Part shown: in pieces, positions 1 through 59,600 of the stretch
Numbering within the stretch: the stretch's first letter is position 1
Layout: every line of letters starts with the position of its first letter
Source of the DNA: Thermoplasmata archaeon
GTDB lineage: Archaea > Thermoplasmatota > Thermoplasmata > GCA-020350865
DNA length: 59,600 nt
Reading direction: 5' to 3'
NCBI GenBank assembly: GCA_020348445.1
Contig: CP070751.1
Span: 836,438 to 896,037, forward strand
The notes under the pieces: generated by a model
What the model was told of the DNA's origin: nothing
The model's database searches: none
Seen by the model: only the letters and a program-made list of their open reading frames with translations
Translations under genes and position numbers: made by a program

Positions 1-2240
1 TGAAGAGTAATGCTCTGATTCTCGGTTAGCCGAGTGCCATTATAGAAGAATATCGTATCTCCTGGTTGGGTGATATGAATCCAAAAGCCCATCTTCTCGT
101 TCAGCTCAAATAAATCGTTTCCATAGGGCTTACCCACTTTGTAATGCTTCCATTGGTCTTTTTTCTCTGTGATATTATACCATTGGACAGCATCATATAA
201 GCCATCGATAGATTTAAGCACTTTTATCAGATTTTGTTCTTCCTGGATCAGGGGCAGAGAAATAAGGTTCCAGCCCTGCTTTAAAATCATATAGTTCTTG
301 TTGGGCTCGATAAGAGGGTAATTATCCTGGGAATTCGAATCGATCACATAGGGATTCTTACCTCCGCCTCCAATTGTTCCGTTATCAACTATGCCATCGC
401 TTCCCAAGATCATTTGGTCTGGTCCATTAAAATCGTCATATGCTCCTTCGCTTGATTCATCAAAATCAGACCAGTAATTTCCTCCTTCTGGATATCCATT
501 ATCCCATTGATTACCATTATTTGTGGTGTCAGAGGCTTGAATGGCATTGTCAATGATGTTGTTATGATAAATAAGATTGTTTGAGGAAGGGCTGAGTTGG
601 GATTCGATAAATATACCCGCTCCATTAACACTATATCCATTATATGAAACATTGTTTCCTATTATATCATTATTGTTTGATAAAGAGGAAATACGGATAC
701 CGCTATAACCATTCCATAAAACATTGTTGCCTAAGATAATGTTACCATTTGCCGAGTTCTGGAGGTATATGCCCTCACGCACATTTGAAGATGCATTGTT
801 GCCTATGATTTTGTTGTTGCTAGATGACTCATAAAGTCTAATGCCCCAACTGTTCGATATAACTTTGTTGTCTGTTATTATGTTGTTTGATGTGTAAAGT
901 CTCATGCCCTCACCGTTGTTAGAAAAAGTGTTTCTAGACAAACAGTTGTTCGATGACCCTACAATGAAAATGCCATTGGCGTTGCTCGAAAAATCATTGT
1001 CTATTATTATATTGTGGTTAGATGAGGATTCAAGGGAAATTCCGTCGTCGTTGTTCGAACCTTTATTACGTGCTATGTTGTTGTTCGAGGACGACTCAAG
1101 GTAAATACCCTTGTCATTTAAAGAGGCGGTGTTGCCAACTATGTTATTTCCATTAGAACTCCAAAAATAGATGCCATAATTATCGTTCGAAAAAGTGTTA
1201 TCTGTAATCATGATATTCGTGGAGAAAGCAGCCTCTATTCCAACATCGGTGTCATTTATATGCAAATTTTGTACTTTCACATCTGTGCAATTGGCAAAAA
1301 TAAGCTCTCCTACTAATTTTCCGTCAATGTTGATATCGCTGGAATCCTTATAAAAGTACAAGGGCTTTCTGTTCACAATATTGTTACTCAGTATTGAATG
1401 TGAATTAAAGTGCTGTAGGACGCTTCCCACTATAAAAATCCCCTCATTGATAAAATTATTACTTGCAAAATTATTACTCGACGACGAGCGAAGATAGATG
1501 CCAAATCCCTCATTTGATGAGATATTGTTACCAGTGATGTTGTTGTTCGATGATGAGTAGAATTCTATCCCATCAAAATTGTTAGAAATGTTGTTGCCTA
1601 AAATATTATTGTTTGATGATGAAATAAGATTAATGCCATCTCCCCAGTTCGATGATGAAATATTGTTGCCTATAATATCATTCCAATTTGAAATAGAAAG
1701 GTAAATATTATGTTGATTGTTCGACGAAATGTTGTTATCTATAACTTTGTTGTCCATTGATGACTCAAGATAAATGCCGTACCCCATGTTCGATGAAATA
1801 ATGTTGTTAATGACTTTGCAGTTCTTAACATTGTAAAGCTTCATTCCTCCTTCCCCAAAAAACGAACCACTCCAAGTAACAGTAAAACCAGTAATATTCG
1901 CCCAACTGACATTTACATATACAACAGTCCCGCTTCCTCCGCCATTGATAATCGTATTTTCCTTATTCTCCCCAGTTAAATTTATGGTCTTATTCACAAC
2001 AACATTTTCAAAATATGTTCCATTGTAAACAAAAACCGTATCCCCTGGTTGAGCTACATTTATCGCATCCTGAATAGAGGTAAAGTCCTCAGGTGGATTC
2101 CCAGGCGCACCATTTCCGAGTACATCATCAACATACCATGTGGTAGGAGCCTCAACAATTGGGACAATCTCTATAATAGTAACTAAAAAACTTAATATCA
2201 TTACCCAACTCAGCCAGACCACGGTTATCTTTTTGTTCAT
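1..2240 (-). CDS. Secreted right-handed beta-helix (NosD/pectin-lyase-like) protein with C-terminal GWN-repeat domain; 3' end runs off the window start
   Basis: Not in the ORF track because there is no stop in the window. Translated by hand from ATG at 2240: MNKKITVVWLSWVMILSFLVTIIEIVPIVEAPTTWYVDD...EDFTSIQDAIN, then many GIYLxSSSNNxIxGN repeats, then GGNYWSDFDE and GWNLISLPLIQ, in frame to position 3. Clear paralog of 2474-4720. Confidence 0.88.
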   Translation of the reverse strand, partial: MNKKITVVWLSWVMILSFLVTIIEIVPIVEAPTTWYVDDVLGNGAPGNPPEDFTSIQDAINVAQPGDTVFVYNGTYFENVVVNKTINLTGENKENTIINGGGSGTVVYVNVSWANITGFTVTWSGSFFGEGGMKLYNVKNCKVINNIISSNMGYGIYLESSMDNKVIDNNISSNNQHNIYLSISNWNDIIGNNISSSNWGDGINLISSSNNNILGNNISNNFDGIEFYSSSNNNITGNNISSNEGFGIYLRSSSSNNFASNNFINEGIFIVGSVLQHFNSHSILSNNIVNRKPLYFYKDSSDINIDGKLVGELIFANCTDVKVQNLHINDTDVGIEAAFSTNIMITDNTFSNDNYGIYFWSSNGNNIVGNTASLNDKGIYLESSSNNNIARNKGSNNDDGISLESSSNHNIIIDNDFSSNANGIFIVGSSNNCLSRNTFSNNGEGMRLYTSNNIITDNKVISNSWGIRLYESSSNNKIIGNNASSNVREGIYLQNSANGNIILGNNVLWNGYSGIRISSLSNNNDIIGNNVSYNGYSVNGAGIFIESQLSPSSNNLIYHNNIIDNAIQASDTTNNGNQWDNGYPEGGNYWSDFDESSEGAYDDFNGPDQMILGSDGIVDNGTIGGGGKNPYVIDSNSQDNYPLIEPNKNYMILKQGWNLISLPLIQEEQNLIKVLKSIDGLYDAVQWYNITEKKDQWKHYKVGKPYGNDLFELNEKMGFWIHITQPGDTIFFYNGTRLTENQSITL

Positions 2241-2344
2241 CAATGAAAGTTATCGTTGTAGCGAAATAAATACTTTCCGCTCTCCAACTCTCTCCTTCTT
2301 GTCCTTTAAGGGTTTTGCTTAACTAGGATCTTTAGCTTCGGGCC

Positions 2345-2460
2345 CCAGCAAATCCCTCTCCGCGCACAAAATTGCATGCCTGGCAAGAATTAGCACTCCA
2401 GAATCTTCTCACAATCTCGAGGGGATTTGGGGGAGGATATAAAGTAAGGGGGAGGGGGGT
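2345..2460 (-). repeat. Conserved structured intergenic element, copy 1 (3' of gene 2474-4720)
   Basis: 35-bp core 2365-2399 matches 4976-5010 at 29/35 positions. It is flanked by an inverted repeat (CAAATCCC / GGGATTTG) and G-rich tracts. Confidence 0.6.
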
Positions 2461-2473
2461 TGTGTGTTCAAGC

Positions 2474-4720
2474 TCACAATGGAACTTCCCACTCACATTT
2501 GGTTTTGGCATGTATATAATAACCTCTTCCTATCTCAAAATAATCCGAGGAGCTAATCACCTTCCATTTCTGAGTAGCGGCATCATAAGTCAAAATCGAG
2601 TCAACTTCTTGGTCAAAAGTGAGGTTATTCAATCCTTCTGTTCTATTGTAACTTCTAAGGGATGGGTAGCCTACTTGGTTCCAGCCTGGATGAAGGGTGA
2701 TGGTTTGGGACACCGTTGGTTGTGTGCCATTATAGAGAAAAATCGTGTCTCCAGGCTGAGTTATATGAATCCAGAAGCCCATGGTTTCGTTTATTTGTGA
2801 AAGGTCATTTCCATAGGGCTTACCTACTTTATAGTGCTTCCAGGGGTCATTTGTATCTGTGATATTATACCATTGGACTGCATCGTAGTAACCATCTATT
2901 GACTCAAGAACTTTTGTAAGGTTTTGATTATTCTGGATTAATGGTAAGGAGATAAGATTCCAACCTCGCTTTAGTAAGGTGTAATTCTCAATTGGGAAAT
3001 ATGGAGAGGGGCCAATCAAAGGGTAGTTGTCCTGGGAGTTTGAGTCGATGATATAAGGATTCTTACCACCTCCCGTAATTGTTCCACTATCAACTATGCC
3101 ATCTCTTCCAAGGATATTTTGATCTTGTCCTTTAAAATCGTCATATGCTCCCTCGTGAGGCTCATTAAAATTTGACCAGTAGTTACCACCAGTGGGATAG
3201 GATAGATTCCACCTATTAATACCATCATCATATGCCTGAATAATATTATTAATGAAGTGATTGTGATATATACAATTATTATTTGAAGATTCGAGGGACA
3301 TACCAAACAGGATGTTCGAATTACAGATATTACCCTCTATTGTATTATCTAATATGGAATCGCTCGATATTCCTCGATAGTTTTTGAATAGGGTGTTTTG
3401 CGTAAGCAAATTATTGGATATACCATAAAGAGCAATGCCATTTTCTTTGTTTGAGGCACAATAGTTGTGGCGAATAATACATTCTTCTGATGCAGTTATG
3501 TAGATGCCATTCTCATTATCAAGACAAATGTTGTTGTGGAGGGTGTTGTAAATAGGGATGGTATCAGTAGCTACAATAGTAACACCATTTCGATTGTTCG
3601 AATTGCATGTATTGTTGTTGATTGTATTTCCCGATGAGTCTTCTAAATATATGCCATCATATCCATTTGAGTTTAATATATTATTCTCGATAATATTGTA
3701 GTTTGTAACAGTTAAAAACATTTTTTCAAGGTTTATGCCAACACGTCCATTACCCGAGCAAGTATTATTAACAATTTTATTGTGGCTTGCAGGAAATAAA
3801 TGGATGCCATGGAGGTCGTTGTAGCTACATATATTATTCAAGATCTTGTTATTATCCGAAGATTTAAAATCTGGACCCCCAAGGAAAATGCCATAGTCAC
3901 TATAGCTGCAGTTGTTGTTTTCAATAATGTTATTGGATGAATTATATAGGAATATGCCCTCCCAATGACAATTATTACAGATGTTGTTCTTAATTAAATT
4001 ATTTGATGAAAAAGCCAGCTCAATACCATTAAAGGCTAATGAAAGATCGTTATTCTCGATCCTATTTCCATTTGATAAATGAAGGTAGATACGTCCGTTA
4101 TTATAACTGAGAGTATTATTTGATGAGGAGGATAATTGAATGTATCCTCTATTATTTGAAATCTTATTATCTGATGATGAATCAAGATTAATGCCTCCCC
4201 AAAAAGTATTGCAGATATTGTTGATAATAATATTATTGTTAGATAGTGAGTCAAGATAAATATCAAACTCATTTAACCTACACCTGCAATATTCGATTTT
4301 GCAATAATCTGAAGACTGCAAATATATCCCCGATCCACTATTACTACTATTCATCATTTGAAATCCTGTAATATTTACCCAATTTGCTAATATATGAACA
4401 ACGTCACCTATCCCTTTAGAATCAATTATCGTTGTTTCGCTATCCTCCCCTGTTAAATTTATTTGCTTTGACACTACCACATTCTCGTAATAGGTTCCAT
4501 TGTATACAAAAACCGTATCTCCTGGTTGAGCAACATTTATCGCATCCTGAATGGAGGTGAAGTCCTCAGGTGGATTCCCAGGCCCGCCATTCCCGAGTAC
4601 ATCATCAACATACCATGTGGTAGGAGCCTTAACAATTGGGGCAGTCTCAACGATAATGACGATTAAGCTGAACACCATCGCTGTTATCACCCAGATTACG
4701 GCTATTATTCTTTTTTCCAT
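2474..4720 (-). CDS. Secreted right-handed beta-helix (NosD-like) protein with C-terminal GWN-repeat domain
   Basis: 748-aa ORF with N-terminal signal peptide, SIQDAIN motif, parallel beta-helix repeats (GIxLxxSSNNxIxNNxC), and two GWN(L/Q)(I/V)(S/G)xP repeats ending ...CEWEVPL. Confidence 0.9.
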   Translation of the reverse strand: MEKRIIAVIWVITAMVFSLIVIIVETAPIVKAPTTWYVDDVLGNGGPGNPPEDFTSIQDAINVAQPGDTVFVYNGTYYENVVVSKQINLTGEDSETTIIDSKGIGDVVHILANWVNITGFQMMNSSNSGSGIYLQSSDYCKIEYCRCRLNEFDIYLDSLSNNNIIINNICNTFWGGINLDSSSDNKISNNRGYIQLSSSSNNTLSYNNGRIYLHLSNGNRIENNDLSLAFNGIELAFSSNNLIKNNICNNCHWEGIFLYNSSNNIIENNNCSYSDYGIFLGGPDFKSSDNNKILNNICSYNDLHGIHLFPASHNKIVNNTCSGNGRVGINLEKMFLTVTNYNIIENNILNSNGYDGIYLEDSSGNTINNNTCNSNNRNGVTIVATDTIPIYNTLHNNICLDNENGIYITASEECIIRHNYCASNKENGIALYGISNNLLTQNTLFKNYRGISSDSILDNTIEGNICNSNILFGMSLESSNNNCIYHNHFINNIIQAYDDGINRWNLSYPTGGNYWSNFNEPHEGAYDDFKGQDQNILGRDGIVDSGTITGGGKNPYIIDSNSQDNYPLIGPSPYFPIENYTLLKRGWNLISLPLIQNNQNLTKVLESIDGYYDAVQWYNITDTNDPWKHYKVGKPYGNDLSQINETMGFWIHITQPGDTIFLYNGTQPTVSQTITLHPGWNQVGYPSLRSYNRTEGLNNLTFDQEVDSILTYDAATQKWKVISSSDYFEIGRGYYIHAKTKCEWEVPL

Positions 4721-4954
4721 AATCGTACGCCTTTTATCGTCATTCTTGGTAACGTCTTTTAAGCGTTCCTTTCCAAAACCTTGAAGAAATAAAATCTTTT
4801 CATTATATTAATTATTTTTGGAACGATTTTTGCCTTATTTATAATTTAGACTGCATAGCCTTCTCTATCCCCTCTCCGCTTTCTCCTCTTCATGCCTTAA
4901 GGATCTCGGTGAATAAGATGGAAACTTTTTGTGGCCAAGGTCTTCCACTCCTAG

Positions 4955-5070
4955 CCCTCCCAAATCTAACTCTCCCACAGAATTGCGTGCCTGGTAGGAA
5001 TGTGCACTCCGAGAGGTTGTCATTACCTGAGGGGCTTTTGGGGAGGTGTTGGGTTGAGGGGGAGGTGGGT
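4955..5070 (-). repeat. Conserved structured intergenic element, copy 2 (3' of gene 5085-6968)
   Basis: Same core and G-rich flanks as copy 1. The core lies at the same distance from the stop codon (74 intervening nt in both copies). Confidence 0.6.
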
Positions 5071-5084
5071 GAAAGGGTTCGGTA

Positions 5085-6968
5085 TCACAATGGAACTTCC
5101 CACTCACATTTGGTTTTTGCATGTATATAATAACCTCTTCCTATCTCGAAAAAATCAGATTCATCAATTTTCTCGTATTTTTGTGCGGTTGAATTATAGG
5201 TCCAGATCGCGTCAACATGGTCGCCGAAAGTGAGGTTGTTCAAGGCCTCGGTTCTGATTTTGTTACCAAGTGAGGGATAGCCAACCATGTTCCAACCCTT
5301 TTCGAGGGTTATGGTCTGGTCTTGAGTCGGGCGGGTACCGTCATAAGTAAATATGATTCCATCTGGATTTGAACAATAGACCCAGAAACCCATCTTATGG
5401 TTTATTTCATTCATATCATTCAAGGAGGGTGGTTTTGAAATCTCATGGTGTTTCCAAGGATCATTTATGTCTGTGCTGTTATAACATTGGACAATTCTGT
5501 ATTCTCCGTCAATTGATAGTAAAACCGAAGTTAAGGAGGTGTCGGATTGAATTTCTGGGATAGAAATCAGGTTCCAACCATATCTTAAGAAGGGATATGA
5601 AATTATTTCTATTACGAAATCATCAATCAATCCCAATCCCACATTCTCACCAAAAACAGTTGTAACACCAAGGGTCGTCCCTGCAGAGAAAATTGTAGAC
5701 GAGCCAGTTTGAGGATCGAAACTTCCCAAGCCGCCACTTTCTGTCCAGTCGACCTCCACATATCCCATGAAAGTGGAAGTGGAACTGTTGTAACCTGCGG
5801 CATAGATTGTCATGGATTCACTAAAATTCAAAAATACAGTGGTAAGTTCGTTCTGAGCACCATCCACGATAACGATTTCATCAATTGTTAATGGCGTATC
5901 CCCAATACAAAATACAGTCCTCTGATTTACAAAAACTCTGCCATTTGCAATGGCTGGTGACGAGAAACCCGGTCCTCCAGTGTATTTCTTCCAAACCTCA
6001 TTTCCATTACTCTCATCAAAGCAGTAAGTGTATCCCCCTCCATTTGCGATTACCTTACCATCACTAGATACTGCAGGTGTGGAACACCCATCGCCTATAT
6101 CTGAGGTATACCACATCTCGGTGCCGTCGTTTTCATCATAACAATAAATGACGCCCCCTACATTAACAAAGACCTTACCGTTTCCCACAGCTGGTGAGGA
6201 ATAACCATCCCCACCATTTGGTGCACTCCAAATCTCAGAACCATTGTTTTCAAATAAGCAATAAATTGGTCCAGGATTGAAAAATACCTTACCATTTGCC
6301 ACCACAGGGGAGCAGGACGTACCACCAGATACATTCCAAATCTCGTTCCCGTTATTTGCATTAAGACAGTACAATTTTTGTCCATTGACAAATACCTTCC
6401 CATTGGCTACAGCAGGAGTTGATTCTCCCGGGCCGCCCACCTGTTTATTCCAAATCTCGGCTCCGTTATTTGCATCATAACAATAAAGAGCTTGGGCATT
6501 TACATACAATCTATTATTGGCAACTTTCGGGGATGAGGTTCCGCCTCCTGATATCGGCTTGCTCCAAACCTCTGATCCATTGTTCTCATAAAAGCAATAT
6601 ACCTTATCACTTACCACATATACTTTCCCATCGCTTACTGCGGGTGTTGCGCATCCATATCCCGCAAATCCTATGGATCTGTTCCATATCTCTATGCCAT
6701 TACCCTCAGATAGGCAGTACAATATCCCCCCACCACCCTTATTCACAAATACTCTGCCATTTGCCACAGCCAATGAAGAGTACCCATCACCACCGATTGT
6801 TGACCTTGTCCATATTGTCATATTGGTATCGGGAGCAAAGGAAGTGGTATTTCCACTGTTTTGGGAATCGTTGAATAACATGGGCCAGGAATCTGAGCGT
6901 ACCTCGGGATAACAGGAAAAGAATATGAATATTGAAATAATGACAACAAGTAAACAACTGATTCTCAT
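5085..6968 (-). CDS. Secreted PQQ-like/BamB-type 8-bladed beta-propeller protein with C-terminal GWN-repeat domain
   Basis: ORF track gives 5085..7016; ATG 6968 (MRISCLLVV...) follows GGAGTGG and starts a signal peptide. Eight SxP(A/V)VxNGKVFV...YCxxxxNGxEIW repeats. C-terminal domain shared with the beta-helix genes. Confidence 0.88.
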   Translation of the reverse strand: MRISCLLVVIISIFIFFSCYPEVRSDSWPMLFNDSQNSGNTTSFAPDTNMTIWTRSTIGGDGYSSLAVANGRVFVNKGGGGILYCLSEGNGIEIWNRSIGFAGYGCATPAVSDGKVYVVSDKVYCFYENNGSEVWSKPISGGGTSSPKVANNRLYVNAQALYCYDANNGAEIWNKQVGGPGESTPAVANGKVFVNGQKLYCLNANNGNEIWNVSGGTSCSPVVANGKVFFNPGPIYCLFENNGSEIWSAPNGGDGYSSPAVGNGKVFVNVGGVIYCYDENDGTEMWYTSDIGDGCSTPAVSSDGKVIANGGGYTYCFDESNGNEVWKKYTGGPGFSSPAIANGRVFVNQRTVFCIGDTPLTIDEIVIVDGAQNELTTVFLNFSESMTIYAAGYNSSTSTFMGYVEVDWTESGGLGSFDPQTGSSTIFSAGTTLGVTTVFGENVGLGLIDDFVIEIISYPFLRYGWNLISIPEIQSDTSLTSVLLSIDGEYRIVQCYNSTDINDPWKHHEISKPPSLNDMNEINHKMGFWVYCSNPDGIIFTYDGTRPTQDQTITLEKGWNMVGYPSLGNKIRTEALNNLTFGDHVDAIWTYNSTAQKYEKIDESDFFEIGRGYYIHAKTKCEWEVPL

Positions 6969-7232
6969 TTTAAGCCCACTCCGAACTTCATTTTCTTCCT
7001 TCCTTATAGATAACAATGAAAAAAGGAGGATATAAACTATTCGCTATTACAATCATTGATGAATAGAATCCAGCGTAATTAGGGTATTTTAATCCCTTTT
7101 GCATTCTATTATAAACTAATAATTATGCGAAAATAATGGTATATTCATTGATTATCCCGCGTATCATGTCCTGGCCAAAAAAGACAATCTTTTTAAATCC
7201 CCAATCCTTTATCGATTCAGCAGGTGGTAAAT

Positions 7233-8087
7233 ATGCCAAAACGCGTCACTTCAAGCTCAAGTTATATCAAATATTCGAAAGGAATGGACAGGACCTTCGA
7301 AGAACCATATATTTGCGATGCTGAATACTTGCTTTCCGAGGTCAAGGGTATAAGGGGACCCTTTCACAAGAAACTCAGACATGTGGGCCTTGTGACAACA
7401 AAGGATCTTTTACAACGCTGCAGAACTCCAGTTGCCAGGAAATCCTATGCCGATGAGATAGGAATCGATCCTTACCTGCTTTTCAGATGGACAAAGATGG
7501 CAGATCTCATGCGCGTGGAGGGAATAGGCCAGCAGTTCGCAGAGCTCTTGATACTCACGGGAATCGATACAATGAAGAAACTCGCGGAAAGCGATCCCAA
7601 GAAAATTCTAGATCCCCTGCAAAATCCAGGGAGCCTTCCTGTGAAAAATCTGAGAATAGATGATGAGTTTGATGTGGTAGAGGGCAGTGCAAAACTCAGG
7701 GACGCCGCAAAAATCATGGTGGAGAAGAACCTCCCAGATCTTGTGGTATGCAGAGGCGAGCAACCCAAAGGAATACTCTCATTCAGAAGCCTGGTGCGGG
7801 CTGTGGCTGATGACATGGATGTGGACAACACAAGTGTTGAGGATGTTATTGTTAAGGATACCCCGCTTTTATCTCCAGATTCAACAATAGAGAAGGCTGC
7901 TGAGATGCTCATTGATATGAAGCTGCCCGTCCTGCCAGTGGTTGAGCAAAATGAGCTTGTGGGTGTTGTTTCCAGATCAGATATCGAGGATGTGTTTTTA
8001 AAAATCTCGCAGCGCAGACCTTCTCCTGAAGAAGTTGATAGATGGGTTAGGGATGCTAAAAAGCATAAACCAATAAATATCCAATAA
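7233..8087 (+). CDS. DUF4332 (HhH-like) protein with an inserted CBS-domain pair
   Basis: KGI..GP...TTKDLL...RW..MADLMRVEGIGQQFAELL...GIDT resembles DUF4332. The central CBS pair has PDLVV/KGILS and VLPVVE/VGVVSRSDI. Start uncertain (7224 GTG, 7233 ATG or 7284 ATG). Confidence 0.75.
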   Translation: MPKRVTSSSSYIKYSKGMDRTFEEPYICDAEYLLSEVKGIRGPFHKKLRHVGLVTTKDLLQRCRTPVARKSYADEIGIDPYLLFRWTKMADLMRVEGIGQQFAELLILTGIDTMKKLAESDPKKILDPLQNPGSLPVKNLRIDDEFDVVEGSAKLRDAAKIMVEKNLPDLVVCRGEQPKGILSFRSLVRAVADDMDVDNTSVEDVIVKDTPLLSPDSTIEKAAEMLIDMKLPVLPVVEQNELVGVVSRSDIEDVFLKISQRRPSPEEVDRWVRDAKKHKPINIQ

Positions 8088-8142
8088 TCTACCAAAGGAA
8101 GTATGTAACTATCTCATGTCGAACTAGCATGGAGAAATATTT

Positions 8143-9081
8143 ATGTCAGATCCAAATTCTATTGTCATCGAGACTAAAAAATTATCAAAAAGATTCAAGG
8201 ATGTACAGGCAGTGGACACCTTGGATATGAAGGTGAGAAAAGGAGAAATCTTCGGTTTTTTAGGTCCCAATGGCGCAGGAAAAACCACCACAATCAAGAT
8301 GATCATGGGTCTTACCCATCCCTCAGAAGGAGAGGTACTGATCAATGGGCAAAAAGCCGGCCCAAATACTGTTGAAATTAGAAAAGATATAGGATTTCTA
8401 CCTGAGAGAATATCCTTTTATGATAATCTAACACCAATTCAAACCCTGGAATTTTTCTGCGAGTTAAAGGGTGTGGATAAATCTATTGTAAAGCCACTGA
8501 TATCGGATGTTGGCCTAGAGGAGGCCGTGGACAGGAAGGTGGGAACGTTTTCCAAAGGTATGGTCCAACTTCTTGGAGTGGCCCAGGCCATGATAGGCGA
8601 GCCCTCCATATACATACTTGATGAACCAATGGGAGGTCTGGATGCGAGATGGGTGAAGATGGTGAGGGACAAGATCATAGGACTGAACGAAAAAGGTGCA
8701 ACTGTCATATTTTCATCTCACATCTTATCAGAGGTACAGAACCTATGCCATAGAGTTGCCATTATAAATAAGGGGCAGCTAATAGCCATGGACACCATCG
8801 AAAATCTAAGCGAGTTTTTACAAATCAAACCACGACTTGAAATAGTTATTCCCAGTCTGGAGGGGAAGATACCTGAGGGTATAGAGGCAATCGAAGGTGT
8901 TGAGGCCGTGGATGCAAAAGACGATATGCTTTACGTTACATCAGATACAGGAGCTAGGGCAAAGGTGCTGGCTCTTATAGAAAACAAGGGATTGACTGTC
9001 AGCAACTTCAGGACAGTGGAGCCGTCTTTAGAGGAGGCCTTCGTTAAACTGGTAAACCAGGATGATAAGGAGGGAAGCTAA
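8143..9081 (+). CDS. ABC-2 type exporter ATP-binding protein
   Basis: Walker A GPNGAGKTT, signature FSKGM, Walker B YILDEP, SSH switch. Confidence 0.95.
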   Translation: MSDPNSIVIETKKLSKRFKDVQAVDTLDMKVRKGEIFGFLGPNGAGKTTTIKMIMGLTHPSEGEVLINGQKAGPNTVEIRKDIGFLPERISFYDNLTPIQTLEFFCELKGVDKSIVKPLISDVGLEEAVDRKVGTFSKGMVQLLGVAQAMIGEPSIYILDEPMGGLDARWVKMVRDKIIGLNEKGATVIFSSHILSEVQNLCHRVAIINKGQLIAMDTIENLSEFLQIKPRLEIVIPSLEGKIPEGIEAIEGVEAVDAKDDMLYVTSDTGARAKVLALIENKGLTVSNFRTVEPSLEEAFVKLVNQDDKEGS

Positions 9082-9921
9082 ATGTCTCTAAACACGAATG
9101 CCATCTACACCATAGCTAAAAAGGAATTCATAGACAATGCCAGAAACAAATGGATAGTCGCCCTGACAATAATATTCATATTTTTGACAATAGCTTCCTC
9201 TGTAATGGCCGGTGGAGGGAAGATGGGTGAGATGGATGTCACTGTTGCGGCCTTGTTAAGCATTGCTACAATTCTGATTCCCATCATAGCCATAATGTTG
9301 GGCTACGCAACCATATCTGGAGAAGCTGAATCAGGGGCTCTTGCCGTTGTCCTTTCCTACCCTGTGAAAAGAATTGAAGTGCTGTTTGGCAAGTTCCTTG
9401 GACTTGGTGCTGTTATCTGTTTTTCAGTTCTTCTGGGATTCGGTTCCGCTGGTTTGGTTATCTCGGCCACAACAGAACATGCTCAATGGGTGGGATACCT
9501 GAAATTCATTTTACTAACCATGCTCATAGGACTTGTTTATCTCAGTCTTTCAATTTGCTGCTCGGCGGTTCTTAAAAGAAGGGTGACGTCCCTTGCTGCA
9601 GGAATAGTGATATTTTTTTGGGCCATGATAATTGGCATGGTATTCTTTGGCCTGTTATATGCAACAGGTGGCAGCCCAGAGGCCTTCATGATGGGGGATA
9701 TGGAGGGGATTCCTGATTGGTTCTGGGTAGATCCGTTTCTAAGTCCAGCTGATGGTTACCAAACAGCAAGTATGTTTGCCTTTGACGTCACAGAGTTCTT
9801 TGGATATGAATTGACTGTTCCTAGTTGGCTAAATATGGGCACAATAGTTTTATCTCAGTTATTATGGTTGTTTATTCCCCTTATTCTAGCATATTATTTC
9901 TTCGAAAAAAGGGATATTTAA
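9082..9921 (+). CDS. ABC-2 type exporter permease (NosY-like family)
   Basis: Starts immediately after the ATPase stop. IAKKEF N-terminus, GE.ESG.L..VLSYPVKR.EVLFGKF motif, about 6 TM segments, ends FEKRDI. Confidence 0.92.
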   Translation: MSLNTNAIYTIAKKEFIDNARNKWIVALTIIFIFLTIASSVMAGGGKMGEMDVTVAALLSIATILIPIIAIMLGYATISGEAESGALAVVLSYPVKRIEVLFGKFLGLGAVICFSVLLGFGSAGLVISATTEHAQWVGYLKFILLTMLIGLVYLSLSICCSAVLKRRVTSLAAGIVIFFWAMIIGMVFFGLLYATGGSPEAFMMGDMEGIPDWFWVDPFLSPADGYQTASMFAFDVTEFFGYELTVPSWLNMGTIVLSQLLWLFIPLILAYYFFEKRDI

Positions 9922-9970
9922 TCCTCTGATCATTTCAAATACCATATAATAAATATATCTAATCTAAGTG

Positions 9971-11269
9971 TCACACCATTATCTTCTCGGCGTATTTTAG
10001 GGCCTCTTCATATTTTTCCTGTCTCATGAGAATGTAACCCTTGTTAATTAAAGCCTCTTTATTGTTTGCATCAAGGCTCAGAGCCTTCTCATATAATATT
10101 AAACTCTCCTTTTGATTACCCATTCTCAACAATGCGTTGCCGAGCCTGTTCCATAGGGCAACGCTCGAAGATTCGGACTCAAGAAGTTTTGTATAAAGTT
10201 TTGCAGCTTGTTTGTGTTGTCCCATCTCATAGTAAATGTCCGCCTTTGCCAAAATTATGTTTTTGTTTTCTTTGTCCAAGCTCAAAGCCTTGCTCAGGCT
10301 TTTTATAGATTCCTTGTACTTGCCCAGTTTTTTTAGTGCCATCGCTTTCTTATACAACAGCCTGCTACAATCTTTAATAACCTGGGCCTTGGACCTTTTA
10401 GGTATGATATCCACAGGTATCTTCTTTCCGATTTTCGCGGTCTTTTTATATGTCTTCTCGGTAACCTCTGGTATTTCTTGGGCCAAATGTCTGATTTTAA
10501 CATCGGTCCATGATCCCTTTTTATCTTTTAATTTAATCCCTTTTTGAATTTCTATGCCGCAGATGGAACATGTTTTCGAGTGCTCCCCTATAAAAGCACC
10601 GCATTCATGGCATATGAAAATCACTCCAGTGGATGATAATTTACTGTCAGCATCAACATACCCAACATCTTTATTATGGAATGGATCTTTAATATCCTCT
10701 ATGGAGATTCCACATACACCGCAAGAAGGAGAATCACCTGAGACGAATGCACCGCAACCATGGCATAAAAGCAAACCCCTCTCATCAGAAGAAGGTTCGC
10801 TTCTTTCTGTCTCTTGTGTATATTCTTGTTCCTCGACATCCTCTGCTTCATCCACTTCATCACTTTCTTGAACCTCAACACCACATATCACACAATTAAC
10901 AGCTTTTGAGCTTAAAAATGCGCCACAATTGTCGCAAAGGAAAATACTTGGAGAGGTTTCCAGGTATTGGTCTGCATTTGAATGCCCTTTTGAAGAAACA
11001 TCGATTTTTGCTCTGAGGGGTTCGCGTTTTGTCCCACACGCGCTGCAGTGACTTGCTTCCAAACCTATGAAAGCCCCACAATTTAGACATATGAAAGGAG
11101 AAGGCTCCAATGAATCAAAATCAGGTTTGGGTTTCTCGCTTTTGATAATCTTATGAACAACAGGCTTATTACAACTGGTGCATGTTTTTTGATCCTTCAG
11201 TACAAAATCACCACAATTTGAACAGAGGGTAAAGCCTATTTCGAAATCGTCGCCATCCAATCTAAACAC
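9971..11269 (-). CDS. Protein with five N-terminal CxxC-x10-CxxC zinc ribbons and C-terminal TPR repeats
   Basis: Five CxxCG(A/D)F...CxxC units, then TPR-like helices (KAMALKKLGKYKESIK, GNALLRMG, KGYILMRQEKYEEAL). GTG start. Confidence 0.85.
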   Translation of the reverse strand: MFRLDGDDFEIGFTLCSNCGDFVLKDQKTCTSCNKPVVHKIIKSEKPKPDFDSLEPSPFICLNCGAFIGLEASHCSACGTKREPLRAKIDVSSKGHSNADQYLETSPSIFLCDNCGAFLSSKAVNCVICGVEVQESDEVDEAEDVEEQEYTQETERSEPSSDERGLLLCHGCGAFVSGDSPSCGVCGISIEDIKDPFHNKDVGYVDADSKLSSTGVIFICHECGAFIGEHSKTCSICGIEIQKGIKLKDKKGSWTDVKIRHLAQEIPEVTEKTYKKTAKIGKKIPVDIIPKRSKAQVIKDCSRLLYKKAMALKKLGKYKESIKSLSKALSLDKENKNIILAKADIYYEMGQHKQAAKLYTKLLESESSSVALWNRLGNALLRMGNQKESLILYEKALSLDANNKEALINKGYILMRQEKYEEALKYAEKIMV

Positions 11270-11360
11270 CAGGGCTTTTCTTCTATGGATCTTTATTATG
11301 GCTCCATAACATACATTTTATGCCTATAGATTGTATAAAGAGATTTACTTTTGAGAATAT

Positions 11361-11377
11361 CATATGATTATCATATG
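11361..11377. promoter_or_regulatory. Perfect 17-bp palindrome CATATGAT-T-ATCATATG in a divergent promoter region; candidate operator
   Basis: Seen directly between the divergent genes 11269(-) and 11459(+). Confidence 0.5.
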
Positions 11378-11458
11378 TGATTTCAGCACCCTCGAATTAT
11401 AGATATTTCAACCAGGCCACCGATAACCTTTTAAATAACCAAAACTTATCAATTTGTA

Positions 11459-12757
11459 ATGACTAATGAACCTGTACTTCAAGTGGCACTGGACGTTATG
11501 AATCTTCACAGAGCACTTCAAATCGCATCCGAAGCCATAAAAGGCGGGGTGGACTGGTTGGAGGCGGGAACACCTCTTATAAAAAGTGAAGGGCTTGAAA
11601 GTATAAGACAGCTTAAGAAAACCTTTCCCTCCCATATCATAGTTGCTGACATGAAGACAATGGACGTGGGGACAGTTGAGGTTGAGATGGCGTCAAAAGC
11701 AGGGGCTGATATTGTCTGCATAATGGGAGTTGCTGATGATTCCACCATCACCGAGGCGGTAAAGGCGGCCAGAAGATATGGCTGCAAGATCATGGTGGAC
11801 CTACTGCGCACATCAGATCCTCTTTTGAGAGCAAAGGATGTACAGAAATTTGGTGCAGATTATGTCTGTCTTCATGTGGGAGTGGATCAGCAGATGAGAG
11901 CCGAGAATCCCTTGGAGGATGTGGTGAGGATCGCATCGGAAGTCGAAATTCCAGTGGCCGCGGCTGGGGGGTTGAATTCCGAGACCGCGCCGAAAGTGGT
12001 CGAGGCGGGTGCCACAATCGTTATTGCAGGAAGTTCAATAATCAAGTCCCCAGATGTGGAAAAGGCGGCAAGTGCAATTAAAAAGTCAATACTTGAAAAA
12101 AAGGAGATACCCTCGAAGCTCTTTCATAAATACAGCCAGAAAGAATTACATGAGGCGTTCTTGAAGATATCCACACCCAATATAGCAGATGCAATGCATA
12201 CAAAGGGAGCTATGAAGGGGATCATTCCACGGATAAAACACGGCATGAAGATGGTGGGTAGAGCGATTACTGTGAAAACCATGGACGGTGATTGGGCAAA
12301 GCCTGTTGAGGCAATTGACAAATGCAAGCCAAATGAAGTGATAGTGATCGACGCTGGGAGCGGCCACACGGCTATATGGGGTGAACTTGCATCATGGAGC
12401 TCGAAAAAGAAGGGTATCGCCGGTGTTGTGATAGATGGTGCCGCAAGGGATATAGACGACATATTGGAGATGGATTTTCCCGTGTTTTCAAGGCATGTGG
12501 TACCAAATGCAGGGGAGCCCAAAGGGTACGGGGAGATAGGCTGCGAGATCATCTGCGGAGAGCAACAGGTCAGAAGCGGCGACTGGATCGTTGGAGATGA
12601 AAGTGGTGTTGTGGTGGTTCCCAAGGAGGAAGCAGTGGAAATTGTAAACCGCGCTCTTGATGTTCACGAACGTGAAAATAGGCTCAGGGAGGAGATAAAG
12701 AGGGGGAGCACCCTCTCTGAAGTATTAAAGCTAAAAAAATGGGAAAAGGTGGGGTGA
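11459..12757 (+). CDS. hps: Bifunctional 3-hexulose-6-phosphate synthase / RraA-MenG-like domain fusion
   Basis: N-terminal OMPDC/HPS barrel (LQVALD, EAGTP, ADMKTMD) fused to an RraA-like domain (STPNIADAM, AIWGELA, IDGAARD, GDESGVVVVP). A known archaeal fusion type. Confidence 0.9.
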   Translation: MTNEPVLQVALDVMNLHRALQIASEAIKGGVDWLEAGTPLIKSEGLESIRQLKKTFPSHIIVADMKTMDVGTVEVEMASKAGADIVCIMGVADDSTITEAVKAARRYGCKIMVDLLRTSDPLLRAKDVQKFGADYVCLHVGVDQQMRAENPLEDVVRIASEVEIPVAAAGGLNSETAPKVVEAGATIVIAGSSIIKSPDVEKAASAIKKSILEKKEIPSKLFHKYSQKELHEAFLKISTPNIADAMHTKGAMKGIIPRIKHGMKMVGRAITVKTMDGDWAKPVEAIDKCKPNEVIVIDAGSGHTAIWGELASWSSKKKGIAGVVIDGAARDIDDILEMDFPVFSRHVVPNAGEPKGYGEIGCEIICGEQQVRSGDWIVGDESGVVVVPKEEAVEIVNRALDVHERENRLREEIKRGSTLSEVLKLKKWEKVG

Positions 12758-12830
12758 TTCTCTCTTTTTTGTATCAACTTCGAATTGCCAACCGAAATGA
12801 TTGTATGTTAGTATTCCATTTCCTGAAAGG

Positions 12831-14246
12831 ATGCAAAATATTAAGGATTTCTTTTTAAGGTTAAGTCAAAAAGTAATTAGAAAAGAATACAAAATAGGAA
12901 AATACAAAATTAGGCAAATTTCGTTGTTTCTATTTCTCTTGGTGATAATCGCCATTTCTCTTCGGATCATTTTCAATACACCCTTTTTTTCAAATTATCA
13001 TCAAGATGAAGCAGAGTACAGCTTACGATCCATTTACATAAACGAACATAATGGCGCGTATAATCCAGATAAATGGTACGATCACCCCCCTTTTTTCATG
13101 TACGCCCAGGCTGGCGTATTTTTGACATTTGGGGATGATTGGTTTATAGGTAGGGGATTTGGGATAGTTTTAGGTTTGGTAACCATGTTCATCTTCTATT
13201 GTGTCGGTCGAGAGTGGAAGAACGAACGACTGGGATTATTGATGGCCGGTGTTTTCGCTTTTGGACCCATTAGTGTTATGCTAAACAGGTCTGCCATGAT
13301 AGAAAATCTTCTAGGGATTTTCTTGGGACTAATCATTTTATTCACAATAAGGTACGAGAAATCAAATGACAACAAATACATCTATGCCACTGCCATATTA
13401 ATAGCCCTTGCTCTCAACACAAAACACACGGCGATAATACTCTTTCCACCTTTTCTTTATTACTTTTATAAAAAGGATCTCTTCAAAAGAAAAGAAGGAT
13501 GGATCTGTATTGCATTGATAATTCTCATTGTTCTTCCGATAATCGTTCTTATGATCGACCATGGATTCATCCAACTTCACCTCGGTAAAACTTCGCACAT
13601 TACACATGAAAGTTGGGGTGGTATGCATCCATTGCTACTTACCTTTGCTCTTCATTTTGAAAGCTTGGGCACCTTACTTCTCAGGACGGGCATCGCTTTG
13701 ATCCCACTATATTTTGGGATAAAGCTATTTTTTAAAAAACCCACAATATTCACGAACATGATTATGATATGGGTGGTGGCAAGCATACTGTTTTTTCTGA
13801 CGATGAGGGTGACAGGATACCACTACGATTACAATGAATTCCTACCCATGGTACCTGTAATAGCAATGGGTCTTTACTTTCATAGAAAATGGGTAATTCC
13901 TGTTTTTATTGGATTGATGGTGGTGACGGTGTGCTTGATTTCGTATGCCCCAGATCAACAGACTGAGGCGTTGGTATTTCTTGAGAAACGGCTTGGGGAC
14001 AATGACACGGTAATTGCTTTGCCCTATCCGGAAGTGGCATATCATCTAAAGGACAAGGATGTAACTGTGTATACTTCCGATGATATCGAAGAAATCAACG
14101 CAAGTTGGGTAGTTGCCTCAAGAAGACGGATTACCAGGTTAACAGAAAATAACGTGGAGATAAACGAATATTTAGAGTATTATACGTTGGTTTTCGAGAG
14201 TGAATTCGATTATTACATAGGTTATTTGATCTATCAACGTAATTAA
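12831..14246 (+). CDS. ArnT/PMT-like (GT-C fold) membrane glycosyltransferase
   Basis: QDE motif after TM1, YDHPP motif, about 11-13 TM segments. ORF track opens at TTG 12801; first ATG at 12831. Confidence 0.82.
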   Translation: MQNIKDFFLRLSQKVIRKEYKIGKYKIRQISLFLFLLVIIAISLRIIFNTPFFSNYHQDEAEYSLRSIYINEHNGAYNPDKWYDHPPFFMYAQAGVFLTFGDDWFIGRGFGIVLGLVTMFIFYCVGREWKNERLGLLMAGVFAFGPISVMLNRSAMIENLLGIFLGLIILFTIRYEKSNDNKYIYATAILIALALNTKHTAIILFPPFLYYFYKKDLFKRKEGWICIALIILIVLPIIVLMIDHGFIQLHLGKTSHITHESWGGMHPLLLTFALHFESLGTLLLRTGIALIPLYFGIKLFFKKPTIFTNMIMIWVVASILFFLTMRVTGYHYDYNEFLPMVPVIAMGLYFHRKWVIPVFIGLMVVTVCLISYAPDQQTEALVFLEKRLGDNDTVIALPYPEVAYHLKDKDVTVYTSDDIEEINASWVVASRRRITRLTENNVEINEYLEYYTLVFESEFDYYIGYLIYQRN

Positions 14247-14306
14247 AATAGGCAGGGCCAGTTTTTTTTGGGATGAGAAATGACTCTGTAGAATATGTGA
14301 TTTGAT

Positions 14307-14864
14307 TTAAACGAAATCCTCCTGAGCCTTCACCACCTCTGTGCTGTTTTGCGCCTTTGAGTACTCCATAAGTGGTATCTTATTAACCTTTAAAAATTGG
14401 GGGCCCCATTTGAATTTACCCAATATATCTTCAGCTTGATTACTGGATCCCAGTATGAACAATGATGCCGCAAAGGCCTCCACAGTGGAGAGTTTAAAAG
14501 GCCTCCCAAAGTTCGTGGGATTTGCTGCAACCAGATATGGCAATGCCCTACTCTTACCTCTTTTTCTGAGCTTGAAAAGCAGTTCTTCGGCCTTCTCCCA
14601 TGAGCAGTCAAAAACTACGATCCCGTGCTCCTTGGCAAGTGCGCAATCTTCCTTTGAAATGGCCTTGATTGCCATGGGATTGAGGATAATGGCGTTGTAG
14701 GGTATCAGCCTTAGATTTTTCACCTTTTTTGCCTGTTTTAACCTCACGAGTTTGGTACCTGTGCATTTTTTGGGATCGCATTGATCAGCATGATAAATCA
14801 ACAATTGGATATCCTGATGCTGCTTATGGATGCTCTTCTGAGAGATAGGATATTTATTCATCAT
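14307..14864 (-). CDS. tsr3: Small-subunit rRNA aminocarboxypropyltransferase Tsr3 (DUF367)
   Basis: QCDPKKCTG, DCSW, RALPYLVAANPTNFG, LSTVEA and KFKWG motifs. Confidence 0.95.
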   Translation of the reverse strand: MMNKYPISQKSIHKQHQDIQLLIYHADQCDPKKCTGTKLVRLKQAKKVKNLRLIPYNAIILNPMAIKAISKEDCALAKEHGIVVFDCSWEKAEELLFKLRKRGKSRALPYLVAANPTNFGRPFKLSTVEAFAASLFILGSSNQAEDILGKFKWGPQFLKVNKIPLMEYSKAQNSTEVVKAQEDFV

Positions 14865-15029
14865 TTACCCTACTTGATCTCAGCCATATATAAGCTTTCT
14901 TGATTCTAAAAGGCAACATAAACGAGATACTTCAGTTTAAATGAAGTTTATAAATGTGAATCCTGAAGATATTATATAAACGAATATAGACTTAGGTCCA
15001 GAGTTGGTTCCAAGTAATTTCTCTCAAAT

Positions 15030-15048
15030 ATAGTGATATTATCAATAT
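15030..15048. promoter_or_regulatory. Near-perfect palindrome ATAgTGATA-T-TATCAaTAT upstream of the giant surface gene; candidate operator
   Basis: Seen directly, about 100 nt upstream of ATG 15149; ATGATAAT also at 15067. Confidence 0.35.
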
Positions 15049-15148
15049 CCAGCATGGTTTTCAAGAATGATAATTGACTCGAATGCATCTTATACCTATG
15101 TGTTATATTAAGAAAATGGAACTGGGAATATAACTGGGAGATCACATA

Positions 15149-18100
15149 ATGGCTAGTGCACCTAGAGTAAAGAGAACTAGTAATTTTCGTGGATTATTTA
15201 CTGCTTTTTTACCAATTGTGATAATGTTTATAATGTTCCTTTCATCAGCTCAAAGCGGCTTGGCCACAGATCCGATTCTTGTGGATAACGGAGATTACAC
15301 ATTTACTGCCATCTGGGAGTTCGAAGACCTCACCAACTACACTATGAGCAACCTGACAACCTCAAATGGTGAGGTTAATTTAACGATCAACAACCTCTTT
15401 TGGAATCAATCCAATGCCATGGACTTTGTAAATGGCCAAAGAACTAATGTTGTGGAGGGAGACGGGATAGTTATAAGCTCTGATTACCTGCTTTTAGGAT
15501 ATCTTCAGAACCAGAACTTTACATCGCCATACAATTGGAATTATGCTAATGGAACAGACTCAAAGGTGATATCCCAGTGGGATGAAGGAGAGTTCGGCTG
15601 GCTGTACAGTTCATACCCAAAGAACATCTCCATACAAACCATAAATATCCAGCCCGATGAAACTGTTGGCATCGATTCCTATATCAATGAGAATAGTCAA
15701 GGGTCCAACTACGGCGGGGATGATAATCTCAGAGTGCAAAAGGATGCAAATGATAGAAGAGCATTGTTATGGTTCGATGTTTCACAAATATCTGATTCAA
15801 AGGTGATAGATGCCCATCTGGAGCTTTATTTCTATTCCAGCGAGGACGCATCCAGCCTCGATGTCGCTGTCTATAGGGTAGAAAATTCATGGTCCGAGAG
15901 CATCGTGAATTGGATACAGCGTGATGCCGTTTCCAATTGGGTTACAAGTGGCGGTGATTACGACCCCCTGGCTGTGGACACTGTTGCGCTAACAAATTCC
16001 TATGACTGGGTATCCTGGAACATAACATCCCTTGTTGATGGCTGGGTTAATGGGACGTATGAAAATAATGGAGTTCTCCTTGATGGTCCCACAGGTACCA
16101 ACACATGGAAGGAGTTTTACAGCAGCGATTATGCGTCTTTATCGTTTAGGCCCAAACTCAATATCACTTATTATCCTTTGAACTCTTACAATGAAACCGC
16201 GAATATCACCCAAGTTTTTCCACTTCTTGATCAAGGTGGATACAGGGATCTAACAGTTACCGATTTTGGATTGGGCACGGTAAACAACGCAACTGTCTCA
16301 CCTGCGAGAGGAGGACAGGTTACCTTGGGATCAGAGGGTTACTATAAATTCGATCCCCTGGAAAATATATCTTATTGGGGGGAAGATCCCTCTGTAAATA
16401 AGAACTCTGGAAGCTTTCAACTCTCAACAACAGTCTTTTGTGAGGGAGCAGCCTCCATGAGGTTGGATTACGATCTTGCACTTGGAAAACACACATATGG
16501 GGTAAGGAGGACCACGAGCAGCTCATGGGACTGGTCGCGTTACACAGATTTATGCATTTGGGTAAGAAGCTCTGGTCAGGGGGAAATAATGAAGGTCCTA
16601 ATTGAAGATTCTATTGGAGCATCTTGGGAGAGCTCTCCCACGCCACTTTTTAATTCTTGGTCCAATTATACATTTGACCTAAGAGGTTTTCCTGGGGACA
16701 TATCATCTATTAATGCCATAAGACTCCATTTCGCTGATACCACTTTGCCAACCACAACCTTTGTGGATAATATCACCTTAATCGGTGGAGCACCTTACCT
16801 TACTGAAGGGGAATTCTTCTCTCGGATATTTGACGGTGGTTATTCGGTTTTGTGGAAGGAGATATTGTGGGAGGAGTTCATCGTTCCAGGAACGACAATT
16901 GAGATCAGAACTCGAACAGGGAACAACTCAACACCAGGTCCTTTGTGGAGTGGATGGTCGGCTCCTTACAGCACACCAGAAGGTTCGATTATCACGAGTC
17001 CAGAAGGAAGATTCATACAATATCACCTGAATTTGACCACTACCAACACGGACAACACTCCAAGTCTAACTGAATTAACCCTAATAAAATCAGAATATAA
17101 CCTGACCTACACCTATTCTATAGATGCTTTTGAAAATGTCACCTGGGCGCAGATATTCCTGAAATTAAATGAGGAGATACTTTGGGAAAAAACTGTAACT
17201 GGTCTTAGTACATCTGAAACGATAACCTTTGATATTGGTAAATATCTTTATAAAACCGGCGATACAACCATGGAATTTGGGCTCACTGTCAGCGCCAATT
17301 CCTCCAAAGACGTGAATATCTCAATTATAGTGGACGATTTTCAGATTAAGGGACCCACTGGTTTTTATACTTCGCAGGTACATGACACAGGTTCTGAGGC
17401 TTTTTGGGGAGATGTAACCTGGGATGCAGATATTCCTCCAGCCACGGGAATAATACTCAACACACGAACATCCATGGACAACATCACATGGAGCACTTGG
17501 TCAGCACCCATTGCCTATCCTTCAGATACCATCACCAATCCAATGGGAAGATACATACAATATCGGGTCAATTTTACCACAAACATTCTAGGAATAACCC
17601 CCGTTTTCAAGGCAATTAATATAACTTACACCAAGCATTTCTCCCAAGGGACCATAACATTCATAAACGATCTTATAGCCGAGAATGTCACGAACTGGGG
17701 TGTCCTATCTGCGGGCTGTGATCTCAGAGGGCAAAGTATCAGGTATGAGTACTCCATAGACTCAGGAGTCACCTGGAATCCAATAGCCAGCGATCTGAAC
17801 CTCTCTTCTGTCAGCGTATCCACCAATAAGATCCGTTTTAAGGCAATTTTGGAGACAGGAAATACTTCTTTGACACCAACTCTGTATGCCCTGAGGCTCA
17901 CCTATTCTGTGAACAAGCCTCCAGTGATAGTGGGCATAATCCCGAACCAAGAATGGTACGAGGACTGGGGGCCCTGGAGCATTGACTTGACTGTAAATGA
18001 ATCAGATTTTGAGGATTCTGGGAATAGGTTAAGATGGTATTTAACAGGAGAGAATACATCTTTGTTCACAGTTGAGGGTGAATACAGCTCAGAAGATGTA

Positions 18101-21100
18101 ATCACCTTTACACCGCAACCTGACGCTTTCGGCTGCGATGAAGTAACCCTTTGGTTGGAGGATAGCTTTGGTGCTCGAACATCCCAAATCCTATGGATAA
18201 ACATTACTCCTTTTGATGATCCCCCCGAGATTCAGGGTGTAATTCCATCTTTTCAAAAGTACGAGAACGATCCAAGCTGGCAACTCGACCTATCGGGATA
18301 CAAGTACGACAAGGATGATCCCCCCTCAGCTCTTGTATGGGCTGTCCAGGGTGTTGACAGTTCACTGCTTTCCATTGGTGTAAACTCTGACATGCTTGCT
18401 TTTACATTGCAACCAGATTCTTATGGAAATGATGAGATCACCATTATACTTACAGACGGAGAAAATGTAACATTACAAAACATATGGGTGAATGTTACCA
18501 TTGTAAATAAACCGCCGACAATCAGCGGTACACTTCCAAGTTTTCTTGTGGGGGAAGATAACCCAGATTGGATCTTGGATTTGACTCAAAATGAAACTGA
18601 CAGGGAAGACCAAGAACCCTCCAGTAATTTGGTATGGCACATTGTGGGTTTGAACACCTCCTTACTATCCGCATCCATAACAGACAATAACATAACGTTT
18701 TCACTTCTTCCTGATGTATACGGGAAAAACGAGATCACAATCATCCTGGAAGATAGTGAAGGTCTCACAGATACTCAGAAAATCTGGATTAATGTAACTT
18801 CCGAAAATGACGCACCTGTGATATATGGAGTCGTTCCAAATTTCGAGAAATACGAGAACGCACCTGATTGGAACTTTGATCTGAGCAGCTACATGTACGA
18901 TGTGGACAATTCCTCTCATGACCTTTCTTGGAGTGTAGAAGGATGGGACGCTTTACTCTTTGACAATGTCACGATGGTGGGAAATGTCATCACCTTCGAT
19001 TTGGCTATGGATGCCATTGGAAACGACTTGCTCACAATAAATCTCTCAGATGGCCTTTCTTGGGATATACAGGACATTTGGGTAAATGTGACCCCCATAA
19101 ACAAGGCTCCTATAATATACGGCACGATATCGAGCTTTGAAAAGAATGAAGATGACCCTGCTTGGATTCTTGATGTAACTTTAAATGAAACGGATAGGGA
19201 AGATGGTTATCCCTCCCGAAATCTTGTTTGGAGCGTTTTAGGTGTAAACAATTCATTGCTTACAGTCACAATTTTAGATAATAATATTACCTTCACCCTC
19301 GTTCCAAATGCTTTCGGCAACAACGAGATCACCCTCATCTTAACAGATAGCAACAATGCAACAGATACTCAGAATATCTGGATAAATGTTACTTCTGAAA
19401 ACGATGCCCCGATTATATTTGGTGCTATTCCAAACTTCGAGAAAATCGAGGATGCGCCTTTCTGGACCCTTAACCTTTCTAGCTACAAGTTCGATGTTGA
19501 TAACGATGTTTCAGAATTAACCTGGGAAGTAAAGGATTGGGACACCTCACTGTTCGATTTAAGCGTTGATAAGGATGTTTTCACATTCACCCTTGTATCT
19601 AATGCTTATGGCTCCTACGAGATGATCATCCACCTAAATGATTCCGAGTATTCAGATTCCCAGAGCATCTGGATAAATGTTTCCCCTGAAAATGATGCCC
19701 CCTCGATAACAAAGATAATTTCAAATTTCGACACAAAAGAAGACAATGCCTCATGGGTTTTGGATTTGACTACATATGAAAGCGACATCGAGGATCCATA
19801 TCCATCTTTAATCCTTGAGTGGAGCGTGTTTGGAGTGGATCCAAATCTGCTGACCATTACAATTATCGACAACAATCTTACATTCATATTAAAGCCCGAT
19901 GCAAATGGTAACAACGAAATCATCATATTCCTTACCGATAGCATGGGTGCGGTGGATTCACAGAGCATTTGGATAAATGTCTCAGCAAAAAATGATGCCC
20001 CAACAATACTTGGCACAATTCCCAGCTTCGAGAAAAACGAGGATTCACCAAATTGGAACCTCAACCTATCGAGTTTCAAATATGATGTGGACAATGCATC
20101 CCAAGAATTATATTGGATTATTTTAGGGGGAAACGCACCTATATTCGATACAATTGGCATAAATGGGGACCTCATCACATTCGATTTGGCTTCTGATGCT
20201 TTTGGAAGCTACGAAATCACCTTTATTCTCTCCGATAATTTGGATTATGATTCTCAAAATATATGGATAAATGTTACCCCCGTGAATGATGCCCCTGTAA
20301 TCAATAGAACAATTCCTGATTATGACAAATCAGAGGATGATGCGCAATGGACAATAGACCTTACAACATATGAGCGCGACATCGAGGATGTTTACCCATC
20401 GGACAGCCTTTCCTGGAGCGTATTAGGTGTGGATTCGAACCTGCTTTCTGTGGAAATTTCTGATAATAACCTTACGTTTTCGCTGAATCCTGATGCCTAT
20501 GGCAATGATGAGATAACCATAATCCTAAGCGATAGTAACCAAGCAGTGGATTTCCAGAACATCTGGATAAATGTTGCTCCTGAGAATGATGCGCCTACAA
20601 TAATGGGTACGATCCCTAATTTTGAAAGGGACGAGGACGCAGCCATATGGAGTCTGAATCTTTCAAGTTACAAGTACGATGTTGACAATCTAAAATGGGA
20701 ATTATCTTGGGATATACAGGGAGCAAATGTTCCATTATTTGATTTTGTTGATTTGAATGGGGATATCATAACCTTTGACTTGGCTCAAGATGCTTATGGC
20801 AGCTATGAATTAACGATAGAGCTTCATGATAAAGATATTTACACTACCCAGAATTTCTGGGTGAACGTTACTTCAATAAACGATGCACCTGCAATATCCG
20901 ACACAATCCAGGATATGCAAAGACTGGAAGACAGCCTACCCTGGACACTCGATCTAACAGAATATGAAGAAGATGTTGAAGATGGCTCTCCCTCTAGATA
21001 TTTAATTTGGAGCATTTCTGACGTTGACTCATCCCTAATTTTAATTTCAATCACTGACAACAACATAACATTTACCCCTGTTCCAGATGCCTTTGGCTTA

Positions 21101-24100
21101 AATTATGTCACAATCAAATTAACGGACAGCCTCGGAGCTTTCGATACACAGATCGTTTTAATAGAAATTATATCTGTAAACGATGCACCCACCATTCAAT
21201 CTTCTGTTCCCAACATCGTTTTGGATGAGGATACGAGCACTTCAATCAGTCTCTTGGGATATGGAAGCGACATAGAAGATACGCCGAATCAGCTGAGATG
21301 GTCGATTTTAAATGCAAACAACTCCTTATATTCCTGGCAAATAGAGGCTGTTACAAATCTGCTTCATATCAATACTCAACCAAATGCCTATGGTATCAAT
21401 TATGTTACCTTAGAACTTATAGATACCCAGGGAGCAACTGCCTACAAACAAATCCAGGTCAGGGTGATTTCCGAAAATGACCAGCCCTACATACAACCTT
21501 CGATACCTCAATCCCTTTTCGAAACCCTAGAGGATGAGCCTATATCCGTGATCCTCACTGGTTATGAAAACGACGTTGAAGATCCCGATTTCCTTTTAAA
21601 TTGGGAGGTAAGAGGTGTAGATACCTCCAAAATAAAGGTGTCAGTGATTTTTGCTAAAGATGAGCTTATAATCGTTCCTTTAGTTACTTTTTCTCCCCAA
21701 GATACGGAGAGTATCGAGACCGAAATTACACTTGTTCTCATGGACTCAGGAGGTCTTTTTGATTCGCAGAATGTAACTGTAAAGATAATCCCTGTTAACA
21801 ATGCACCTATAATCGACGACCTACCTGATTTGGTGATCAAGTTCGATGATTCGTATATTTTTGATATTTCACCGTATGTATACGACGAGGATACACAAAA
21901 GAGTCAATTGAAAATAACCACATCTGAACCTTCTGAGGATTTAGGATACGGATTTATAACCGTAGCAGGTCTTAATTTGATTTTCGAATATCCCCAATCA
22001 CGTGTGGGTGACCCCTTCACAGTTTTAATTACTGTATCAGATGGACATCTTCATGATTATGGAATCATACAGGTAACGATCTCGGACCATAGTCCTCCTG
22101 AGTTAAAGGAGCCTATTCCAAACGTTTATTTTGATGAGGATTCAAGTAGATATGGGGCATTTGATCTGGATGATCATTTTGAAGCAAAAAACGATGGCTC
22201 TCTCAACTCCTCAGTGTATCTGGATTATTCATATCACGGCAATGAGTATGTTTTCGTTATCATAAACAAGAACAATACCGTGGATTTCATGGCAGCCCAG
22301 GATTGGTATGGCATGGAAAGAATAACCTTCAGGGCTAAAGATAATTATGGGTCCATGGCCGAATATACAATGATAGTAACAGTGAATCCTATAAACGATC
22401 CCCCCATAATATCAGTTGTACCGGATCAGGAATGTAAAATCAATGTGACGAAGACTTTGAACCTCGACCCGTATATATCCGATGTCGATACGTTAAAAGA
22501 AAATCTTATGATCGCCACAGATAGCACCAATATAATCATTTCGGGCCATGATCTGATGCTTTTCTATGATGAGGTCACAATTGAGACTGTCAATATTATC
22601 GTCAGCGATGGATTCTCTCAGGACGGCATTTCTATAGAGGTAAGAGCATCTGCCAATAAATATCCCATTATTCTTACGATACCTGATCTTGTCGTAGGTG
22701 GAGGGGAGGTTTATCTATTTTCGCTTCTTCCCTATGTGAGTGATGCAGACAATGAGATTGAGGATCTGCAAATTTGGACAGATTCTGAATATATCACCCC
22801 CAATGCCAACGACAATATGCTTCTTCAATTAGATTTCCCTTCTGAGATGATAGGTGGTGAAGTGACTGTAACCCTATACGTCTCTGATGGACTGGATACC
22901 AATTTCTCTTGGATAAAAATAAAAGTAACAGACGATTTGGTTCCCACCCTGATCAGCAATTTACCGAATTTGCTGTTCGAAGAGGATACCCAATTGAGCA
23001 ATGCCATAAATCTAAACGATTACTTCCAAAACGCATCTGAATATCAATACTTTGGAAATGAAAATGTTAACATAGTAATACAAGATAATTGGGTAACCTT
23101 CTCAGCTTCCGAAAATTGGAGCGGAACCGAGATGATAACATTTAGAGGAGTCCTCGGGGAGGCTTTTGTGGAGGATACAATCGAGGTCGTTGTGAAACCA
23201 GTTGACGATCCCCCGACCCTATCTTCCTTGCCTTCGTTTGAAAAGAAGGTGAACGAGATTTGGACCTTGAATATTCTTGATTATATCCATGACATCGATA
23301 CTCCCCTTACCGATATGACGATAAGTGTTGACAGTCCATATGTAATACAATATGCTATGAACATCTATTTCCAGTATCAAACTCCAATCTATGATCGAAT
23401 AACCATTACAGTTAGCGACGGTGTAAATACGGTTTTCGGTGTAGTGCATGTGAATGTTACCGCCGAAAACAATGCTCCCAGCTATGTAGGGCTTTTGAGG
23501 ACAGCACATCTAACGCCTGGGGAAACATGGTCAATTGACCTTGACGACTATTTCTATGACTTAGATGGTGACGGACTTTCCTTTTCCTGCAACCAACCAG
23601 AGATAATCATAGATCCTGTAACGCATGTGGCCAGTTGGACCCCGACACAAGGTGACAAGACTCTCACGAATGTGATTTTCTATGTCAGCGATGGATCTGA
23701 AACAATCGAATCCTCACCTATTGATCTTGTGGTGACCCAGGAAAAGTCTTCACCTTCATTCTGGGAACAATACTGGTGGATCTTCTTGTTAATTGCCCTC
23801 CTCGCCGCATCATTACTTGCCTTAATAATCAAAAGAAGAGAGGAAGAGGAAGAAGAAATAGAGTACAAGATAGACGAAGAAAAAGCAGTTAGCTATCTTT
23901 CCACAAAAGGGGGAGGCAACTACCTGATAAAATCGGATAGCTCCGATAGTGCTTATAAGGTGTTCAGTGGGCTTATGCAGGCTGGATTTGAGGGGCTTTG
24001 CATAACCACAAAACGGCCCGAGGATCTATCTGAGCAATACGATCTTGGTAGGGCATGGATAATCAGATTGACGCTGAGAGGCCAGAAGACCGAGGATGGC

Positions 24101-24565
24101 GAGGAGGAGACAAGGATGATGGGCCTTCTGGCTCTGGGAGATGAGGGAAGGATGGATGAGAAATATATATTCTCATCGAATTTCAACACAATCGTAGAGA
24201 CCATTGAGGAGTTCTTAATGGGTGGAGATCATAAGGTTGTACTGTTGGATGGACTTGAATATATACTCGGAGGAGAGGAGCTTATCATGTACATTGGCTT
24301 CATCGCCTCTGTGAGGGAGAGATTGAAGGATAGAAATTCATGCTTGCTCATTCCCATAGATCCAAAGACCCTGTCAGAAAAGGAATTGAGGCTTCTTGAG
24401 AGGGAGACAGAACACTTGGGCGAGTTATTAGAAAAATCTCCCAAAGAATTAAAAGAATATGTTAATGATATATCCACAGATGGAGTAGAAATTACGACAA
24501 AACTGGCTGAAGCAGAGGATGAATTAACATTTCCAAATATGATTGATGAGGAAGATGAAGGGTAA
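15149..24565 (+). CDS. Giant surface protein: signal peptide, DNRLRE and other beta-sandwich modules, about 20 cadherin-like/Ig repeats, TM helix, cytoplasmic DUF835 domain
   Basis: 3138-aa ORF with GGGAG RBS. NDAP-type repeats; TM WWIFLLIALLAASLLALII followed by KRR; C-terminal GLCIT..., VVLLDGLEY, LLIPIDPKTLSEKELRLLERE typical of DUF835. Confidence 0.9.
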   Translation: MASAPRVKRTSNFRGLFTAFLPIVIMFIMFLSSAQSGLATDPILVDNGDYTFTAIWEFEDLTNYTMSNLTTSNGEVNLTINNLFWNQSNAMDFVNGQRTNVVEGDGIVISSDYLLLGYLQNQNFTSPYNWNYANGTDSKVISQWDEGEFGWLYSSYPKNISIQTINIQPDETVGIDSYINENSQGSNYGGDDNLRVQKDANDRRALLWFDVSQISDSKVIDAHLELYFYSSEDASSLDVAVYRVENSWSESIVNWIQRDAVSNWVTSGGDYDPLAVDTVALTNSYDWVSWNITSLVDGWVNGTYENNGVLLDGPTGTNTWKEFYSSDYASLSFRPKLNITYYPLNSYNETANITQVFPLLDQGGYRDLTVTDFGLGTVNNATVSPARGGQVTLGSEGYYKFDPLENISYWGEDPSVNKNSGSFQLSTTVFCEGAASMRLDYDLALGKHTYGVRRTTSSSWDWSRYTDLCIWVRSSGQGEIMKVLIEDSIGASWESSPTPLFNSWSNYTFDLRGFPGDISSINAIRLHFADTTLPTTTFVDNITLIGGAPYLTEGEFFSRIFDGGYSVLWKEILWEEFIVPGTTIEIRTRTGNNSTPGPLWSGWSAPYSTPEGSIITSPEGRFIQYHLNLTTTNTDNTPSLTELTLIKSEYNLTYTYSIDAFENVTWAQIFLKLNEEILWEKTVTGLSTSETITFDIGKYLYKTGDTTMEFGLTVSANSSKDVNISIIVDDFQIKGPTGFYTSQVHDTGSEAFWGDVTWDADIPPATGIILNTRTSMDNITWSTWSAPIAYPSDTITNPMGRYIQYRVNFTTNILGITPVFKAINITYTKHFSQGTITFINDLIAENVTNWGVLSAGCDLRGQSIRYEYSIDSGVTWNPIASDLNLSSVSVSTNKIRFKAILETGNTSLTPTLYALRLTYSVNKPPVIVGIIPNQEWYEDWGPWSIDLTVNESDFEDSGNRLRWYLTGENTSLFTVEGEYSSEDVITFTPQPDAFGCDEVTLWLEDSFGARTSQILWINITPFDDPPEIQGVIPSFQKYENDPSWQLDLSGYKYDKDDPPSALVWAVQGVDSSLLSIGVNSDMLAFTLQPDSYGNDEITIILTDGENVTLQNIWVNVTIVNKPPTISGTLPSFLVGEDNPDWILDLTQNETDREDQEPSSNLVWHIVGLNTSLLSASITDNNITFSLLPDVYGKNEITIILEDSEGLTDTQKIWINVTSENDAPVIYGVVPNFEKYENAPDWNFDLSSYMYDVDNSSHDLSWSVEGWDALLFDNVTMVGNVITFDLAMDAIGNDLLTINLSDGLSWDIQDIWVNVTPINKAPIIYGTISSFEKNEDDPAWILDVTLNETDREDGYPSRNLVWSVLGVNNSLLTVTILDNNITFTLVPNAFGNNEITLILTDSNNATDTQNIWINVTSENDAPIIFGAIPNFEKIEDAPFWTLNLSSYKFDVDNDVSELTWEVKDWDTSLFDLSVDKDVFTFTLVSNAYGSYEMIIHLNDSEYSDSQSIWINVSPENDAPSITKIISNFDTKEDNASWVLDLTTYESDIEDPYPSLILEWSVFGVDPNLLTITIIDNNLTFILKPDANGNNEIIIFLTDSMGAVDSQSIWINVSAKNDAPTILGTIPSFEKNEDSPNWNLNLSSFKYDVDNASQELYWIILGGNAPIFDTIGINGDLITFDLASDAFGSYEITFILSDNLDYDSQNIWINVTPVNDAPVINRTIPDYDKSEDDAQWTIDLTTYERDIEDVYPSDSLSWSVLGVDSNLLSVEISDNNLTFSLNPDAYGNDEITIILSDSNQAVDFQNIWINVAPENDAPTIMGTIPNFERDEDAAIWSLNLSSYKYDVDNLKWELSWDIQGANVPLFDFVDLNGDIITFDLAQDAYGSYELTIELHDKDIYTTQNFWVNVTSINDAPAISDTIQDMQRLEDSLPWTLDLTEYEEDVEDGSPSRYLIWSISDVDSSLILISITDNNITFTPVPDAFGLNYVTIKLTDSLGAFDTQIVLIEIISVNDAPTIQSSVPNIVLDEDTSTSISLLGYGSDIEDTPNQLRWSILNANNSLYSWQIEAVTNLLHINTQPNAYGINYVTLELIDTQGATAYKQIQVRVISENDQPYIQPSIPQSLFETLEDEPISVILTGYENDVEDPDFLLNWEVRGVDTSKIKVSVIFAKDELIIVPLVTFSPQDTESIETEITLVLMDSGGLFDSQNVTVKIIPVNNAPIIDDLPDLVIKFDDSYIFDISPYVYDEDTQKSQLKITTSEPSEDLGYGFITVAGLNLIFEYPQSRVGDPFTVLITVSDGHLHDYGIIQVTISDHSPPELKEPIPNVYFDEDSSRYGAFDLDDHFEAKNDGSLNSSVYLDYSYHGNEYVFVIINKNNTVDFMAAQDWYGMERITFRAKDNYGSMAEYTMIVTVNPINDPPIISVVPDQECKINVTKTLNLDPYISDVDTLKENLMIATDSTNIIISGHDLMLFYDEVTIETVNIIVSDGFSQDGISIEVRASANKYPIILTIPDLVVGGGEVYLFSLLPYVSDADNEIEDLQIWTDSEYITPNANDNMLLQLDFPSEMIGGEVTVTLYVSDGLDTNFSWIKIKVTDDLVPTLISNLPNLLFEEDTQLSNAINLNDYFQNASEYQYFGNENVNIVIQDNWVTFSASENWSGTEMITFRGVLGEAFVEDTIEVVVKPVDDPPTLSSLPSFEKKVNEIWTLNILDYIHDIDTPLTDMTISVDSPYVIQYAMNIYFQYQTPIYDRITITVSDGVNTVFGVVHVNVTAENNAPSYVGLLRTAHLTPGETWSIDLDDYFYDLDGDGLSFSCNQPEIIIDPVTHVASWTPTQGDKTLTNVIFYVSDGSETIESSPIDLVVTQEKSSPSFWEQYWWIFLLIALLAASLLALIIKRREEEEEEIEYKIDEEKAVSYLSTKGGGNYLIKSDSSDSAYKVFSGLMQAGFEGLCITTKRPEDLSEQYDLGRAWIIRLTLRGQKTEDGEEETRMMGLLALGDEGRMDEKYIFSSNFNTIVETIEEFLMGGDHKVVLLDGLEYILGGEELIMYIGFIASVRERLKDRNSCLLIPIDPKTLSEKELRLLERETEHLGELLEKSPKELKEYVNDISTDGVEITTKLAEAEDELTFPNMIDEEDEG
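17909..23730 (+). repeat. About 20 tandem ~98-aa cadherin-like repeats within the giant protein
   Basis: Repeats start N(D/K)(A/P)P and most end WxNV(T/S). Starts of alternate repeats at 18803, 19397, 19988 and 20582 give a 591-594 bp period. Confidence 0.85.
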
Positions 24566-24585
24566 CTTATCTAAGCTATCCTAAC

Positions 24586-25353
24586 TTATTGTAAATAATA
24601 TCTGTTGATGTAGATTTTACGTTCCCTGTCGAACTCCACCATCATCTTTTCTTTACTATTCTCTATGTCAAATGCTGTTACAGAAATCGTTTTGTCCTGG
24701 ATATCGATGATATTGAAACTGCAACCCAAATGGGCCCTGGTCCTAGCAGAGGAAAATGTGCCTGCATTGACCATCAACGTTTTATGCACCCTAACAGCAT
24801 AGGGCACATGCCTGTGTCCCATCAATACCAATGCAACTTCATTTCTCAGCACCAGATCCAATAAACCTCCTGCATCGTTGATAATATTTTGCTCCCTTCC
24901 TGAATTTGGGACCGGGACAAGATGATGGTGAAGACCTATTATTTTAATTGCTTCAGAATCTTTTAGGTGCTCCTCTATCCATCCATATTTATCTCTACCT
25001 ATGTGACCCTCATCCCTGTCAGGTTCCGAGGAATCTAAACCTAATAAACCAATATCCTTCACTTCCTTGTAGAACTCCAACCTGCCAAAGTACTCCTCGA
25101 ACAACTGATAGCCCAGGTGCCTTGCATCATGATTGCCAGGAATTATCACCACATTTGCCTCAAATCCCTCGATTTTATTTTTAGCTAGTTCATACTCTAG
25201 CAATGTTCCTTCCAAGGTGATGTCACCAGAAACAAATATCAAATCGGGTGCAGGATCAAGGGAATTTATTGCCTTTTGCCCTTTCTCGAATTTTTTCTCT
25301 TGAAACTCGCGAGCATCCGTGATATGCAGATCTGAGATATGCACTATTCTCAT
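24586..25353 (-). CDS. Calcineurin-like metallophosphoesterase (CpdA/Icc-like)
   Basis: HISDLH, GD, PGNHD, HHH and GHRH motifs. Confidence 0.92.
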   Translation of the reverse strand: MRIVHISDLHITDAREFQEKKFEKGQKAINSLDPAPDLIFVSGDITLEGTLLEYELAKNKIEGFEANVVIIPGNHDARHLGYQLFEEYFGRLEFYKEVKDIGLLGLDSSEPDRDEGHIGRDKYGWIEEHLKDSEAIKIIGLHHHLVPVPNSGREQNIINDAGGLLDLVLRNEVALVLMGHRHVPYAVRVHKTLMVNAGTFSSARTRAHLGCSFNIIDIQDKTISVTAFDIENSKEKMMVEFDRERKIYINRYYLQ

Positions 25354-25357
25354 GCAC

Positions 25358-26356
25358 TCACCTTAGTGAAAAGATATAGTTTATCGCTATTTCGGAGATA
25401 TCTGTTGCATAGAGCCCTGTTCTTCTAACGCTTTCTATTATTGAGGATAAGGAAACAACGACATCGCTTTCCTGTTCCCTGATCTTCTTCATAAGCGAGT
25501 CACTGGCCTTGTTCAGTTTACTGCTGAGATCGATGGCCTCATTTGCCTCATCCAGATTCTCTGAAAAAAATGCATTCATGGATTTTTCCAAAATCTCAAG
25601 GGATATATTGCTCTCGTGTACGATATCCTTTATGATCTTTTCATTGATCTTCATACCATCCAGAAGCAATATGCTCTCCGCAATTTTTGTGGCATGATCC
25701 CCTATCCTTTCAATAATCCTTGATATCAGCATGTAATTCAGGCTTTTTTCGCTGGATACACCGATTTTCTTGGCAATCTCTGCATCGTTGAGAATCAGGT
25801 TGTACTGTTTGGCAATCATCCAATCGAGACGATCCACATCTCCGTCCCTAAGTATTACATCAGATGCCAGATTTTTTTCCCTGCTTTTCAAGGCGGAAAT
25901 TGCATCTGTATGCATGGATTTTACGAGAAGGTACATCCTTCTCAATCCCTTTATCTGCGAGAACTCCCCGGGATTGAGAAGATCCTGCAAAACCACACAC
26001 CTTTCATTCTCATCGATAATCTCGGGTCCAACAACCATCTTCGTGAAATCCATTATGGTACGTCTCATCACAGAATCGATATTTTTGGACCGAATCTCCA
26101 TGGTATTGTAACCTGCAATATACATACCAATTAGCTTTCTTACAAGATGCTCTGGGGTTTCGTCTGTAATCTCCAAAGTCTTTTTCCTTGAGGCCTTTTC
26201 CCCTTTGATTTTATGATTTAGAAGAATACCTCCATCCGAAAGCGTTGTTATCCATAAAGGATCACCTGCCTTAATCCCCCTATCCTTAACCCAAGATTTG
26301 GGGAGCGAAACAATGTACGTTGAACCCCCTGTTATCTGTACTTTTCTTGATTCCAT
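25358..26356 (-). CDS. phoU: Archaeal phosphate-uptake regulator: AbrB/MazE N-domain + PhoU domains
   Basis: MESRKVQITGGSTYIVSLPKSW N-terminus; D..VDRL and ERIGDHA PhoU motifs. ORF track opens at 26392; ATG 26356 preferred. Confidence 0.9.
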   Translation of the reverse strand: MESRKVQITGGSTYIVSLPKSWVKDRGIKAGDPLWITTLSDGGILLNHKIKGEKASRKKTLEITDETPEHLVRKLIGMYIAGYNTMEIRSKNIDSVMRRTIMDFTKMVVGPEIIDENERCVVLQDLLNPGEFSQIKGLRRMYLLVKSMHTDAISALKSREKNLASDVILRDGDVDRLDWMIAKQYNLILNDAEIAKKIGVSSEKSLNYMLISRIIERIGDHATKIAESILLLDGMKINEKIIKDIVHESNISLEILEKSMNAFFSENLDEANEAIDLSSKLNKASDSLMKKIREQESDVVVSLSSIIESVRRTGLYATDISEIAINYIFSLR

Positions 26357-26593
26357 GGTTATCATCTCAAGTAGGTAAATGTAAGGAGACATATATAATT
26401 CTTTAGTAGTTTATTTAGATTCTTAGAAATGTATATAGAGGTATGATATAAAGGCATAAATTGATATTAAAAGAGATGATTTCTTCCCCCTATATCTCGA
26501 ATAATATACCCGATTCCCTTATTCAAATCTATAACAATTAAATACTATCACACCAATGTAGCTATCCCAACAAAAAAGGGAGAGGGTGACAAC

Positions 26594-27013
26594 TTGCCCA
26601 TAAAACGATTTGAATTAACCTCCTTGGATGCGAGAAGATTTGCCAAATCTGGGGAGAAACCAAAGAACATACGCATCGACCACAACAGCAGTGTTACTTT
26701 GGTAACCGAAATTAACGATAAAGAAGCGAATGTGGATTTTAGATTTACTGCCAGTTATTCTGGTCTTGGAATGATAAGAATCGAAGGCAGTTTGATTTAT
26801 GAAGGGGATGCTCCGAAATTGGTCCAACAGTGGAGCACAAAGAACAACATGCCAAATGAGGTGGCAACAGAAATTCATACCACGATAATGAACAACTGCA
26901 TTCCAGAGGCCATGTTACTGGCAAGGGATATCAGATTGCCTCCGCCCATCCCAATGCCCAAGGTCAATATCCAGGCCAAAAAGAAAGGTGGAGAACCAAG
27001 GGGTTACGCTTGA
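26594..27013 (+). CDS. Conserved archaeal protein, probable SecB-like fold
   Basis: TTG start after GAGGGTGA. Beta-rich body and ...LARDIRLPPPIPMP tail, recalled as typical of the archaeal SecB-like family; not verified by search. Confidence 0.6.
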   Translation: MPIKRFELTSLDARRFAKSGEKPKNIRIDHNSSVTLVTEINDKEANVDFRFTASYSGLGMIRIEGSLIYEGDAPKLVQQWSTKNNMPNEVATEIHTTIMNNCIPEAMLLARDIRLPPPIPMPKVNIQAKKKGGEPRGYA

Positions 27014-27109
27014 TTTTTCTGAAATTTCTTTTTTAATCCTGATAAAGTTTAGGTTCAATCGATTAAATTTGATCTTAGTAAAGATAAAAAAACAAATAAA
27101 TGTTATGTT

Positions 27110-29632
27110 TTACCTAATATGGCCCAAAGCAAATGAACCTATGTTGACGCCCTTCTTGCTGTGAGTGTACCTGATCCACGCCCTTGATTGCACATCTCCC
27201 ACACCTTTTACGCAGAGGAAAGTCTGAAGTTGCTCCAACTTGAATTCAACTGCACCATCCATGAGCGAACCCAACATCTGGATGTCGGTTTCAGAATGCA
27301 TTCCCTTCTCGATGATGTACATGGAAACGGCTTTATCTCTCTTTCTTCTTCCTGCAAAAGGTTGTAGAAATCTAAAAGCGATATTGGTATCTAGATAAGC
27401 GATCAATGTTGAAATAGATCTAAATGCCAGTCGATAATATTTATGCTTCTTTTTCAGTTCTTTGGCCATGTCATCCAGGTTCTTTAGGATCCCTTCGTGA
27501 TCTGTAGGTTGTTCGATATATGTTGTATAGGGATCCTCAACCTCCTCGCCCATACTCTTTGAGTATGCATCAACATATCTCACAAGATCCAGTTTTTCGT
27601 ACTCCTGATATCCCGACACGACAAACTCCATCTCCTCCCTGATGTCCGCGGGAGTTTTATCGGTTATGACCCAGACTGCGGGTATACCCTTTTTCAATCC
27701 CTCGGCAACGAACTGATTTACAACGACCTCCTTTCCTATGAAGGCCTGGCCATAAACAAGCACGTTGGTTCCAAATGGGATGCCACCGAAAAGCAGGTCA
27801 TCCAATCTTGGATTGCCAGTTTTGACCTTCTCAACACTGAGTTCCAGGGCCCTTTCCTCTTCTCTAGCCTCGATCTCTTCCTCTATGAGACCCTGCTCTC
27901 TTATCCTGAGCTCCTCAGACTTGGCATGGAGGTACTTCTCCTTCTTTATAATTTCCTCCTCTTTTTCGCTAACCTTCTGTTGCAGCTCCTCAAGCCGCTT
28001 TTTCAGCTCTACTTCCCGAACGCCGCCACCCTCCTGCTTGGCCTGCTCAAGTTTCTTCTTTTCTGCCATAAGCAGCTTCTCTCTGTACAACATATCCTCC
28101 TCGCGCCTGAGAATCTCATCCTCCTTGTAGGCTAAGGGCTCCTTCAATTTCTTTATTTCATCAGTTTTGTACTTCAATTCCTCTCTCAAACGCTCAATTT
28201 CATTTTCCCTGAGCAGAATGGATTTTTCCTTTGAAGCAAGCAGTTTCTCCTTTTCAGCAAATTCCTTGGAAATCTCGGTTTCGCTCTTACCCCGTCTTTC
28301 CAGGGCCTCCTTTTCCAATTGTTCGTCGATTTTTGCCTTCTGAACCTCTTCTTCCAAAGCGATGATCCTTTTCTTTAACTCGTCCTCTCTCTTCAGATAC
28401 TCTGCTTCCTTATCCCGTAGCTCGGCCTCGAATCTGTTTCTTAACTCTGAATCTCCCACCTCTCCTCCCACACCACCCATGGCCTCCTTCTCTTTTAGTT
28501 CCTTTTCCAATGCAGCCAATTCCTCTTCCTTTGCCTTGATGTCGCTGTCCTTTAAGGCGAGATCCTTTTCCAATTTCTTGAGTTTCTTCATTTCATCTGG
28601 AAGTTTATCTATCTTCTTTGAAAGCCCCTTTTCGATTTCTTTCATCTTGCTTTCCTTTTCCTCTATTAACTTCTTTATCCTCTCTTCCTCCTCGCTCGTC
28701 TTCTTGATCTGGGATTTCCATTTCTTCATCTCAGCTTCTCGTATCTTCATCTGCTGGGCCTTTACATATTTGACCACTGCTATGCTGCTTTTCTTTACCT
28801 TGGCAATCTCAGTCTCAAGATCCTTTCTCTTTTTAATTTCACCTTGAAGTTGTTTATTGAGCTCGGCAGTCTCTGAAATCAATTTGATAGGATCAAAATC
28901 CTTTGTTTTTAGCTTCTTCAACTTGTCTTGCAGGCTCTTTTTAAAGGCTTCCAGTTCTGCTTTGAGATCGTTGATTTCCCCTTCCCTCTCTTGAAGTTCT
29001 TCCTCCATTTGCTTGATCACGTTATCCTTCTCAACGAGTTTCCCTTCTACCTCACCAGAGAGAACCTCCTCCCGCGCCGGCTCTTCGGAGAGCCACTCCT
29101 CTAATGCTTCTCCACCAGCTTCACCTGTAAGCCATGCTTTCAATGCATCATCTTTGGCTTCATTCTTCACCAATGCTGTGGTAGAAGGGGCAGGTTTGGC
29201 GTTGTTAGGAGCTGATTTTCCCAGCCATACCTGGAGTGCTCCTTCTCCTGCTTCACCTGAAAGCCATTTTGCTAGGGCCTCGTCTTCTACATTCCGAGAA
29301 TCTTTTATAGAGGGGGCAGTTTTAGGTCTTCCCTTTTTTATCCCTTTAGGCTTTATTTCCTGCTTCGTTTTCTTTACTTTATGCTTCTTTTCCCCTTTTT
29401 GGGCCTTTGCGCCCGCATCAGGTTTCTTATCTGCCCCCTCTGCGCCACTTTTAAATTCGGTACCACATACCGTGCATTTTGTAGCCTCCAAATCTAAAAG
29501 CTCACCGCAAATAGGGCAAATCTCGGCCTTACCATTGGCTGTAAGTGATTCTCCACCTGAATTCGGGTTTTTCTCGGTACTTTTGGCCCTTTGGGATTTT
29601 TTTGGTTGAACCTTGCCTTTCTTAGCCGCCAA
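27110..29632 (-). CDS. Zn-ribbon + long coiled coil + degenerate KaiC/RAD55-like ATPase domain
   Basis: One CxxC-x10-CxxC ribbon, about 400 aa E/K-rich coiled coil, and a C-terminal KTGNPRLDDLLFGGIP...GKE domain. TTG start after GAGG. Confidence 0.85.
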   Translation of the reverse strand: MAAKKGKVQPKKSQRAKSTEKNPNSGGESLTANGKAEICPICGELLDLEATKCTVCGTEFKSGAEGADKKPDAGAKAQKGEKKHKVKKTKQEIKPKGIKKGRPKTAPSIKDSRNVEDEALAKWLSGEAGEGALQVWLGKSAPNNAKPAPSTTALVKNEAKDDALKAWLTGEAGGEALEEWLSEEPAREEVLSGEVEGKLVEKDNVIKQMEEELQEREGEINDLKAELEAFKKSLQDKLKKLKTKDFDPIKLISETAELNKQLQGEIKKRKDLETEIAKVKKSSIAVVKYVKAQQMKIREAEMKKWKSQIKKTSEEEERIKKLIEEKESKMKEIEKGLSKKIDKLPDEMKKLKKLEKDLALKDSDIKAKEEELAALEKELKEKEAMGGVGGEVGDSELRNRFEAELRDKEAEYLKREDELKKRIIALEEEVQKAKIDEQLEKEALERRGKSETEISKEFAEKEKLLASKEKSILLRENEIERLREELKYKTDEIKKLKEPLAYKEDEILRREEDMLYREKLLMAEKKKLEQAKQEGGGVREVELKKRLEELQQKVSEKEEEIIKKEKYLHAKSEELRIREQGLIEEEIEAREEERALELSVEKVKTGNPRLDDLLFGGIPFGTNVLVYGQAFIGKEVVVNQFVAEGLKKGIPAVWVITDKTPADIREEMEFVVSGYQEYEKLDLVRYVDAYSKSMGEEVEDPYTTYIEQPTDHEGILKNLDDMAKELKKKHKYYRLAFRSISTLIAYLDTNIAFRFLQPFAGRRKRDKAVSMYIIEKGMHSETDIQMLGSLMDGAVEFKLEQLQTFLCVKGVGDVQSRAWIRYTHSKKGVNIGSFALGHIR

Positions 29633-29804
29633 AATCAGGCACCTCTATTTTTTAAATGCACCCACATATTATACAGTTCGTTTTTGAGGTATTCTTTACA
29701 TTTTGGCCTCTCAGCCTTGTATTTCCATAATACCTTATATAAACCCCACTATAAATATGTTTCACATTGAGTTTCATATTATTTATTTATCATATCCTTT
29801 ATTT

Positions 29805-30917
29805 TCAATTCCTCGTAATTACTGGCCAATAGTACCTGCACACGACAGTCAAGTTCCAGTGATTCAAATTATCCTGCACATCCAGCGTGCGGCCCCATGC
29901 ATCCTCCAGGGTTATATTGATTTCCCAATTTCCCAACCCGTTTTTCCCAGTATGATTCAGTGCCAGTTGCTTTTCTAAATGCCAGGAAGATTCTGCCTCA
30001 ATTGATTCTATATTTTCGGGTATTTCGTTCATTATTCCCTTATCAGGTGCATAGATTGTAATTTTCTCCAGAGTCGAGGAATCTACATAATAATCACCAT
30101 CTGGAGAGGTGATATTAAAGGAAAATAGATCATTTGGGTCTCCAGTGATTGATGGTCTTTCATCATCCCATGTCAGCTCAAATGTCAATATTGTAATGTT
30201 AAGAACCGATATAGGCAAAGAGATAATCTCACTATCCTCCTCAAGTAGGGGAGAGAGCAAACCACTGCTTTCTCTTAAAACCTCATAGGTGTCTGTACGC
30301 CATACAACCTTGTATGTCCTGTATTGTATCAAAAAAACGCGGGTTGTTGCATTCTTTGCACCATCGTTATCTGTTACTGTAAGTGTGACCTGGAAAGGCC
30401 TTTTTTCAGTATAAATATGTGATACACTTTCACCTGTGTCATTTTCACCGTCCCCGAAATCCCAGAAATAGTCTTTTATGAATCCGTCGGGATCATAGGT
30501 TCCATTGGCCCAAAAGTACACAGTTTCATGAATATATGCTGGTGAAGAAACGATAATATTAGCCTCAGGTAACTCATTTACATGGATCGTCATGGCCTGA
30601 ACAGCCTTTTTATTGTCATTATCTGTGACAATCAATATCACTGTGTAATTTCCACCTTTTTCATATGTATGTGTGACAACCTTGCCTGTTGCATTGCTGC
30701 CGTCATCAAAATCCCAGTAATATCTAACTATCTCCCCATCCTCGTCAAAAGAATCATTTGCACTCAAGGTGATCTCTTCGTCTACATTGATGTAGGTTGA
30801 ACTCGCACTGAGATTCGCCTCAGGAGGAATATTCTCTTCTGGAAAGATGCACCCAGCAAAAAAGCTCAGCAATATAATGATAATAATAACTAGTACCTCT
30901 GCCCTTTTCATGTGCAT
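29805..30917 (-). CDS. Lipoprotein with two PKD domains
   Basis: Lipobox-like FFAGC after a hydrophobic segment; two YxWDF(D/G)DG...SHxY...YTVxLxVTDNDG repeats. Confidence 0.88.
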   Translation of the reverse strand: MHMKRAEVLVIIIIILLSFFAGCIFPEENIPPEANLSASSTYINVDEEITLSANDSFDEDGEIVRYYWDFDDGSNATGKVVTHTYEKGGNYTVILIVTDNDNKKAVQAMTIHVNELPEANIIVSSPAYIHETVYFWANGTYDPDGFIKDYFWDFGDGENDTGESVSHIYTEKRPFQVTLTVTDNDGAKNATTRVFLIQYRTYKVVWRTDTYEVLRESSGLLSPLLEEDSEIISLPISVLNITILTFELTWDDERPSITGDPNDLFSFNITSPDGDYYVDSSTLEKITIYAPDKGIMNEIPENIESIEAESSWHLEKQLALNHTGKNGLGNWEINITLEDAWGRTLDVQDNLNHWNLTVVCRYYWPVITRN

Positions 30918-31245
30918 CCCTATTCCCTATATTAGTCGTATTATTTAAACTTTATTACCTTTAAAAGATGGAGCCAGACATTAAAAATATCATAAAATTT
31001 TTACTTATACTTTTTTGTTGGTAAATTTCGCACAAATTCACCATGGATGGTTAGAACCCAGTCGATTCCCATTCCAGAATTGTACTTGATCGATATAATT
31101 GTATGAAATATCATAACTGATAGTAAGGAGAAATTCTATAAGTATTCTGAGAACCATTTTTATATTTAAAACATGATAAGTGGCTTTACTCATTCAGGTG
31201 GCCTATTTGAATCAAAAAAAACTGTATAATTTACTTAAATTGACT

Positions 31246-31602
31246 ATGATTATTCATAATGATAAAAATGCAGCCAGGATACTTGCAGCTATTCTGAGAA
31301 AACCCTTGAACGTCCAGGATATCAGTTCAAGGTGCCAGATCCAACCGACTCAATGCTTTCACACAATAAAAAAACTGAAGGACAATGGATTGATTGTGGT
31401 GGCGAAAAAAGTGATTTTAGACGAAAGGCCAAATAAGCCTGTCTTTTTTTATAAGGCTAAATTGGATCCTGACTTCTTTCGGTTTGAGAACGGGAGGTTT
31501 AAGGTGATTTTCCCCTCAAATCTTCGCCTTGCTAACGGTAAAAAAATCGATTTAAAAACACTTTTAGAATCACAATCATCATCAAATAAATATCGTCTGT
31601 GA
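31246..31602 (+). CDS. Winged-helix (ArsR-like) DNA-binding protein, divergent paralog
   Basis: ARILAAI..KPLNVQDIS..CQI...CF..IKKLKDNGLI pattern. ORF track opens at GTG 31180; first ATG at 31246. Confidence 0.7.
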   Translation: MIIHNDKNAARILAAILRKPLNVQDISSRCQIQPTQCFHTIKKLKDNGLIVVAKKVILDERPNKPVFFYKAKLDPDFFRFENGRFKVIFPSNLRLANGKKIDLKTLLESQSSSNKYRL

Positions 31603-31735
31603 GAAACTTTATTCGAACTGAATTCTTTCCAAATCCTTTTATAATACAACTACCTATATTTTCTATTGTGAAAATCACCTGAAAAAATCACACTCGCCTT
31701 CTTAGGCACTGGCGTTGACGATAGGGGGTATATTT

Positions 31736-31996
31736 ATGAGCGTCTGGCTATGGATGCAACCAGGGAACAAGGCTTGGAAAGTCATATTGGATTACGAAAA
31801 AGGTACAATAGTGGTATATGACGAAAAAGGCGAGATCCTCTTGGAGAAAAGGGGACTCTCAAGGGCAGTGATATCCATTGTAGAAAATAACTTCCTTGCC
31901 GCTGTGGCAACCAAGTTATCAGAGTTCGGAGAAGAAGGGGGTTTAAGCACAGAATCAAAATCAGCGATAAGCATAGATAATCCCATGTATTTATGA
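31736..31996 (+). CDS. Small hypothetical protein
   Basis: GGGGGT upstream of ATG 31736; protein-like composition; T-rich tract downstream. Confidence 0.6.
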   Translation: MSVWLWMQPGNKAWKVILDYEKGTIVVYDEKGEILLEKRGLSRAVISIVENNFLAAVATKLSEFGEEGGLSTESKSAISIDNPMYL

Positions 31997-32422
31997 ACAA
32001 GTGGATATGATACCATTATATCTTTATCTATTCTTTCTCCTTTTTATTTAACCTTATCTTCAAAAAGACAGTAAAAACCATGAAATTTTGTTATAAAAAT
32101 GTATAAAAAACTTTCTAATCTCATTATCTCCATTATTAACTAATAGGGCTAGGATACTAATTTTACATAATCGTTTAGACTGATTGAAGTCTTCGTTTAT
32201 CGTCCTTATTTTGTTTTTTATTATGATTTTAAAACTTCATTCAGATAAAAGTGTTGACACAATGTTGATATATGATAAGCGATAATATATGTATATAGCA
32301 ACTTAAACTATAGTCAAAATGAAACTAAAATTGATAATCAGGTCTGATACCCAGATACGATACTATTTAAAACATCAAAACAATTTTAAACAGGCAAAGA
32401 AACACAAGGAAAGGGGTTATGA

Positions 32423-32806
32423 ATGGATAAACAAGAAATGAATCCGATAGAAGCGTCGAAGATAATAACTGATGAATACTCGGCGAAAATCCTTGTTGCC
32501 ACTTACAAGAGACCTAAGAGCGCGTTGGAGCTTTCCCACAGATTCGGAATTCCGATAGCCGCGTGTTATAGGAGGATACACCTGCTAGAAAAAGTGGGCC
32601 TGTTAACCTGTGTAGACAAGGTATTAACACAGAAGGGAAAAAGGATCAAGATATATCTTTCTCAACTAAAAAACGCCTATATTTTCTTTGAAAAAGGAAA
32701 ATTAAGAGTGAGGTTTGAGCTAAAGACGGGGAGCGTCGAGAATTTCGGCGGTGAATGGACGCCCATGGACGATTCAGAAAATAATGATGTATGGTCATCA
32801 AAGTGA
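32423..32806 (+). CDS. Winged-helix (ArsR-like) DNA-binding protein
   Basis: DEYSAKIL...PKSALELS...IPIAACYRRI..LEKVGLL. Confidence 0.85.
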   Translation: MDKQEMNPIEASKIITDEYSAKILVATYKRPKSALELSHRFGIPIAACYRRIHLLEKVGLLTCVDKVLTQKGKRIKIYLSQLKNAYIFFEKGKLRVRFELKTGSVENFGGEWTPMDDSENNDVWSSK

Positions 32807-32813
32807 ACCCCTC

Positions 32814-32825
32814 TTTTATTTTTTT
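32814..32825 (+). terminator. Oligo-T archaeal terminator candidate
   Basis: TTTTATTTTTTT just after the stop at 32806. Confidence 0.4.
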
Positions 32826-32932
32826 ATTATATAATAGACGTAAAATAACTGATCATTTATTTACATAACTAATATTATTGTCGATAATCAAGTCTCATAT
32901 TTTGTTTCATTATTTCTAACGCTCCAATCGAT

Positions 32933-32979
32933 ATGATAACCAGTGATGATAACTTCCAATGATAACAGCCCATGATAAC
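32933..32979 (+). promoter_or_regulatory. Four direct repeats of ATGATAAC at exact 13-bp spacing; candidate operator
   Basis: Copies at 32933, 32946, 32959 and 32972; variable 5-nt linkers; about 50 nt upstream of ATG 33030. Confidence 0.65.
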
Positions 32980-33029
32980 CGTACCAAAAATGGTATAGTA
33001 TCTTAACACCAATGATAATATGAGATAAT

Positions 33030-33377
33030 ATGGACAAAGAAAATCTAAAGATGGACCCCTTCAAAGCGTCTAGCTTCATCTCTGATAAATATGCTGGGAA
33101 AATTCTGGCGGCGACATATAACTCACCAAAGAGCGCAAAACAGTTATCAAAAAAGTACAACATACCAATTGCAGCATGTTACAGACGCATTCGGGAACTT
33201 GAAAAGCTTGGCCTATTGGTTTGCGCAGGTATCATATATGACAGCCGGGGGAAAGGAACAAAACTCTATCAATCACAACTAAATGGTGCATATGTTTATC
33301 TGTTAGAGGAGAGGCTTAAGGTCCATTTCAAGCTCGCCTCAGGCATCTCACTTACAATGGTATCACATGCGTCTTAA
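33030..33377 (+). CDS. Winged-helix (ArsR-like) DNA-binding protein, close paralog of 32423-32806
   Basis: DKYAGKIL...PKSAKQLS...IPIAACYRRI.ELEKLGLL. Confidence 0.85.
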   Translation: MDKENLKMDPFKASSFISDKYAGKILAATYNSPKSAKQLSKKYNIPIAACYRRIRELEKLGLLVCAGIIYDSRGKGTKLYQSQLNGAYVYLLEERLKVHFKLASGISLTMVSHAS

Positions 33378-33466
33378 AACAGAATACGGGCGTAAGAAAG
33401 AACCTCAAGCGATAATATGATACCATCGTAATTCTAGTAATTAAACCTCTTTAATTGATTTTTCAA

Positions 33467-36400
33467 TTACTTCAACATTAGAAAGTTGTTTTCATCTATT
33501 TTATGATGAGAATCCCCTCTACCCATTCCAATTTTTTTCCTTTCCATTCTCTTTGATATTATAAACAACGCTATTATCGTGATTATTGGAAACAATCCCT
33601 GTGGATATTCAGGGATGGAAGTATAGGAATAGGTTGGATCGGGATCTCCTGTGTCGTCAGGTGCTCTATCAACTTGTTTGTTCTGTTCATTTCCATTATC
33701 ATGTGTGTCAGCGAACATCTCCGTAGTATTACCCTCCTCAAGAAGATCGTATCCTTGACCAAGAGAATCCTTATCCACCCAAAATAATATTGCATTGTTA
33801 ATACCTTCGCTGTTGTCATCATCAAAGTTGAATCCAAAGCTTGTGCCATCATAAGAATCTATTGTAATGTCAGTATACGACTCCTCGGTGGTCCAAATAG
33901 CAGTATCATCAGGAGGGTTGGTGCTTGTGGTATAGTCAAGAAAGATTTCCCAATATTCCAAAGGCCCTGCTTTATTTCGGTACAATCTTAATCTGTACCA
34001 TATATTATTAGTTGAATTGAAATAGAGATCATAGGCATCCTTGAATTCAACAGTTAAAACTTCGATATCAATACGCATGAACAAATTATCAGAATTGTCG
34101 TATGCAAAGATTTCCAGTATATCATCGTTATCTTCTATTGCATCATTGGTATCTGCACCCAATGATGTCCATGTACCTGGCCATCCCCCACCTGGAGGGG
34201 CTCTGGTGGATCTTCTTGCTCCCCCTATGTTCATGCCATCTAAAATATCTGTATAATCCTTTGTGCTGTTCTCCCAGTTAGACACCATAATATAAGATAC
34301 GAAATTACAGTCTCCCTGGCTTAGCCCGAGTTTATGGTATTCCACTCCAATTTCCAATCGCATGGAATCTATCTTTGCAGAAACACTTTCCTTCTCCTCC
34401 CATAACCAGTCATAAGGACTTACACCTCTCCATTCAAAGTATGAACTAAGTTGTATCCTGTTGTTCTTACCTGTAATTAAAATCATAAAGTCAGCATTTA
34501 TGTTTATCTGGGGTATAGCATATCCTGAACCTGACATTGTGTCTATGAATATGTAAACGTAATCATCGCCGGTTTTTGGTGGAAGTTTAGTTGTGAAAGG
34601 AATTTGATTATCATTATACTCGCCAGTTGTCTCGATTTTTTCTTGCTTTACAACATCGTTTAAATACGGTATCCTGGTGCCCCCTACAATCTCTCCATCG
34701 ACCTTAAGGTAGAAGGATAACACATGTGTTCCACCTGAAACAGCATAATTAATTATGTCTAGATTTTTATCTCCTACATCTCCTATATGATCATCTCTTT
34801 GGCCACCTTCATCCCAATCAGCGAAAGCGCCATCTATTTTCACCTCATCAGGAACATTTAATATGTAACCCACATCGTTGAGCCCAAAAACCGGGCGAAG
34901 TGTCGTAAGCGATATGGTCCCGTAGCTGGTATCTATGTCATGATTGTTTGCTATCTTGAATCCCACTGTATTTTCGATTGCTGATATGCTTCCAACATCG
35001 GCAACAACATTAATCGTAACAATCTCTTTATCTTTAAGAATTAACTCTGGATGGAATGTGATTTCATTCTGGTTTAAGGTTCCGTTTGCGACCATATTGC
35101 TATTCTCGTCCTCAAGCCTTATGTTTGCTAAATCGTTATCATTTCCCAAGCCTGTTCTTTGCACTTTCAGTGCATTGAGAGTAATTGCACTCCCCAATGC
35201 TTTTAATTTTATTCTAAGCAATATATTTCCCCTTCCCGTTACCACATCATTGACCATACCCTGCTGTTCTACAGATAGAATGCCTTTTTCATTGGAAACA
35301 ACATAATCAGAAAAATCCTCAAAGCCGTCCCAACTCTGCGTATGGAATATAACATCAACTTTAATACCATTTTTCAAACCCAAGATGTGAAAAGGTATCT
35401 TTACCTCCAGCTCGGAACCGCTTGCAGCGCAGGAGACTGTCCTTGATGACCTCCATAGGTTCCAGTCCTGTTTGGTTTCAGTATAGGTGTAAAGATAATT
35501 ACTTAAAACCTCACCGCTCCAACCATATATCCTCACCATGAAATCTGCACCAATACCCTCGATAAAATATCCTGTAATTGGATCTTGATCTGAATCAATG
35601 AAAATGTGGATAGTATCAACATGTTTCTCACTGTTGGGAACATCGGGCTCACCCTCCAGCATATTTTTATCAACCCGTACATAAAACGACAGTTCCATAT
35701 TCCTGTCATCAACTCTATAATCGATTATGTCGACATTTGAATTAAAACTCATCTCTTCCTTGGGATCTGATATTGCGGACACTTTATTCCAATCTCCAAA
35801 TCCACCGTCGATCTCAATCCCCCTTGGTTTATTTGTTATATTTGAAAATGCATAAGGAGCAAACATCAGAATGAACAATATTAGGGGTACAACCATCATT
35901 CTCCATATACTACGCCTTGGTTCAGAAATTCTGCTTTTTTTCCCGAGACCATTTGTGATACCATTACCATTAGTAATACCGTTTGTTATACCCACCTTTA
36001 AATCCCTAAGACCGTTAGTCAAACCATTTGTAAGACCGTTGGTAAGACCATCATTTGAACCACTACTTATTTTATTCTTTAATCCATTTGTTACACCATT
36101 TGTCAGGCCAAAATCGGTTCTTTTTACAGCACTAGATAATCCGTTTGTTATTCCACGAGAGCCTATCTTTGGTCCACTTATCAGGCTGTTTGTTATGTCC
36201 CTTGCCAATTCTGGTTTAATTACCACATTCTCTTGGTTTATGGATAGGAGACTTTCTGGAGATTCTACGTTTTGTAAGGGTTTTAGAATAGATTCAGATT
36301 TTTGCATTTCTTTAATAAACTCTGAAAATATCTTTATAGCAGGTGTATCTATTCTTTCTATCTCTTCATCAACATTAGGAGGTGACTGCGGTTTTTCTTT

Positions 36401-36631
36401 CTCCTTTGTGAATTCAGCCTGACATATTTCACATTCTGTGGATCCCTCATCAACAATTGTCCCGCACCTATGACATTCGAATTCCTCGATTACCTCCTCC
36501 TCTTGAAGGTCATCGATCGTTTCTATGGACTCCATAAATTCTACCTTACAATGAGGGCATCGGTTACTATCTTGACCAACTTTGGCCCCACAGATGGGAC
36601 ATTCGAACTCTATATATTCCTTTTCACTCAT
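33467..36631 (-). CDS. Membrane protein: 2 Zn ribbons, GLTN repeats, TM, conserved extracellular core, short cargo, IPEY (PEF-CTERM-like) tail
   Basis: 1054-aa ORF; paralog of 37205-43483 and 43543-56655; tail IPEYPQGLFPIITIIALFIISKRMERKK. Confidence 0.88.
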   Translation of the reverse strand: MSEKEYIEFECPICGAKVGQDSNRCPHCKVEFMESIETIDDLQEEEVIEEFECHRCGTIVDEGSTECEICQAEFTKEKEKPQSPPNVDEEIERIDTPAIKIFSEFIKEMQKSESILKPLQNVESPESLLSINQENVVIKPELARDITNSLISGPKIGSRGITNGLSSAVKRTDFGLTNGVTNGLKNKISSGSNDGLTNGLTNGLTNGLRDLKVGITNGITNGNGITNGLGKKSRISEPRRSIWRMMVVPLILFILMFAPYAFSNITNKPRGIEIDGGFGDWNKVSAISDPKEEMSFNSNVDIIDYRVDDRNMELSFYVRVDKNMLEGEPDVPNSEKHVDTIHIFIDSDQDPITGYFIEGIGADFMVRIYGWSGEVLSNYLYTYTETKQDWNLWRSSRTVSCAASGSELEVKIPFHILGLKNGIKVDVIFHTQSWDGFEDFSDYVVSNEKGILSVEQQGMVNDVVTGRGNILLRIKLKALGSAITLNALKVQRTGLGNDNDLANIRLEDENSNMVANGTLNQNEITFHPELILKDKEIVTINVVADVGSISAIENTVGFKIANNHDIDTSYGTISLTTLRPVFGLNDVGYILNVPDEVKIDGAFADWDEGGQRDDHIGDVGDKNLDIINYAVSGGTHVLSFYLKVDGEIVGGTRIPYLNDVVKQEKIETTGEYNDNQIPFTTKLPPKTGDDYVYIFIDTMSGSGYAIPQININADFMILITGKNNRIQLSSYFEWRGVSPYDWLWEEKESVSAKIDSMRLEIGVEYHKLGLSQGDCNFVSYIMVSNWENSTKDYTDILDGMNIGGARRSTRAPPGGGWPGTWTSLGADTNDAIEDNDDILEIFAYDNSDNLFMRIDIEVLTVEFKDAYDLYFNSTNNIWYRLRLYRNKAGPLEYWEIFLDYTTSTNPPDDTAIWTTEESYTDITIDSYDGTSFGFNFDDDNSEGINNAILFWVDKDSLGQGYDLLEEGNTTEMFADTHDNGNEQNKQVDRAPDDTGDPDPTYSYTSIPEYPQGLFPIITIIALFIISKRMERKKIGMGRGDSHHKIDENNFLMLK
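35945..36154 (-). repeat. (G-L/I/V-T-N)n tetrapeptide repeat block, paralog 1
   Basis: Nine xTNG units with varied synonymous codons. Confidence 0.85.
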
Positions 36632-36770
36632 CTTTTACACCACAAGATGCTCAAGGCATCCGATCTATATCTTTACTAAATGAGATTTAGTGTTTACACT
36701 ATCTAATGACTAAATGTTCTTTTTATGCTGGTGTTTTTGGAAATTCCACGACTTTTTTATCCGAGCCATG

Positions 36771-37208
36771 TTAATTCAATGTCTTTTCGTACGCATATCC
36801 ATTGATTATTTCGTCTATCCTCCTGATAGAATTTTCTATGTCCAACATTGCTACACTGACATATCCTCGTTTTTGAAGCATGACTAAAAGAGTGAGCCGA
36901 TCTCCCAGTTTTTTGACAAGAACCTTGTAACCATTATAATCAAGAATACGATGGGCGAACATCACCTCATGCTGCCTGTTTATCGTATAACCATCTCCAT
37001 CCTCAAGCAATTTCAGTATTTCGGATATATCCTCTTTGTAATTCGTACTGGGGGGTAGATCACAGGCTATAATATCATTCATTCCTTCCACCAGGGCAGC
37101 CCCTTTTATATCGCTGATTTTATTTAAGTCCGAAATCACCTGCTTTAACCTTGAGATTGCCAGATTTTCTTGGAATTCCGATTGCCTCATATCCTTTGGG
37201 AACTTCAT
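36771..37208 (-). CDS. Roadblock/LC7-like protein
   Basis: 145 aa with helix-beta-beta-helix-beta-beta-beta-helix pattern (LNKISDIKGAALV...IIACDLP...LTLLVML). ATGA overlap with the upstream giant gene. Confidence 0.7.
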   Translation of the reverse strand: MKFPKDMRQSEFQENLAISRLKQVISDLNKISDIKGAALVEGMNDIIACDLPPSTNYKEDISEILKLLEDGDGYTINRQHEVMFAHRILDYNGYKVLVKKLGDRLTLLVMLQKRGYVSVAMLDIENSIRRIDEIINGYAYEKTLN

Positions 37209-40200
37209 ATTCTGTCCTCCTTTTTTTCGTTTTTTATATTTTTTCCCCCCAACCTAAGCCCATGTTTTTTCCGGGATTTTTTTCTTGATATTACAAACAG
37301 AGTTATTACTCCGATAATAGGCAAAAACATATCAGAAAATTCAGGAATGATGTATCTAGAATGACAGTATGCTTTTCCTGCATCTACAGACAAAGGAGGC
37401 GTATCATCAGCCTGGGTGTCATAATGGGGTGCACCGCATAAAGTCTCATTGATACCATCACCATTGATATCCCCTGCAAATGAAACTGACCACCCAAAAT
37501 GATCGTACGCGTACTCACCCTCATTCTTGTATTCTTCTGTTGTATCGATATCAGAGCCACCGCAGAAGACATAGAATGCACCACATTCTGTCTTAGAACC
37601 GTTTGTAAAATAGGGTGCGCCCACGATGACATCAGGATCTCCATCACCGTCGATATCACCTGCGTAATGCACAGAGTAGCCGAATTTATCGCCTGCAGTT
37701 TCTCCGTCAAATAACACATCAGGCACTATGTTCATTGGATTTCCACCGTAGTAAATCCAAGCATTACCGTTAGCAGTATCTGGCATACCCACGATTACGT
37801 CATCATAACTTCCGTCTGCATTTATATCGCTTGCATTACCAACACTAAAACCAAAACTCGTGCCTCCAATTCCGATAAGTATTGTATTTGCATTGGTAGC
37901 ACTAATATCATCATCCATTGCATTACTTCCGCAGAAGATATAGGCTCTATCGGTACCTGGTGCACCCACTATTACATCATCGTAACCGGTATTGTTCGTA
38001 TCCCCTGCATTAGAAACCGAGAAGCCAAACTCCTCATTGGAAATCACTCCAGTCAATCTCACATAGTCTAATCCCAGTGGTAAAGAAATAAGTCGTGCGA
38101 ACCTTGACAAACCTCCAGAGTTCATAAAATGATCAACAGTATCGCTTTGTGCACCGGACAAGGTTCGTTTGTCCATTTGAAACGGCATATGAATATCTGT
38201 TGAGTCCCTGTTCTCGATTAATGATTCCTGGCGAGTGGTACTGGAAGTTCGCAGCCTTATCCCATTAACTGCGGTAGCATCATTGGTGAACCATGCAGCA
38301 GTTCCCAGGATAACGAAATCGCCAGACTCCTCTGGAGTATAAGAGTTTGTGACGAGAGTCTCCCATCCACCTGGACCACTATTCCATCCGTCAGCCTCAT
38401 TATAGTGAAATTCAGAGAATGTATCAAGACGTATTGCTGCAATATGGGCATGGTCCATATAAGCACTTACTGTTGGAGTTTCGGAGTCCACAGTAAGTGA
38501 AATTGTATGCGCACTAGTGTCAAGGGTGATGTTCTTAATGACACCGAAATTGAATCTCTCATTAAAGTTATCGTCTGGTTCCATGAGAGTTTCGCCGTAT
38601 AATGTTCCATCGATATGCATTCTACCCCAGACACTATCGCTACTGCTTCCAGATCGCAGATTTGCACTGGCAACAATCAAATAATCTCCAGAAGATGCGG
38701 GTGTGAATGTTGTTTCGGTGACAGTAACTTCAGGACCCGTAGTTACTATTGCATCCTCGATCTCATCATATTGATCTGCAGGGATGCTCATCTCTATTGC
38801 TATAATTCTTGTATTACGAAATCGGCCATTATCTCCTTCAGTCTTGTACTCAAGTTCAATATCATGCGAACCGGCAGCTAGATAAATATATTTCACTGCA
38901 GAGAAATGATACCAATCGTTGATATCCTGGAATTCTCTGTTTGTTTCATGGTATACATTTGTATCATCAACTATCAGGCGCAGCCATGTATTGTCGCCCA
39001 CCTTGTCATCCGGAGCCACATCAGAAGTGGCTATAATCAGATATTTTGTGGCAACAGGAGGATTGACAGTTAAAGTAAGATAATCTATATAAGTAGCGGT
39101 ACTTGCCAGTTCCGATAATGATAGACTTTCTGCATATGAATAGGCATGACCATTCATGTTGAGCCTAGGACCATAGAGTATGTAAGCCCTTCCCTGATCG
39201 ACACCGAGGCTGTATGCACCAACGATAACATCATCATAATTATCACTATTCATATCTCCCGCACCTGAGACTGAACACCCGAACCTATCATAATTATGTT
39301 TTCCAGTTTGATTAATAGTCGAATCTGTATCTGGATCATCAATTGAACTCCAAGACGCCGTGGCCCTTCCGTAAAAAATGTATGCTCTTCCACGATCTGC
39401 ACTATAACCCGGCGCCCCGATAATTATGTCATCATAGGCATCATTGTTCACATTACCTGCATCGCTTACGCTCCACCCGAAAAGATCCCCTGTATTGGTA
39501 CCGTTTATCATGACATCGGCATTTGCGGCAATGATATCATCCAAACCTATACCTGAGTACCCAAAGAAAATATAGGCTGCACCACGCTCTTGGCCCCTTG
39601 TTTCCTTATTTCCATACGTTATGAACTCATCATTCATGGAAAGGTACTGTGCCTTGATCCAGTGCCTGCTTCGTACTACTCTTGAGATGCGGACCTCATC
39701 CAATTTGCCGTTAAAAAACTCACCTGGGGCAGGTCCCGGATCGTATTCCTGAGCCATACTTGCAAGGTCACTATCTACGAGGTTTGGGGTCTCAGGGATG
39801 TTATCCAAATCCAATTCCCCATCTACATATAGAATTGATTTGGAAGCGTCAGCCACTCCGACAATATAATGCCAATTACCGTCAGAGATGGTAACACTAC
39901 CCTGATTGTCCTCTATAGCAGCATGATTTGTTATCATCTCAATCCTCCATATATTACCACCCGCCGAGTTATGAAAACAAACCATTGCAGAATCAGCAGT
40001 ATTATCAGCCTTCATCCAAAAGGCCACTGTAAATATCGAATCGAGATCTGTTGTCACACTGTCCATAGTGATATAATCATTTGTCCCATCAAAATCATCT
40101 GCACCATCACATTTCCCAGTTGTTGCTTCATCACCATTATAATTCTGTGGAGATCCATCATTATTGTAAGATGTGGAATCATATCTTGTGCCTGTTCCTG

Positions 40201-43200
40201 TTTCATTTAAATGCCAAACACCAACGTAATTATCTTCCCACGTACTTGCCTCATCCTGGGCATCAGATGCACCTGAGTTGTTGTAGTACAACCAGATATA
40301 ATCTTCAGATGAGATACCATCGATTTGTGTAACATTAACCCAGATGTAGCTGTTTCCAGCTGTATTCCAATCCTCGAAATGATAATCCAATTCGTTGCTA
40401 CCATCAGCATCAATAAACCGCAGATCACTGCCATCGGACTTTGCATCCGAATAATCAAAATTCGATGAACTCAGGTTCACCATAACCGGGAAATCCAACA
40501 GATTTTCGGTTTGCCCGCTGTTATCAAATGTCAATCTCATACGATTTGACCAAGCATCATTCCACCAGTCTCCTCCTCCAGAGGATGTGTTGAAATAAGG
40601 AGCGCCTACTATGATATCATCATAACCATCATTGTTCACATCCCCAGCATAGGATACATTCCACCCAAACCTGTCTCCCGTATCTGCACTGTTGCCCGAA
40701 ACAAGCTCCACAAGACTCTCACTTCTTGTTCCCCGCATTCCAGTAATTGCTCCTTCCCCATTTGAATAATCAGCGCCCCCCTTCTCCCAGTCAGTTGCTA
40801 AGAAATACACCTTAAACGTATCATTTACCGAATTCACATCTATATCGTCCCAGGTTATACCTACTTCCATCCTCATCATGTCCAGTCCCACATCAACAAA
40901 TCCTGCTTCTGTCCACTCCCCAGGCGACATAATTGTCCCAGACCATTCATAGCATATGCTACTTATTATCCTGTTGTTCCTGCCTTTCACCTCTATCATG
41001 TAATTGGCAGAAATTGGAAGGCCAAGGCCGTAGCCCGAGCCAGATATTGTATCAATGAAGATATAGACCAAGTCCTCTCCAGTCTTAGGAGGAATCAAAG
41101 GTGCTGCTCCACCTACATCCCCAACTCCCCCAATTGAAGGTTCTGGTTTGACTCTATTATTCCAGTAAGGTACTTCCACGCCGCCTGCGATCTCACCATC
41201 CACTTTTAAAAAGAAAGCCGGTCCAGAATTGGTATTTGAAACCCCGTATTTTAAAATGTCTAGATTTGCACGATCTTCGTCACCTTCAGTGTCGTTGTGA
41301 ATGACCTTTTGATTCCAATCTGTAAAAGCACCATCGACTGTTATATTGTCAGGGATACCAAGGATGTAAGTGCACTCATACATCTTACTTTGCGGCTTTA
41401 CCCGTTCTAATGTCACTGTGCCTTTATCGATCAATACATCATGTTTTTTCAGGATTCTGAAGCCAATACTGTTTGCAACAACTGCATCATCACTGATATA
41501 AATAACTAGATATAGTGTTGAACTGTGTCCCTTGGATAATCCAAAATTAAGAAGAAAGCTGGCATTCCCCTCATTTAAGGTACCAAAAGCAATCAAATTA
41601 CCCTCCTCATCCTCGAGTTGTAATGCATCAATATCATAATCTGTTCCCTTCCCTATTCTTTTAATCTTCAGTTCATTTATAACGATATCTGCATTTTTTA
41701 CCTCCAAGTCCAGCCTAAGCAGTCTATTTGCTACATCAACTCTATCTATAACATCTTTTCCCACACCCTGCTGTGTAACAATTAAAACACCTTCTTCGTT
41801 GCAAATTATGGTATCAGAGAAATCGTCGAAATCGTTCCAGCTCTGCATATAGAATAGAACATCAACTTTATCGTATTCCTTCATGTTAAGGGTAGCAAAA
41901 GGAATCTGGGCCTCTAACTCTGAGCCACTTACTTCCACTGTAATGGTATCTACCAGCTCCCAGAGATTCCAATCCTGTTTTACTGCGTCATATCGATAAA
42001 GGGAACTGCCCAGAATCTCACCATTCCATCCATCAATCTCAGCCAAAACGTCCGCACCTATACCCTTGATGTAATACCCTGATTCAGAACTTTGATCAGT
42101 ATCAATGAATATATATGCCGTATCAACATGTTTTTCTCCGCCAGATTCACCTGCCAGCATATACTCTGCAACCTGTAGGTAAAACGACAATTCCATGAGT
42201 CTGGAATCCACACGGTAATCAATTATATCTACATTGGGATTGAATCCTGCTCCTTCGCCCTCATCAGACATAGTATTTACATTGCTCCAGTCCCCAAATT
42301 TACCGTCGATAACTATTCCCTCCTTTTGTTTTGCAATGTTGATGATCAAATAGGGTGATAACACCATCATTATCACAATTAAAGGAACCACTATCAATTT
42401 CCATTTTCCTTTTTTGCCTTCAATCACTCTGTGTCTTGTTCCAAGTCCATTGGTGATTCCATTGCCATTGGTCAGGCCATTTGTAATGCCAACTTTTAAC
42501 GCCTTAAGACCATTTGTAAGGCCGTTTGTCAAACCGCGCCCTTTTTCTCTAAGTCCATTTGTGAGGCCATTTGTTAAACCATTTGTTATGCCCACTGGGG
42601 TTTTAGCTTGTGTTTCATCTTCCTCGGTTTTAAGCGATAGAAGGTCCTCCATGGATTCCAAGGTTAGGTGTTCTTTTTCCATATCTTTTGGTTTTCTCTT
42701 AGGTTTAACGGATAATAATCCCTTCAATTCCTTTGTTGATTCCTCCTCAGATTCCTTCTCTAAAATATCCATCAATACCTTATCAAATTCATCTTCTGAT
42801 TCTTCCTCTATTATGAACTCTGTTCCACATCTTGGGCATTCTGTGGTGGATGATTCCACCTCTAAACCACAAGTCGGGCATTCCAAAAGGTCTTTTGACT
42901 CATCATCTGAGAAAATTGTACCACAATTCGGACACTCAGATGCCGTGCCTTCTACAATGAACTCACATTCAGAACATCTGAATTTTTCTATTTGATCCTC
43001 ACTCCGAAGAACCTCAGGTATCTCATCCAAATCGAAAAATTCCTCACCACAACCAGGACAGGAGGTGGCGTCAACATCAATTTCTATACCACATTCGGGA
43101 CATTTGTATACTTCCTGCTCATCCTTTTCAGCATCCTCCAAAATTCTATCTATTTCCCCGTATAATGATTCGATCTCATCGGCCAGAACCTCACGCTCTA

Positions 43201-43483
43201 TTTTTGGTGTTATATCAGAGAACTTTTGCAGGGTATCTTCCCAATCCACCATATCTTCAAAGGAAAATCCACATTCCCGGCATTTAAGTTCCTTTTGATA
43301 ATCCTTTTTCGAGACTGACAAAACCCGAAATGCACATTCAGGGCATCTTGCCTTGTCCTTGGCTTCTTTTATTACCTCTGATTCTTCTAGATATTTATCA
43401 CAATTTTTACACTTGAACGCAGGGACCTTCAATTTGGTACCGCACAAAGGACAACTTTTAATGGATTCCTTTTTTTTGGACAT
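37205..43483 (-). CDS. Giant membrane protein: 5 Zn ribbons, GLTN repeats, TM, conserved core, 7-bladed FG-GAP (integrin-alpha-like) propeller with DUF2341-LamG and other inserts, IPEF-CTERM
   Basis: 2092-aa ORF; seven FG(W/C/F/Y)xV...GD.N.DG.DD.IVGAP-type blades counted; tail IIPEFSDMFLPIIGVITLFVISRKKSRKK; AGGTG RBS. Confidence 0.9.
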   Translation of the reverse strand: MSKKKESIKSCPLCGTKLKVPAFKCKNCDKYLEESEVIKEAKDKARCPECAFRVLSVSKKDYQKELKCRECGFSFEDMVDWEDTLQKFSDITPKIEREVLADEIESLYGEIDRILEDAEKDEQEVYKCPECGIEIDVDATSCPGCGEEFFDLDEIPEVLRSEDQIEKFRCSECEFIVEGTASECPNCGTIFSDDESKDLLECPTCGLEVESSTTECPRCGTEFIIEEESEDEFDKVLMDILEKESEEESTKELKGLLSVKPKRKPKDMEKEHLTLESMEDLLSLKTEEDETQAKTPVGITNGLTNGLTNGLREKGRGLTNGLTNGLKALKVGITNGLTNGNGITNGLGTRHRVIEGKKGKWKLIVVPLIVIMMVLSPYLIINIAKQKEGIVIDGKFGDWSNVNTMSDEGEGAGFNPNVDIIDYRVDSRLMELSFYLQVAEYMLAGESGGEKHVDTAYIFIDTDQSSESGYYIKGIGADVLAEIDGWNGEILGSSLYRYDAVKQDWNLWELVDTITVEVSGSELEAQIPFATLNMKEYDKVDVLFYMQSWNDFDDFSDTIICNEEGVLIVTQQGVGKDVIDRVDVANRLLRLDLEVKNADIVINELKIKRIGKGTDYDIDALQLEDEEGNLIAFGTLNEGNASFLLNFGLSKGHSSTLYLVIYISDDAVVANSIGFRILKKHDVLIDKGTVTLERVKPQSKMYECTYILGIPDNITVDGAFTDWNQKVIHNDTEGDEDRANLDILKYGVSNTNSGPAFFLKVDGEIAGGVEVPYWNNRVKPEPSIGGVGDVGGAAPLIPPKTGEDLVYIFIDTISGSGYGLGLPISANYMIEVKGRNNRIISSICYEWSGTIMSPGEWTEAGFVDVGLDMMRMEVGITWDDIDVNSVNDTFKVYFLATDWEKGGADYSNGEGAITGMRGTRSESLVELVSGNSADTGDRFGWNVSYAGDVNNDGYDDIIVGAPYFNTSSGGGDWWNDAWSNRMRLTFDNSGQTENLLDFPVMVNLSSSNFDYSDAKSDGSDLRFIDADGSNELDYHFEDWNTAGNSYIWVNVTQIDGISSEDYIWLYYNNSGASDAQDEASTWEDNYVGVWHLNETGTGTRYDSTSYNNDGSPQNYNGDEATTGKCDGADDFDGTNDYITMDSVTTDLDSIFTVAFWMKADNTADSAMVCFHNSAGGNIWRIEMITNHAAIEDNQGSVTISDGNWHYIVGVADASKSILYVDGELDLDNIPETPNLVDSDLASMAQEYDPGPAPGEFFNGKLDEVRISRVVRSRHWIKAQYLSMNDEFITYGNKETRGQERGAAYIFFGYSGIGLDDIIAANADVMINGTNTGDLFGWSVSDAGNVNNDAYDDIIIGAPGYSADRGRAYIFYGRATASWSSIDDPDTDSTINQTGKHNYDRFGCSVSGAGDMNSDNYDDVIVGAYSLGVDQGRAYILYGPRLNMNGHAYSYAESLSLSELASTATYIDYLTLTVNPPVATKYLIIATSDVAPDDKVGDNTWLRLIVDDTNVYHETNREFQDINDWYHFSAVKYIYLAAGSHDIELEYKTEGDNGRFRNTRIIAIEMSIPADQYDEIEDAIVTTGPEVTVTETTFTPASSGDYLIVASANLRSGSSSDSVWGRMHIDGTLYGETLMEPDDNFNERFNFGVIKNITLDTSAHTISLTVDSETPTVSAYMDHAHIAAIRLDTFSEFHYNEADGWNSGPGGWETLVTNSYTPEESGDFVILGTAAWFTNDATAVNGIRLRTSSTTRQESLIENRDSTDIHMPFQMDKRTLSGAQSDTVDHFMNSGGLSRFARLISLPLGLDYVRLTGVISNEEFGFSVSNAGDTNNTGYDDVIVGAPGTDRAYIFCGSNAMDDDISATNANTILIGIGGTSFGFSVGNASDINADGSYDDVIVGMPDTANGNAWIYYGGNPMNIVPDVLFDGETAGDKFGYSVHYAGDIDGDGDPDVIVGAPYFTNGSKTECGAFYVFCGGSDIDTTEEYKNEGEYAYDHFGWSVSFAGDINGDGINETLCGAPHYDTQADDTPPLSVDAGKAYCHSRYIIPEFSDMFLPIIGVITLFVISRKKSRKKHGLRLGGKNIKNEKKEDRI
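42443..42592 (-). repeat. (G-L/I-T-N)n tetrapeptide repeat block, paralog 2
   Basis: Eight xTNG units. Confidence 0.85.
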
Positions 43484-43542
43484 ATCTGCACCTTATATAG
43501 TGTTCTCTCTCACTCTCTCTTGAAATTTTATGGGTATTTTTT

Positions 43543-46500
43543 CTATTTTAACCTATTTTTATAAATCTGAAATATGAGAATAATGCGTCTTCTGACACAA
43601 TGGGCCCTTATTTTGCTGGAATTCCGGGCTGAAATGAACTTTTTCCATCGATTTCTTTTAAATATAGTGAAAAGAACTGGCACCATTACAATTGGAATTA
43701 AGACAAAATCGTATTCTGGGATTATGAAATCCACATTCTGTGCATTGGGAGTTGAGCCGTTTTCAGTGCTTCTGTCTATGCCAAAGGGATCGGCCTTTCC
43801 TGCACCATCCTCCCAGTTCACAGGAAGATTCGTGTCATTGGAATCTTTATCTCGGCCTATTGTTTGGTTCTCTAATAGGTCCGAGGTATCCACATAATCC
43901 CCGTCTGTCCATTGACTCCATGATGCTGCATCATCATCGTCGGAACCTGAGGTTTCGCCCCATGCAACATAATCAATTATAATTGAATTACTATCCATCA
44001 AAGCCAAATCATCAGAATTTTCAAGCATTGGAGCCGTTGTGCTCATATTGACGATCAATTTTGGATGTTTGCTTGAATCGGAATTGTCGCTTGAGACAAA
44101 GATTTGATTTTCAGAACCATCGTCAGCCTCAAAGATCATGCCATAATTACTGTATGTCCCGCTCTCCCAATCTCTAATCAAATCAGTAACATTCCAGTAG
44201 TACCAAGCATCTGTTCCAGCAGCAATTGTTTTCGTGTCCTCGGATGATGAATCATAATCACCCCCAGATGCGGCCCATGAATTTGTGCCATCGTAAGTTC
44301 CCCAGTTTGCTCCGCTGTTAACCTGTCCAGTACCCTCGATCCATGATTGGGTTACTCTATGAAGATTCACTGTTGCACCGGTAGTTGCATGACCATCATA
44401 GCGATATAACCAAACCTTTGCATCTTTTACAATACCTGGTGGAAGGCTTGATAGGTCAAATTGAACCAATGGTCTTACATATAAAGAAGAGGCATTGGTA
44501 ACTGTCATTTGCACCCATGTTCCAGTATTAGCTATTCCCAGAGAACTATCTAAATAAACATCCTTTCCTGCTGTAGCATCCGGTTGTACCACAAATTCAG
44601 ATTCATAGTCAATATATCCATAGACGTCTGTTGAACTGTTGATCCCACCCTGTCCTAGATGACAGACCAGGTACCCGCCAGGGGGTATGCTTCCTGCACC
44701 GCTTATATCAAATTTATATCCATCATTGTCCGTAAGATACCAGCCAGTAAGATCAACTGGGGTATTTCCAGAATTGTACAATTCAACCCATTCATTATAT
44801 GAAGAGCTGTCTGTAGTGGAGGATGAGGGGGGAGTTTCTTCTGATCCTGTATATATGAAAGAAGCTGTGTCATTTTGGTTGTTATACTCAGTTACTATCC
44901 AGTCCGCAGAGCGTGTATAATTTGATACTCGAACCTCATCGATAGAGCCATTCCATGGATAGCTCCAAGCCACACCTACATCATTATCCCCATGACCGAT
45001 CCAGAACTCATCTGCGCATGTTTCGATATTATCTGTTTTATCGACTTCATTCGAACTTTTAATCCCATTTACATATACAAACATTTTCGAACCGTTATAT
45101 ACTGCAACAACATGTACCCAGGAATCGGTTGGGAGATCATTATCCGAGGCAACCGAATATGAGTCCTCTGGAAGATGGAAATACAACGGATTGCCTGTAT
45201 CTTTAATTACCATGCGATAACCTTCAGCCCACCCACTATGACTCATTATTCCGGTATAATGATCAGAATCATATCCTTCAAAATTAATCCAAGCTTCCAA
45301 TGTTATTTGCTTACCACCAATGTCCAAACTCGCGTCGTAACCACAATCTATATAGTCATTCTCTCCATCAAAGTCCTGGCCGTATCCGATTTTGCCTTCG
45401 ATTCTCGTGGGAACATAACTTGAGGTACCGGAACCCCCCTGACCGTGATTGTCGAACTGTGAACTGTCCTCAAATTCATCTGCTGTACCATCTCCACTTT
45501 GGTTCAGATGCCAAACTCCCACATAATTTGGATACCAAACTCCATCTGGATTTTCTGTGGGAGAACTTTGACTGGTGTTTCCGTAATACATATATATCAT
45601 GGTATCTGAGGAAGAAAATAAGCGTGGTACCTTTACCCAGGCAACCAGTTCCCCAGAGCTGCTATTAAAGAGCTCAATCTCATGGCACAGCTTGGACTCT
45701 CCCTCTGAATCTGTAAAGATTATATCATACCCATCAGCACGTGCATCATTTGCCAGGTCGGAATCCGTGATATCAACAAGTACGGGGAAAGCAAATAGGT
45801 CTCCAGTTACTTTACTTGAGTTGATGGTAATAGGTTTGCGATAATCCCAATCTGAAGGTGTGATGTCCTCATCATTGAATGTGTAGAACGAACCCGGGTA
45901 ATACTGGTTGTTAAACTCGGTTAAAATCCAATCTGCAGAATGGGTCACTTTGGAAATTCTCACTTCGTCTAAGATACCAGCATAGTGTTGTCCTCCAGCA
46001 ATTCTTCCACCTATGGTTACAGCGGCAGAAGAGATCGTGGTGGAAATGGGGCCACCACCTCCGGTATCATCCCTCACCTGGGAACCATTTTGATAATGTC
46101 TTTTAATTGTACCATCATATGTATAACTAACGTAAACCCATATACTTTTGCCTATTTCATAAGCTCCCCCATCCTCCCCTGCATTGAAAAACAGGTCCTT
46201 ATCTGTGACATCATCATCAAAATAAGCCCCCCATAAAGTGTTGGAGTCTGATTCATCTCTTTTGAGTATGACCCTTCCCCAAGTATCAAGTAAAGGATCA
46301 TTGATATTTAACCAAAAAGAGAGTGTGAGATTTTCCAGCACTCCAAGTGTAAGACCCATATCCCCCAGATTGAACCGATCATCACCTGCACTACCTGAGA
46401 AATCCTGACCGTAACCGATCCAACCCGTTGTTCTTGTTGGTGAATCCTGTCTGGTTCCATCATTTGTGGATGAAGCAGAATTGGAAATACTACCTGATTC

Positions 46501-49500
46501 CTCGTCCATGTGGTAGACACCTACATATCCATTGCTGAAAACGGCTTCGTCATCCTCGGAATTTGTGACATCTGAATTATTATAATACATGTAAATGGTT
46601 GTATCAGTGGAAGATGAGAGGGAAGCCATTTTGACCCAAGCGATCAACTCTCCAGTTGCACTTGTATAACGCTCGATCTCATGGTTGAGTTGGGATTTTC
46701 CGTCCCAATCTGTAAATACGATATCATCCCCATCTGATTGTGCATATGTGACTAGATCAGAATCTGTGGTCTGAATCATCATTGGAAATCCATCGATATC
46801 GCCTGATACCTGTTCATAGTTGATGGTGATCTCTTTTCGATATGTCCAGGCCGAGGTGTTTATATCTTCTCCATTAATCGTGTAAAATGTATCGGGATAA
46901 TACTGGTTGTTGAATTCCGTTTCGATCCATTGTTGCGAACGAGGAACATTGGAGAAGCGAAGTTCATCTAAAAGGCCACCGTAATTCATAGATGGAACAC
47001 CTGATGCTCCAACAAATACATCTGCAGATGAACTCCAGATAGGTCCACTCATGCCCGTATCTTCCAGTATTAAAGACTCATTTATATACAGCAATTGACT
47101 GGAACCATCGTATGTAAAGGAGACATAGGTCCAGTTACTTTTTATTACAGGCTGGGCAGTACTTCCATCGTCATTCACATATATATAAATCCCTTTATTG
47201 GCATCATCGTTAAATGAGAGCTGATATGAATATGTTGTATCTGATTCATTTCTTTTGGACACAATCTTCCCCCAATTTTCTATTGCGGAGTTATCGATAT
47301 ATGCCCAAGTAGAGATGGTAAAATTCTCATTGGTTCCATCAGTAAGACCCAGATCCCCCAAATTGAAATAATCATCGGTTCCACTCCCTGTAAAGTTCTG
47401 GGCGAATCCGATCTTTCCTGTATCCCTTGTGGGTGTGTTTTCCCTTATCCCATCATTTGTATCGGATGCCGAGTTCCCTATGGTTCCCGTATCTTCTACC
47501 AGGTGATATACACCCACATAGCCATTGCTCCATACTCCTTCCTCGTTCTCTTGATTTGTAGCTTCCGAGTTGTTGTAGTACATGTAAAATACAGTATCAA
47601 TTGTTGATGAAATGGAGGGTAATTTCACCCATGCTATCAACTCACCTGTTTCACTGTTATAATACTCTATTTCATGATCAAGTTTAGTTTCATTGTCTGC
47701 AGCCACGAATACAATGTCATCTCCATCCGATTGGGCTTTGTCCATTAAATCCGAATCAGTTGTACTAATTAAAACAGGAAAATCTGTTAAATCGGCTGCG
47801 ACCTTCGATGAATGAATCGTGATCTTCTTGCGACAGTTCCAATCCCCATCCCAAGGTCCTCCTGTAGGATTGAACATTATTTCATTAATAACGATCTGAG
47901 GAATCCTGATATACAGTATGTATGCTTTTCCTGAATCGGTATTTGATCCATCGTCCTTATGGGGAGCCCCTACTAAAACTGCATTGTCACCTGAGTCGTT
48001 AATATCAAGGGCAAAGGAAACAGACCAGCCCATGTGCTCATTGGCTTGGGATCCTTTGAACTCATAGCAGGCCAAAGAGTTCATAGATGAACCGCCCTTA
48101 AACACATAGACGTTTCCTGAATTTGTATATGAACCGTTATCGTAATAGGGTGCTCCCACTATAGCATCGATCTTACCATCACTATCCACATCTCCTGCAA
48201 AATCCACTGAGTAACCGAACCTGTCTCCATTGGATTCGCCTGTGAGATTGACATCTGAGGTGCTGTCCATTGAAGAACCACCGTGGAATATGTATACCTT
48301 TCCAGGAGAATCCTGCTGTTCGTTTCCAAAGGAAATGAAATTATTGGTCATGGATTTGTATTGCGCCGCGATCCAGTCCGCACTTCTTATTTTATTCGAA
48401 GCTGTAACCCCATCTATCACACCATCGAAAGCCTCAGTGTCCCATCCATAACCTATATCAAAGGGAGTTGAAGTATCAGAAAGAAATGCTGCGCTTCCGG
48501 AGGTTGTCTCCCTATTGCCATTTAAATAAATCTCGGGTACGGTTGGATTGCTGGAATTAAAAACAACAGCAACATGATACCAAGTGTTTAAACTGAGTAT
48601 AGTGCTTCCGGTTACAAAACTATTCGTATGATTACCCACATCGATTACAGCTCCACCTTCTGGCCTTATTATTATTCTAAATCCGTAATTTGACCAACTA
48701 AATTTGCTCAAAATTTCATCCCAATCCGCATTTGCATGTCTATAGAACCATGCAGAATATGTATAACTTTTACTTACATCAAAGTATAAACTCGCATCAT
48801 TTCCGCAATCTATATAATCGTCTTGACCATCAGCAGTTCCTGCGAAATCATAGGCACCGTCAACCTGTCCTGTGACATTTTGTATCACATCGCCGTAAAT
48901 TGTACCATCATTATCATACGAAGTCGCATCATAGGGAGTTCCCGATGACTCATTCAAATGCCAAACCCCTGTGTAGTTGATATCATAGGTTCCTGTAATG
49001 TCCTGAGCACTAACGGCATTGGAATTTCCGTAGTACATCCACATGTAATCGGTTGTTGAGCCCCAATCAATTTGGGTAACGTTCACCCACACATAGCTGT
49101 ACGCAGAGGAATTCCATTTTTCTATGTGGTAATTATACTCTGTTGAGCTATCGGGGTCAATGAACCTAAGATCGGTTCCATCAGGCTTTGCTTTTGAATA
49201 ATCAAAATTTGATGCACTTAAATTAACAAGAACCGGGAAATTTAACAAGTCTTCGCTCTGCGCACCATTGTTAAATGTCAACTTTTTCCGGTATTGCCAG
49301 TTGCTGTTCCACCATAGATTATCACCAAATGGAGCTCCCACAATTACATCATCGTATGATCCATCCTGATTAATATCGCTTACATTGGATACGGACCAGC
49401 CAAATGTATCTCCAGTACTTTCACCTGTTAAGGCAATATATGAACCAGAACTCTTTATCCTGTGATATTCGATATTCAAGGTGGAATTTACGGTATCTGA

Positions 49501-52500
49501 GGTTTCGTTCCTACCTATAAATCTAATGCGAACGAACCCATCACTAAGCCTATGATCGCTGTCTAGCGTGTACTCTTTCGTGGTGAACGTAGTGGAGGTT
49601 AGGTCACCCTGAGAACCTAGATCATCCCATGAGGAACCATCGTATACCTGAACACCAAAATCGGTTTCGCTTCCATCCACAGAGTAATTGAGCTGTAATT
49701 TTAAATTTTCTGCAGCGAGAACACTTGATGTGTTGAATTCGATATCAAGCACATATTTTATCTCTACTTCAATCTCACATTCAATACCAGCCGGAGCACC
49801 AGGAGTCCAGCTAAAGCTATCCACATTATTCCCATTTGAAGGATCTACTTTATAAATTGTATCTGCCCCATCGTCGGTTATCCAGAAATACTCTCCGTCC
49901 CAGCCCAGTCCACCTGGGTCCAAGGACTGCGTGTTCACTTCTGTTACGTCCCCGTTTGGTATGGTATTGCCTGAGAGATTTCCGATATCAATAGTATAAA
50001 TCTTATCCTCTGTTGGATCCGTCATTATTAGCCGGCCCGAACCGATATCGTCACGCCAGGTGAGCCCCTCGAGGTATGTTGGTAAATCCGTAGCAAAGTA
50101 TCCTTCATCGCAGTCGATATAATCAACCATGCTAAAATCGCTTGGATCCACTTTGTATATATTATCATCACCAGCATCACCGATCCAGAAATAACCGCCG
50201 CCATATGTGAATCCTCGAGCATCCCCAGAGAAGCTGGATATATCATGGGTGGCTACAAGGGTTCCATTATTTGGGTAATATTGCTCGATATTGTCTGTAC
50301 CATAATCAACACACCAGACATAATCATTGTAAAGAGCCATACCATTTGGATAGGTGGTTCCCGTATTCTCCCAGCTGATATCTACATTTCCACTTTCACT
50401 TCCAGATGCCAAGGAATCTTCTGCATTAACCCTATATATATAGTCCGAGGTTGAATCACAAATCCATAGCCACAAGGTTGTGGCACCCAAATCGTGTTCT
50501 TTCAATATAGCATATGAACCACTGTCTATGGCACTTTTTGCATTGTCAAAATTGGTGATGACACCATAGGTTGTAACATTTGAGGTTACATATGCATAAC
50601 TATCACCATAAAAGTAAATATACACCTTTCCCGCATCAGTTGCCACATCATCATTGAAAGGAGCACCAATTATCACATCATCATAACCGTCATTGTCAAT
50701 ATCACCTGCATCTGAAACAGAAAAGCCGAACTGATCACCGTAATTCTCACCAGTGTAATTCTTGTCAGCATTTGATGCTGAAATGGGTATTGAGCCATCC
50801 CCGTAGAAGATATAGGATTTTCCATATCCTACCTTATCACTGAAACTTTGTTCATTGCTAAATGAAATGAAATCAAAGGTCATGGAAAGATACTGGGCGG
50901 CAATCCAATCAGCACTTCTACCTATGTTTGATATTCTTACCTCGTCGATCCATCCATCCATATCTTCGTAAACTGTACATTCCCCAATCCATAGATTCCC
51001 ACGCGATTGATAGATTGGCCCGGAAAATGATATAGAGGTGCCTAATTCCGCACCGTTTTTGTACAATCTCATATCTGTGCCATCCCATGTCCCTACCATG
51101 TACTGCCATTCATTACTTGTCACGGCATCACTGACATGAAGTTGACCTCCATCTGTGGTTCCATCAGAGCTTAACCACCAGTCCCAGTCATCGGCATCTC
51201 CAGGATCGTCATTGAAGGCAAGGCAGTAGGCTCTATCAGTTTGATATTTCGATACTATGGCACAATCCGATTTCTCATGGTCAACATCGTCGGGTTTGAC
51301 CCAAGCCTCGACGGTTATCTGGGCTGTTATGTTCAAACTGCTGCTTGAAGGGATGTCAACATGATCTGCATTGCCATCGCAATCAACTGCATCATCGATT
51401 ATCCCGGTTTGCCCCTGGGTCAAACCACCTGAACCAGTCCCGTCATTATCATTGGATGTGGAATCAAAAAGCGTCCCCGAGCTCTCGTACAGATGCCACA
51501 CTCCCATGAAGTTCGCATCATAGGTAGCCGCTGCATCTTGAACATCAGAGGCCGCAGTATTGTTGTAATACATCCAGATATAATCTGCTGACGAACTTCC
51601 ATCAACCTGGGGTACCTCCACCCAAACATAGCTGTAACCTGAAGAATCCCAGTCCTCAATATGATAATCCAGTTCTGTGGTTTCATCAGTATCAATAAAC
51701 CGCAGATCAGTTCCATCCGATTTTGCTTTTGAGTAGACAAAGTTGGATGCACTCAGGTTAACAAGGACTGGAAAATTTATAAGGTCCTCTGATTGTCCGG
51801 TGTTATCGAATGTTATTTTTTTGCAGTAATTCCAGTTTGAGTTCCACCATCCATGGGCATTTGGTGCTCCTACTATAATATCATCATAGCTTGAGTTATC
51901 GAAATTTCCAGCACCTGACACCGAACTTCCGAACTTATCATAATCGCTTTCTCCAGTTATCTTTTCATCGGAATCGGTATCGGCGTCATAAACATCACTC
52001 CATAGTCCCGTTGCTTTGCCATAAAATATGTATGCTCTCCCTTTGTAGTTGTCATAACCAGGTGCGCCGATAATGACATCATCATAAATGCCGTTCACAT
52101 CCCCTGCGTCACTTACTGACCACCCAAAAAGATCACCAGCAAAGGAACCGTATATTGTGACATTGGCATTTGAGGCATTGATATCGCCTGAGCTTATACC
52201 TGGATAACCAAAGAATATGTACGCTGCCCCCCCATCTTGACCAACCCCAAGTTTCTGCGCATAGATGTCATCGTCATTAGCACCGTTTCGCTCATCCTCC
52301 CAAACAACAACAGCATAATCATTTGAATCTACAGCCACATCCGGGTATCGTTGGTGAGCACTATCCGAGTTACTGTTAATCTTTTTATCTGAATCACCCC
52401 AGTGATAATCTCCATTTGAATCGAGTTTTTGGGCATAAATGTCGTAGTTGCTCTCACTACGATAATCACGCCATGCTACAATTGCGTACCCACTTAAGTT

Positions 52501-55500
52501 CACAGCTACAGTGGGATAGTCCTGAATAGGAGCTACTCCTCCGTTTCCTGCTTGGTTCACGAGTTTGTCTGAAGAGCCCCACTGGGTATCACCTGTTGTA
52601 TTGAGCTTTTGTGCGTAAATATCATAACTACGGGTCTGATCATACCAGACGATGATGGCATTATCATTTATATCCACGGCTACATCAGTTTCGCTTCCTG
52701 AGCTAGATGAATATTGATTTACTTTCTTATCGGAAGCACCCCATTGAGCAGCTCCAGTAGAGTCAAGTTTTTGTGCGTAGGTAACATATTTCGAACCGGA
52801 GCGATAATCAGACCAAGAAACGATCGCATCTCCATCGGAATCCAAATCTATCGCAGGGTCGATTTGAACCTGTGTTGTATACTGGTTTACTAATTTGTCC
52901 GAACCACCCCATTCTGCGGCCCCAGTAGGATCGAGCTTTTGGGCGTACACATTCCAGCCGCTGCGAGCATCCTTCCAGACGACAGTGACATTCCCTGAGG
53001 AATTCACTGCCACATCAGGTAGATCTTGGGAACTTGATGTATATTGGTTGACCTGCTTATCTGAGGATCCCCACTGCGGGTTACCATCTGAATCGAGCTT
53101 CTGCGCGTAGATATTCCAATTGCTATCGCGATAATCAGCCCAGACTACGATTGCATTGCCTGAAAAGTCCACATCCACTGCAGGATATTTTTGATCCTCA
53201 CTATCTGAATTTTGGTTGACCTTCACATCTGTAGAATTCCATAATGGATCCCCGTCAGAATTAAATTTCTGTGCATATATATTCCAGTCTGTATCACGGT
53301 CATCAGCCCAGACGACAATTGTATTTCCTGATGAATCTGCAGTTACTGCAGGAAATTGTTGGAGATCAGAATCTGAATTCTGGTTGACTTTCTTGTCGCC
53401 AGTTCCCCAAAGACACGCTGAATCAGGATCGTGGTAAGGAGCACCTACGATTATATCAGGATAACCATCATCGTTTACATCACCAGCATAAGACACATTC
53501 CATCCAAATCTATCACTTATTATGTTACCAAATCCACTAACAATTTCTTCAAGACTTTCGGCTCTTGTTCCTGTGGGTTCCATTATCACTCCTTCGCCAT
53601 CCGAATAATCTGAAGCCCTCCTCTCCCAGTCTGTGGCTAAAAAGTACACTTTGAATCCTTCATTTAGTGGGTCGATTTTTACATCATCCCAGTGTATACT
53701 CACCTCCATCTGCATTATGTCCAATCCCACCTCAACCTGATGGCTTACAGTCCATTCCCATTCCCATGACGCAGATCCAGACCATCTATAGAAGGTGCTG
53801 CTCAATATTTTATTATGCCTACCTTTCACCTCTATCATATAATCAGCATCAATTGGAAGGCCCACGCCATATCCTTGTCCAGAGTTCGTATCAATAAAGA
53901 TGTAAACCACGTCTTCTCCTGTCTTGGGTAGGACCTCTGGGATGATACCCTCTCCGCCTGGTTCTCCCCCGATTATTGGCTCAGATTTTGCCTTGTTGTT
54001 CCAGAAAGGCACTTTAATTCCACCACACATCTCACCGTCAACATTCAGATAAAACGCAGGTCCATATTCTGTATTGGATACTCCATATTTTATAATGTCC
54101 AAGTTTACACGATTCACATCTTTTGCTGGATCCTCGTTCAATAATTCATCTTCCCAATCAGAAAATGCTCCGTCGATACTCACATTTTCCGGTACATTTA
54201 GCAAATAACTGTTTTCATAGAAGTTCTCTTCTGGTTTTATACGAGAAATCGATACTGTCCCTTTATCAGTTATCACATCATGATTGTTCTCAATTCTCAA
54301 ACCTATGGTATTTTCTGAATGTGCATCCCCATTGACTGCGATCACAAGATACATAGTGCGAGTTTCATCTTTAGATATTAGTATATCTGGTCTAAAAGTT
54401 ACTCGATCCTCAAAAAAAGAGCCGAACACTAACCTCTCGCCATTTTCGTTTTCAAGCCATACTCCCGAAACATCAAGTTCGGTTCCCACACCTGTTCTCG
54501 TTGCTATAATTTCGTTGATTGTAATATCAGCGTTTTGTGCCCTAACCTCCATTTTAAGCAATCTGTGACTGTTTCCACTTATCTGAGCCTCCCCTGTGCC
54601 CTGTTGTGTTATGGACAGAATGCCATTCTCGTTGCTTATTATTGTATCAGAGAAATCGTCAAATCCGTCCCAGCTCTGCATGTAAAACAGCACATCCACC
54701 TTATCATGTTCATCTATATCCACTGCACTCATTGGTAACTGGGCTTCCAACTCAGACTCGTATACAGCAACAGTAATACTGCCTTTTAATTCCCACAGAT
54801 TCCAATCCTGTTCCAGAGCCGAATAACCATAGAAATTATAGCCTAAAAGCTCTTGGTTCCATCCATATATTTCTGCTAAATAATCTGCGCCAATACCTTG
54901 AATATAATACCCTGTTTCTGGGCTTTGATCTGAATCAATGAAAATATAAGCAGTGTCCACATGTTTTCCATTAAAAGGTTCACCTGCAAGCATCTCTCCT
55001 TCAACTTTTAGGTAGAACGAGAGTTCCATCAACCTCGCATCCACGCGATAATCGACTATATCCACATTGGGATTGAATGGTGCTACTTCTTGGGTGTCTG
55101 TGGATATAACTACTCCCCTCCAATCTTCAAATCTACCGTCGATTGTTATTCCTTTTGGTGGTTTAGCTAGATTCGCGATCAAATAAGGAGACATAACCAA
55201 TATCACAACTATTATTGGAACAACCACAAGTTTCCATCTACCTTTCTTACCCTCAAAAGCACCATGTTTTGCACTTAATCCATTGGTAATACCGTTTCCA
55301 TTGGTTATACCATTGGTGATTCCAGTCCTCAGGGCCCGAAGACCGTTTGTGAGTCCATTGGTAAGACCATTGGTAAGACCGTTGGAAATACCCCTCCTGG
55401 CCCTCTTCAGCCCGTTTGTAAGGCCGTTGGTCAATCCATTTGTCAATCCATTTGTAAGACCGTTTGTCATTCCAAACTTGCGTTTTTTATGTACCTTTAC

Positions 55501-56655
55501 AAATCCATTGGTCATGCTAAAAGAAGTATCGTCAGTTGGGCTTTTTCCCATATCATCTGTATAATCAATGGTAAGACCCTCAGTTGGGCCCTTGGCTTTA
55601 GCTACTTTTGGTACTTTTACTAAATCCACACTCACCTGGTCTTTGACTTCTTCTTTTTCTGATTCCGCGAGCATGCTTAGTATTGAGTCCATGGCTTTAA
55701 TTTGATCCGATTCCTTCTTATGAACCTCAGATTCCTCTCTAGGACCTGGTATACCTTTTACTTTCCTTTCCAATTTATCCTCTGACGCCTCCTCAAGTTC
55801 CTCCTCTAACCCTTTCATCAATATCTCTTCTAATCCCCTTTCCAATTCCTCTTCTAATCCTTCTTCCAATATCCCTTCTAATTCCTTTTCCAATTCCACC
55901 TCTAATCTTTCTTCCAATATCCCTTCTAATCCCTCCTCTATTTCCTCTTCTTCCAATATGAATTCTGTTCCGCATCTTGGACAAGCGTTGGCCGAGGATT
56001 CCACCTCTGCATCGCAGGTTGGACATGCAAATAATTGTTCTACTTCCTCTTCTTCCGAGAATATGGTATGACATAAAGGACACTCAAAAGCTGAACTATC
56101 CACCATGGCTCCGCATTCAGAGCATTCAAATTCTTCTTTTACTTCCTCGTCTAAAATTGTCTCGGGTACCTCCTCCAATAATGATTCGGGTACCTCCTCC
56201 AAGTTCAGAAATTCTACCCCGCATTCGGAGCAGGATTTGGCATCTTGATCCACTGCGACTCCACAATCCGGGCACCTGAAGTCATCCCCTTCCTTCGCTT
56301 TCTTTTCGTCCAAAATTTTATCGATCTCATCAGATAGGTTCTCAAGCTCATCTTCCAATACACCAATTTCCTCCTTGGGCGTCATATCCGAGGAAAACTC
56401 CAAGGCCTCTTCCCAGCCCTTGAATTCCTCGAACTTAAAACCACATTCCCGACATTTAAGCACGTTTTGATAATCCTTTTTGGTTAGAGTTCTGACACGA
56501 TAAGCACAAACAGGACAACTTGCCTTCTCGTTATCCTCAATTATAACCTGAGATTCCCTCAGATATCTATCGCAATTTTCGCATTTGAATTTGGGAATTT
56601 TCACTTTGGTCCCGCACAGGGGGCATCTTTTTTTGTTATCTTTTTCATCAGGCAT
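43543..56655 (-). CDS. Giant membrane protein: 5 Zn ribbons, acidic linker, GLTN repeats, TM, conserved core, 7-bladed FG-GAP propeller with inserts, 5 DUF2341-LamG modules, lamin-tail-like and DNRLRE domains, IPEY-CTERM
   Basis: 4370-aa ORF; motifs read directly; tail IIPEYDFVLIPIVMVPVLFTIFKRNRWKK; AGGTG RBS. Confidence 0.9.
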   Translation of the reverse strand: MPDEKDNKKRCPLCGTKVKIPKFKCENCDRYLRESQVIIEDNEKASCPVCAYRVRTLTKKDYQNVLKCRECGFKFEEFKGWEEALEFSSDMTPKEEIGVLEDELENLSDEIDKILDEKKAKEGDDFRCPDCGVAVDQDAKSCSECGVEFLNLEEVPESLLEEVPETILDEEVKEEFECSECGAMVDSSAFECPLCHTIFSEEEEVEQLFACPTCDAEVESSANACPRCGTEFILEEEEIEEGLEGILEERLEVELEKELEGILEEGLEEELERGLEEILMKGLEEELEEASEDKLERKVKGIPGPREESEVHKKESDQIKAMDSILSMLAESEKEEVKDQVSVDLVKVPKVAKAKGPTEGLTIDYTDDMGKSPTDDTSFSMTNGFVKVHKKRKFGMTNGLTNGLTNGLTNGLTNGLKRARRGISNGLTNGLTNGLTNGLRALRTGITNGITNGNGITNGLSAKHGAFEGKKGRWKLVVVPIIVVILVMSPYLIANLAKPPKGITIDGRFEDWRGVVISTDTQEVAPFNPNVDIVDYRVDARLMELSFYLKVEGEMLAGEPFNGKHVDTAYIFIDSDQSPETGYYIQGIGADYLAEIYGWNQELLGYNFYGYSALEQDWNLWELKGSITVAVYESELEAQLPMSAVDIDEHDKVDVLFYMQSWDGFDDFSDTIISNENGILSITQQGTGEAQISGNSHRLLKMEVRAQNADITINEIIATRTGVGTELDVSGVWLENENGERLVFGSFFEDRVTFRPDILISKDETRTMYLVIAVNGDAHSENTIGLRIENNHDVITDKGTVSISRIKPEENFYENSYLLNVPENVSIDGAFSDWEDELLNEDPAKDVNRVNLDIIKYGVSNTEYGPAFYLNVDGEMCGGIKVPFWNNKAKSEPIIGGEPGGEGIIPEVLPKTGEDVVYIFIDTNSGQGYGVGLPIDADYMIEVKGRHNKILSSTFYRWSGSASWEWEWTVSHQVEVGLDIMQMEVSIHWDDVKIDPLNEGFKVYFLATDWERRASDYSDGEGVIMEPTGTRAESLEEIVSGFGNIISDRFGWNVSYAGDVNDDGYPDIIVGAPYHDPDSACLWGTGDKKVNQNSDSDLQQFPAVTADSSGNTIVVWADDRDTDWNIYAQKFNSDGDPLWNSTDVKVNQNSDSEDQKYPAVDVDFSGNAIVVWADYRDSNWNIYAQKLDSDGNPQWGSSDKQVNQYTSSSQDLPDVAVNSSGNVTVVWKDARSGWNVYAQKLDPTGAAEWGGSDKLVNQYTTQVQIDPAIDLDSDGDAIVSWSDYRSGSKYVTYAQKLDSTGAAQWGASDKKVNQYSSSSGSETDVAVDINDNAIIVWYDQTRSYDIYAQKLNTTGDTQWGSSDKLVNQAGNGGVAPIQDYPTVAVNLSGYAIVAWRDYRSESNYDIYAQKLDSNGDYHWGDSDKKINSNSDSAHQRYPDVAVDSNDYAVVVWEDERNGANDDDIYAQKLGVGQDGGAAYIFFGYPGISSGDINASNANVTIYGSFAGDLFGWSVSDAGDVNGIYDDVIIGAPGYDNYKGRAYIFYGKATGLWSDVYDADTDSDEKITGESDYDKFGSSVSGAGNFDNSSYDDIIVGAPNAHGWWNSNWNYCKKITFDNTGQSEDLINFPVLVNLSASNFVYSKAKSDGTDLRFIDTDETTELDYHIEDWDSSGYSYVWVEVPQVDGSSSADYIWMYYNNTAASDVQDAAATYDANFMGVWHLYESSGTLFDSTSNDNDGTGSGGLTQGQTGIIDDAVDCDGNADHVDIPSSSSLNITAQITVEAWVKPDDVDHEKSDCAIVSKYQTDRAYCLAFNDDPGDADDWDWWLSSDGTTDGGQLHVSDAVTSNEWQYMVGTWDGTDMRLYKNGAELGTSISFSGPIYQSRGNLWIGECTVYEDMDGWIDEVRISNIGRSADWIAAQYLSMTFDFISFSNEQSFSDKVGYGKSYIFYGDGSIPISASNADKNYTGENYGDQFGFSVSDAGDIDNDGYDDVIIGAPFNDDVATDAGKVYIYFYGDSYAYVTSNVTTYGVITNFDNAKSAIDSGSYAILKEHDLGATTLWLWICDSTSDYIYRVNAEDSLASGSESGNVDISWENTGTTYPNGMALYNDYVWCVDYGTDNIEQYYPNNGTLVATHDISSFSGDARGFTYGGGYFWIGDAGDDNIYKVDPSDFSMVDYIDCDEGYFATDLPTYLEGLTWRDDIGSGRLIMTDPTEDKIYTIDIGNLSGNTIPNGDVTEVNTQSLDPGGLGWDGEYFWITDDGADTIYKVDPSNGNNVDSFSWTPGAPAGIECEIEVEIKYVLDIEFNTSSVLAAENLKLQLNYSVDGSETDFGVQVYDGSSWDDLGSQGDLTSTTFTTKEYTLDSDHRLSDGFVRIRFIGRNETSDTVNSTLNIEYHRIKSSGSYIALTGESTGDTFGWSVSNVSDINQDGSYDDVIVGAPFGDNLWWNSNWQYRKKLTFNNGAQSEDLLNFPVLVNLSASNFDYSKAKPDGTDLRFIDPDSSTEYNYHIEKWNSSAYSYVWVNVTQIDWGSTTDYMWMYYGNSNAVSAQDITGTYDINYTGVWHLNESSGTPYDATSYDNDGTIYGDVIQNVTGQVDGAYDFAGTADGQDDYIDCGNDASLYFDVSKSYTYSAWFYRHANADWDEILSKFSWSNYGFRIIIRPEGGAVIDVGNHTNSFVTGSTILSLNTWYHVAVVFNSSNPTVPEIYLNGNRETTSGSAAFLSDTSTPFDIGYGWDTEAFDGVIDGVTASNKIRSADWIAAQYKSMTNNFISFGNEQQDSPGKVYIFHGGSSMDSTSDVNLTGESNGDRFGYSVDFAGDVDSDGKIDAIVGAPYYDNGSYTNSGNVYVFKGGSSMNSLACYEFKGSQANEHMGWSVSFALDINDSGDNAVLVGAPHKDDGSNTDSGKAYILYIRIPQIVINEIMFNPTGGPWDGDWNCRKKITIHSSKVAADLTDFPVLISTTDSDLMDKAQSDGDDIVFVAADNETKLDHEIEYYNSETGELIAWVKLPSISSTIDTVFYMYYNNSEATNQENEEGVWSNGYVGVYHLVEDTGTIGNSASDTNDGIRENTPTRDTGKIGFAQNFTGSGTDDYFNLGDLGLTDGTNENFTISTWAYIDNSAIENWGKIVSKRNESDTTYSYQLSFNDDANKGIYIYVNDDGSTAQPVIKSNWTYVSFTYDGSSQLLYINESLILEDTGMSGPIWSSSADVFVGASGVPSMNYGGLLDELRFSNVPRSQQWIETEFNNQYYPDTFYTINGEDINTSAWTYRKEITINYEQVSGDIDGFPMMIQTTDSDLVTYAQSDGDDIVFTDWDGKSQLNHEIERYTSATGELIAWVKMASLSSSTDTTIYMYYNNSDVTNSEDDEAVFSNGYVGVYHMDEESGSISNSASSTNDGTRQDSPTRTTGWIGYGQDFSGSAGDDRFNLGDMGLTLGVLENLTLSFWLNINDPLLDTWGRVILKRDESDSNTLWGAYFDDDVTDKDLFFNAGEDGGAYEIGKSIWVYVSYTYDGTIKRHYQNGSQVRDDTGGGGPISTTISSAAVTIGGRIAGGQHYAGILDEVRISKVTHSADWILTEFNNQYYPGSFYTFNDEDITPSDWDYRKPITINSSKVTGDLFAFPVLVDITDSDLANDARADGYDIIFTDSEGESKLCHEIELFNSSSGELVAWVKVPRLFSSSDTMIYMYYGNTSQSSPTENPDGVWYPNYVGVWHLNQSGDGTADEFEDSSQFDNHGQGGSGTSSYVPTRIEGKIGYGQDFDGENDYIDCGYDASLDIGGKQITLEAWINFEGYDSDHYTGIMSHSGWAEGYRMVIKDTGNPLYFHLPEDSYSVASDNDLPTDSWVHVVAVYNGSKMFVYVNGIKSSNEVDKTDNIETCADEFWIGHGDNDVGVAWSYPWNGSIDEVRVSNYTRSADWIVTEYNNQNDTASFIYTGSEETPPSSSTTDSSSYNEWVELYNSGNTPVDLTGWYLTDNDGYKFDISGAGSIPPGGYLVCHLGQGGINSSTDVYGYIDYESEFVVQPDATAGKDVYLDSSLGIANTGTWVQMTVTNASSLYVRPLVQFDLSSLPPGIVKDAKVWLYRYDGHATTGATVNLHRVTQSWIEGTGQVNSGANWGTYDGTNSWAASGGDYDSSSEDTKTIAAGTDAWYYWNVTDLIRDWESGTYSNYGMIFEADDGSENQIFVSSDNSDSSKHPKLIVNMSTTAPMLENSDDLALMDSNSIIIDYVAWGETSGSDDDDAASWSQWTDGDYVDTSDLLENQTIGRDKDSNDTNLPVNWEDGAGKADPFGIDRSTENGSTPNAQNVDFIIPEYDFVLIPIVMVPVLFTIFKRNRWKKFISARNSSKIRAHCVRRRIILIFQIYKNRLK
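55276..55473 (-). repeat. (G-L/I/M-T-N)n tetrapeptide repeat block, paralog 3
   Basis: Eleven xTNG units plus one ISNG in this block; one more MTNG about 40 nt upstream in the gene. Confidence 0.85.
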
Positions 56656-56762
56656 TTCGGCACCTGTTTTTGCACTTTATTTCCTTGGATTGAGATTCTT
56701 GTCAATGTCTTTAGAGCCCCCTGGACTATCACATAGAGCAGAAGGGTACGAATTTCGTTTCT

Positions 56763-59600
56763 TTATGTCCTTTCAATTACACTGAATCGATTGTTGTTTC
56801 GTTCTTTGATCAAATTACTATCATTATGATCTGGAGGATCCTTTGGTTGTGATTTTAACTTCCTTTTCCTCCTCCAAACTGCAACAATCAGAATCATAAA
56901 TGTCAATGGAATTATTACCTCCTCGAACTCTGGAATAATGAAGTCGACATTGCAGGCGTTTGGTGATGATCCGTTTTCATTGCTCCTATCTATACCAAAT
57001 GGATCGGCGAAACCTGTGGCGTTCTCCCAATCCTCCGGTTCATCAGTGTCATTTTCGTTTTGATCGCGTCCGAGAGTTTGATTTTCAAAGAAGGAAGAAG
57101 AATCGATATAATCTCCAGCAGTCCAATGCCTCCAGGCGAAAGCGCTGTCATCATCTGCTCCAACATCAGCACCCCAAGCCACATAGTCAATGATATAACC
57201 ATTATTGTCGTACAACGCGAGGTCATCGGTTTCTTCCAGCATGAAAAGCTGTTGGGGTGTTGTAACTGTGTAATTTATAATCAACTTTGGACGCACTGCA
57301 TGATCATCTGCATTATCACTGGTTCTGAAAAACTGCCAGCCCGCTTCGTCGTTACCCAATAAAATCATACCATAATTTGGAAATATCCCATCCTTCCATC
57401 CGTCGATCAATCCTGTTATATTCCATTTGTACCATCCATTTGTGGATGGGAAGACCTCTGTGTAATCGTATATATCAGGATTGAAATCACCGCCTGCGTT
57501 GTACCAATTATTTGAACCATCATATGCGTTCCAGGTAGCTGAATGTTCTTCCCAGCTCTGAATCATTCTGCAGGCACTGATATTTGCACTGTAAGTGCTA
57601 CTACCATCATATCTATACATCCAGAGATTGGCATCGATTATATTATTTGATGTAAATCCTGATAAATCGAATTTTAATACACCATGTGCATCGCCTGTGG
57701 CGCTATCCCAGTCCTCAATATGCATCCAGTAACCATAGCCATAGTTCTGGGCTGGATTATCGATATCAAGTGTTGTTTCCTCACAGTTTGCCGGTCCTGG
57801 CTGGAGTGTAATGGAGGTGATGGTGTTGTCCGAAACAATGGGTCCATAAACATTAGTGGAGCTGTTGGTACCCGATTCTGCAAGATGACATACAAGGTAT
57901 TCTCCAGAGGCTATTTCGCCTGCACCTGTTAAATAAAACTTGTTGCCATCGTTATCTGTGATATACCAACCCGAAACATTTATCGCTTCATTTCCTCCAT
58001 TGTAAACCTCAACCCATTCATATTCAGGTGAGGCCCCCGATGACTCCTCATTTCCCACACTTATAAACGTGCTCGTGTTGTGCTGGCAGTTATAGGTTGT
58101 ATTGAGCCATGCATCTGAACGGACGATATTGGAAATTCTTATTTCGTCGAGTTTTCCATCCCATTCTTCCCAATCATGCGTTCCGAAGTTCAAATCCACT
58201 GAGGTCCCCACAATTGCTCCTGCACTTGATGCACTGTCAACTTCACTACCATTTATAAACAATTTTGTAACATCACCACTGCTATTATAGGTTCCTGCTG
58301 CATAATACCATGAACCAACTGCAACATTACTTATATCCCACTGTGCAGGAGCCCAATCTCCAAAATCGGAGAAGAACATGAAGCCATTAAAACTGCTGCC
58401 GTCATTCCTGTATAAACACATGATGTAACCGTCATTCCAGGAATTATCAGATTTTGAAATCGCACTTAAGAAATCATCATCAGAAGGAAGTAAAACATCA
58501 GTGGACCACCAGCACTCCACAGTGATGCTGCTCGGCTCCAGAGCAGAATCATCTGGGATATTCACACTATTATTATAGGTACCGTTGTATTCACTACCAC
58601 CGGCTATTTTTCCATTAGAATCCAAGGATAAATCACCATATGTTGTCGCATCGAAATCATTTGAAGTTGAATCATAAATAGTCCCGTAAGTCTCACCCAG
58701 GTGCCAAACTCCCACATAAGCGCTGTCCCACACACCTTCTGGATTCGCTATGGAAAAGCAATTTGGTTTGCCATAATGCATATAGATATAAGTGTCCGAT
58801 GAAGATGATAGAGAAGTGATATTCACCCATGCTACCAGTTCACCGGCGGTGCTCTCATAGCTCTCGATTTCATGGTTTAGTCTGGTTGTGCCATCCGATT
58901 TTGTGAAGTAGATATCATTTCCCTCGATATTGGCTTTATTGGCAAGATCTGAATCTGTAATACTGATTAGCACCGGGAAATATGTGAGGTCCGACTCAAC
59001 CTGTGAGGAATTGATCGTGATATTCTTCTTATACAGCCAGGCATCATTAAGAAATTCTTCATCACTTACTGTGTAGAATGAAGCTGTGTCGTTCTGGTTG
59101 TTATATTCTGTTGCTATCCAATCCGCGGACCGCGTAAAATTGGATACTCGAACTTCATCGATGCTACCATTCCATGGATAACTCCAGGTTTGGCCTACCG
59201 AATTATCTCCATGGCCTATCCAGAAGTCATTTGTAGATTTTTCGAGGTCATCAGATTTATCCTGTTCATTGGTATTTTTTACACCATTTACGTAAATAAA
59301 CATTTTCGAACCGTTATAGATACCAACTACATGAACCCAGGAATAGGTTTGAAGATCATTATCTGATGCAACCCAATATGAATCCTCAGGGAGATGTAAA
59401 TACAATGCATTATTTGTATCCCTAATAACCATACGATAACCTTCTGCCCACCCGCTATGGCTCATTATACCAATATAATGATCTGGATCGTATCCTTCGA
59501 AATTTATCCAAGCTTCCAATGTAATTTGAGCACCACCCATATCCAAACTCGTATCATATCCACAATCGATATAGTCATCCTCTCCGTCAAAATCTTGACC
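56763..59600 (-). CDS. C-terminal part of another giant surface protein (LamG, DUF2341-LamG, lamin-tail-like, DNRLRE, IPEF-CTERM); 5' end outside the window
   Basis: Frame stays open from 59546 to the window edge (GQDFDGEDDYIDCGYDTSLDMGG...). Tail IIPEFEEVIIPLTFMILIVAVWRRKRK. Confidence 0.88.
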   Translation of the reverse strand, partial: GQDFDGEDDYIDCGYDTSLDMGGAQITLEAWINFEGYDPDHYIGIMSHSGWAEGYRMVIRDTNNALYLHLPEDSYWVASDNDLQTYSWVHVVGIYNGSKMFIYVNGVKNTNEQDKSDDLEKSTNDFWIGHGDNSVGQTWSYPWNGSIDEVRVSNFTRSADWIATEYNNQNDTASFYTVSDEEFLNDAWLYKKNITINSSQVESDLTYFPVLISITDSDLANKANIEGNDIYFTKSDGTTRLNHEIESYESTAGELVAWVNITSLSSSSDTYIYMHYGKPNCFSIANPEGVWDSAYVGVWHLGETYGTIYDSTSNDFDATTYGDLSLDSNGKIAGGSEYNGTYNNSVNIPDDSALEPSSITVECWWSTDVLLPSDDDFLSAISKSDNSWNDGYIMCLYRNDGSSFNGFMFFSDFGDWAPAQWDISNVAVGSWYYAAGTYNSSGDVTKLFINGSEVDSASSAGAIVGTSVDLNFGTHDWEEWDGKLDEIRISNIVRSDAWLNTTYNCQHNTSTFISVGNEESSGASPEYEWVEVYNGGNEAINVSGWYITDNDGNKFYLTGAGEIASGEYLVCHLAESGTNSSTNVYGPIVSDNTITSITLQPGPANCEETTLDIDNPAQNYGYGYWMHIEDWDSATGDAHGVLKFDLSGFTSNNIIDANLWMYRYDGSSTYSANISACRMIQSWEEHSATWNAYDGSNNWYNAGGDFNPDIYDYTEVFPSTNGWYKWNITGLIDGWKDGIFPNYGMILLGNDEAGWQFFRTSDNADDHAVRPKLIINYTVTTPQQLFMLEETDDLALYDNNGYIIDYVAWGADVGADDDSAFAWRHWTAGDYIDSSSFFENQTLGRDQNENDTDEPEDWENATGFADPFGIDRSNENGSSPNACNVDFIIPEFEEVIIPLTFMILIVAVWRRKRKLKSQPKDPPDHNDSNLIKERNNNRFSVIERT

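Follow-up and report, generated by a model that had tools for sequence, protein, structure and literature searches.

Three complete genes at the locus share one architecture

The window, a 59,600-nt stretch of CP070751.1, is one entire contig of a metagenome-assembled genome (MAG) in which runs of 100 N link the 354 contigs; the source organism is an uncultured sediment archaeon of the Thermoplasmatota. The window carries an array of giant, co-oriented genes, A to D (Table 1). B and C are separated by 59 nt and C and D by 107 nt, and the interval between A and B comprises 139 nt and a 145-aa Roadblock-like gene. A, B and C contain 4, 10 and 10 CxxC motifs, i.e. 2, 5 and 5 zinc ribbons, and 8-13 G[LI]TNG units per gene. 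Their first hydrophobic helix, preceded by K/R, starts only at aa 243, 361 and 473, respectively, behind the zinc ribbons, and a short N-terminal signal peptide is thus absent from all three. Beyond this single internal helix lies a conserved core of ~540 aa that is 41-46% identical among the paralogs, with many invariant columns. The C-termini of A, B, C and D read IPEY, IPEF, IPEY and IPEF; after each motif come a hydrophobic stretch and K/R, in that order. The architecture shared by A, B and C is confirmed as real and lies far beyond chance.

An earlier examination of the DNA letters (the sequence-only reading) had described four giant co-oriented paralogs, the three complete ones of one plan, of which an integrin-like part was an element. 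The plan holds for A, B and C; because gene D ends at the contig edge, the complete plan is demonstrable in these three genes only, and the visible part of D, which is 38% identical to C over 958 aa, consists of cargo and C-terminal signal alone. The integrin-like part proved to be cargo of B and C, in which FG-GAP repeats (PF01839; E 3.8e-30 in B and 3.7e-27 in C) are broken up by DUF2341/LamG insertions, but searches with domain models found no FG-GAP in A or in the C-terminal 945 aa of D. In gene C the FG-GAP repeats share the cargo region with five DUF2341 plus Laminin_G_3 units, LTD and DNRLRE.

Assembly bears on whether heads and chassis belong together. Logan unitigs are interrupted at precisely the GLTN-coding repeats, where they cross-join B and C (42244 to 55443; 42586 to 55448), as might happen if the heads were separate genes or had been misjoined to the chassis at this repetitive DNA, an artefact of annotation or assembly. 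We find such an artefact scarcely credible, given that the reading frames are unbroken in A, B and C and in >130 independent homologs, that a single Logan contig covers 40464-45845 with zero mismatches, taking in the head, transmembrane helix and core of B, and that a swap of heads between paralogs would leave the architecture the same. Logan contigs from a second sample cover pieces of the junctions. No RNA run was found to contain the window's DNA.

Table 1. Features of the gene array in the CP070751.1 window (positions are those of the window)
Feature	Position	Strand	Description
Gene A	33467..36631	-	1054 aa; 2 Zn ribbons, GLTN repeat, TM, core, ~200-aa cargo without domain assignment, IPEY-TM-basic tail
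A, two CxxC...CxxC Zn ribbons	36422..36601	-	aa 11-70
A, juxtamembrane (G-L/I-T-N)n repeat	35948..36154	-	aa 160-228; 12-nt tandem repeat at 36007-36049
A, internal TM helix	35843..35905	-	aa 243-263, RR before helix; putative type II signal anchor
A, conserved core	34217..35839	-	aa 265-805; three predicted beta-sandwiches: CBM9-like, cohesin-like, CBM9-like
A, C-terminal tail	33470..33616	-	IPEY + hydrophobic helix + basic tail; PEF-CTERM-like
Roadblock/LC7-like gene	36771..37208	-	145 aa; ATG overlaps gene B TGA; assigned from Atlas score and structural TM, without Pfam match
Gene B	37205..43483	-	2092 aa; 5 Zn ribbons, GLTN, TM, core, FG-GAP + DUF2341 + Laminin_G_3 cargo, IPEF tail
B, five Zn ribbons	42827..43453	-	aa 11-219; acidic linkers
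B, GLTN repeat	42446..42592	-	aa 298-346
B, internal TM	42335..42403	-	aa 361-383; GKKGKWK before helix
B, conserved core	40742..42334	-	aa 384-914
B, PEF-CTERM	37208..37348	-	TIGR03024 23.7 bits vs cut-off 23
Gene C	43543..56655	-	4370 aa; 5 Zn ribbons, acidic repeat linker, GLTN, TM, core, cargo, IPEY tail
C, five Zn ribbons	55972..56625	-	aa 11-228
C, GLTN repeat	55279..55518	-	aa 380-459
C, internal TM	55171..55239	-	aa 473-495
C, conserved core	53581..55170	-	aa 496-1025
C, C-terminal tail	43546..43722	-	IPEY + TM + basic tail
Gene D, C-terminal 945 aa only	56763..59600	-	cut by contig end; Laminin_G_3, DUF2341, LTD, DNRLRE, IPEF-TM-basic

Long N-terminal heads precede a putative internal signal anchor

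A hydrophobic helix was found within 50 aa upstream of the core in all 110 representatives that keep the N-terminal edge of the core. More than 35 aa precede it in 84 of the 96 members of this set that start with M, and in a larger set more than 35 residues lie ahead of the helix in 139 of 156 M-starting representatives. A long head, rather than a plain signal peptide at the helix, is thus the norm of the family. The opposite, a majority of homologs beginning at the helix, had been named beforehand as a finding that would undo the idea. Mean K+R in the flanking 15 aa was 4.8 on the N-terminal side of the helix and 0.9 on its C-terminal side, with the higher value before the helix in 82 of 84 proteins, and 60 of 84 carried at least two GxTNG units within the last 80 aa ahead of it. 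Among the 110 heads, zinc ribbons occurred in 38, TPR in ~27, KaiC ATPase domains in 19 and HhH in 12. Paralogs in the source genome span the same range of heads (KaiC ATPase, TPR, HhH, wHTH and SAP), a wHTH head being present in paralog L007 as well as in homolog P0081. Because of the Lys+Arg bias at the helix and the heads with zinc ribbons, TPR, KaiC-like ATPase and HhH domains, the predicted topology, N-terminus in and ectodomain out, is well supported. The sequence-only reading had placed the head in the cytoplasm and taken the internal helix for a signal anchor; the positive-inside pattern and the fused KaiC ATPase, TPR, HhH, wHTH and SAP domains support the former, and nothing observed spoke against the latter.

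In the remaining 12% of homologs the N-terminus is plain and short, with the helix at its extreme end like a signal peptide, and the head is therefore dispensable for export. These homologs are also what would be expected if signal peptidase cut the internal helix generally, leaving head and helix as a disposable or separate stub and the mature protein held by its C-terminal anchor only; an A-F-S motif past the helix of gene A could likewise suit the -3/-1 rule. However, there is no conserved cleavage motif, because B (I-A-N-L-A-K) and C (I-N-I-A-K) have N at position -3. Furthermore, the elaborate, conserved heads with their ATPase domains favor a function tied to the membrane protein, and a location several hundred residues into a protein is not the known norm for cleavable signal peptides. 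We therefore regard cleavage at this site as very unlikely, and the helix as a probable uncleaved type II signal anchor.

One paralog has three transmembrane segments, in the order signal peptide, 2860-aa ectodomain, transmembrane helix followed by RR, 250-aa GLTN loop, K/R followed by a transmembrane helix, core and IPEF. Its GLTN loop is positive at both ends.

The core is predicted to form a three-domain pedestal

The core matched no Pfam or NCBIfam model. A structural model computed without an alignment reached a pLDDT of only 31, and we used in its place an AlphaFold2 model built with 51 sequences (pLDDT 92.4, pTM 0.90). In this model the first core domain resembles the CBM9 structure 1i82 (Z 11.4, rmsd 3.4 Å over 148 aa), which the core profile also matches by sequence, weakly (E 0.012); the second resembles sialidase N-terminal and cohesin modules (Z 8-10.9) and the third the C-terminal domain of glucodextranase 1ulv (Z 10.9). 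The core is accordingly modeled as three beta-sandwich domains, CBM9/DOMON-like, cohesin-like and CBM9-like. Known CBM9/DOMON proteins, such as Thermotoga Xyn10A CBM9-2 (1i82), and cohesin modules are like the predicted first and third domains and the second domain, respectively, in fold (Z 8-11.4), but sequence identity to the core domains is only 10-16%, and the fixed three-domain order beside the membrane is specific to the family. A search of the ESM Atlas with the core structure returned mainly the family's own members. A Foldseek comparison of the whole model with the PDB gave only generic multi-Ig matches (integrin legs, antigen I/II, PrgB) with TM scores of 0.1-0.2, which we do not take for a sign of relatedness to integrins. 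A predicted CBM-like fold is by itself no proof of glycan binding.

A conserved, membrane-proximal pedestal of CBM-like and cohesin-like predicted folds is also what a structural envelope protein might have. The family would then form an S-layer-like coat or glycocalyx scaffold in which the pedestal builds a lattice or binds the cell's own glycans and the heads serve only as topogenic plugs or clustering handles, with no signaling. The many copies per genome (20 ORFs here and several in most positive genomes), the minimal homologs of ~585 aa that comprise one ribbon, the transmembrane helix and the three-domain core only, and the precedent of the Haloferax S-layer glycoprotein, a known archaeosortase substrate, all fit this idea. 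Nevertheless, KaiC-like ATPase heads, together with wHTH, SAP and HhH heads, are hard to square with passive plugs, and the cargo is extreme in diversity and size, unlike that of a single lattice protein. A purely structural role is therefore unlikely in our judgment, though the most serious of the alternatives to an anchored, coupled surface protein.

The family has PEF-CTERM-class tails and co-distributes with a divergent ArtC-like enzyme

By their sequence, the tails of A-D belong to the PEF-CTERM class, to which they had been assigned at first sight: each has the order IPE(F/Y), helix, K/R. Only the tail of B passes the TIGR03024 cut-off (Table 1), and A, C and D gave no match to this model at E≤10. 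Across the family the model matched 14 of 34 tails at E≤0.01 (best 2.2e-9); when aligned, all 34 share the P and E of the motif. A long head and a PEF tail occur together in 98 of 111 M-starting, PEF-tailed representatives.

The sequence-only reading had proposed looking for an ArtC-like archaeosortase, and the source genome has two such genes, one for ArtA and one for a divergent ArtC-like enzyme (L001). The best match of the latter is TIGR03762 (ArtC), with 53.8 bits where the cut-off is 100, so that 'ArtC-like' is a tentative label as regards subtype and specificity; the exo_archaeo signature scored 43.9 against 23. A full-length ortholog (E≤1e-24) is present in 23 of the 29 genomes with the core and in none of the 171 without it, all from one phylum and hence not independent. 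Six core-positive genomes have no close ortholog. The expectation that such genomes would also be without PEF tails was wrong, since both that were inspected (G131 and G055) keep VPEF tails; another archaeosortase-family gene was found in 4 of 5 tested core-positive genomes without the ArtC-like ortholog.

In descriptions of known archaeosortase substrates, among them the PGF-CTERM S-layer glycoprotein that ArtA processes, the N-terminus carries a signal peptide that is cleaved. The family has in common with the PEF-CTERM/ArtC system the tripartite arrangement of motif, hydrophobic helix and basic cluster and a genomic enzyme whose best match is ArtC. It differs in that 88-89% of members appear to carry, in place of a cleaved signal peptide, a cytoplasmic head, 36 to >1000 aa long, together with an internal anchor, in that the motif is often IPEY, and in that the sortase falls well below the ArtC cut-off.

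The core defines a large family almost confined to Thermoplasmatota

Searching public data with the core recovered at least 866 clusters at E≤1e-3 and 214 at E≤1e-30; a scan with a single protein gave 9 related loci. Almost all named matches are from Thermoplasmatota; their source records describe proteins, most of them 'hypothetical', from MAGs of Thermoplasmata, the group that the sequence-only reading had named, or of Methanomassiliicoccales. Of 200 genomes sampled from the phylum, 29 have the core; its presence is consistent within families, and there are usually several copies. In the literature on PEF-CTERM, on zinc ribbons and archaeosortases in Thermoplasmata, and on FG-GAP, DUF2341 and giant proteins in Thermoplasmatota, we found no described family or publication with this design. 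An already characterized family of the same architecture, named beforehand as the finding that would undo the idea, was likewise not found.

A G-x-TR boundary after the core is conserved in the close subfamily. Such a boundary, along with the wHTH, SAP, HhH and zinc-ribbon heads directly upstream of the single transmembrane helix in paralogs and homologs, would suit membrane-tethered regulators that proteolysis switches on, as with ToxR, anti-sigma factors or Notch, in which the ectodomain senses a surface or glycan and the head is released or switched onto DNA, RNA or partners. Like ToxR/CadC-type regulators and zinc-binding anti-sigma factors, the family would have an N-terminal cytoplasmic effector, one transmembrane helix and an outside sensing part, and some paralogs do carry wHTH heads. 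In contrast to these regulators, its ectodomains reach thousands of residues and end in a sortase signal, and the heads in the window are zinc-ribbon arrays only; no homology between the two groups was detected. Moreover, G-x-TR occurs in just 54 of 180 homologs that continue past the core and also marks the natural end of short forms, and may therefore be a mere domain boundary. We consider proteolytic regulation distinctly improbable.

Links to KaiC-like ATPases and Roadblock-like proteins vary among loci

The 145-aa gene between A and B had an Atlas feature score of 0.93 and a structural TM score of 0.68-0.72 to Robl_LC7 clusters, and no match to Pfam, including Roadblock/LC7 (PF03259), even at E≤1. 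Predicting its complex with the heads of A and B gave a score of 0.00, which is uninformative either way. The cytoplasmic loop of paralog L038 had no Pfam match and BLASTP against the 145-aa gene returned nothing; in the Atlas this loop gave weak longin/Roadblock leads (0.84-0.86). The head of homolog P0175, named Roadblock by JGI, had no Pfam match.

Four stand-alone KaiC genes abut family genes in the source genome, and two family genes have a fused KaiC domain; models for MEDS and DUF7504 co-match KaiC-like domains. A, B and C are without a KaiC domain, the nearest KaiC gene being 3.8 kb off. The sequence-only reading had raised the question whether Roadblock and KaiC genes always accompany the family. 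They do not around two homologs in other genomes (P0009 and P0177), whose surroundings contained no Roadblock gene, no stand-alone KaiC gene and no conserved partner genes.

KaiC-like ATPases have been proposed as signaling hubs in archaea, which, to our knowledge, mostly lack classical receptors, and archaeal signaling modules built on these ATPases have reportedly been described. The family is like such modules in having KaiC domains fused to 19 of 110 heads and encoded beside several paralogs; it differs in that the three complete genes of the window have no KaiC domain themselves.

A model for surface proteins anchored at both ends

In the arrangement that we propose, each protein would run from a cytoplasmic head (a zinc-ribbon array here; TPR, KaiC-like ATPase, HhH, wHTH or SAP in relatives) through a juxtamembrane (G-L/I-T-N)n repeat with a basic patch, an uncleaved type II signal-anchor helix and a membrane-proximal pedestal of three beta-sandwiches to a swappable lectin, propeller or adhesin cargo and a PEF-CTERM sorting signal. 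The internal anchor would direct export of the ectodomain, and an ArtC-like enzyme would then cut off the C-terminal helix and leave a lipid anchor, so that the mature protein would be held at both ends. The cargo could bind glycans or surfaces, and the lasting N-terminal anchor could couple the surface protein to cytoplasmic partners, either to relay information or for positioning and clustering. Such coupling is suggested because several paralogs adjoin or contain a KaiC-like ATPase and genes for Roadblock-like proteins lie nearby. The family may thus link the cell surface to the cell interior; we infer its roles in adhesion and signaling.

Taken as one claim that embraces family, chassis, double anchoring and coupling, this explanation is probable, with considerable room for doubt. 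Its firmer part is that A, B and C belong to a large, undescribed, modular family of cell-surface proteins that occurs almost only in Thermoplasmatota and is built on one common chassis: the data show the architecture and its conservation, the topology as judged by sequence rules and domain content, the predicted fold of the core and the co-distribution with an ArtC-like archaeosortase, whereas the routes of export and anchoring, cargo binding and coupling are proposals. A bolder version is possible but doubtful, namely that the family is a transmembrane coupling system of giant adhesion receptors without described counterpart, exported by an internal anchor and served at its far end by a dedicated ArtC-like sortase, whose interchangeable heads and (G-L/I-T-N)n repeat relay surface contact to KaiC/Roadblock-type machinery or are released as regulators, functionally analogous to integrins or Notch and of independent origin. 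Like integrins, these are giant, adhesin-like proteins with a single membrane pass; the notion of outside binding coupled to inside partners is common to both, and B and C resemble integrin alpha and other FG-GAP propeller proteins in their repeats (E 1e-27 to 1e-30). Unlike in integrins, FG-GAP is here one of several interchangeable cargo modules, absent in A and D, we know of no beta-subunit partner, and the cytoplasmic part is N-terminal and large; there is no sign of common ancestry of the whole protein.

So far, archaeosortase substrates have been understood as ordinary secreted proteins to which a C-terminal lipid anchor is added. With its hundreds of clusters, the present family appears to join the sorting signal to a retained N-terminal anchor and large cytoplasmic domains, which would imply that its members are fixed to the membrane at both ends or else are processed by a new route. 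It also offers a candidate for the physical connection of KaiC-like ATPases with binding modules on the cell surface. The three-domain pedestal and the tetrapeptide repeat are elements that domain databases do not yet model, and their inclusion would better annotate many giant 'hypothetical' genes of sediment Thermoplasmatota.

The shared plan of the giant genes

The sequence-only reading had described the array at 33467-59600 as four co-oriented giant paralogs. Four long ORFs, genes A to D, do lie on one strand, but the window is exactly one contig, so gene D is cut at the contig end: its head (the part before the internal TM helix) and core (the conserved region just after the helix) are not visible, and only its cargo, the variable domains after the core, and its tail are seen. 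The common plan itself was borne out for A, B, and C by translation, motif counts, and a three-way alignment. Each head carries CxxC...CxxC ribbons (2 in A, 5 in B, 5 in C; Pfam matches Zn_ribbon_3/DZR) with acidic linkers and leads into 8-13 G-[LI]-T-N-G units (the GLTN repeat, at DNA level imperfect 12-nt tandem repeats), a K/R patch, and a single hydrophobic helix at aa 243 (A), 361 (B), or 473 (C). A core of ~540 aa follows, with 41-46% identity between paralogs, then divergent cargo, and finally an IPE(F/Y) motif, a helix, and a basic tail. Gene D is 38% identical to C over 958 aa, the likeness being confined to cargo and tail. Integrin-like FG-GAP repeats had been proposed as a further element; they were present in B and C, but not in A or D. 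A 48-nt (16-aa) tandem repeat at 55788-55951 codes for an LEEGLEEELE-type acidic linker in the head of C.

Genes of the array and of the same contig (window positions)
Feature	Position	Strand	Size	Content
Further predicted surface proteins	3-7016 and 29805-30917	-
Ribbon and TPR protein	9971-11269	-	432 aa	five Zn ribbons, then TPR repeats
Giant of another design	15149-24565	+	3138 aa
Zn-ribbon, coiled-coil, and KaiC protein	27110-29632	-	840 aa	soluble; 3.8 kb from gene A
Three HTH_20/MarR-like small paralogs	31180-33377	+	140, 127, 115 aa	opposite strand, just downstream of A
Gene A	33467-36631	-	1054 aa	cargo: one unassigned ~200-aa domain
ORF between A and B	36771-37208	-	145 aa	ATG overlaps TGA of B
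Gene B	37205-43483	-	2092 aa	cargo: FG-GAP, DUF2341, Laminin_G_3
Gene C	43543-56655	-	4370 aa	cargo: FG-GAP, 5x DUF2341+Laminin_G_3 modules, LTD, DNRLRE
Gene D	56763-59600	-	945 aa, open at window edge	cargo: Laminin_G_3, DUF2341, LTD, DNRLRE

The genome record, given as a single contig, is in fact made up of 354 contigs with stretches of 100 N between them. The stretch was present in two metagenomes from sediment, both belonging to the same study; one of them is probably its source. A Logan contig spans 40464-45845 with zero mismatches, covering the core, TM helix, GLTN repeat, and head of B and the start of the C tail, and contigs of the second sample cover junction pieces. Short-read unitigs from the two samples break and cross-join B and C at GLTN-coding DNA (42244-42590 and 55440-55470). 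These repeats are common to the paralogs at the DNA level, and recombination there could exchange heads or chassis. A head swap between paralogs has a slight probability, but the architecture is not in doubt.

A family defined by its core

The core (residues 262-805 of family protein P0001) had zero matches among Pfam and NCBIfam models, which likewise leave the GLTN repeat uncovered. An exhaustive search with phmmer, covering 1.84 billion representatives, returned 866 clusters within E<=1e-3, of which 214 reached E<=1e-30, with source names such as 'hypothetical', 'zinc ribbon domain-containing', 'FG-GAP repeat', and 'ATPase domain-containing'; no source record held a functional name for the family, and literature searches found nothing describing the architecture. 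Named matches came from MAGs of Thermoplasmata, Methanomassiliicoccales, or Thermoplasmatota, and bacterial matches were weak and restricted to the first core domain. The core profile was positive in 29 of 200 sampled genomes of the phylum, mostly in several copies each, with all-or-none presence within families (e.g. 5/5, 4/4, 3/3). In this genome 20 ORFs carry the core, and of the 22 PEF-like C-termini found in it roughly two thirds are those of family members.

An AlphaFold2 model of the core built from a 51-sequence alignment (pLDDT 92.4, pTM 0.90) was compared by VIA-align with 48,161 PDB representatives, and resolved into three beta-sandwich domains. D1 (model aa 9-189) is similar in fold to 1i82, the CBM9-2 module from Thermotoga xylanase 10A (Z 11.4, rmsd 3.4 A, 148 aa), which the family profile also matched by sequence at E 0.012, and to DOMON-like subunits, among them 2ivf_C (Z 10.7). 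D2 (aa 190-332) is similar to cohesins (Z 7-8) and, at Z 10.9, to the N-terminal domain of a Porphyromonas sialidase, and D3 (aa 333-541) to glucodextranase C-terminal domains (1ulv; Z 10.9). Whole-model Foldseek matches to integrin legs and streptococcal adhesins (TM 0.1-0.2) mirror only strings of Ig-like domains and are not read as kinship.

Heads and topology

A hydrophobic helix lay within 50 residues upstream of the core in all 110 representatives that keep the core N-edge, and 84 of the 96 M-starting representatives had more than 35 residues ahead of it (36-100 aa in 14, 101-300 in 29, 301-700 in 31, and >700 in 10). Lys+Arg averaged 4.8 per 15 residues before the helix vs 0.9 after it and was greater on the pre-helix side in 82/84; at least two GxTNG units stood within 80 residues upstream of the helix in 60/84. 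In a larger set, 139/156 had a long head; 98 had both a long head and a PEF tail, the IPE(F/Y)-type end, and 13 paired such a tail with a short N-terminus. Among 110 heads of at least 100 aa, 38 contained Zn ribbons, ~27 TPR, 19 a KaiC-like ATPase, and 12 HhH, and paralogs of this genome begin with KaiC+TPR+ribbons, SAP+ribbons, wHTH+ribbon, HhH with seven ribbons, or TPR. ATPase and DNA-binding modules are functional only in the cytoplasm; typical of extracytoplasmic regions are LamG, FG-GAP, CBM-like, and LTD modules. The proposed N-terminal cytoplasmic head ahead of an internal TM helix is well supported by charge bias and domain content.

Because no conserved signal-peptidase motif was found after the internal helix, we infer from the sequence that it is an uncleaved type II signal anchor. 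Removal of the head by signal peptidase is conceivable, but this missing motif, with N at -3 in B and C, argues against it.

A 3915-aa paralog, L038 (G000:C1:2657441-2669188, minus strand), has three TM helices. Its order is a signal peptide, a 2860-aa ectodomain (CARDB, Glucodextran_C, LTD, He_PIG), a TM helix then RR, a loop of 250 aa with GLTN repeats and K/R at its end, a second TM helix, the core, and IPEF. The loop, whose longin/Roadblock resemblance is only weak, is positive at both ends, which again places the GLTN repeat inside the cell. In L038 a complete signal-peptide ectodomain giant is joined via a cytoplasmic loop to GLTN, TM helix, core, and IPEF.

Minimal members of ~585 aa (P0008, P0013, P0128, P0157-P0160) comprise one Zn ribbon, the TM helix, and the core, without a PEF tail. 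In eight such forms the chain stops precisely at a G-P-x-R-type motif (GPTR in seven, GPGR in one), P0128 being a 247-aa fragment with the identical GPTR end, and long members of the close subfamily run on directly past it. This boundary after the core would suit a tethered regulator activated by proteolysis, which the family may conceivably be; however, the G-x-TR-type motif occurs in just 54/180 continuing homologs and may be a mere domain boundary.

C-terminal signal and archaeosortases

As to the assignment of the C-termini to the PEF-CTERM class, gene B scored 23.7 bits against TIGR03024 (cut-off 23), but A, C, and D fell below the cut-off. Across 34 aligned family tails, P and E of the motif were invariant, 14 matched TIGR03024 at E<=0.01 (best 2.2e-9), and no rival model matched. 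A genome search for an ArtC-like archaeosortase, suggested earlier, did find one (L001), best matched by ArtC at 53.8 bits vs a cut-off of 100 and above the family-signature cut-off, besides ArtA (149 bits vs 75). Full-length orthologs of the ArtC-like enzyme (E<=1e-24, 34-50% identity) occurred in 23 of the 200 sampled genomes, namely 23/29 core-positive vs 0/171 core-negative; weaker matches in other genomes covered the catalytic C-terminal part only. Six core-positive genomes had no close ortholog; four of five tested carried another archaeosortase-family gene, and family members inspected in two of the six still end in VPEF-TM-RRR. Across these 200 genomes, which are related and hence not independent samples, the association is strong but not exclusive. 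The gene next to the ArtC-like one (locus G000:C1:2830318-2833926) encodes a 316-aa protein in which an outside domain is followed by one TM helix and a C-terminal cytoplasmic Zn ribbon, a mirror image of the core family's layout.

What is well supported is the structure: a chassis specific to Thermoplasmatota, made up of cytoplasmic head, (GLTN)n, signal anchor, and three-domain pedestal (the core), with interchangeable surface modules and a PEF-CTERM end that is matched by the co-distributed ArtC-like enzyme. Archaeosortase-sorted surface proteins are a known kind; members of this family differ in their large cytoplasmic heads and in an N-terminal anchor that would be kept. Sec export would likely proceed via the internal anchor and C-terminal processing would likely come next, so that the ectodomain is tethered at each end; the cargo would attach to glycans or surfaces, and through the head, which stays in place, it would be linked to machinery inside the cell. 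A purely structural role in the envelope is also conceivable.

Neighboring genes

The 145-aa gene between A and B had no match in Pfam and no paralog in this genome, and resembles Roadblock/LC7 in the ESM Atlas (feature score 0.93; structural TM 0.68-0.72 to Robl_LC7 clusters). KaiC models matched 22 times in the genome, two of these within family genes, and four stand-alone KaiC genes (609499, 4366603, 4364195, 1157151) directly adjoin family genes. The 840-aa KaiC protein has one Zn ribbon, a Lys/Glu-rich coiled coil of ~450 aa (weak SMC matches), and a C-terminal KaiC-like ATPase. No Roadblock or KaiC partner genes lay near homologs in two neighborhoods of other genomes. In another genome, a small HTH_IclR gene immediately precedes the KaiC-headed homolog P0177.

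The 432-aa ribbon and TPR protein has no TM helix and looks like a free-standing cytoplasmic head of the family. Distinct from the core family, the 3138-aa protein shows that the contig encodes another type of surface giant with a part in the cytoplasm: it has an N-terminal signal helix, Disaggregatase repeat, Big_9, Cadherin_4, a TM helix (aa 2876), and DUF835 as its cytoplasmic C-terminal domain. The further surface proteins comprise two NosD/beta-helix proteins, one PQQ-like beta-propeller, and one two-PKD-domain protein with a lipoprotein-like N-terminus.

Follow-up and report, generated by a model that had tools for sequence, protein, structure and literature searches.

The window, a stretch of 59,600 nucleotides from the genome of a Thermoplasmata archaeon (contig CP070751.1, positions 836,438 to 896,037), carries three minus-strand genes for large surface proteins, each with an array of x-T-N-G tetrapeptide units close to a transmembrane (TM) helix. 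Their features, in window coordinates, are the following.

33467..36631, minus strand: gene P0001, 1054 aa; two Zn-ribbons, xTNG array, TM helix, CBM9-like ectodomains, PEF-like C-terminal anchor
35948..36151, minus strand: xTNG array of P0001, 9 units, aa 161-228
35945-35992, minus strand: terminal motif of the P0001 array, GITNGITNGNGITNGL
35837..35899, minus strand: TM helix of P0001, aa 245-265, 15 residues past the terminal motif
37205..43483, minus strand: gene P0002, 2092 aa; five Zn-ribbon pairs, acidic linker, xTNG array, TM helix, CBM9-like domain, DUF2341/LamG, FG-GAP, PEF-like tail
42446..42589, minus strand: xTNG array of P0002, 8 units, aa 299-346; AlphaFold2 (AF2) pLDDT 33-44
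42443-42490, minus strand: terminal motif of the P0002 array
42335..42397, minus strand: TM helix of P0002, aa 363-383; AF2 helix at model residues 78-100
41717..42316, minus strand: first ectodomain of P0002 (IDGxFxDW), a beta-sandwich of CBM9/DOMON-like type, conserved jointly with the array; AF2 pLDDT 84-96
43543..56655, minus strand: gene P0003, 4370 aa; Zn-ribbons, acidic repeat linker, xTNG array, TM helix, CBM9-like domain, five DUF2341/LamG, FG-GAP, LTD, PEF-like tail
55279..55515, minus strand: xTNG array of P0003, 12 [LIVM]TNG units plus one ISNG (13 if ISNG is counted), aa 381-459
55276-55323, minus strand: terminal motif of the P0003 array
55168..55230, minus strand: TM helix of P0003, aa 476-496

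Translation of the three ORFs bears out the 9, 8 and 12 xTNG units that a preliminary description of this DNA had located here, the spacers that it quoted (KRARRG, RALRTG, REKGRG, KALKVG, RDLKVG) and the sequence GITNG(I/L)TNGNGITNGL as the end of all three tracts. The juxtamembrane, cytoplasmic placement of the arrays likewise stands; the distance from motif to TM helix had been given slightly too short, as 10-13 residues, and is exactly 15 in all three proteins. This intervening stretch holds five or six K/R residues and one D/E. At the opposite end from the array, all three proteins finish in IPE[YF], a hydrophobic helix and a basic tail, as do PEF-CTERM substrates of archaeosortase C (TIGR03024), a profile against which P0002 scores 15.8 bits (cut-off 23). 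The Foldseek matches of the modelled P0002 ectodomain, of which the best are 4jpq, 2ivf_C, 1i82 and 7nwn, are weak throughout. Adjoining the cluster of giant genes are three wHTH genes and, at window positions 27110-29632, one Zn-ribbon/coiled-coil/KaiC-like gene.

By a rough estimate from typical residue frequencies, [LIVMF]TNG would occur by chance well under once in a protein of this size; the window genes pack 8-13 units into 50-85 residues. Tandem Repeats Finder (TRF) detects a 12-nt periodicity in the arrays with matching of only 74-86%, and the 16 LTNG units are written in 15 DNA versions, the 10 ITNG units in 10. A comparison of the genome's 18 paralogs gives 78% protein identity for the 23-residue terminal motif; third-codon positions at identical residues agree in only 40% of cases. 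Because the codons are scrambled to this degree, selection acts on the peptide, as had been proposed from the codon differences between units, and the x-T-N-G tract is maintained by purifying selection. Recent DNA slippage or gene conversion as the source of the arrays is ruled out by the same codon data.

The three genes belong to a much wider family. A six-frame scan of the whole 5.16-Mb genome finds the tract, the TM helix and the IDGxFxDW domain together in about 18 ORFs, whose unit numbers run from 3 to 32; the preliminary description was right about the three paralogs in the window and understated their number in the genome. The family was followed through an alignment of 17 paralogs (A1), a set of 270 homologs and a set of 774 representatives. 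Its members have a single TM helix and then the IDGxFxDW beta-sandwich domain (A1 alignment, AF2 pLDDT 84-96); the x-[T/V]-N-G array stands at a fixed spacing before the helix, on the cytoplasmic side. The complete module of repeat, TM helix and ectodomain occurs in 100 of the 201 sampled genomes of class Thermoplasmata and in 22 of 30 families, and a GTDB-wide scan for the array as a DNA pattern returns mostly Thermoplasmata genes of this giant surface-protein family. Absence of the array from most close homologs, the outcome that was to refute the preliminary reading of the repeat, is not what we find: among 103 family representatives retrieved by the ectodomain alone, and hence free of bias toward the array, 86 carry the TM helix with at least three units. 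The array is followed by the TM helix in 119 of 121 homologs, the window-based distance being mostly 16 (61 cases) or 24 (27 cases) residues. Some 10-15% of family clusters, including proteins of 5000-6700 aa, are array-less, with the Zn-ribbon directly at the TM helix; the module is dispensable.

Around this core the proteins vary. The head preceding the array may be a Zn-ribbon, TPR, KaiC or HTH domain or may be missing altogether, and past the TM helix there are tails of FG-GAP, LamG, S8 peptidase and LTD domains with a PEF-like anchor. Of 52 genes with complete 5' ends, 15 place no more than 48 residues ahead of the first unit and retain 6-19 units; no head-type gene was found directly upstream of such headless members. 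Members with longer heads tend weakly to have more units (rho 0.30); ectodomain length shows no such relation (rho -0.03). For a comparison of unit number there are no clean orthologs, since even the best matches within the genus reach just 52-61% identity. In other genomes, paralogs of one cell bear different variants of the terminal motif (T-type, V-type, different inserts), and these track the ectodomain tree rather than the genome, with 16 changes against 30 under shuffled labels. Homogenisation of the terminal motif within genomes is therefore rejected for those genomes, where the variants follow ectodomain clades; the trio L010-L012 of the present genome is ambiguous in this respect. The array, the TM helix and the first CBM9-like ectodomain have been inherited as one block, and the two ends of the protein were shuffled around them. 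The tract is the module that lies next to the membrane, on its cytoplasmic side, in a large and undescribed family of giant Thermoplasmata surface proteins that cross the membrane once (N-in), a topology supported by heads that belong to cytoplasmic families and by the domain make-up of the tails.

Family-wide, the core of the unit is x-[T/V]-N-G-L. The residue before NG is T in 1525 cases, V in 223, I in 25 and S in 11, and G is followed by L in 1364. The 11,275 array residues comprise 26% G, 16.5% N, 15% T, 15% L and 11% R; R and K together make up about 13% and D and E 1.1%, which gives a net charge of about +0.12 per residue. Units come in blocks of one to five at spacings of 4, 6, 7, 10, 11, 15 and 16 residues, with G-x-T-N-G runs reaching five or six units. 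Structure predictions for the tract conflict. AF2 with the 17-paralog alignment models the TM helix and ectodomain well and leaves the tract at pLDDT 33-44 without strands; run on the 32-unit array alone as a single sequence, it yields one helix over residues 31-230 (pLDDT 85-92, pTM 0.24). Charge-hydropathy values place the tract on the boundary between order and disorder. Within this genus the maximum of the hydrophobic moment lies at 94-98 degrees (muH 0.35-0.44), but over the whole family hydrophobic periodicity is strongest near 72 degrees, not 100, with muH(100) at 0.27 against 0.22 for shuffled sequences, so that an amphipathic helix is not the conserved feature and was rejected as such. 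No repeat, amyloid-motif or solenoid family of Pfam matches the tract, a search of the ESM Atlas gave no usable match, and a search of PDB sequences gave compositional matches only, the single one being a Gly-rich stretch of VPS13A (E 7e-4), which we take to be part of its amphipathic membrane-binding C-terminal region. Literature searches on the motif and on the protein architecture found nothing relevant.

What might such a tract do? The reading that we favour, with a probability of roughly 40%, is that the array is a non-globular or conditionally folding strip that hugs the membrane and offers many interaction sites. The free tract would be a non-globular chain of Asn-Gly turns, folding perhaps solely on a surface or partner and lying against the anionic inner leaflet; its last three units do stand at a fixed distance ahead of the TM helix. 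The tract may act as a multivalent, low-affinity strip for lipid head groups, for a shared cytoplasmic partner or for both, and would thereby position or gather the variable cytoplasmic heads beneath the membrane. So conceived, the tract would not be a preformed beta-solenoid, and it would be more than a passive linker because headless members keep it. Conditional folding is possible in view of the single-sequence AF2 helix, the hydrophobic moment in this genus and the compositional match to VPS13A. The obvious candidate partners would be the KaiC-like ATPases, which are fused to or encoded beside many members. Two further candidates were discarded: P0126, whose 145-aa ORF separates two of the giant genes, has no Pfam match and is a singleton, and DUF7504 has only three matches in the genome.

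Cationic-plus-hydrophobic strips beside the inner leaflet are known from the MARCKS effector domain, the juxtamembrane regions of receptors and the Gly-rich C-terminal helices of VPS13/ATG2, polybasic or amphipathic segments that bind membranes. The array resembles them in this respect, in its compositional match to VPS13A and in the moderate helical moment that it has in this genus. Segments of this type, however, conserve composition and not a strict T-N-G core, and the periodicity of the array is non-helical across the family. Membrane binding alone leaves the near-invariance of T-N-G unexplained.

A more specific proposal, which we consider unlikely, is that the arrays are conditionally folding multivalent modules that, once the ectodomain has bound its ligand, would self-associate or recruit KaiC-like ATPases and so gather some 20 paralogous receptors into clusters under the membrane.

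Among the competing explanations is a helical stalk, improbable as it seems to us. With glycine at every fourth residue, as in FliH/YscL, long helices would pack tightly into dimers or hexamers and tie a head of RecA-type (KaiC-like) ATPase to the membrane. Formally the runs noted above do follow G-x3-G, one of the two AF2 runs returns a single helix, and many members do carry KaiC heads. In FliH/YscL, too, long runs of this kind occur, in the part of the protein that connects a membrane machine with a RecA-type ATPase, and their copy number varies widely among homologs; Glu, Gln, Lys and Ala abound at the repeat positions of FliH, which are predicted to be helical (Trost & Moore 2009, PMC2674601). 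The arrays of the present family show no sequence homology to these proteins and no Pfam match, immediately precede the TM helix of archaeal surface proteins, and have L/R, T/V and N at the repeat positions in an almost acid-free composition, their runs being broken by basic spacers. A helix-former composition is accordingly lacking, three of the four residues of the unit being poor helix formers on propensity scales, and NG, LG and R inserts interrupt any single glycine stripe. The low pLDDT of the aligned model and the low pTM of the helical one make the helix prediction inconsistent, and the array is kept also in members that are headless or have only Zn-ribbons.

The preliminary description had instead proposed a beta-solenoid or cross-beta zipper that clusters the paralogs under the membrane. 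In such a form, extended x-T-N-G strands would stack through their L/N and T/G faces into Asn ladders and so oligomerise the receptors. Strand-turn units would suit the pre-NG position, where beta-branched T, V and I make up 96% and Ser is nearly excluded, as well as the invariance of N and G and the terminal motif common to the 18 paralogs of this genome. This idea finds no support in the predictions and strikes us as quite unlikely: strands are absent from both AF2 runs (monomer models), the spacings are irregular, the amyloid and solenoid families of Pfam have no match, and the strong positive charge of a tract with 26% Gly would disfavour in-register stacking. Elsewhere, moreover, paralogs of one cell differ in motif variant along ectodomain clades. 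Amyloid signalling motifs (HET-s/PP/sigma, RHIM, bacterial BASS) are likewise short, rich in G, N and hydrophobic residues and common to proteins of one cell, but they come singly or in pairs, span about 20-40 aa and lie at the termini of NLR/effector gene pairs, in contrast to internal, cationic arrays of 3-32 units that adjoin a TM helix and for which beta structure is not predicted. No NACHT/NB-ARC, other NLR or HET-s-type Pfam matches were found. The regular repeat that gives beta-solenoid families (pentapeptide, hexapeptide, RTX) a constant coil length is absent as well. In form, the array recalls the NANP repeat of the Plasmodium circumsporozoite protein, a non-globular four-residue repeat of variable copy number with an invariant Asn and a turn former; NANP, however, is a proline-based repeat of a eukaryote, lies outside the cell and is not cationic, and the analogy goes no further.

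Might the array be simply a flexible tether, or a neutral low-complexity expansion that spaces the head from the membrane? Its wide range of copy numbers, its low confidence in AF2 and the weak correlation with head length would all be expected of a spacer. A spacer would scarcely keep T-N-G-L near-invariant between lineages whose ectodomains are about 30% identical, nor would it combine scrambled synonymous sites with a fixed distance to the TM helix, and the 15 headless members have no head to hold; we give the tether little credence. The odds seem similarly slim for an extended topogenic or targeting n-region of a signal anchor, comparable to ESPR or YSIRK, that would enforce the N-in topology or pace the export of the giant ectodomain. 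Such a function would agree with an array that is cationic, acid-free, always directly N-terminal to the only N-terminal TM helix and retained in headless forms. Export pacing is nevertheless rejected, since unit number does not correlate with ectodomain length and array-less giants occur, and up to 32 units would far exceed the needs of topology.

It is very improbable that the array serves as a chemical timer in which its many Asn-Gly sites, the dipeptide most prone to deamidation, turn to isoAsp and mark the age of the protein: the genome has one clear PIMT repair enzyme, but PIMT was matched in 14 of 14 control genomes and its presence is therefore uninformative, and the preferences for T/V and L are left unexplained. 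Docking of FHA domains on phosphorylated Thr was discarded, for T-N-G-L fits pT-x-x-L but FHA (PF00498) has no match in this single-contig genome (the control matched in six reference genomes); Pkinase matches number only three.

The array marks a very large and unstudied family of giant surface proteins, present in about half of the sampled Thermoplasmata genomes at up to about 20 copies per genome, that couples adhesin- or lectin-like ectodomains with cytoplasmic Zn-ribbon, TPR, KaiC or HTH heads. Its motif provides a simple sequence tag by which the family can be spotted in metagenomes. No function has been described for a strictly conserved motif of this kind, four residues long and repeated 3-32 times in fixed register to the membrane. 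Should the clustering of receptors prove true, it would represent a new archaeal mode of transmembrane signalling, based on a type of repeat without a described counterpart. Be it lipid, partner or the array itself, the binding target of the strip would reveal how the cell surface is coupled to the cytoplasm in these archaea.

Three giant genes, all in the same orientation, carry the array, a cytoplasmic run of four-residue x-T-N-G units ahead of the transmembrane (TM) helix:

33467-36631, minus strand, P0001, 1054 aa
37205-43483, minus strand, P0002, 2092 aa
43543-56655, minus strand, P0003, 4370 aa

Their domain order runs from N-terminal CxxC...CxxC zinc ribbons (Pfam DZR/Zn_ribbon) through an acidic linker and the x-T-N-G tract to a single TM helix, past which lie a conserved ectodomain beginning IDGxFxDW, then FG-GAP, DUF2341/LamG and LTD modules, and a C-terminal tail of IPE[YF], a hydrophobic helix and basic residues. 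The tail resembles PEF-CTERM, although that of P0002, at 15.8 bits, stays below the cut-off of 23. The unit counts and positions of the preliminary description hold, with 9, 8 and 12 (plus one ISNG) units in P0001, P0002 and P0003, and GITNG(I/L)TNGNGITNGL closes each tract, with exactly 15 residues between this motif and the TM helix. Just upstream of the basic array of P0003, the linker contains an acidic Glu/Leu-rich tandem repeat (55788-55951, minus strand) with a 48-nt period in 2.8 copies and additional 12- and 24-nt periods, placing an acidic block ahead of the basic one.

The giant-gene cluster is flanked by a Zn-ribbon/coiled-coil/KaiC-like gene and three winged-helix (wHTH) genes, and the following features surround or interrupt it:

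15149-24565, plus strand, 3138-aa protein of different architecture (disaggregatase repeat, Big_9, cadherin-like domains, C-terminal DUF835), lacking an xTNG array
27110-29632, minus strand, 840-aa protein with an N-terminal Zn-ribbon, a Lys/Glu-rich, coiled-coil-like middle of ~450 aa and a C-terminal KaiC-like ATPase (PF06745, DUF7504, DUF7090), whose composition accounts for the strong GC/AT skew at 28-30 kb
31180-31602, 32423-32806 and 33030-33377, plus strand, three small HTH_20/MarR-like winged-helix genes directly downstream of the cluster, on the opposite strand
36771-37208, minus strand, P0126, a 145-aa ORF between two giant genes, without a Pfam match, a singleton within the genome and by eye a candidate Roadblock/LC7-like protein
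56763-59600, minus strand, C-terminal 945 aa of a fourth giant paralog, with LamG-like parts similar to P0003, a DNRLRE domain and an IPEF-plus-helix tail; its 5' part lies outside the window, in a stretch given as N in the genome copy

The codons of the repeat are scrambled: 16 LTNG units are written in 15 DNA versions and 10 ITNG units in 10, and the 12-nt arrays reported by TRF are weak, with matches of just 74-86%. Compared across 18 paralogs from this genome, the terminal motif of 23 residues retains 78% protein identity, third codon positions at identical residues agreeing in only 40% of cases. This combination excludes slippage or recent gene conversion and bears out the earlier proposal of selection at the protein level; constraint acts on the peptide, and the paralogs are old.

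The tract had been described from three paralogs, all of which are confirmed, but it is not limited to them: a six-frame scan of the source genome (a single contig of 5.16 Mb, 41.5% GC) recovers the tract, TM helix and IDGxFxDW module in ~18 ORFs whose unit counts range from 3 to 32. Protein search yielded 270 homologs, all in MAGs labelled Thermoplasmata, Methanomassiliicoccales or similar, that differ both in their cytoplasmic heads (Zn-ribbons, TPR, KaiC-like ATPase with DUF7504, wHTH) and in their outer parts (FG-GAP, LamG, S8 peptidase, LTD). The array precedes a TM helix in 119 of 121 homologs (median 15 units), at a modal distance, by a window-based measure, of 16 (61 cases) or 24 residues (27 cases). 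Since the query contained the array and was thus biased toward its carriers, the search was redone exhaustively in HMMER with the ectodomain alone, giving 774 representatives. Upstream sequence sufficed for 103 of these; a TM helix was present in 100, accompanied by at least three units in 86, so that the array is indeed kept in most close homologs. The remainder show a degenerate six-residue variant or a Zn-ribbon placed directly at the TM helix, the latter group including proteins of 5000-6700 aa. P0160, P0213, P0223, P0236, P0244 and P0246 form an array-less subfamily with the Zn-ribbon ~25-35 residues before the TM helix. The complete module was recovered from 100 of the 201 genomes sampled in the class, spanning 22 of 30 families.

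A GTDB-wide DNA scan for TNG-x-TNG-x-TNG returned at least 112 stretches, and at least 70 ORFs at these loci combine four or more units with a TM helix and the ectodomain anchor. Among the matches listed, ~60 of 80 records are, judged by their titles, Thermoplasmata-type MAGs, and bacterial matches mostly have the minimal three units and lack a TM helix. A few listed TNG-type arrays are unrelated, such as a C-terminal [H/L]TNG/NG tract in a 1209-aa Mycobacterium attenuatum ORF (L070) and a run of seven VTNG plus PTNS ahead of a hydrophobic region in Methanosarcina sp. T3 (L101).

Taken over 11,275 residues, the arrays contain 26.4% G, 16.5% N, 15.0% T, 14.8% L, 11.4% R and 4.0% V, and D+E make up just 1.1%. 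N-G is preceded by T (1525), V (223), I (25) or, rarely, S (11), G is followed by L in 1364 cases, and x is L (~850) or R (~620). From these counts the true repeat core reads x-[T/V]-N-G-L. That beta-branched residues are favoured over Ser speaks against a hydroxyl role such as phosphorylation or helix capping. No FHA readers were found in the source genome. Unit starts are spaced by 4 (751), 6 (352), 7 (257) or 11 (80) residues, among others. In the source genus the units are grouped in blocks of 1-5, separated by spacers in which basic residues abound, and other lineages mostly show a 10- or 11-residue period, GRTNGLTNGL(R).

What could be the role of such an element? Lying in the cytoplasm, the module is cationic and acid-free, with a strictly conserved core and a fixed register to the TM helix; it is co-inherited with this helix and the first ectodomain, varies in copy number and is dispensable in a minority of members. 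We tentatively read the array as a membrane-proximal interaction strip, non-globular or conditionally folding, at a probability of about 0.4. A helical GxxxG stalk is unlikely. AlphaFold2 on a 32-unit array of another paralog, as a single sequence, predicted one 200-residue helix (pLDDT 85-92, pTM 0.24). The run on P0002 residues ~283-593 with a 17-paralog alignment contradicts it: here the TM helix was modelled together with a beta-sandwich of high confidence (pLDDT 84-96), which is weakly similar in Foldseek to carbohydrate-binding, DOMON and CBM9 folds (4jpq, 2ivf_C, 1i82, 7nwn), and the array stayed at pLDDT 33-44, with strands absent. Three of the repeat's four residues have a low helix propensity. 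Given this and the disagreement between runs, the predicted helix is at most a hint of conditional folding. An amphipathic helix as a conserved property is rejected: the hydrophobic moment peaks at 94-98 degrees in the source genus (muH 0.35-0.44) but near 72 degrees family-wide, where muH(100) is 0.27 against 0.22 in shuffles. Charge-hydropathy values lie on the order/disorder boundary, and PDB sequence searches gave compositional matches only, the best to a Gly-rich stretch of VPS13A (E 7e-4).

The beta-solenoid or cross-beta zipper suggested earlier, which would cluster the paralogs, is also unlikely. Neither model contains beta structure in the repeat. In other genomes, paralogs of one genome differ in their terminal variants (T-type, V-type, N/S/T/L/V/M inserts), which follow the ectodomain tree (16 changes against 30 with shuffled labels, none of 200 shuffles being as low). 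Such a distribution weakens templating across all paralogs, and also a genome-specific co-evolving partner. The source genome has one terminal variant in nearly all paralogs, the divergent trio L010-L012 included, which could be ancestral retention or homogenisation.

A passive tether would fit the weak correlation between unit number and length of the head (rho 0.30, from data points that are not independent), yet it is improbable: of the 52 family genes complete at the 5' end, 15 have no more than 48 residues ahead of the first unit and still hold 6-19 units, and head-type genes were not found upstream of these headless members. The array is, therefore, more than a linker. In several MAGs the headless genes follow a conserved same-strand ORF of ~180 aa with the C-terminal motif ...HGLFS.QVSSATNLS..YDIGDVIELETT... 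(L036, L054, L063, L065, L100, L102, L113, L133, L138). A topogenic extension is likewise improbable; unit number and ectodomain length are uncorrelated (rho -0.03) and some giants have no array, so the array is dispensable for the export of giant ectodomains. That it serves as a deamidation timer is barely credible.

We found no mention of the motif or of this protein architecture in the literature searched. The nearest described sequence feature is the GxxxG repeat of FliH/YscL (PMC2674601), which is unlike the xTNG array in both composition and setting. Added by this analysis are the genes without a head, the census free of query bias, the test on the ectodomain tree and the FHA search. The array may serve as an interaction strip at the membrane.

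What the first reader, a model, noticed from the sequence alone, without database searches (positions are those of the whole stretch)
37380..53520. Two complete 7-bladed integrin-alpha-like propellers carrying different cargo at equivalent loops (Russian-doll architecture)
Seen: exactly seven FG-GAP blades in each of the 2092- and 4370-aa proteins, interrupted by large inserts. Right after GAPY of blade 1, the 2092-aa protein has a DUF2341-LamG module. At the same site the 4370-aa protein has seven ~55-aa WGxSDKxVNQ...IYAQKL repeats (about 52240-53430), probably a second whole propeller. Both resume at G(G/R)AAYIFFG. The 4370-aa protein has further inserts inside blades 3 and 5 (DUF2341-LamG) and after blade 4 (about 49440-50600). 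The 2092-aa protein has an unrelated ~370-aa insert after blade 3 (about 38070-39160). Inference: the propeller acts as a hub displaying swappable ligand-binding modules.
Basis: partly seen in the sequence, partly recalled or inferred. Interest (0 to 1): 0.75.

Follow-up and report, generated by a model that had tools for sequence, protein, structure and literature searches.

The report
Archaeal integrin-like propellers with nested cargo
Two neighbouring giant surface-protein genes of a sediment archaeon each encode one integrin-like seven-bladed propeller whose loops are interrupted by whole folded domains, in one case a second seven-bladed propeller, and relatives carry different domains at the same loop sites, so the propeller seems to serve as a scaffold for exchangeable binding modules.

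Summary
Each ORF (2092 aa, 37205-43483; 4370 aa, 43543-56655; minus strand) has exactly seven FG-GAP motifs.

A model of the 2092-aa protein's propeller region, inserts included, superposes on whole integrin alpha propellers (Z 39, 362 residues, model 4-1116). The residual blades therefore close into one ring. The seven WG...YAQKL repeats model confidently (pLDDT above 90) as a separate seven-bladed propeller. Its nearest solved relative is the CylK propeller (Z 43.6).

One correction: all inserts lie inside blades. DUF2341-LamG and WG propellers sit in beta2-beta3 loops. The 370- and 390-aa inserts sit in beta3-beta4 loops of blades 3 and 4.

In 16 homologs with seven blades, cargo varies (none, 1-3 DUF2341-LamG modules, a WG propeller) but the sites are fixed. 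Blades 6-7 are never interrupted. A module tree shows closely related cassettes in different blades.

The function, a multivalent adhesin or receptor, is inferred and not tested.

All relatives are annotated hypothetical, and I found no paper on a propeller nested in a propeller. The scan has noted nested FG-GAP designs on other DNA (e1-5331248, e1-5628587, e1-1915600) and a paralog in this genome (e1-5722319). I class this as a new variant of a known kind.

The parts
37205..43483 (-). Gene for P0001 (2092 aa). Order: cytoplasmic Zn ribbons, (TNGL)n repeat, TM helix, about 545-aa ecto domain, interrupted FG-GAP propeller, PEF-CTERM.
40589..40696 (-). P0001 residues 930-965: strand ELVSG (beta4 of blade 7, ring closure), then blade 1 beta1-beta2 (FGWNVS...DIIVGAP).
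   Evidence: model pLDDT about 90
39608..40576 (-). Cargo in the blade 1 beta2-beta3 loop of P0001: DUF2341 + LamG_3 module (residues 970-1292).
   Evidence: Pfam PF10102 3e-13, PF13385 3.7e-17
39164..39589 (-). P0001 residues 1299-1440: blade 1 beta3-beta4 (GAAYIFFG...), blade 2, and blade 3 beta1-beta3.
38069..39163 (-). X370 (residues 1441-1805): cargo in the blade 3 beta3-beta4 loop of P0001. It is three tandem all-beta repeats of about 120 aa.
   Evidence: 9 invariant columns; strands only
37349..38068 (-). P0001 residues 1806-2045: blade 3 beta4 (YVRLTG), then uninterrupted blades 4-7.
37208..37348 (-). P0001 C-terminal PEF-CTERM sorting signal: IIPEF, TM helix, basic tail.
   Evidence: TIGR03024 23.7 bits against cut-off 23
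43543..56655 (-). Gene for P0002 (4370 aa), a paralog with the same frame plus more cargo.
53428..53538 (-). P0002 residues 1040-1076: strand EIVSG, then blade 1 beta1-beta2.
52240..53427 (-). Cargo in the blade 1 beta2-beta3 loop of P0002: seven WG...YAQKL repeats forming a nested CylK-like seven-bladed propeller (residues 1077-1472).
51859..52239 (-). P0002 residues 1473-1599: blade 1 beta3-beta4, blade 2, and blade 3 beta1-beta2.
50854..51858 (-). Cargo in the blade 3 beta2-beta3 loop of P0002: DUF2341 + LamG_3 (residues 1600-1934).
50599..50853 (-). P0002 residues 1935-2019: blade 3 beta3-beta4 and blade 4 beta1-beta3.
49441..50598 (-). X390 (residues 2020-2405): cargo in the blade 4 beta3-beta4 loop of P0002. 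It has five repeats of about 48 aa of the type FWIxDxGxDxIYxVD, then a beta domain of about 110 aa. Probably a small propeller; not folded.
   Evidence: (DUF6923 and Phytase-like hits, both below cut-off)
49324..49440 (-). P0002 residues 2406-2444: blade 4 beta4 (YIALTG) and blade 5 beta1-beta2.
48322..49323 (-). Cargo in the blade 5 beta2-beta3 loop of P0002: DUF2341 + LamG_3 (residues 2445-2778).
   Evidence: one clade with the blade-5 modules of four homologs
47896..48321 (-). P0002 residues 2779-2920: blade 5 beta3-beta4 and uninterrupted blades 6 and 7.
43666..47865 (-). After the propeller in P0002: three tandem DUF2341-LamG modules (residues 2931-3935), then lamin-tail and DNRLRE domains (3936-4330).

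Best explanation
The two genes are adjacent paralogs. They encode giant membrane-anchored surface proteins of a Thermoplasmata-class sediment archaeon.

Each protein has these parts, in order:
- a cytoplasmic zinc-ribbon head;
- one TM helix;
- an ecto domain of about 545 aa;
- one integrin-alpha-type seven-bladed FG-GAP propeller with Ca-loop motifs;
- a C-terminal anchor (PEF-CTERM in the shorter protein).

The propeller chain leaves the ring at fixed loops, builds a complete autonomous domain, and returns. DUF2341-LamG jelly rolls and a CylK-like seven-bladed WG propeller sit in beta2-beta3 loops. By analogy with integrins (recalled, not measured on the model), that is the top, ligand-binding face. 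A triple beta-sandwich (X370) and a probable small propeller (X390) sit in beta3-beta4 loops.

The propeller therefore works as a rigid platform. It holds several lectin-type modules at set positions. The most likely use is multivalent binding of glycans, particles or other cells, possibly reported inward through the zinc-ribbon tail.

The family diversifies by gain, loss, duplication and relocation of cassettes at these permissive loops.

Shown here: blade count, insertion sites, ring closure in a model, the nested propeller fold, and site conservation with cargo variation. Inferred: face assignment, binding function, signalling.
For: - Seven motifs in each protein, with blade-wise paralogy.
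- Pfam domains above cut-off.
- The model of P0001 930-2050 aligns to full integrin propellers across both inserts: Z 39.0, rmsd 2.7, 362 residues, model 4-1116 against chain 13-432.
- The WG unit has pLDDT above 90. It matches CylK 249-654 at Z 43.6, rmsd 2.1, 349 residues, 20% identity. The next unrelated propellers score about Z 31.
- WG repeat runs in 148 other proteins peak at 7, 14 and 21.
- Sites are fixed and cargo is variable in 16 seven-blade homologs and about 55 junctions.
- The D-module tree places blade-1 and blade-3 modules of different proteins in the same well-supported clades.
- Full-length orthologs exist in two closed MAG chromosomes, at 84% and 71% identity.
- PEF-CTERM hit and an exosortase-family gene in the genome.
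- DUF2341 proteins are predicted adhesins in archaea (PMC4858521).
Against: - No experiment exists on any member.
- Both models are predictions from shallow alignments (15 and 23 rows). Mean pLDDT is 68 for the large model. The third X370 repeat and part of the LamG domain are poorly modelled.
- The FG-GAP flanks in the P0002 model have low confidence, so the geometry between host and guest propeller is unknown.
- P0002's own ring was not folded.
- No ligand is known for any cargo. LamG_3 belongs to a superfamily that also holds glucanases, and CylK is an enzyme.
- Two related closed genomes lack a P0002-type protein with a WG propeller in blade 1.
Confidence: 0.7

Rival explanations
1. The proteins are surface-tethered enzymes rather than adhesins. 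The CylK-like propeller, the ConA-like (glucanase superfamily) modules and the DNRLRE domain would act on polymers. The FG-GAP propeller would be part of a catalytic or substrate-feeding assembly, as in FG-GAP-type polysaccharide lyases.
For: The closest solved relative of the WG unit is an enzyme (CylK). PF13385 is described as a lectin/glucanase superfamily. DNRLRE and Disaggregatase-repeat domains occur in this gene and the next one.
Against: CylK catalysis needs its N-terminal Ca-binding domain; the active site lies between the two domains and Arg105 is in the N-terminal one (PMC8916777). That domain is absent here. No catalytic family scored above cut-off. Cargo copy number varies freely, which suits avidity better than catalysis.
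Confidence: 0.13
2. They are structural envelope proteins, S-layer-like or matrix-building. Anchored at both ends, they would have bulky inserts that only add mass and spacing and have no specific ligands.
For: The protein is anchored at both ends (N-terminal TM and PEF-CTERM). The genome holds many paralogs. The sequence is acidic and rich in N-x-S/T.
Against: Rapid cargo turnover at fixed sites is more typical of recognition proteins than of lattice formers. So is the use of lectin-type folds.
Confidence: 0.1
3. The seven FG-GAP pieces do not form one ring in the real protein. The closure would be a bias of the structure predictor towards the known integrin fold, and the pieces would be separate small sheets or linkers between independent domains.
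For: Only predictions are available. Overall pTM is 0.48 and the alignment is shallow.
Against: - The blade segments have pLDDT 80-92.
- The count is exactly seven in both paralogs and in 16 homologs.
- A ring-closing beta4 strand precedes blade 1.
- Relatives have the same flanks contiguous, without the insert.
- Uninterrupted seven-blade FG-GAP proteins exist in the same genome.
Confidence: 0.05

Closest known systems
Integrin alpha-subunit beta-propeller with the inserted alpha-I (vWA) domain (e.g. alphaM, alphaX, alphaL; PDB 5es4, 9t3y)
   Same: Seven FG-GAP blades with DxDxDG-type Ca loops. The ring is closed by an N-terminal strand. A whole ligand-binding domain is spliced into a loop of the propeller. 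The modelled fold matches at Z 36-39.
   Different: - Integrins carry one insert, a vWA domain, between blades 2 and 3 (PMC3192720). These proteins carry 2-4 inserts inside blades (beta2-beta3 or beta3-beta4 loops).
- The cargo folds differ: LamG, a propeller, beta-sandwiches.
- No beta-subunit partner, thigh or calf legs were seen.
- Ca-loop motifs occur in essentially all blades.
- The organism is archaeal, with an N-terminal anchor and cytoplasmic zinc ribbons.
Bacterial integrin-type seven-repeat FG-GAP propellers (Chouhan et al. 2011, PMC3192720)
   Same: Prokaryotic, seven consecutive FG-GAP/Cage motifs, with a Ca-binding motif in every repeat.
   Different: Those were selected as uninterrupted, compact repeats. 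Here the repeats are separated by 320-430-aa cargo.
CylK / BrtB C-terminal seven-bladed propeller (PDB 7fh6, 7ron)
   Same: The WG x7 unit superposes at Z 43.6, rmsd 2.1, 349 residues and 20% identity, well above other propellers. Its blades of about 55 aa are long, which fits CylK's long internal loops.
   Different: There is no N-terminal Ca beta-roll domain, so the CylK active site cannot be formed as described. Sequence search did not connect them. Here the propeller is a guest inside another propeller's blade.
DUF2341-containing predicted adhesins of archaeal type IV pilus loci / PilY1-associated domain (Makarova et al. 2016, PMC4858521)
   Same: DUF2341 modules on large archaeal surface proteins that are read as adhesins.
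   Different: No pilus genes or class III signal peptide were seen here. The modules are spliced into propeller loops rather than strung in tandem only.
Nested domain insertions: integrin beta headpiece (beta-I in hybrid in PSI) and sialidases with a lectin domain inserted in the catalytic propeller (own knowledge, not checked here)
   Same: A host domain tolerates a complete guest domain in a loop; in sialidases a lectin-type guest sits in a propeller.
   Different: Those have one guest per host and a fixed identity. Here there are up to four guests per ring, their identity varies between paralogs, and a propeller can be the guest.

Membership tests
Integrin-alpha-type FG-GAP beta-propeller (Pfam PF01839) | FG-GAP repeats above the Pfam cut-off, seven in number | tested here: met
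   103.7 and 94.2 bits against cut-off 22.1; exactly 7 motifs in each protein
Integrin-alpha-type FG-GAP beta-propeller (Pfam PF01839) | Closed seven-bladed fold | tested here: met
   Prediction only. Z 39.0, rmsd 2.7, 362 residues aligned to integrin alpha4 13-432 across both inserts. P0002's ring was not folded.
Integrin-alpha-type FG-GAP beta-propeller (Pfam PF01839) | Dx[DN]xDG-type Ca-binding loop between beta1 and beta2 | tested here: met
   The motif is present in 7 of 7 blades of P0001 and in most blades of P0002 at sequence level. Metal binding was not tested.
Integrin (functional heterodimer) | Beta-subunit partner, thigh/calf legs, C-terminal TM with GFFKR-type tail | tested here: not met
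   No such domains in Pfam or NCBIfam scans of either protein or its neighbours. The anchor is an N-terminal TM plus PEF-CTERM.
DUF2341 + LamG_3 module | PF10102 and PF13385 above cut-off, adjacent | tested here: met
   P0001: 50.5 and 63.3 bits. P0002: 176.9 and 271.9 bits with 5 stretches each.
CylK/BrtB alkylating enzymes | Seven-bladed propeller of the CylK type | tested here: met
   Z 43.6, 20% identity, 349 residues; fold level only
CylK/BrtB alkylating enzymes | N-terminal Ca-binding beta-roll domain packed on the propeller, with catalytic Arg105, Tyr473 and Asp440 | tested here: not met
   The unit is flanked directly by FG-GAP strands and has no beta-roll domain. The residues named in PMC8916777 were not mapped.
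PEF-CTERM / archaeosortase substrates | TIGR03024 signal at the C-terminus; archaeosortase in the genome | tested here: met
   P0001: 23.7 bits against cut-off 23. P0002's PEY tail gave no hit. PF09721 gene at G000:2831818-2832426, 30.4 bits against 25.7.
BC2L-C N-terminal / TNF-like trimeric lectin (for X370) | PF21592 or a TNF-like jelly-roll fold | tested here: inconclusive
   Atlas feature score 0.90 with low recognition. No Pfam hit at E up to 5. No PDB hit with a repeat profile. The three-fold tandem repeat is real.

The most novel reading that the evidence does not exclude
A lineage of archaeal surface receptors uses an integrin-type propeller as a general insertion scaffold. Permissive beta2-beta3 loops accept whole cassettes, up to complete seven-bladed propellers. 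WG-type guests occur here. FG-GAP-type guests occur in a paralog at G000:1074677-1087393 and in P0006 and P0022. The cassettes are moved between blades and paralogs to generate a combinatorial repertoire of binding surfaces. A propeller nested within a propeller blade would be a chain topology with no solved precedent that I know of.
Probability: 0.4. Interest if true: 0.7.

Novelty: new variant of a known kind. Interest (0 to 1): 0.55.

Why it matters
- It gives a natural, many-membered example of a beta-propeller that tolerates several large guest domains at defined loops. That is useful for understanding how the integrin alpha-I insertion could arise, and as a template for engineering multi-domain display scaffolds.
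- It points to a very large repeat family with no Pfam match here: the WG...YAQKL blades, with 33,864 representative proteins at E up to 0.001. Its only solved relative appears to be CylK.
- It marks a set of giant, fast-evolving surface proteins as the likely contact organs of uncultured sediment Thermoplasmata.

Tried and rejected
- Sequence searches of the three unnamed inserts against PDB chains found nothing. A profile of the X370 repeats also found nothing, and a profile including the WG unit hit only integrins through its FG-GAP flanks.
- X370 and X390 are unrelated by BLASTP.
- Pfam at E up to 5 gave only sub-threshold hits for X390 (DUF6923, Phytase-like). It gave none of use for X370, the WG unit or the ecto domain.
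- PHROGs gave nothing for the X370 repeats.
- Atlas leads: X390 scored below 0.8. X370 scored 0.90-0.92 to unnamed phage proteins and Bc2l-C_N, but with low recognition. I kept this as a lead only.
- Third nesting level: I tested whether LamG sits inside DUF2341, because the Pfam match always stops at position 65 of 84. The tail after LamG gave no DUF2341 hit, so I dropped the idea.
- A P0002-type protein with a WG propeller in blade 1 was not found in the two related closed genomes.
- Full-text phrases for a propeller nested in a propeller returned no relevant paper. This is no proof of absence.
I used the fold with inserts, plus natural insert-less homologs, instead.
Face assignment and the distance between the ends of each insert could therefore not be measured.
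Full report
GENES. The region holds two adjacent minus-strand ORFs: P0001 (37205-43483, 2092 aa) and P0002 (43543-56655, 4370 aa). Both proteins share one plan. It starts with a cysteine-rich zinc-ribbon N-terminus (Pfam DZR/Zn_ribbon) and (TNGL)n repeats. One hydrophobic helix follows (about residue 361-384 in P0001 and 483-505 in P0002). Next comes a shared ecto domain of about 545 aa with no Pfam match. Then comes the FG-GAP region and a C-terminal PE(F/Y)-hydrophobic-basic tail. The P0001 tail passes the PEF-CTERM model TIGR03024 (23.7 bits against cut-off 23). The genome has an exosortase/archaeosortase-family gene.

ORGANISM. The genome is a 5.16-Mb single contig. Full-length orthologs of the P0001 propeller region lie in closed MAG chromosomes. 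They are labelled Methanomassiliicoccales archaeon (CP070739.1, 84% identity) and Thermoplasmata archaeon (CP070629.1, 71%). The genes are therefore real and conserved in that class.

OBSERVATION. A regex and a local HMM find exactly seven FG..V...DxNxDG..D..VGAP motifs in each protein. Pfam FG-GAP is far above its cut-off. Each motif is followed by a G.AYIF.G strand and an x-L-x-G strand. A matching strand (ESLVELVSG / ESLEEIVSG) precedes blade 1, as the ring-closing strand does in integrins. Blade i of P0001 resembles blade i of P0002. The residual blades, 418 and 430 aa, are 57% identical.
- P0001 blade 1: DUF2341-LamG (970-1292).
- P0001 blade 3: X370 (1441-1805).
- P0002 blade 1: seven WG...YAQKL repeats (1083-1472).
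- P0002 blades 3 and 5: DUF2341-LamG (1600-1934 and 2445-2778).
- P0002 blade 4: X390 (2020-2405).

One correction is needed. X370 and X390 lie between strand beta3 and strand beta4 of blades 3 and 4. They are inside a blade, not after it.

DO THE RESIDUAL BLADES MAKE ONE PROPELLER? Spliced sequences cannot be submitted to the fold tool. I therefore folded P0001 930-2050 with both inserts, using a 15-row alignment. Mean pLDDT is 68. Blade segments score 80-92. The third X370 repeat and parts of LamG score low. VIA-align superposes the model on complete integrin alpha propellers. The best match is Z 39.0, rmsd 2.7 A and 362 residues, with model range 4-1116 against alpha4 residues 13-432. Fifty entries score Z 36-39. 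So the pieces on both sides of both inserts are modelled as one closed seven-bladed ring. Natural controls agree:
- P0010 lacks the blade-1 insert. It aligns at 82% identity before it and 55-68% after it.
- P0015 and P0016 lack the blade-1 and blade-5 inserts.
- In a related genome the two flanks of the P0002 blade-1 insert match a contiguous stretch with a 12-nt gap.
- Uninterrupted seven-blade FG-GAP proteins exist in the same genome.

THE WG REPEATS. P0002 1040-1600, folded with 23 rows, gives pLDDT above 90 over most of the seven repeats (pTM 0.74). Foldseek finds seven-bladed propellers: CylK, and the CV39L and PLL lectins. VIA-align gives Z 43.6, rmsd 2.1, 349 residues and 20% identity to the C-terminal propeller of CylK (249-654). 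The next, unrelated propellers score about Z 31. The flanking FG-GAP strands are modelled as a long two-stranded ribbon with low confidence. The geometry between host and guest therefore remains open.

This repeat has no Pfam match here. It is nevertheless very common: 33,864 representative proteins at E up to 0.001. In the 148 best hits the run lengths peak at 7 (67 runs), 14 (16 runs) and 21 (3 runs). That fits seven-blade units. CylK needs its N-terminal Ca domain for catalysis (PMC8916777). That domain is absent here, so I do not file the unit as a CylK enzyme.

THE OTHER CARGO. X370 is three tandem repeats of about 120 aa. Shuffle z-scores are 11.5 and 7.6. Nine columns are invariant over the window and two orthologs. 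All three repeats are beta in the model. A language-model look-up points weakly to BC2L-C-N/TNF-like lectins and phage proteins. Neither Pfam nor PDB profiles support this. A single-chain pseudo-trimer is an attractive idea but untested. X390 has five repeats of about 48 aa of the type FWIxDxGxDxIYxVD, plus a beta domain. It gives sub-threshold DUF6923 and Phytase-like hits.

ARE INSERTION POINTS RANDOM? No. Sixteen distinct proteins have exactly seven FG-GAP motifs plus cargo. In these, every DUF2341-LamG module (1-3 in tandem) and every WG propeller lies in a beta2-beta3 loop, of blades 1, 2, 3 or 5. Other inserts of 180-575 aa lie in beta3-beta4 loops of blades 2-5. Blades 6 and 7 are never interrupted. 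Across about 35 proteins and about 55 junctions, cargo starts 4-17 residues after GAP and ends 5-15 residues before G.AYIF.G. The cassette edges are stereotyped: WW(N/D)xxW...FITFGxEE for D modules, and WGxSDxxVNQ...IYAQK(L/I) for WG propellers. WG propellers occur in the loop of blade 1, 2, 3, 4 or 5, depending on the protein. One paralog in this genome (G000:1487108-1494568) has three of them. Another (G000:1074677-1087393) holds a D module, seven FG-GAP blades of a different subtype, and two more D modules in the blade-1 loop. The blade-1-type strand GAAYIFFGYSGI resumes only after that. P0006 and P0022 hold fourteen inner blades.

A quick maximum-likelihood tree of 66 D modules shows that blade-5 modules of five proteins form one clade, which points to vertical descent. 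The P0001 blade-1 module groups at 100% SH-aLRT with the blade-3 modules of P0015/16 and the blade-1 module of P0009. The P0002 blade-3 module groups with blade-1 modules of other proteins. Cassettes have therefore moved between blades. The careful tree search did not finish, so only the quick tree was used.

MECHANISM. Shown: one ring, fixed permissive loops, and autonomous guests. Inferred from the known integrin structure (my own recollection of alphaVbeta3, not measured on the model): beta2-beta3 loops lie on the top face, where integrins bind ligand and carry the alpha-I domain, and beta3-beta4 loops lie at the bottom rim. Inferred from family annotations (LamG/ConA-like, DUF2341 in predicted adhesins, PMC4858521; lectin-like propeller matches): the guests bind glycans or surfaces. 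The protein would then be a multivalent adhesin or receptor, held at both ends in the membrane, with a zinc-ribbon tail inside the cell.

COMPARISON AND NOVELTY. Insertion of a ligand-binding domain into an integrin-type propeller is known: the alpha-I domain lies between blades 2 and 3 (PMC3192720). Seven-repeat FG-GAP propellers in bacteria are also known (same paper). What differs here:
- the site, inside blades;
- the number of guests, up to four per ring;
- the exchangeability of the guests;
- the use of a complete propeller as guest.

All relatives looked up are annotated hypothetical or generically. Phrase searches found no paper on a propeller nested in a propeller. The scan has noted nested FG-GAP designs on other DNA and the paralog 181 kb away. 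I rate this a new variant of a known kind, of moderate interest.

Noticed in passing
window 43666-47895: Right after blade 7, P0002 reads IVINEIMFNP, which looks like the start of a lamin-tail domain. The Pfam LTD match begins only at residue 3949, from model position 16, after three DUF2341-LamG modules. A DNRLRE domain follows at 4032-4203.
   Followed up: partly
window 36771-37208 (-): A 145-aa ORF overlaps the stop of P0001. Another reader called it Roadblock/LC7. Pfam gives no family at E up to 0.01.
   Followed up: partly
window 56763-59600 (-): The C-terminal part of a further giant gene runs off the window. It has LamG_3 x2, DUF2341, LTD and a Disaggregatase repeat, the same tail design as P0002.
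   Followed up: no
window 52240-53427 and databases: The WG...YAQKL blade of about 55 aa matches no Pfam model here. Yet it hits 33,864 cluster representatives, often in tandem 7-, 14- or 21-repeat units within proteins of 1000-7000 aa. The family looks unmodelled, and its only solved relative seems to be CylK.
   Followed up: partly
G000:C1:1487108-1494568 (L002, L005, L018): A paralog has three WG seven-bladed propellers, nested in blades 1, 2 and 5 of one FG-GAP ring.
   Followed up: partly
G000:C1:1074677-1087393; also P0006, P0022: The blade-1 loop holds a D module, then 7 (or 14) very regular FG-GAP blades of another subtype (SGxAVSSGDINNDGYDDVIIGA...AGETYVIYGG), then D modules. Only then does blade 1 resume. 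This is FG-GAP propeller(s) nested in an FG-GAP propeller.
   Followed up: partly
window 33467-36631 (-): A third paralog of 1054 aa has a zinc-ribbon head but no FG-GAP, LamG or DUF2341 hit. Its ectodomain was not examined.
   Followed up: no
P0123 (KPJ70916.1): A close homolog with WG propellers in blades 1 and 2 is labelled 'candidate division TA06 bacterium DG_78' and sits on a 5.5-kb contig. All other named relatives are Thermoplasmata, so the bin assignment may be wrong.
   Followed up: no
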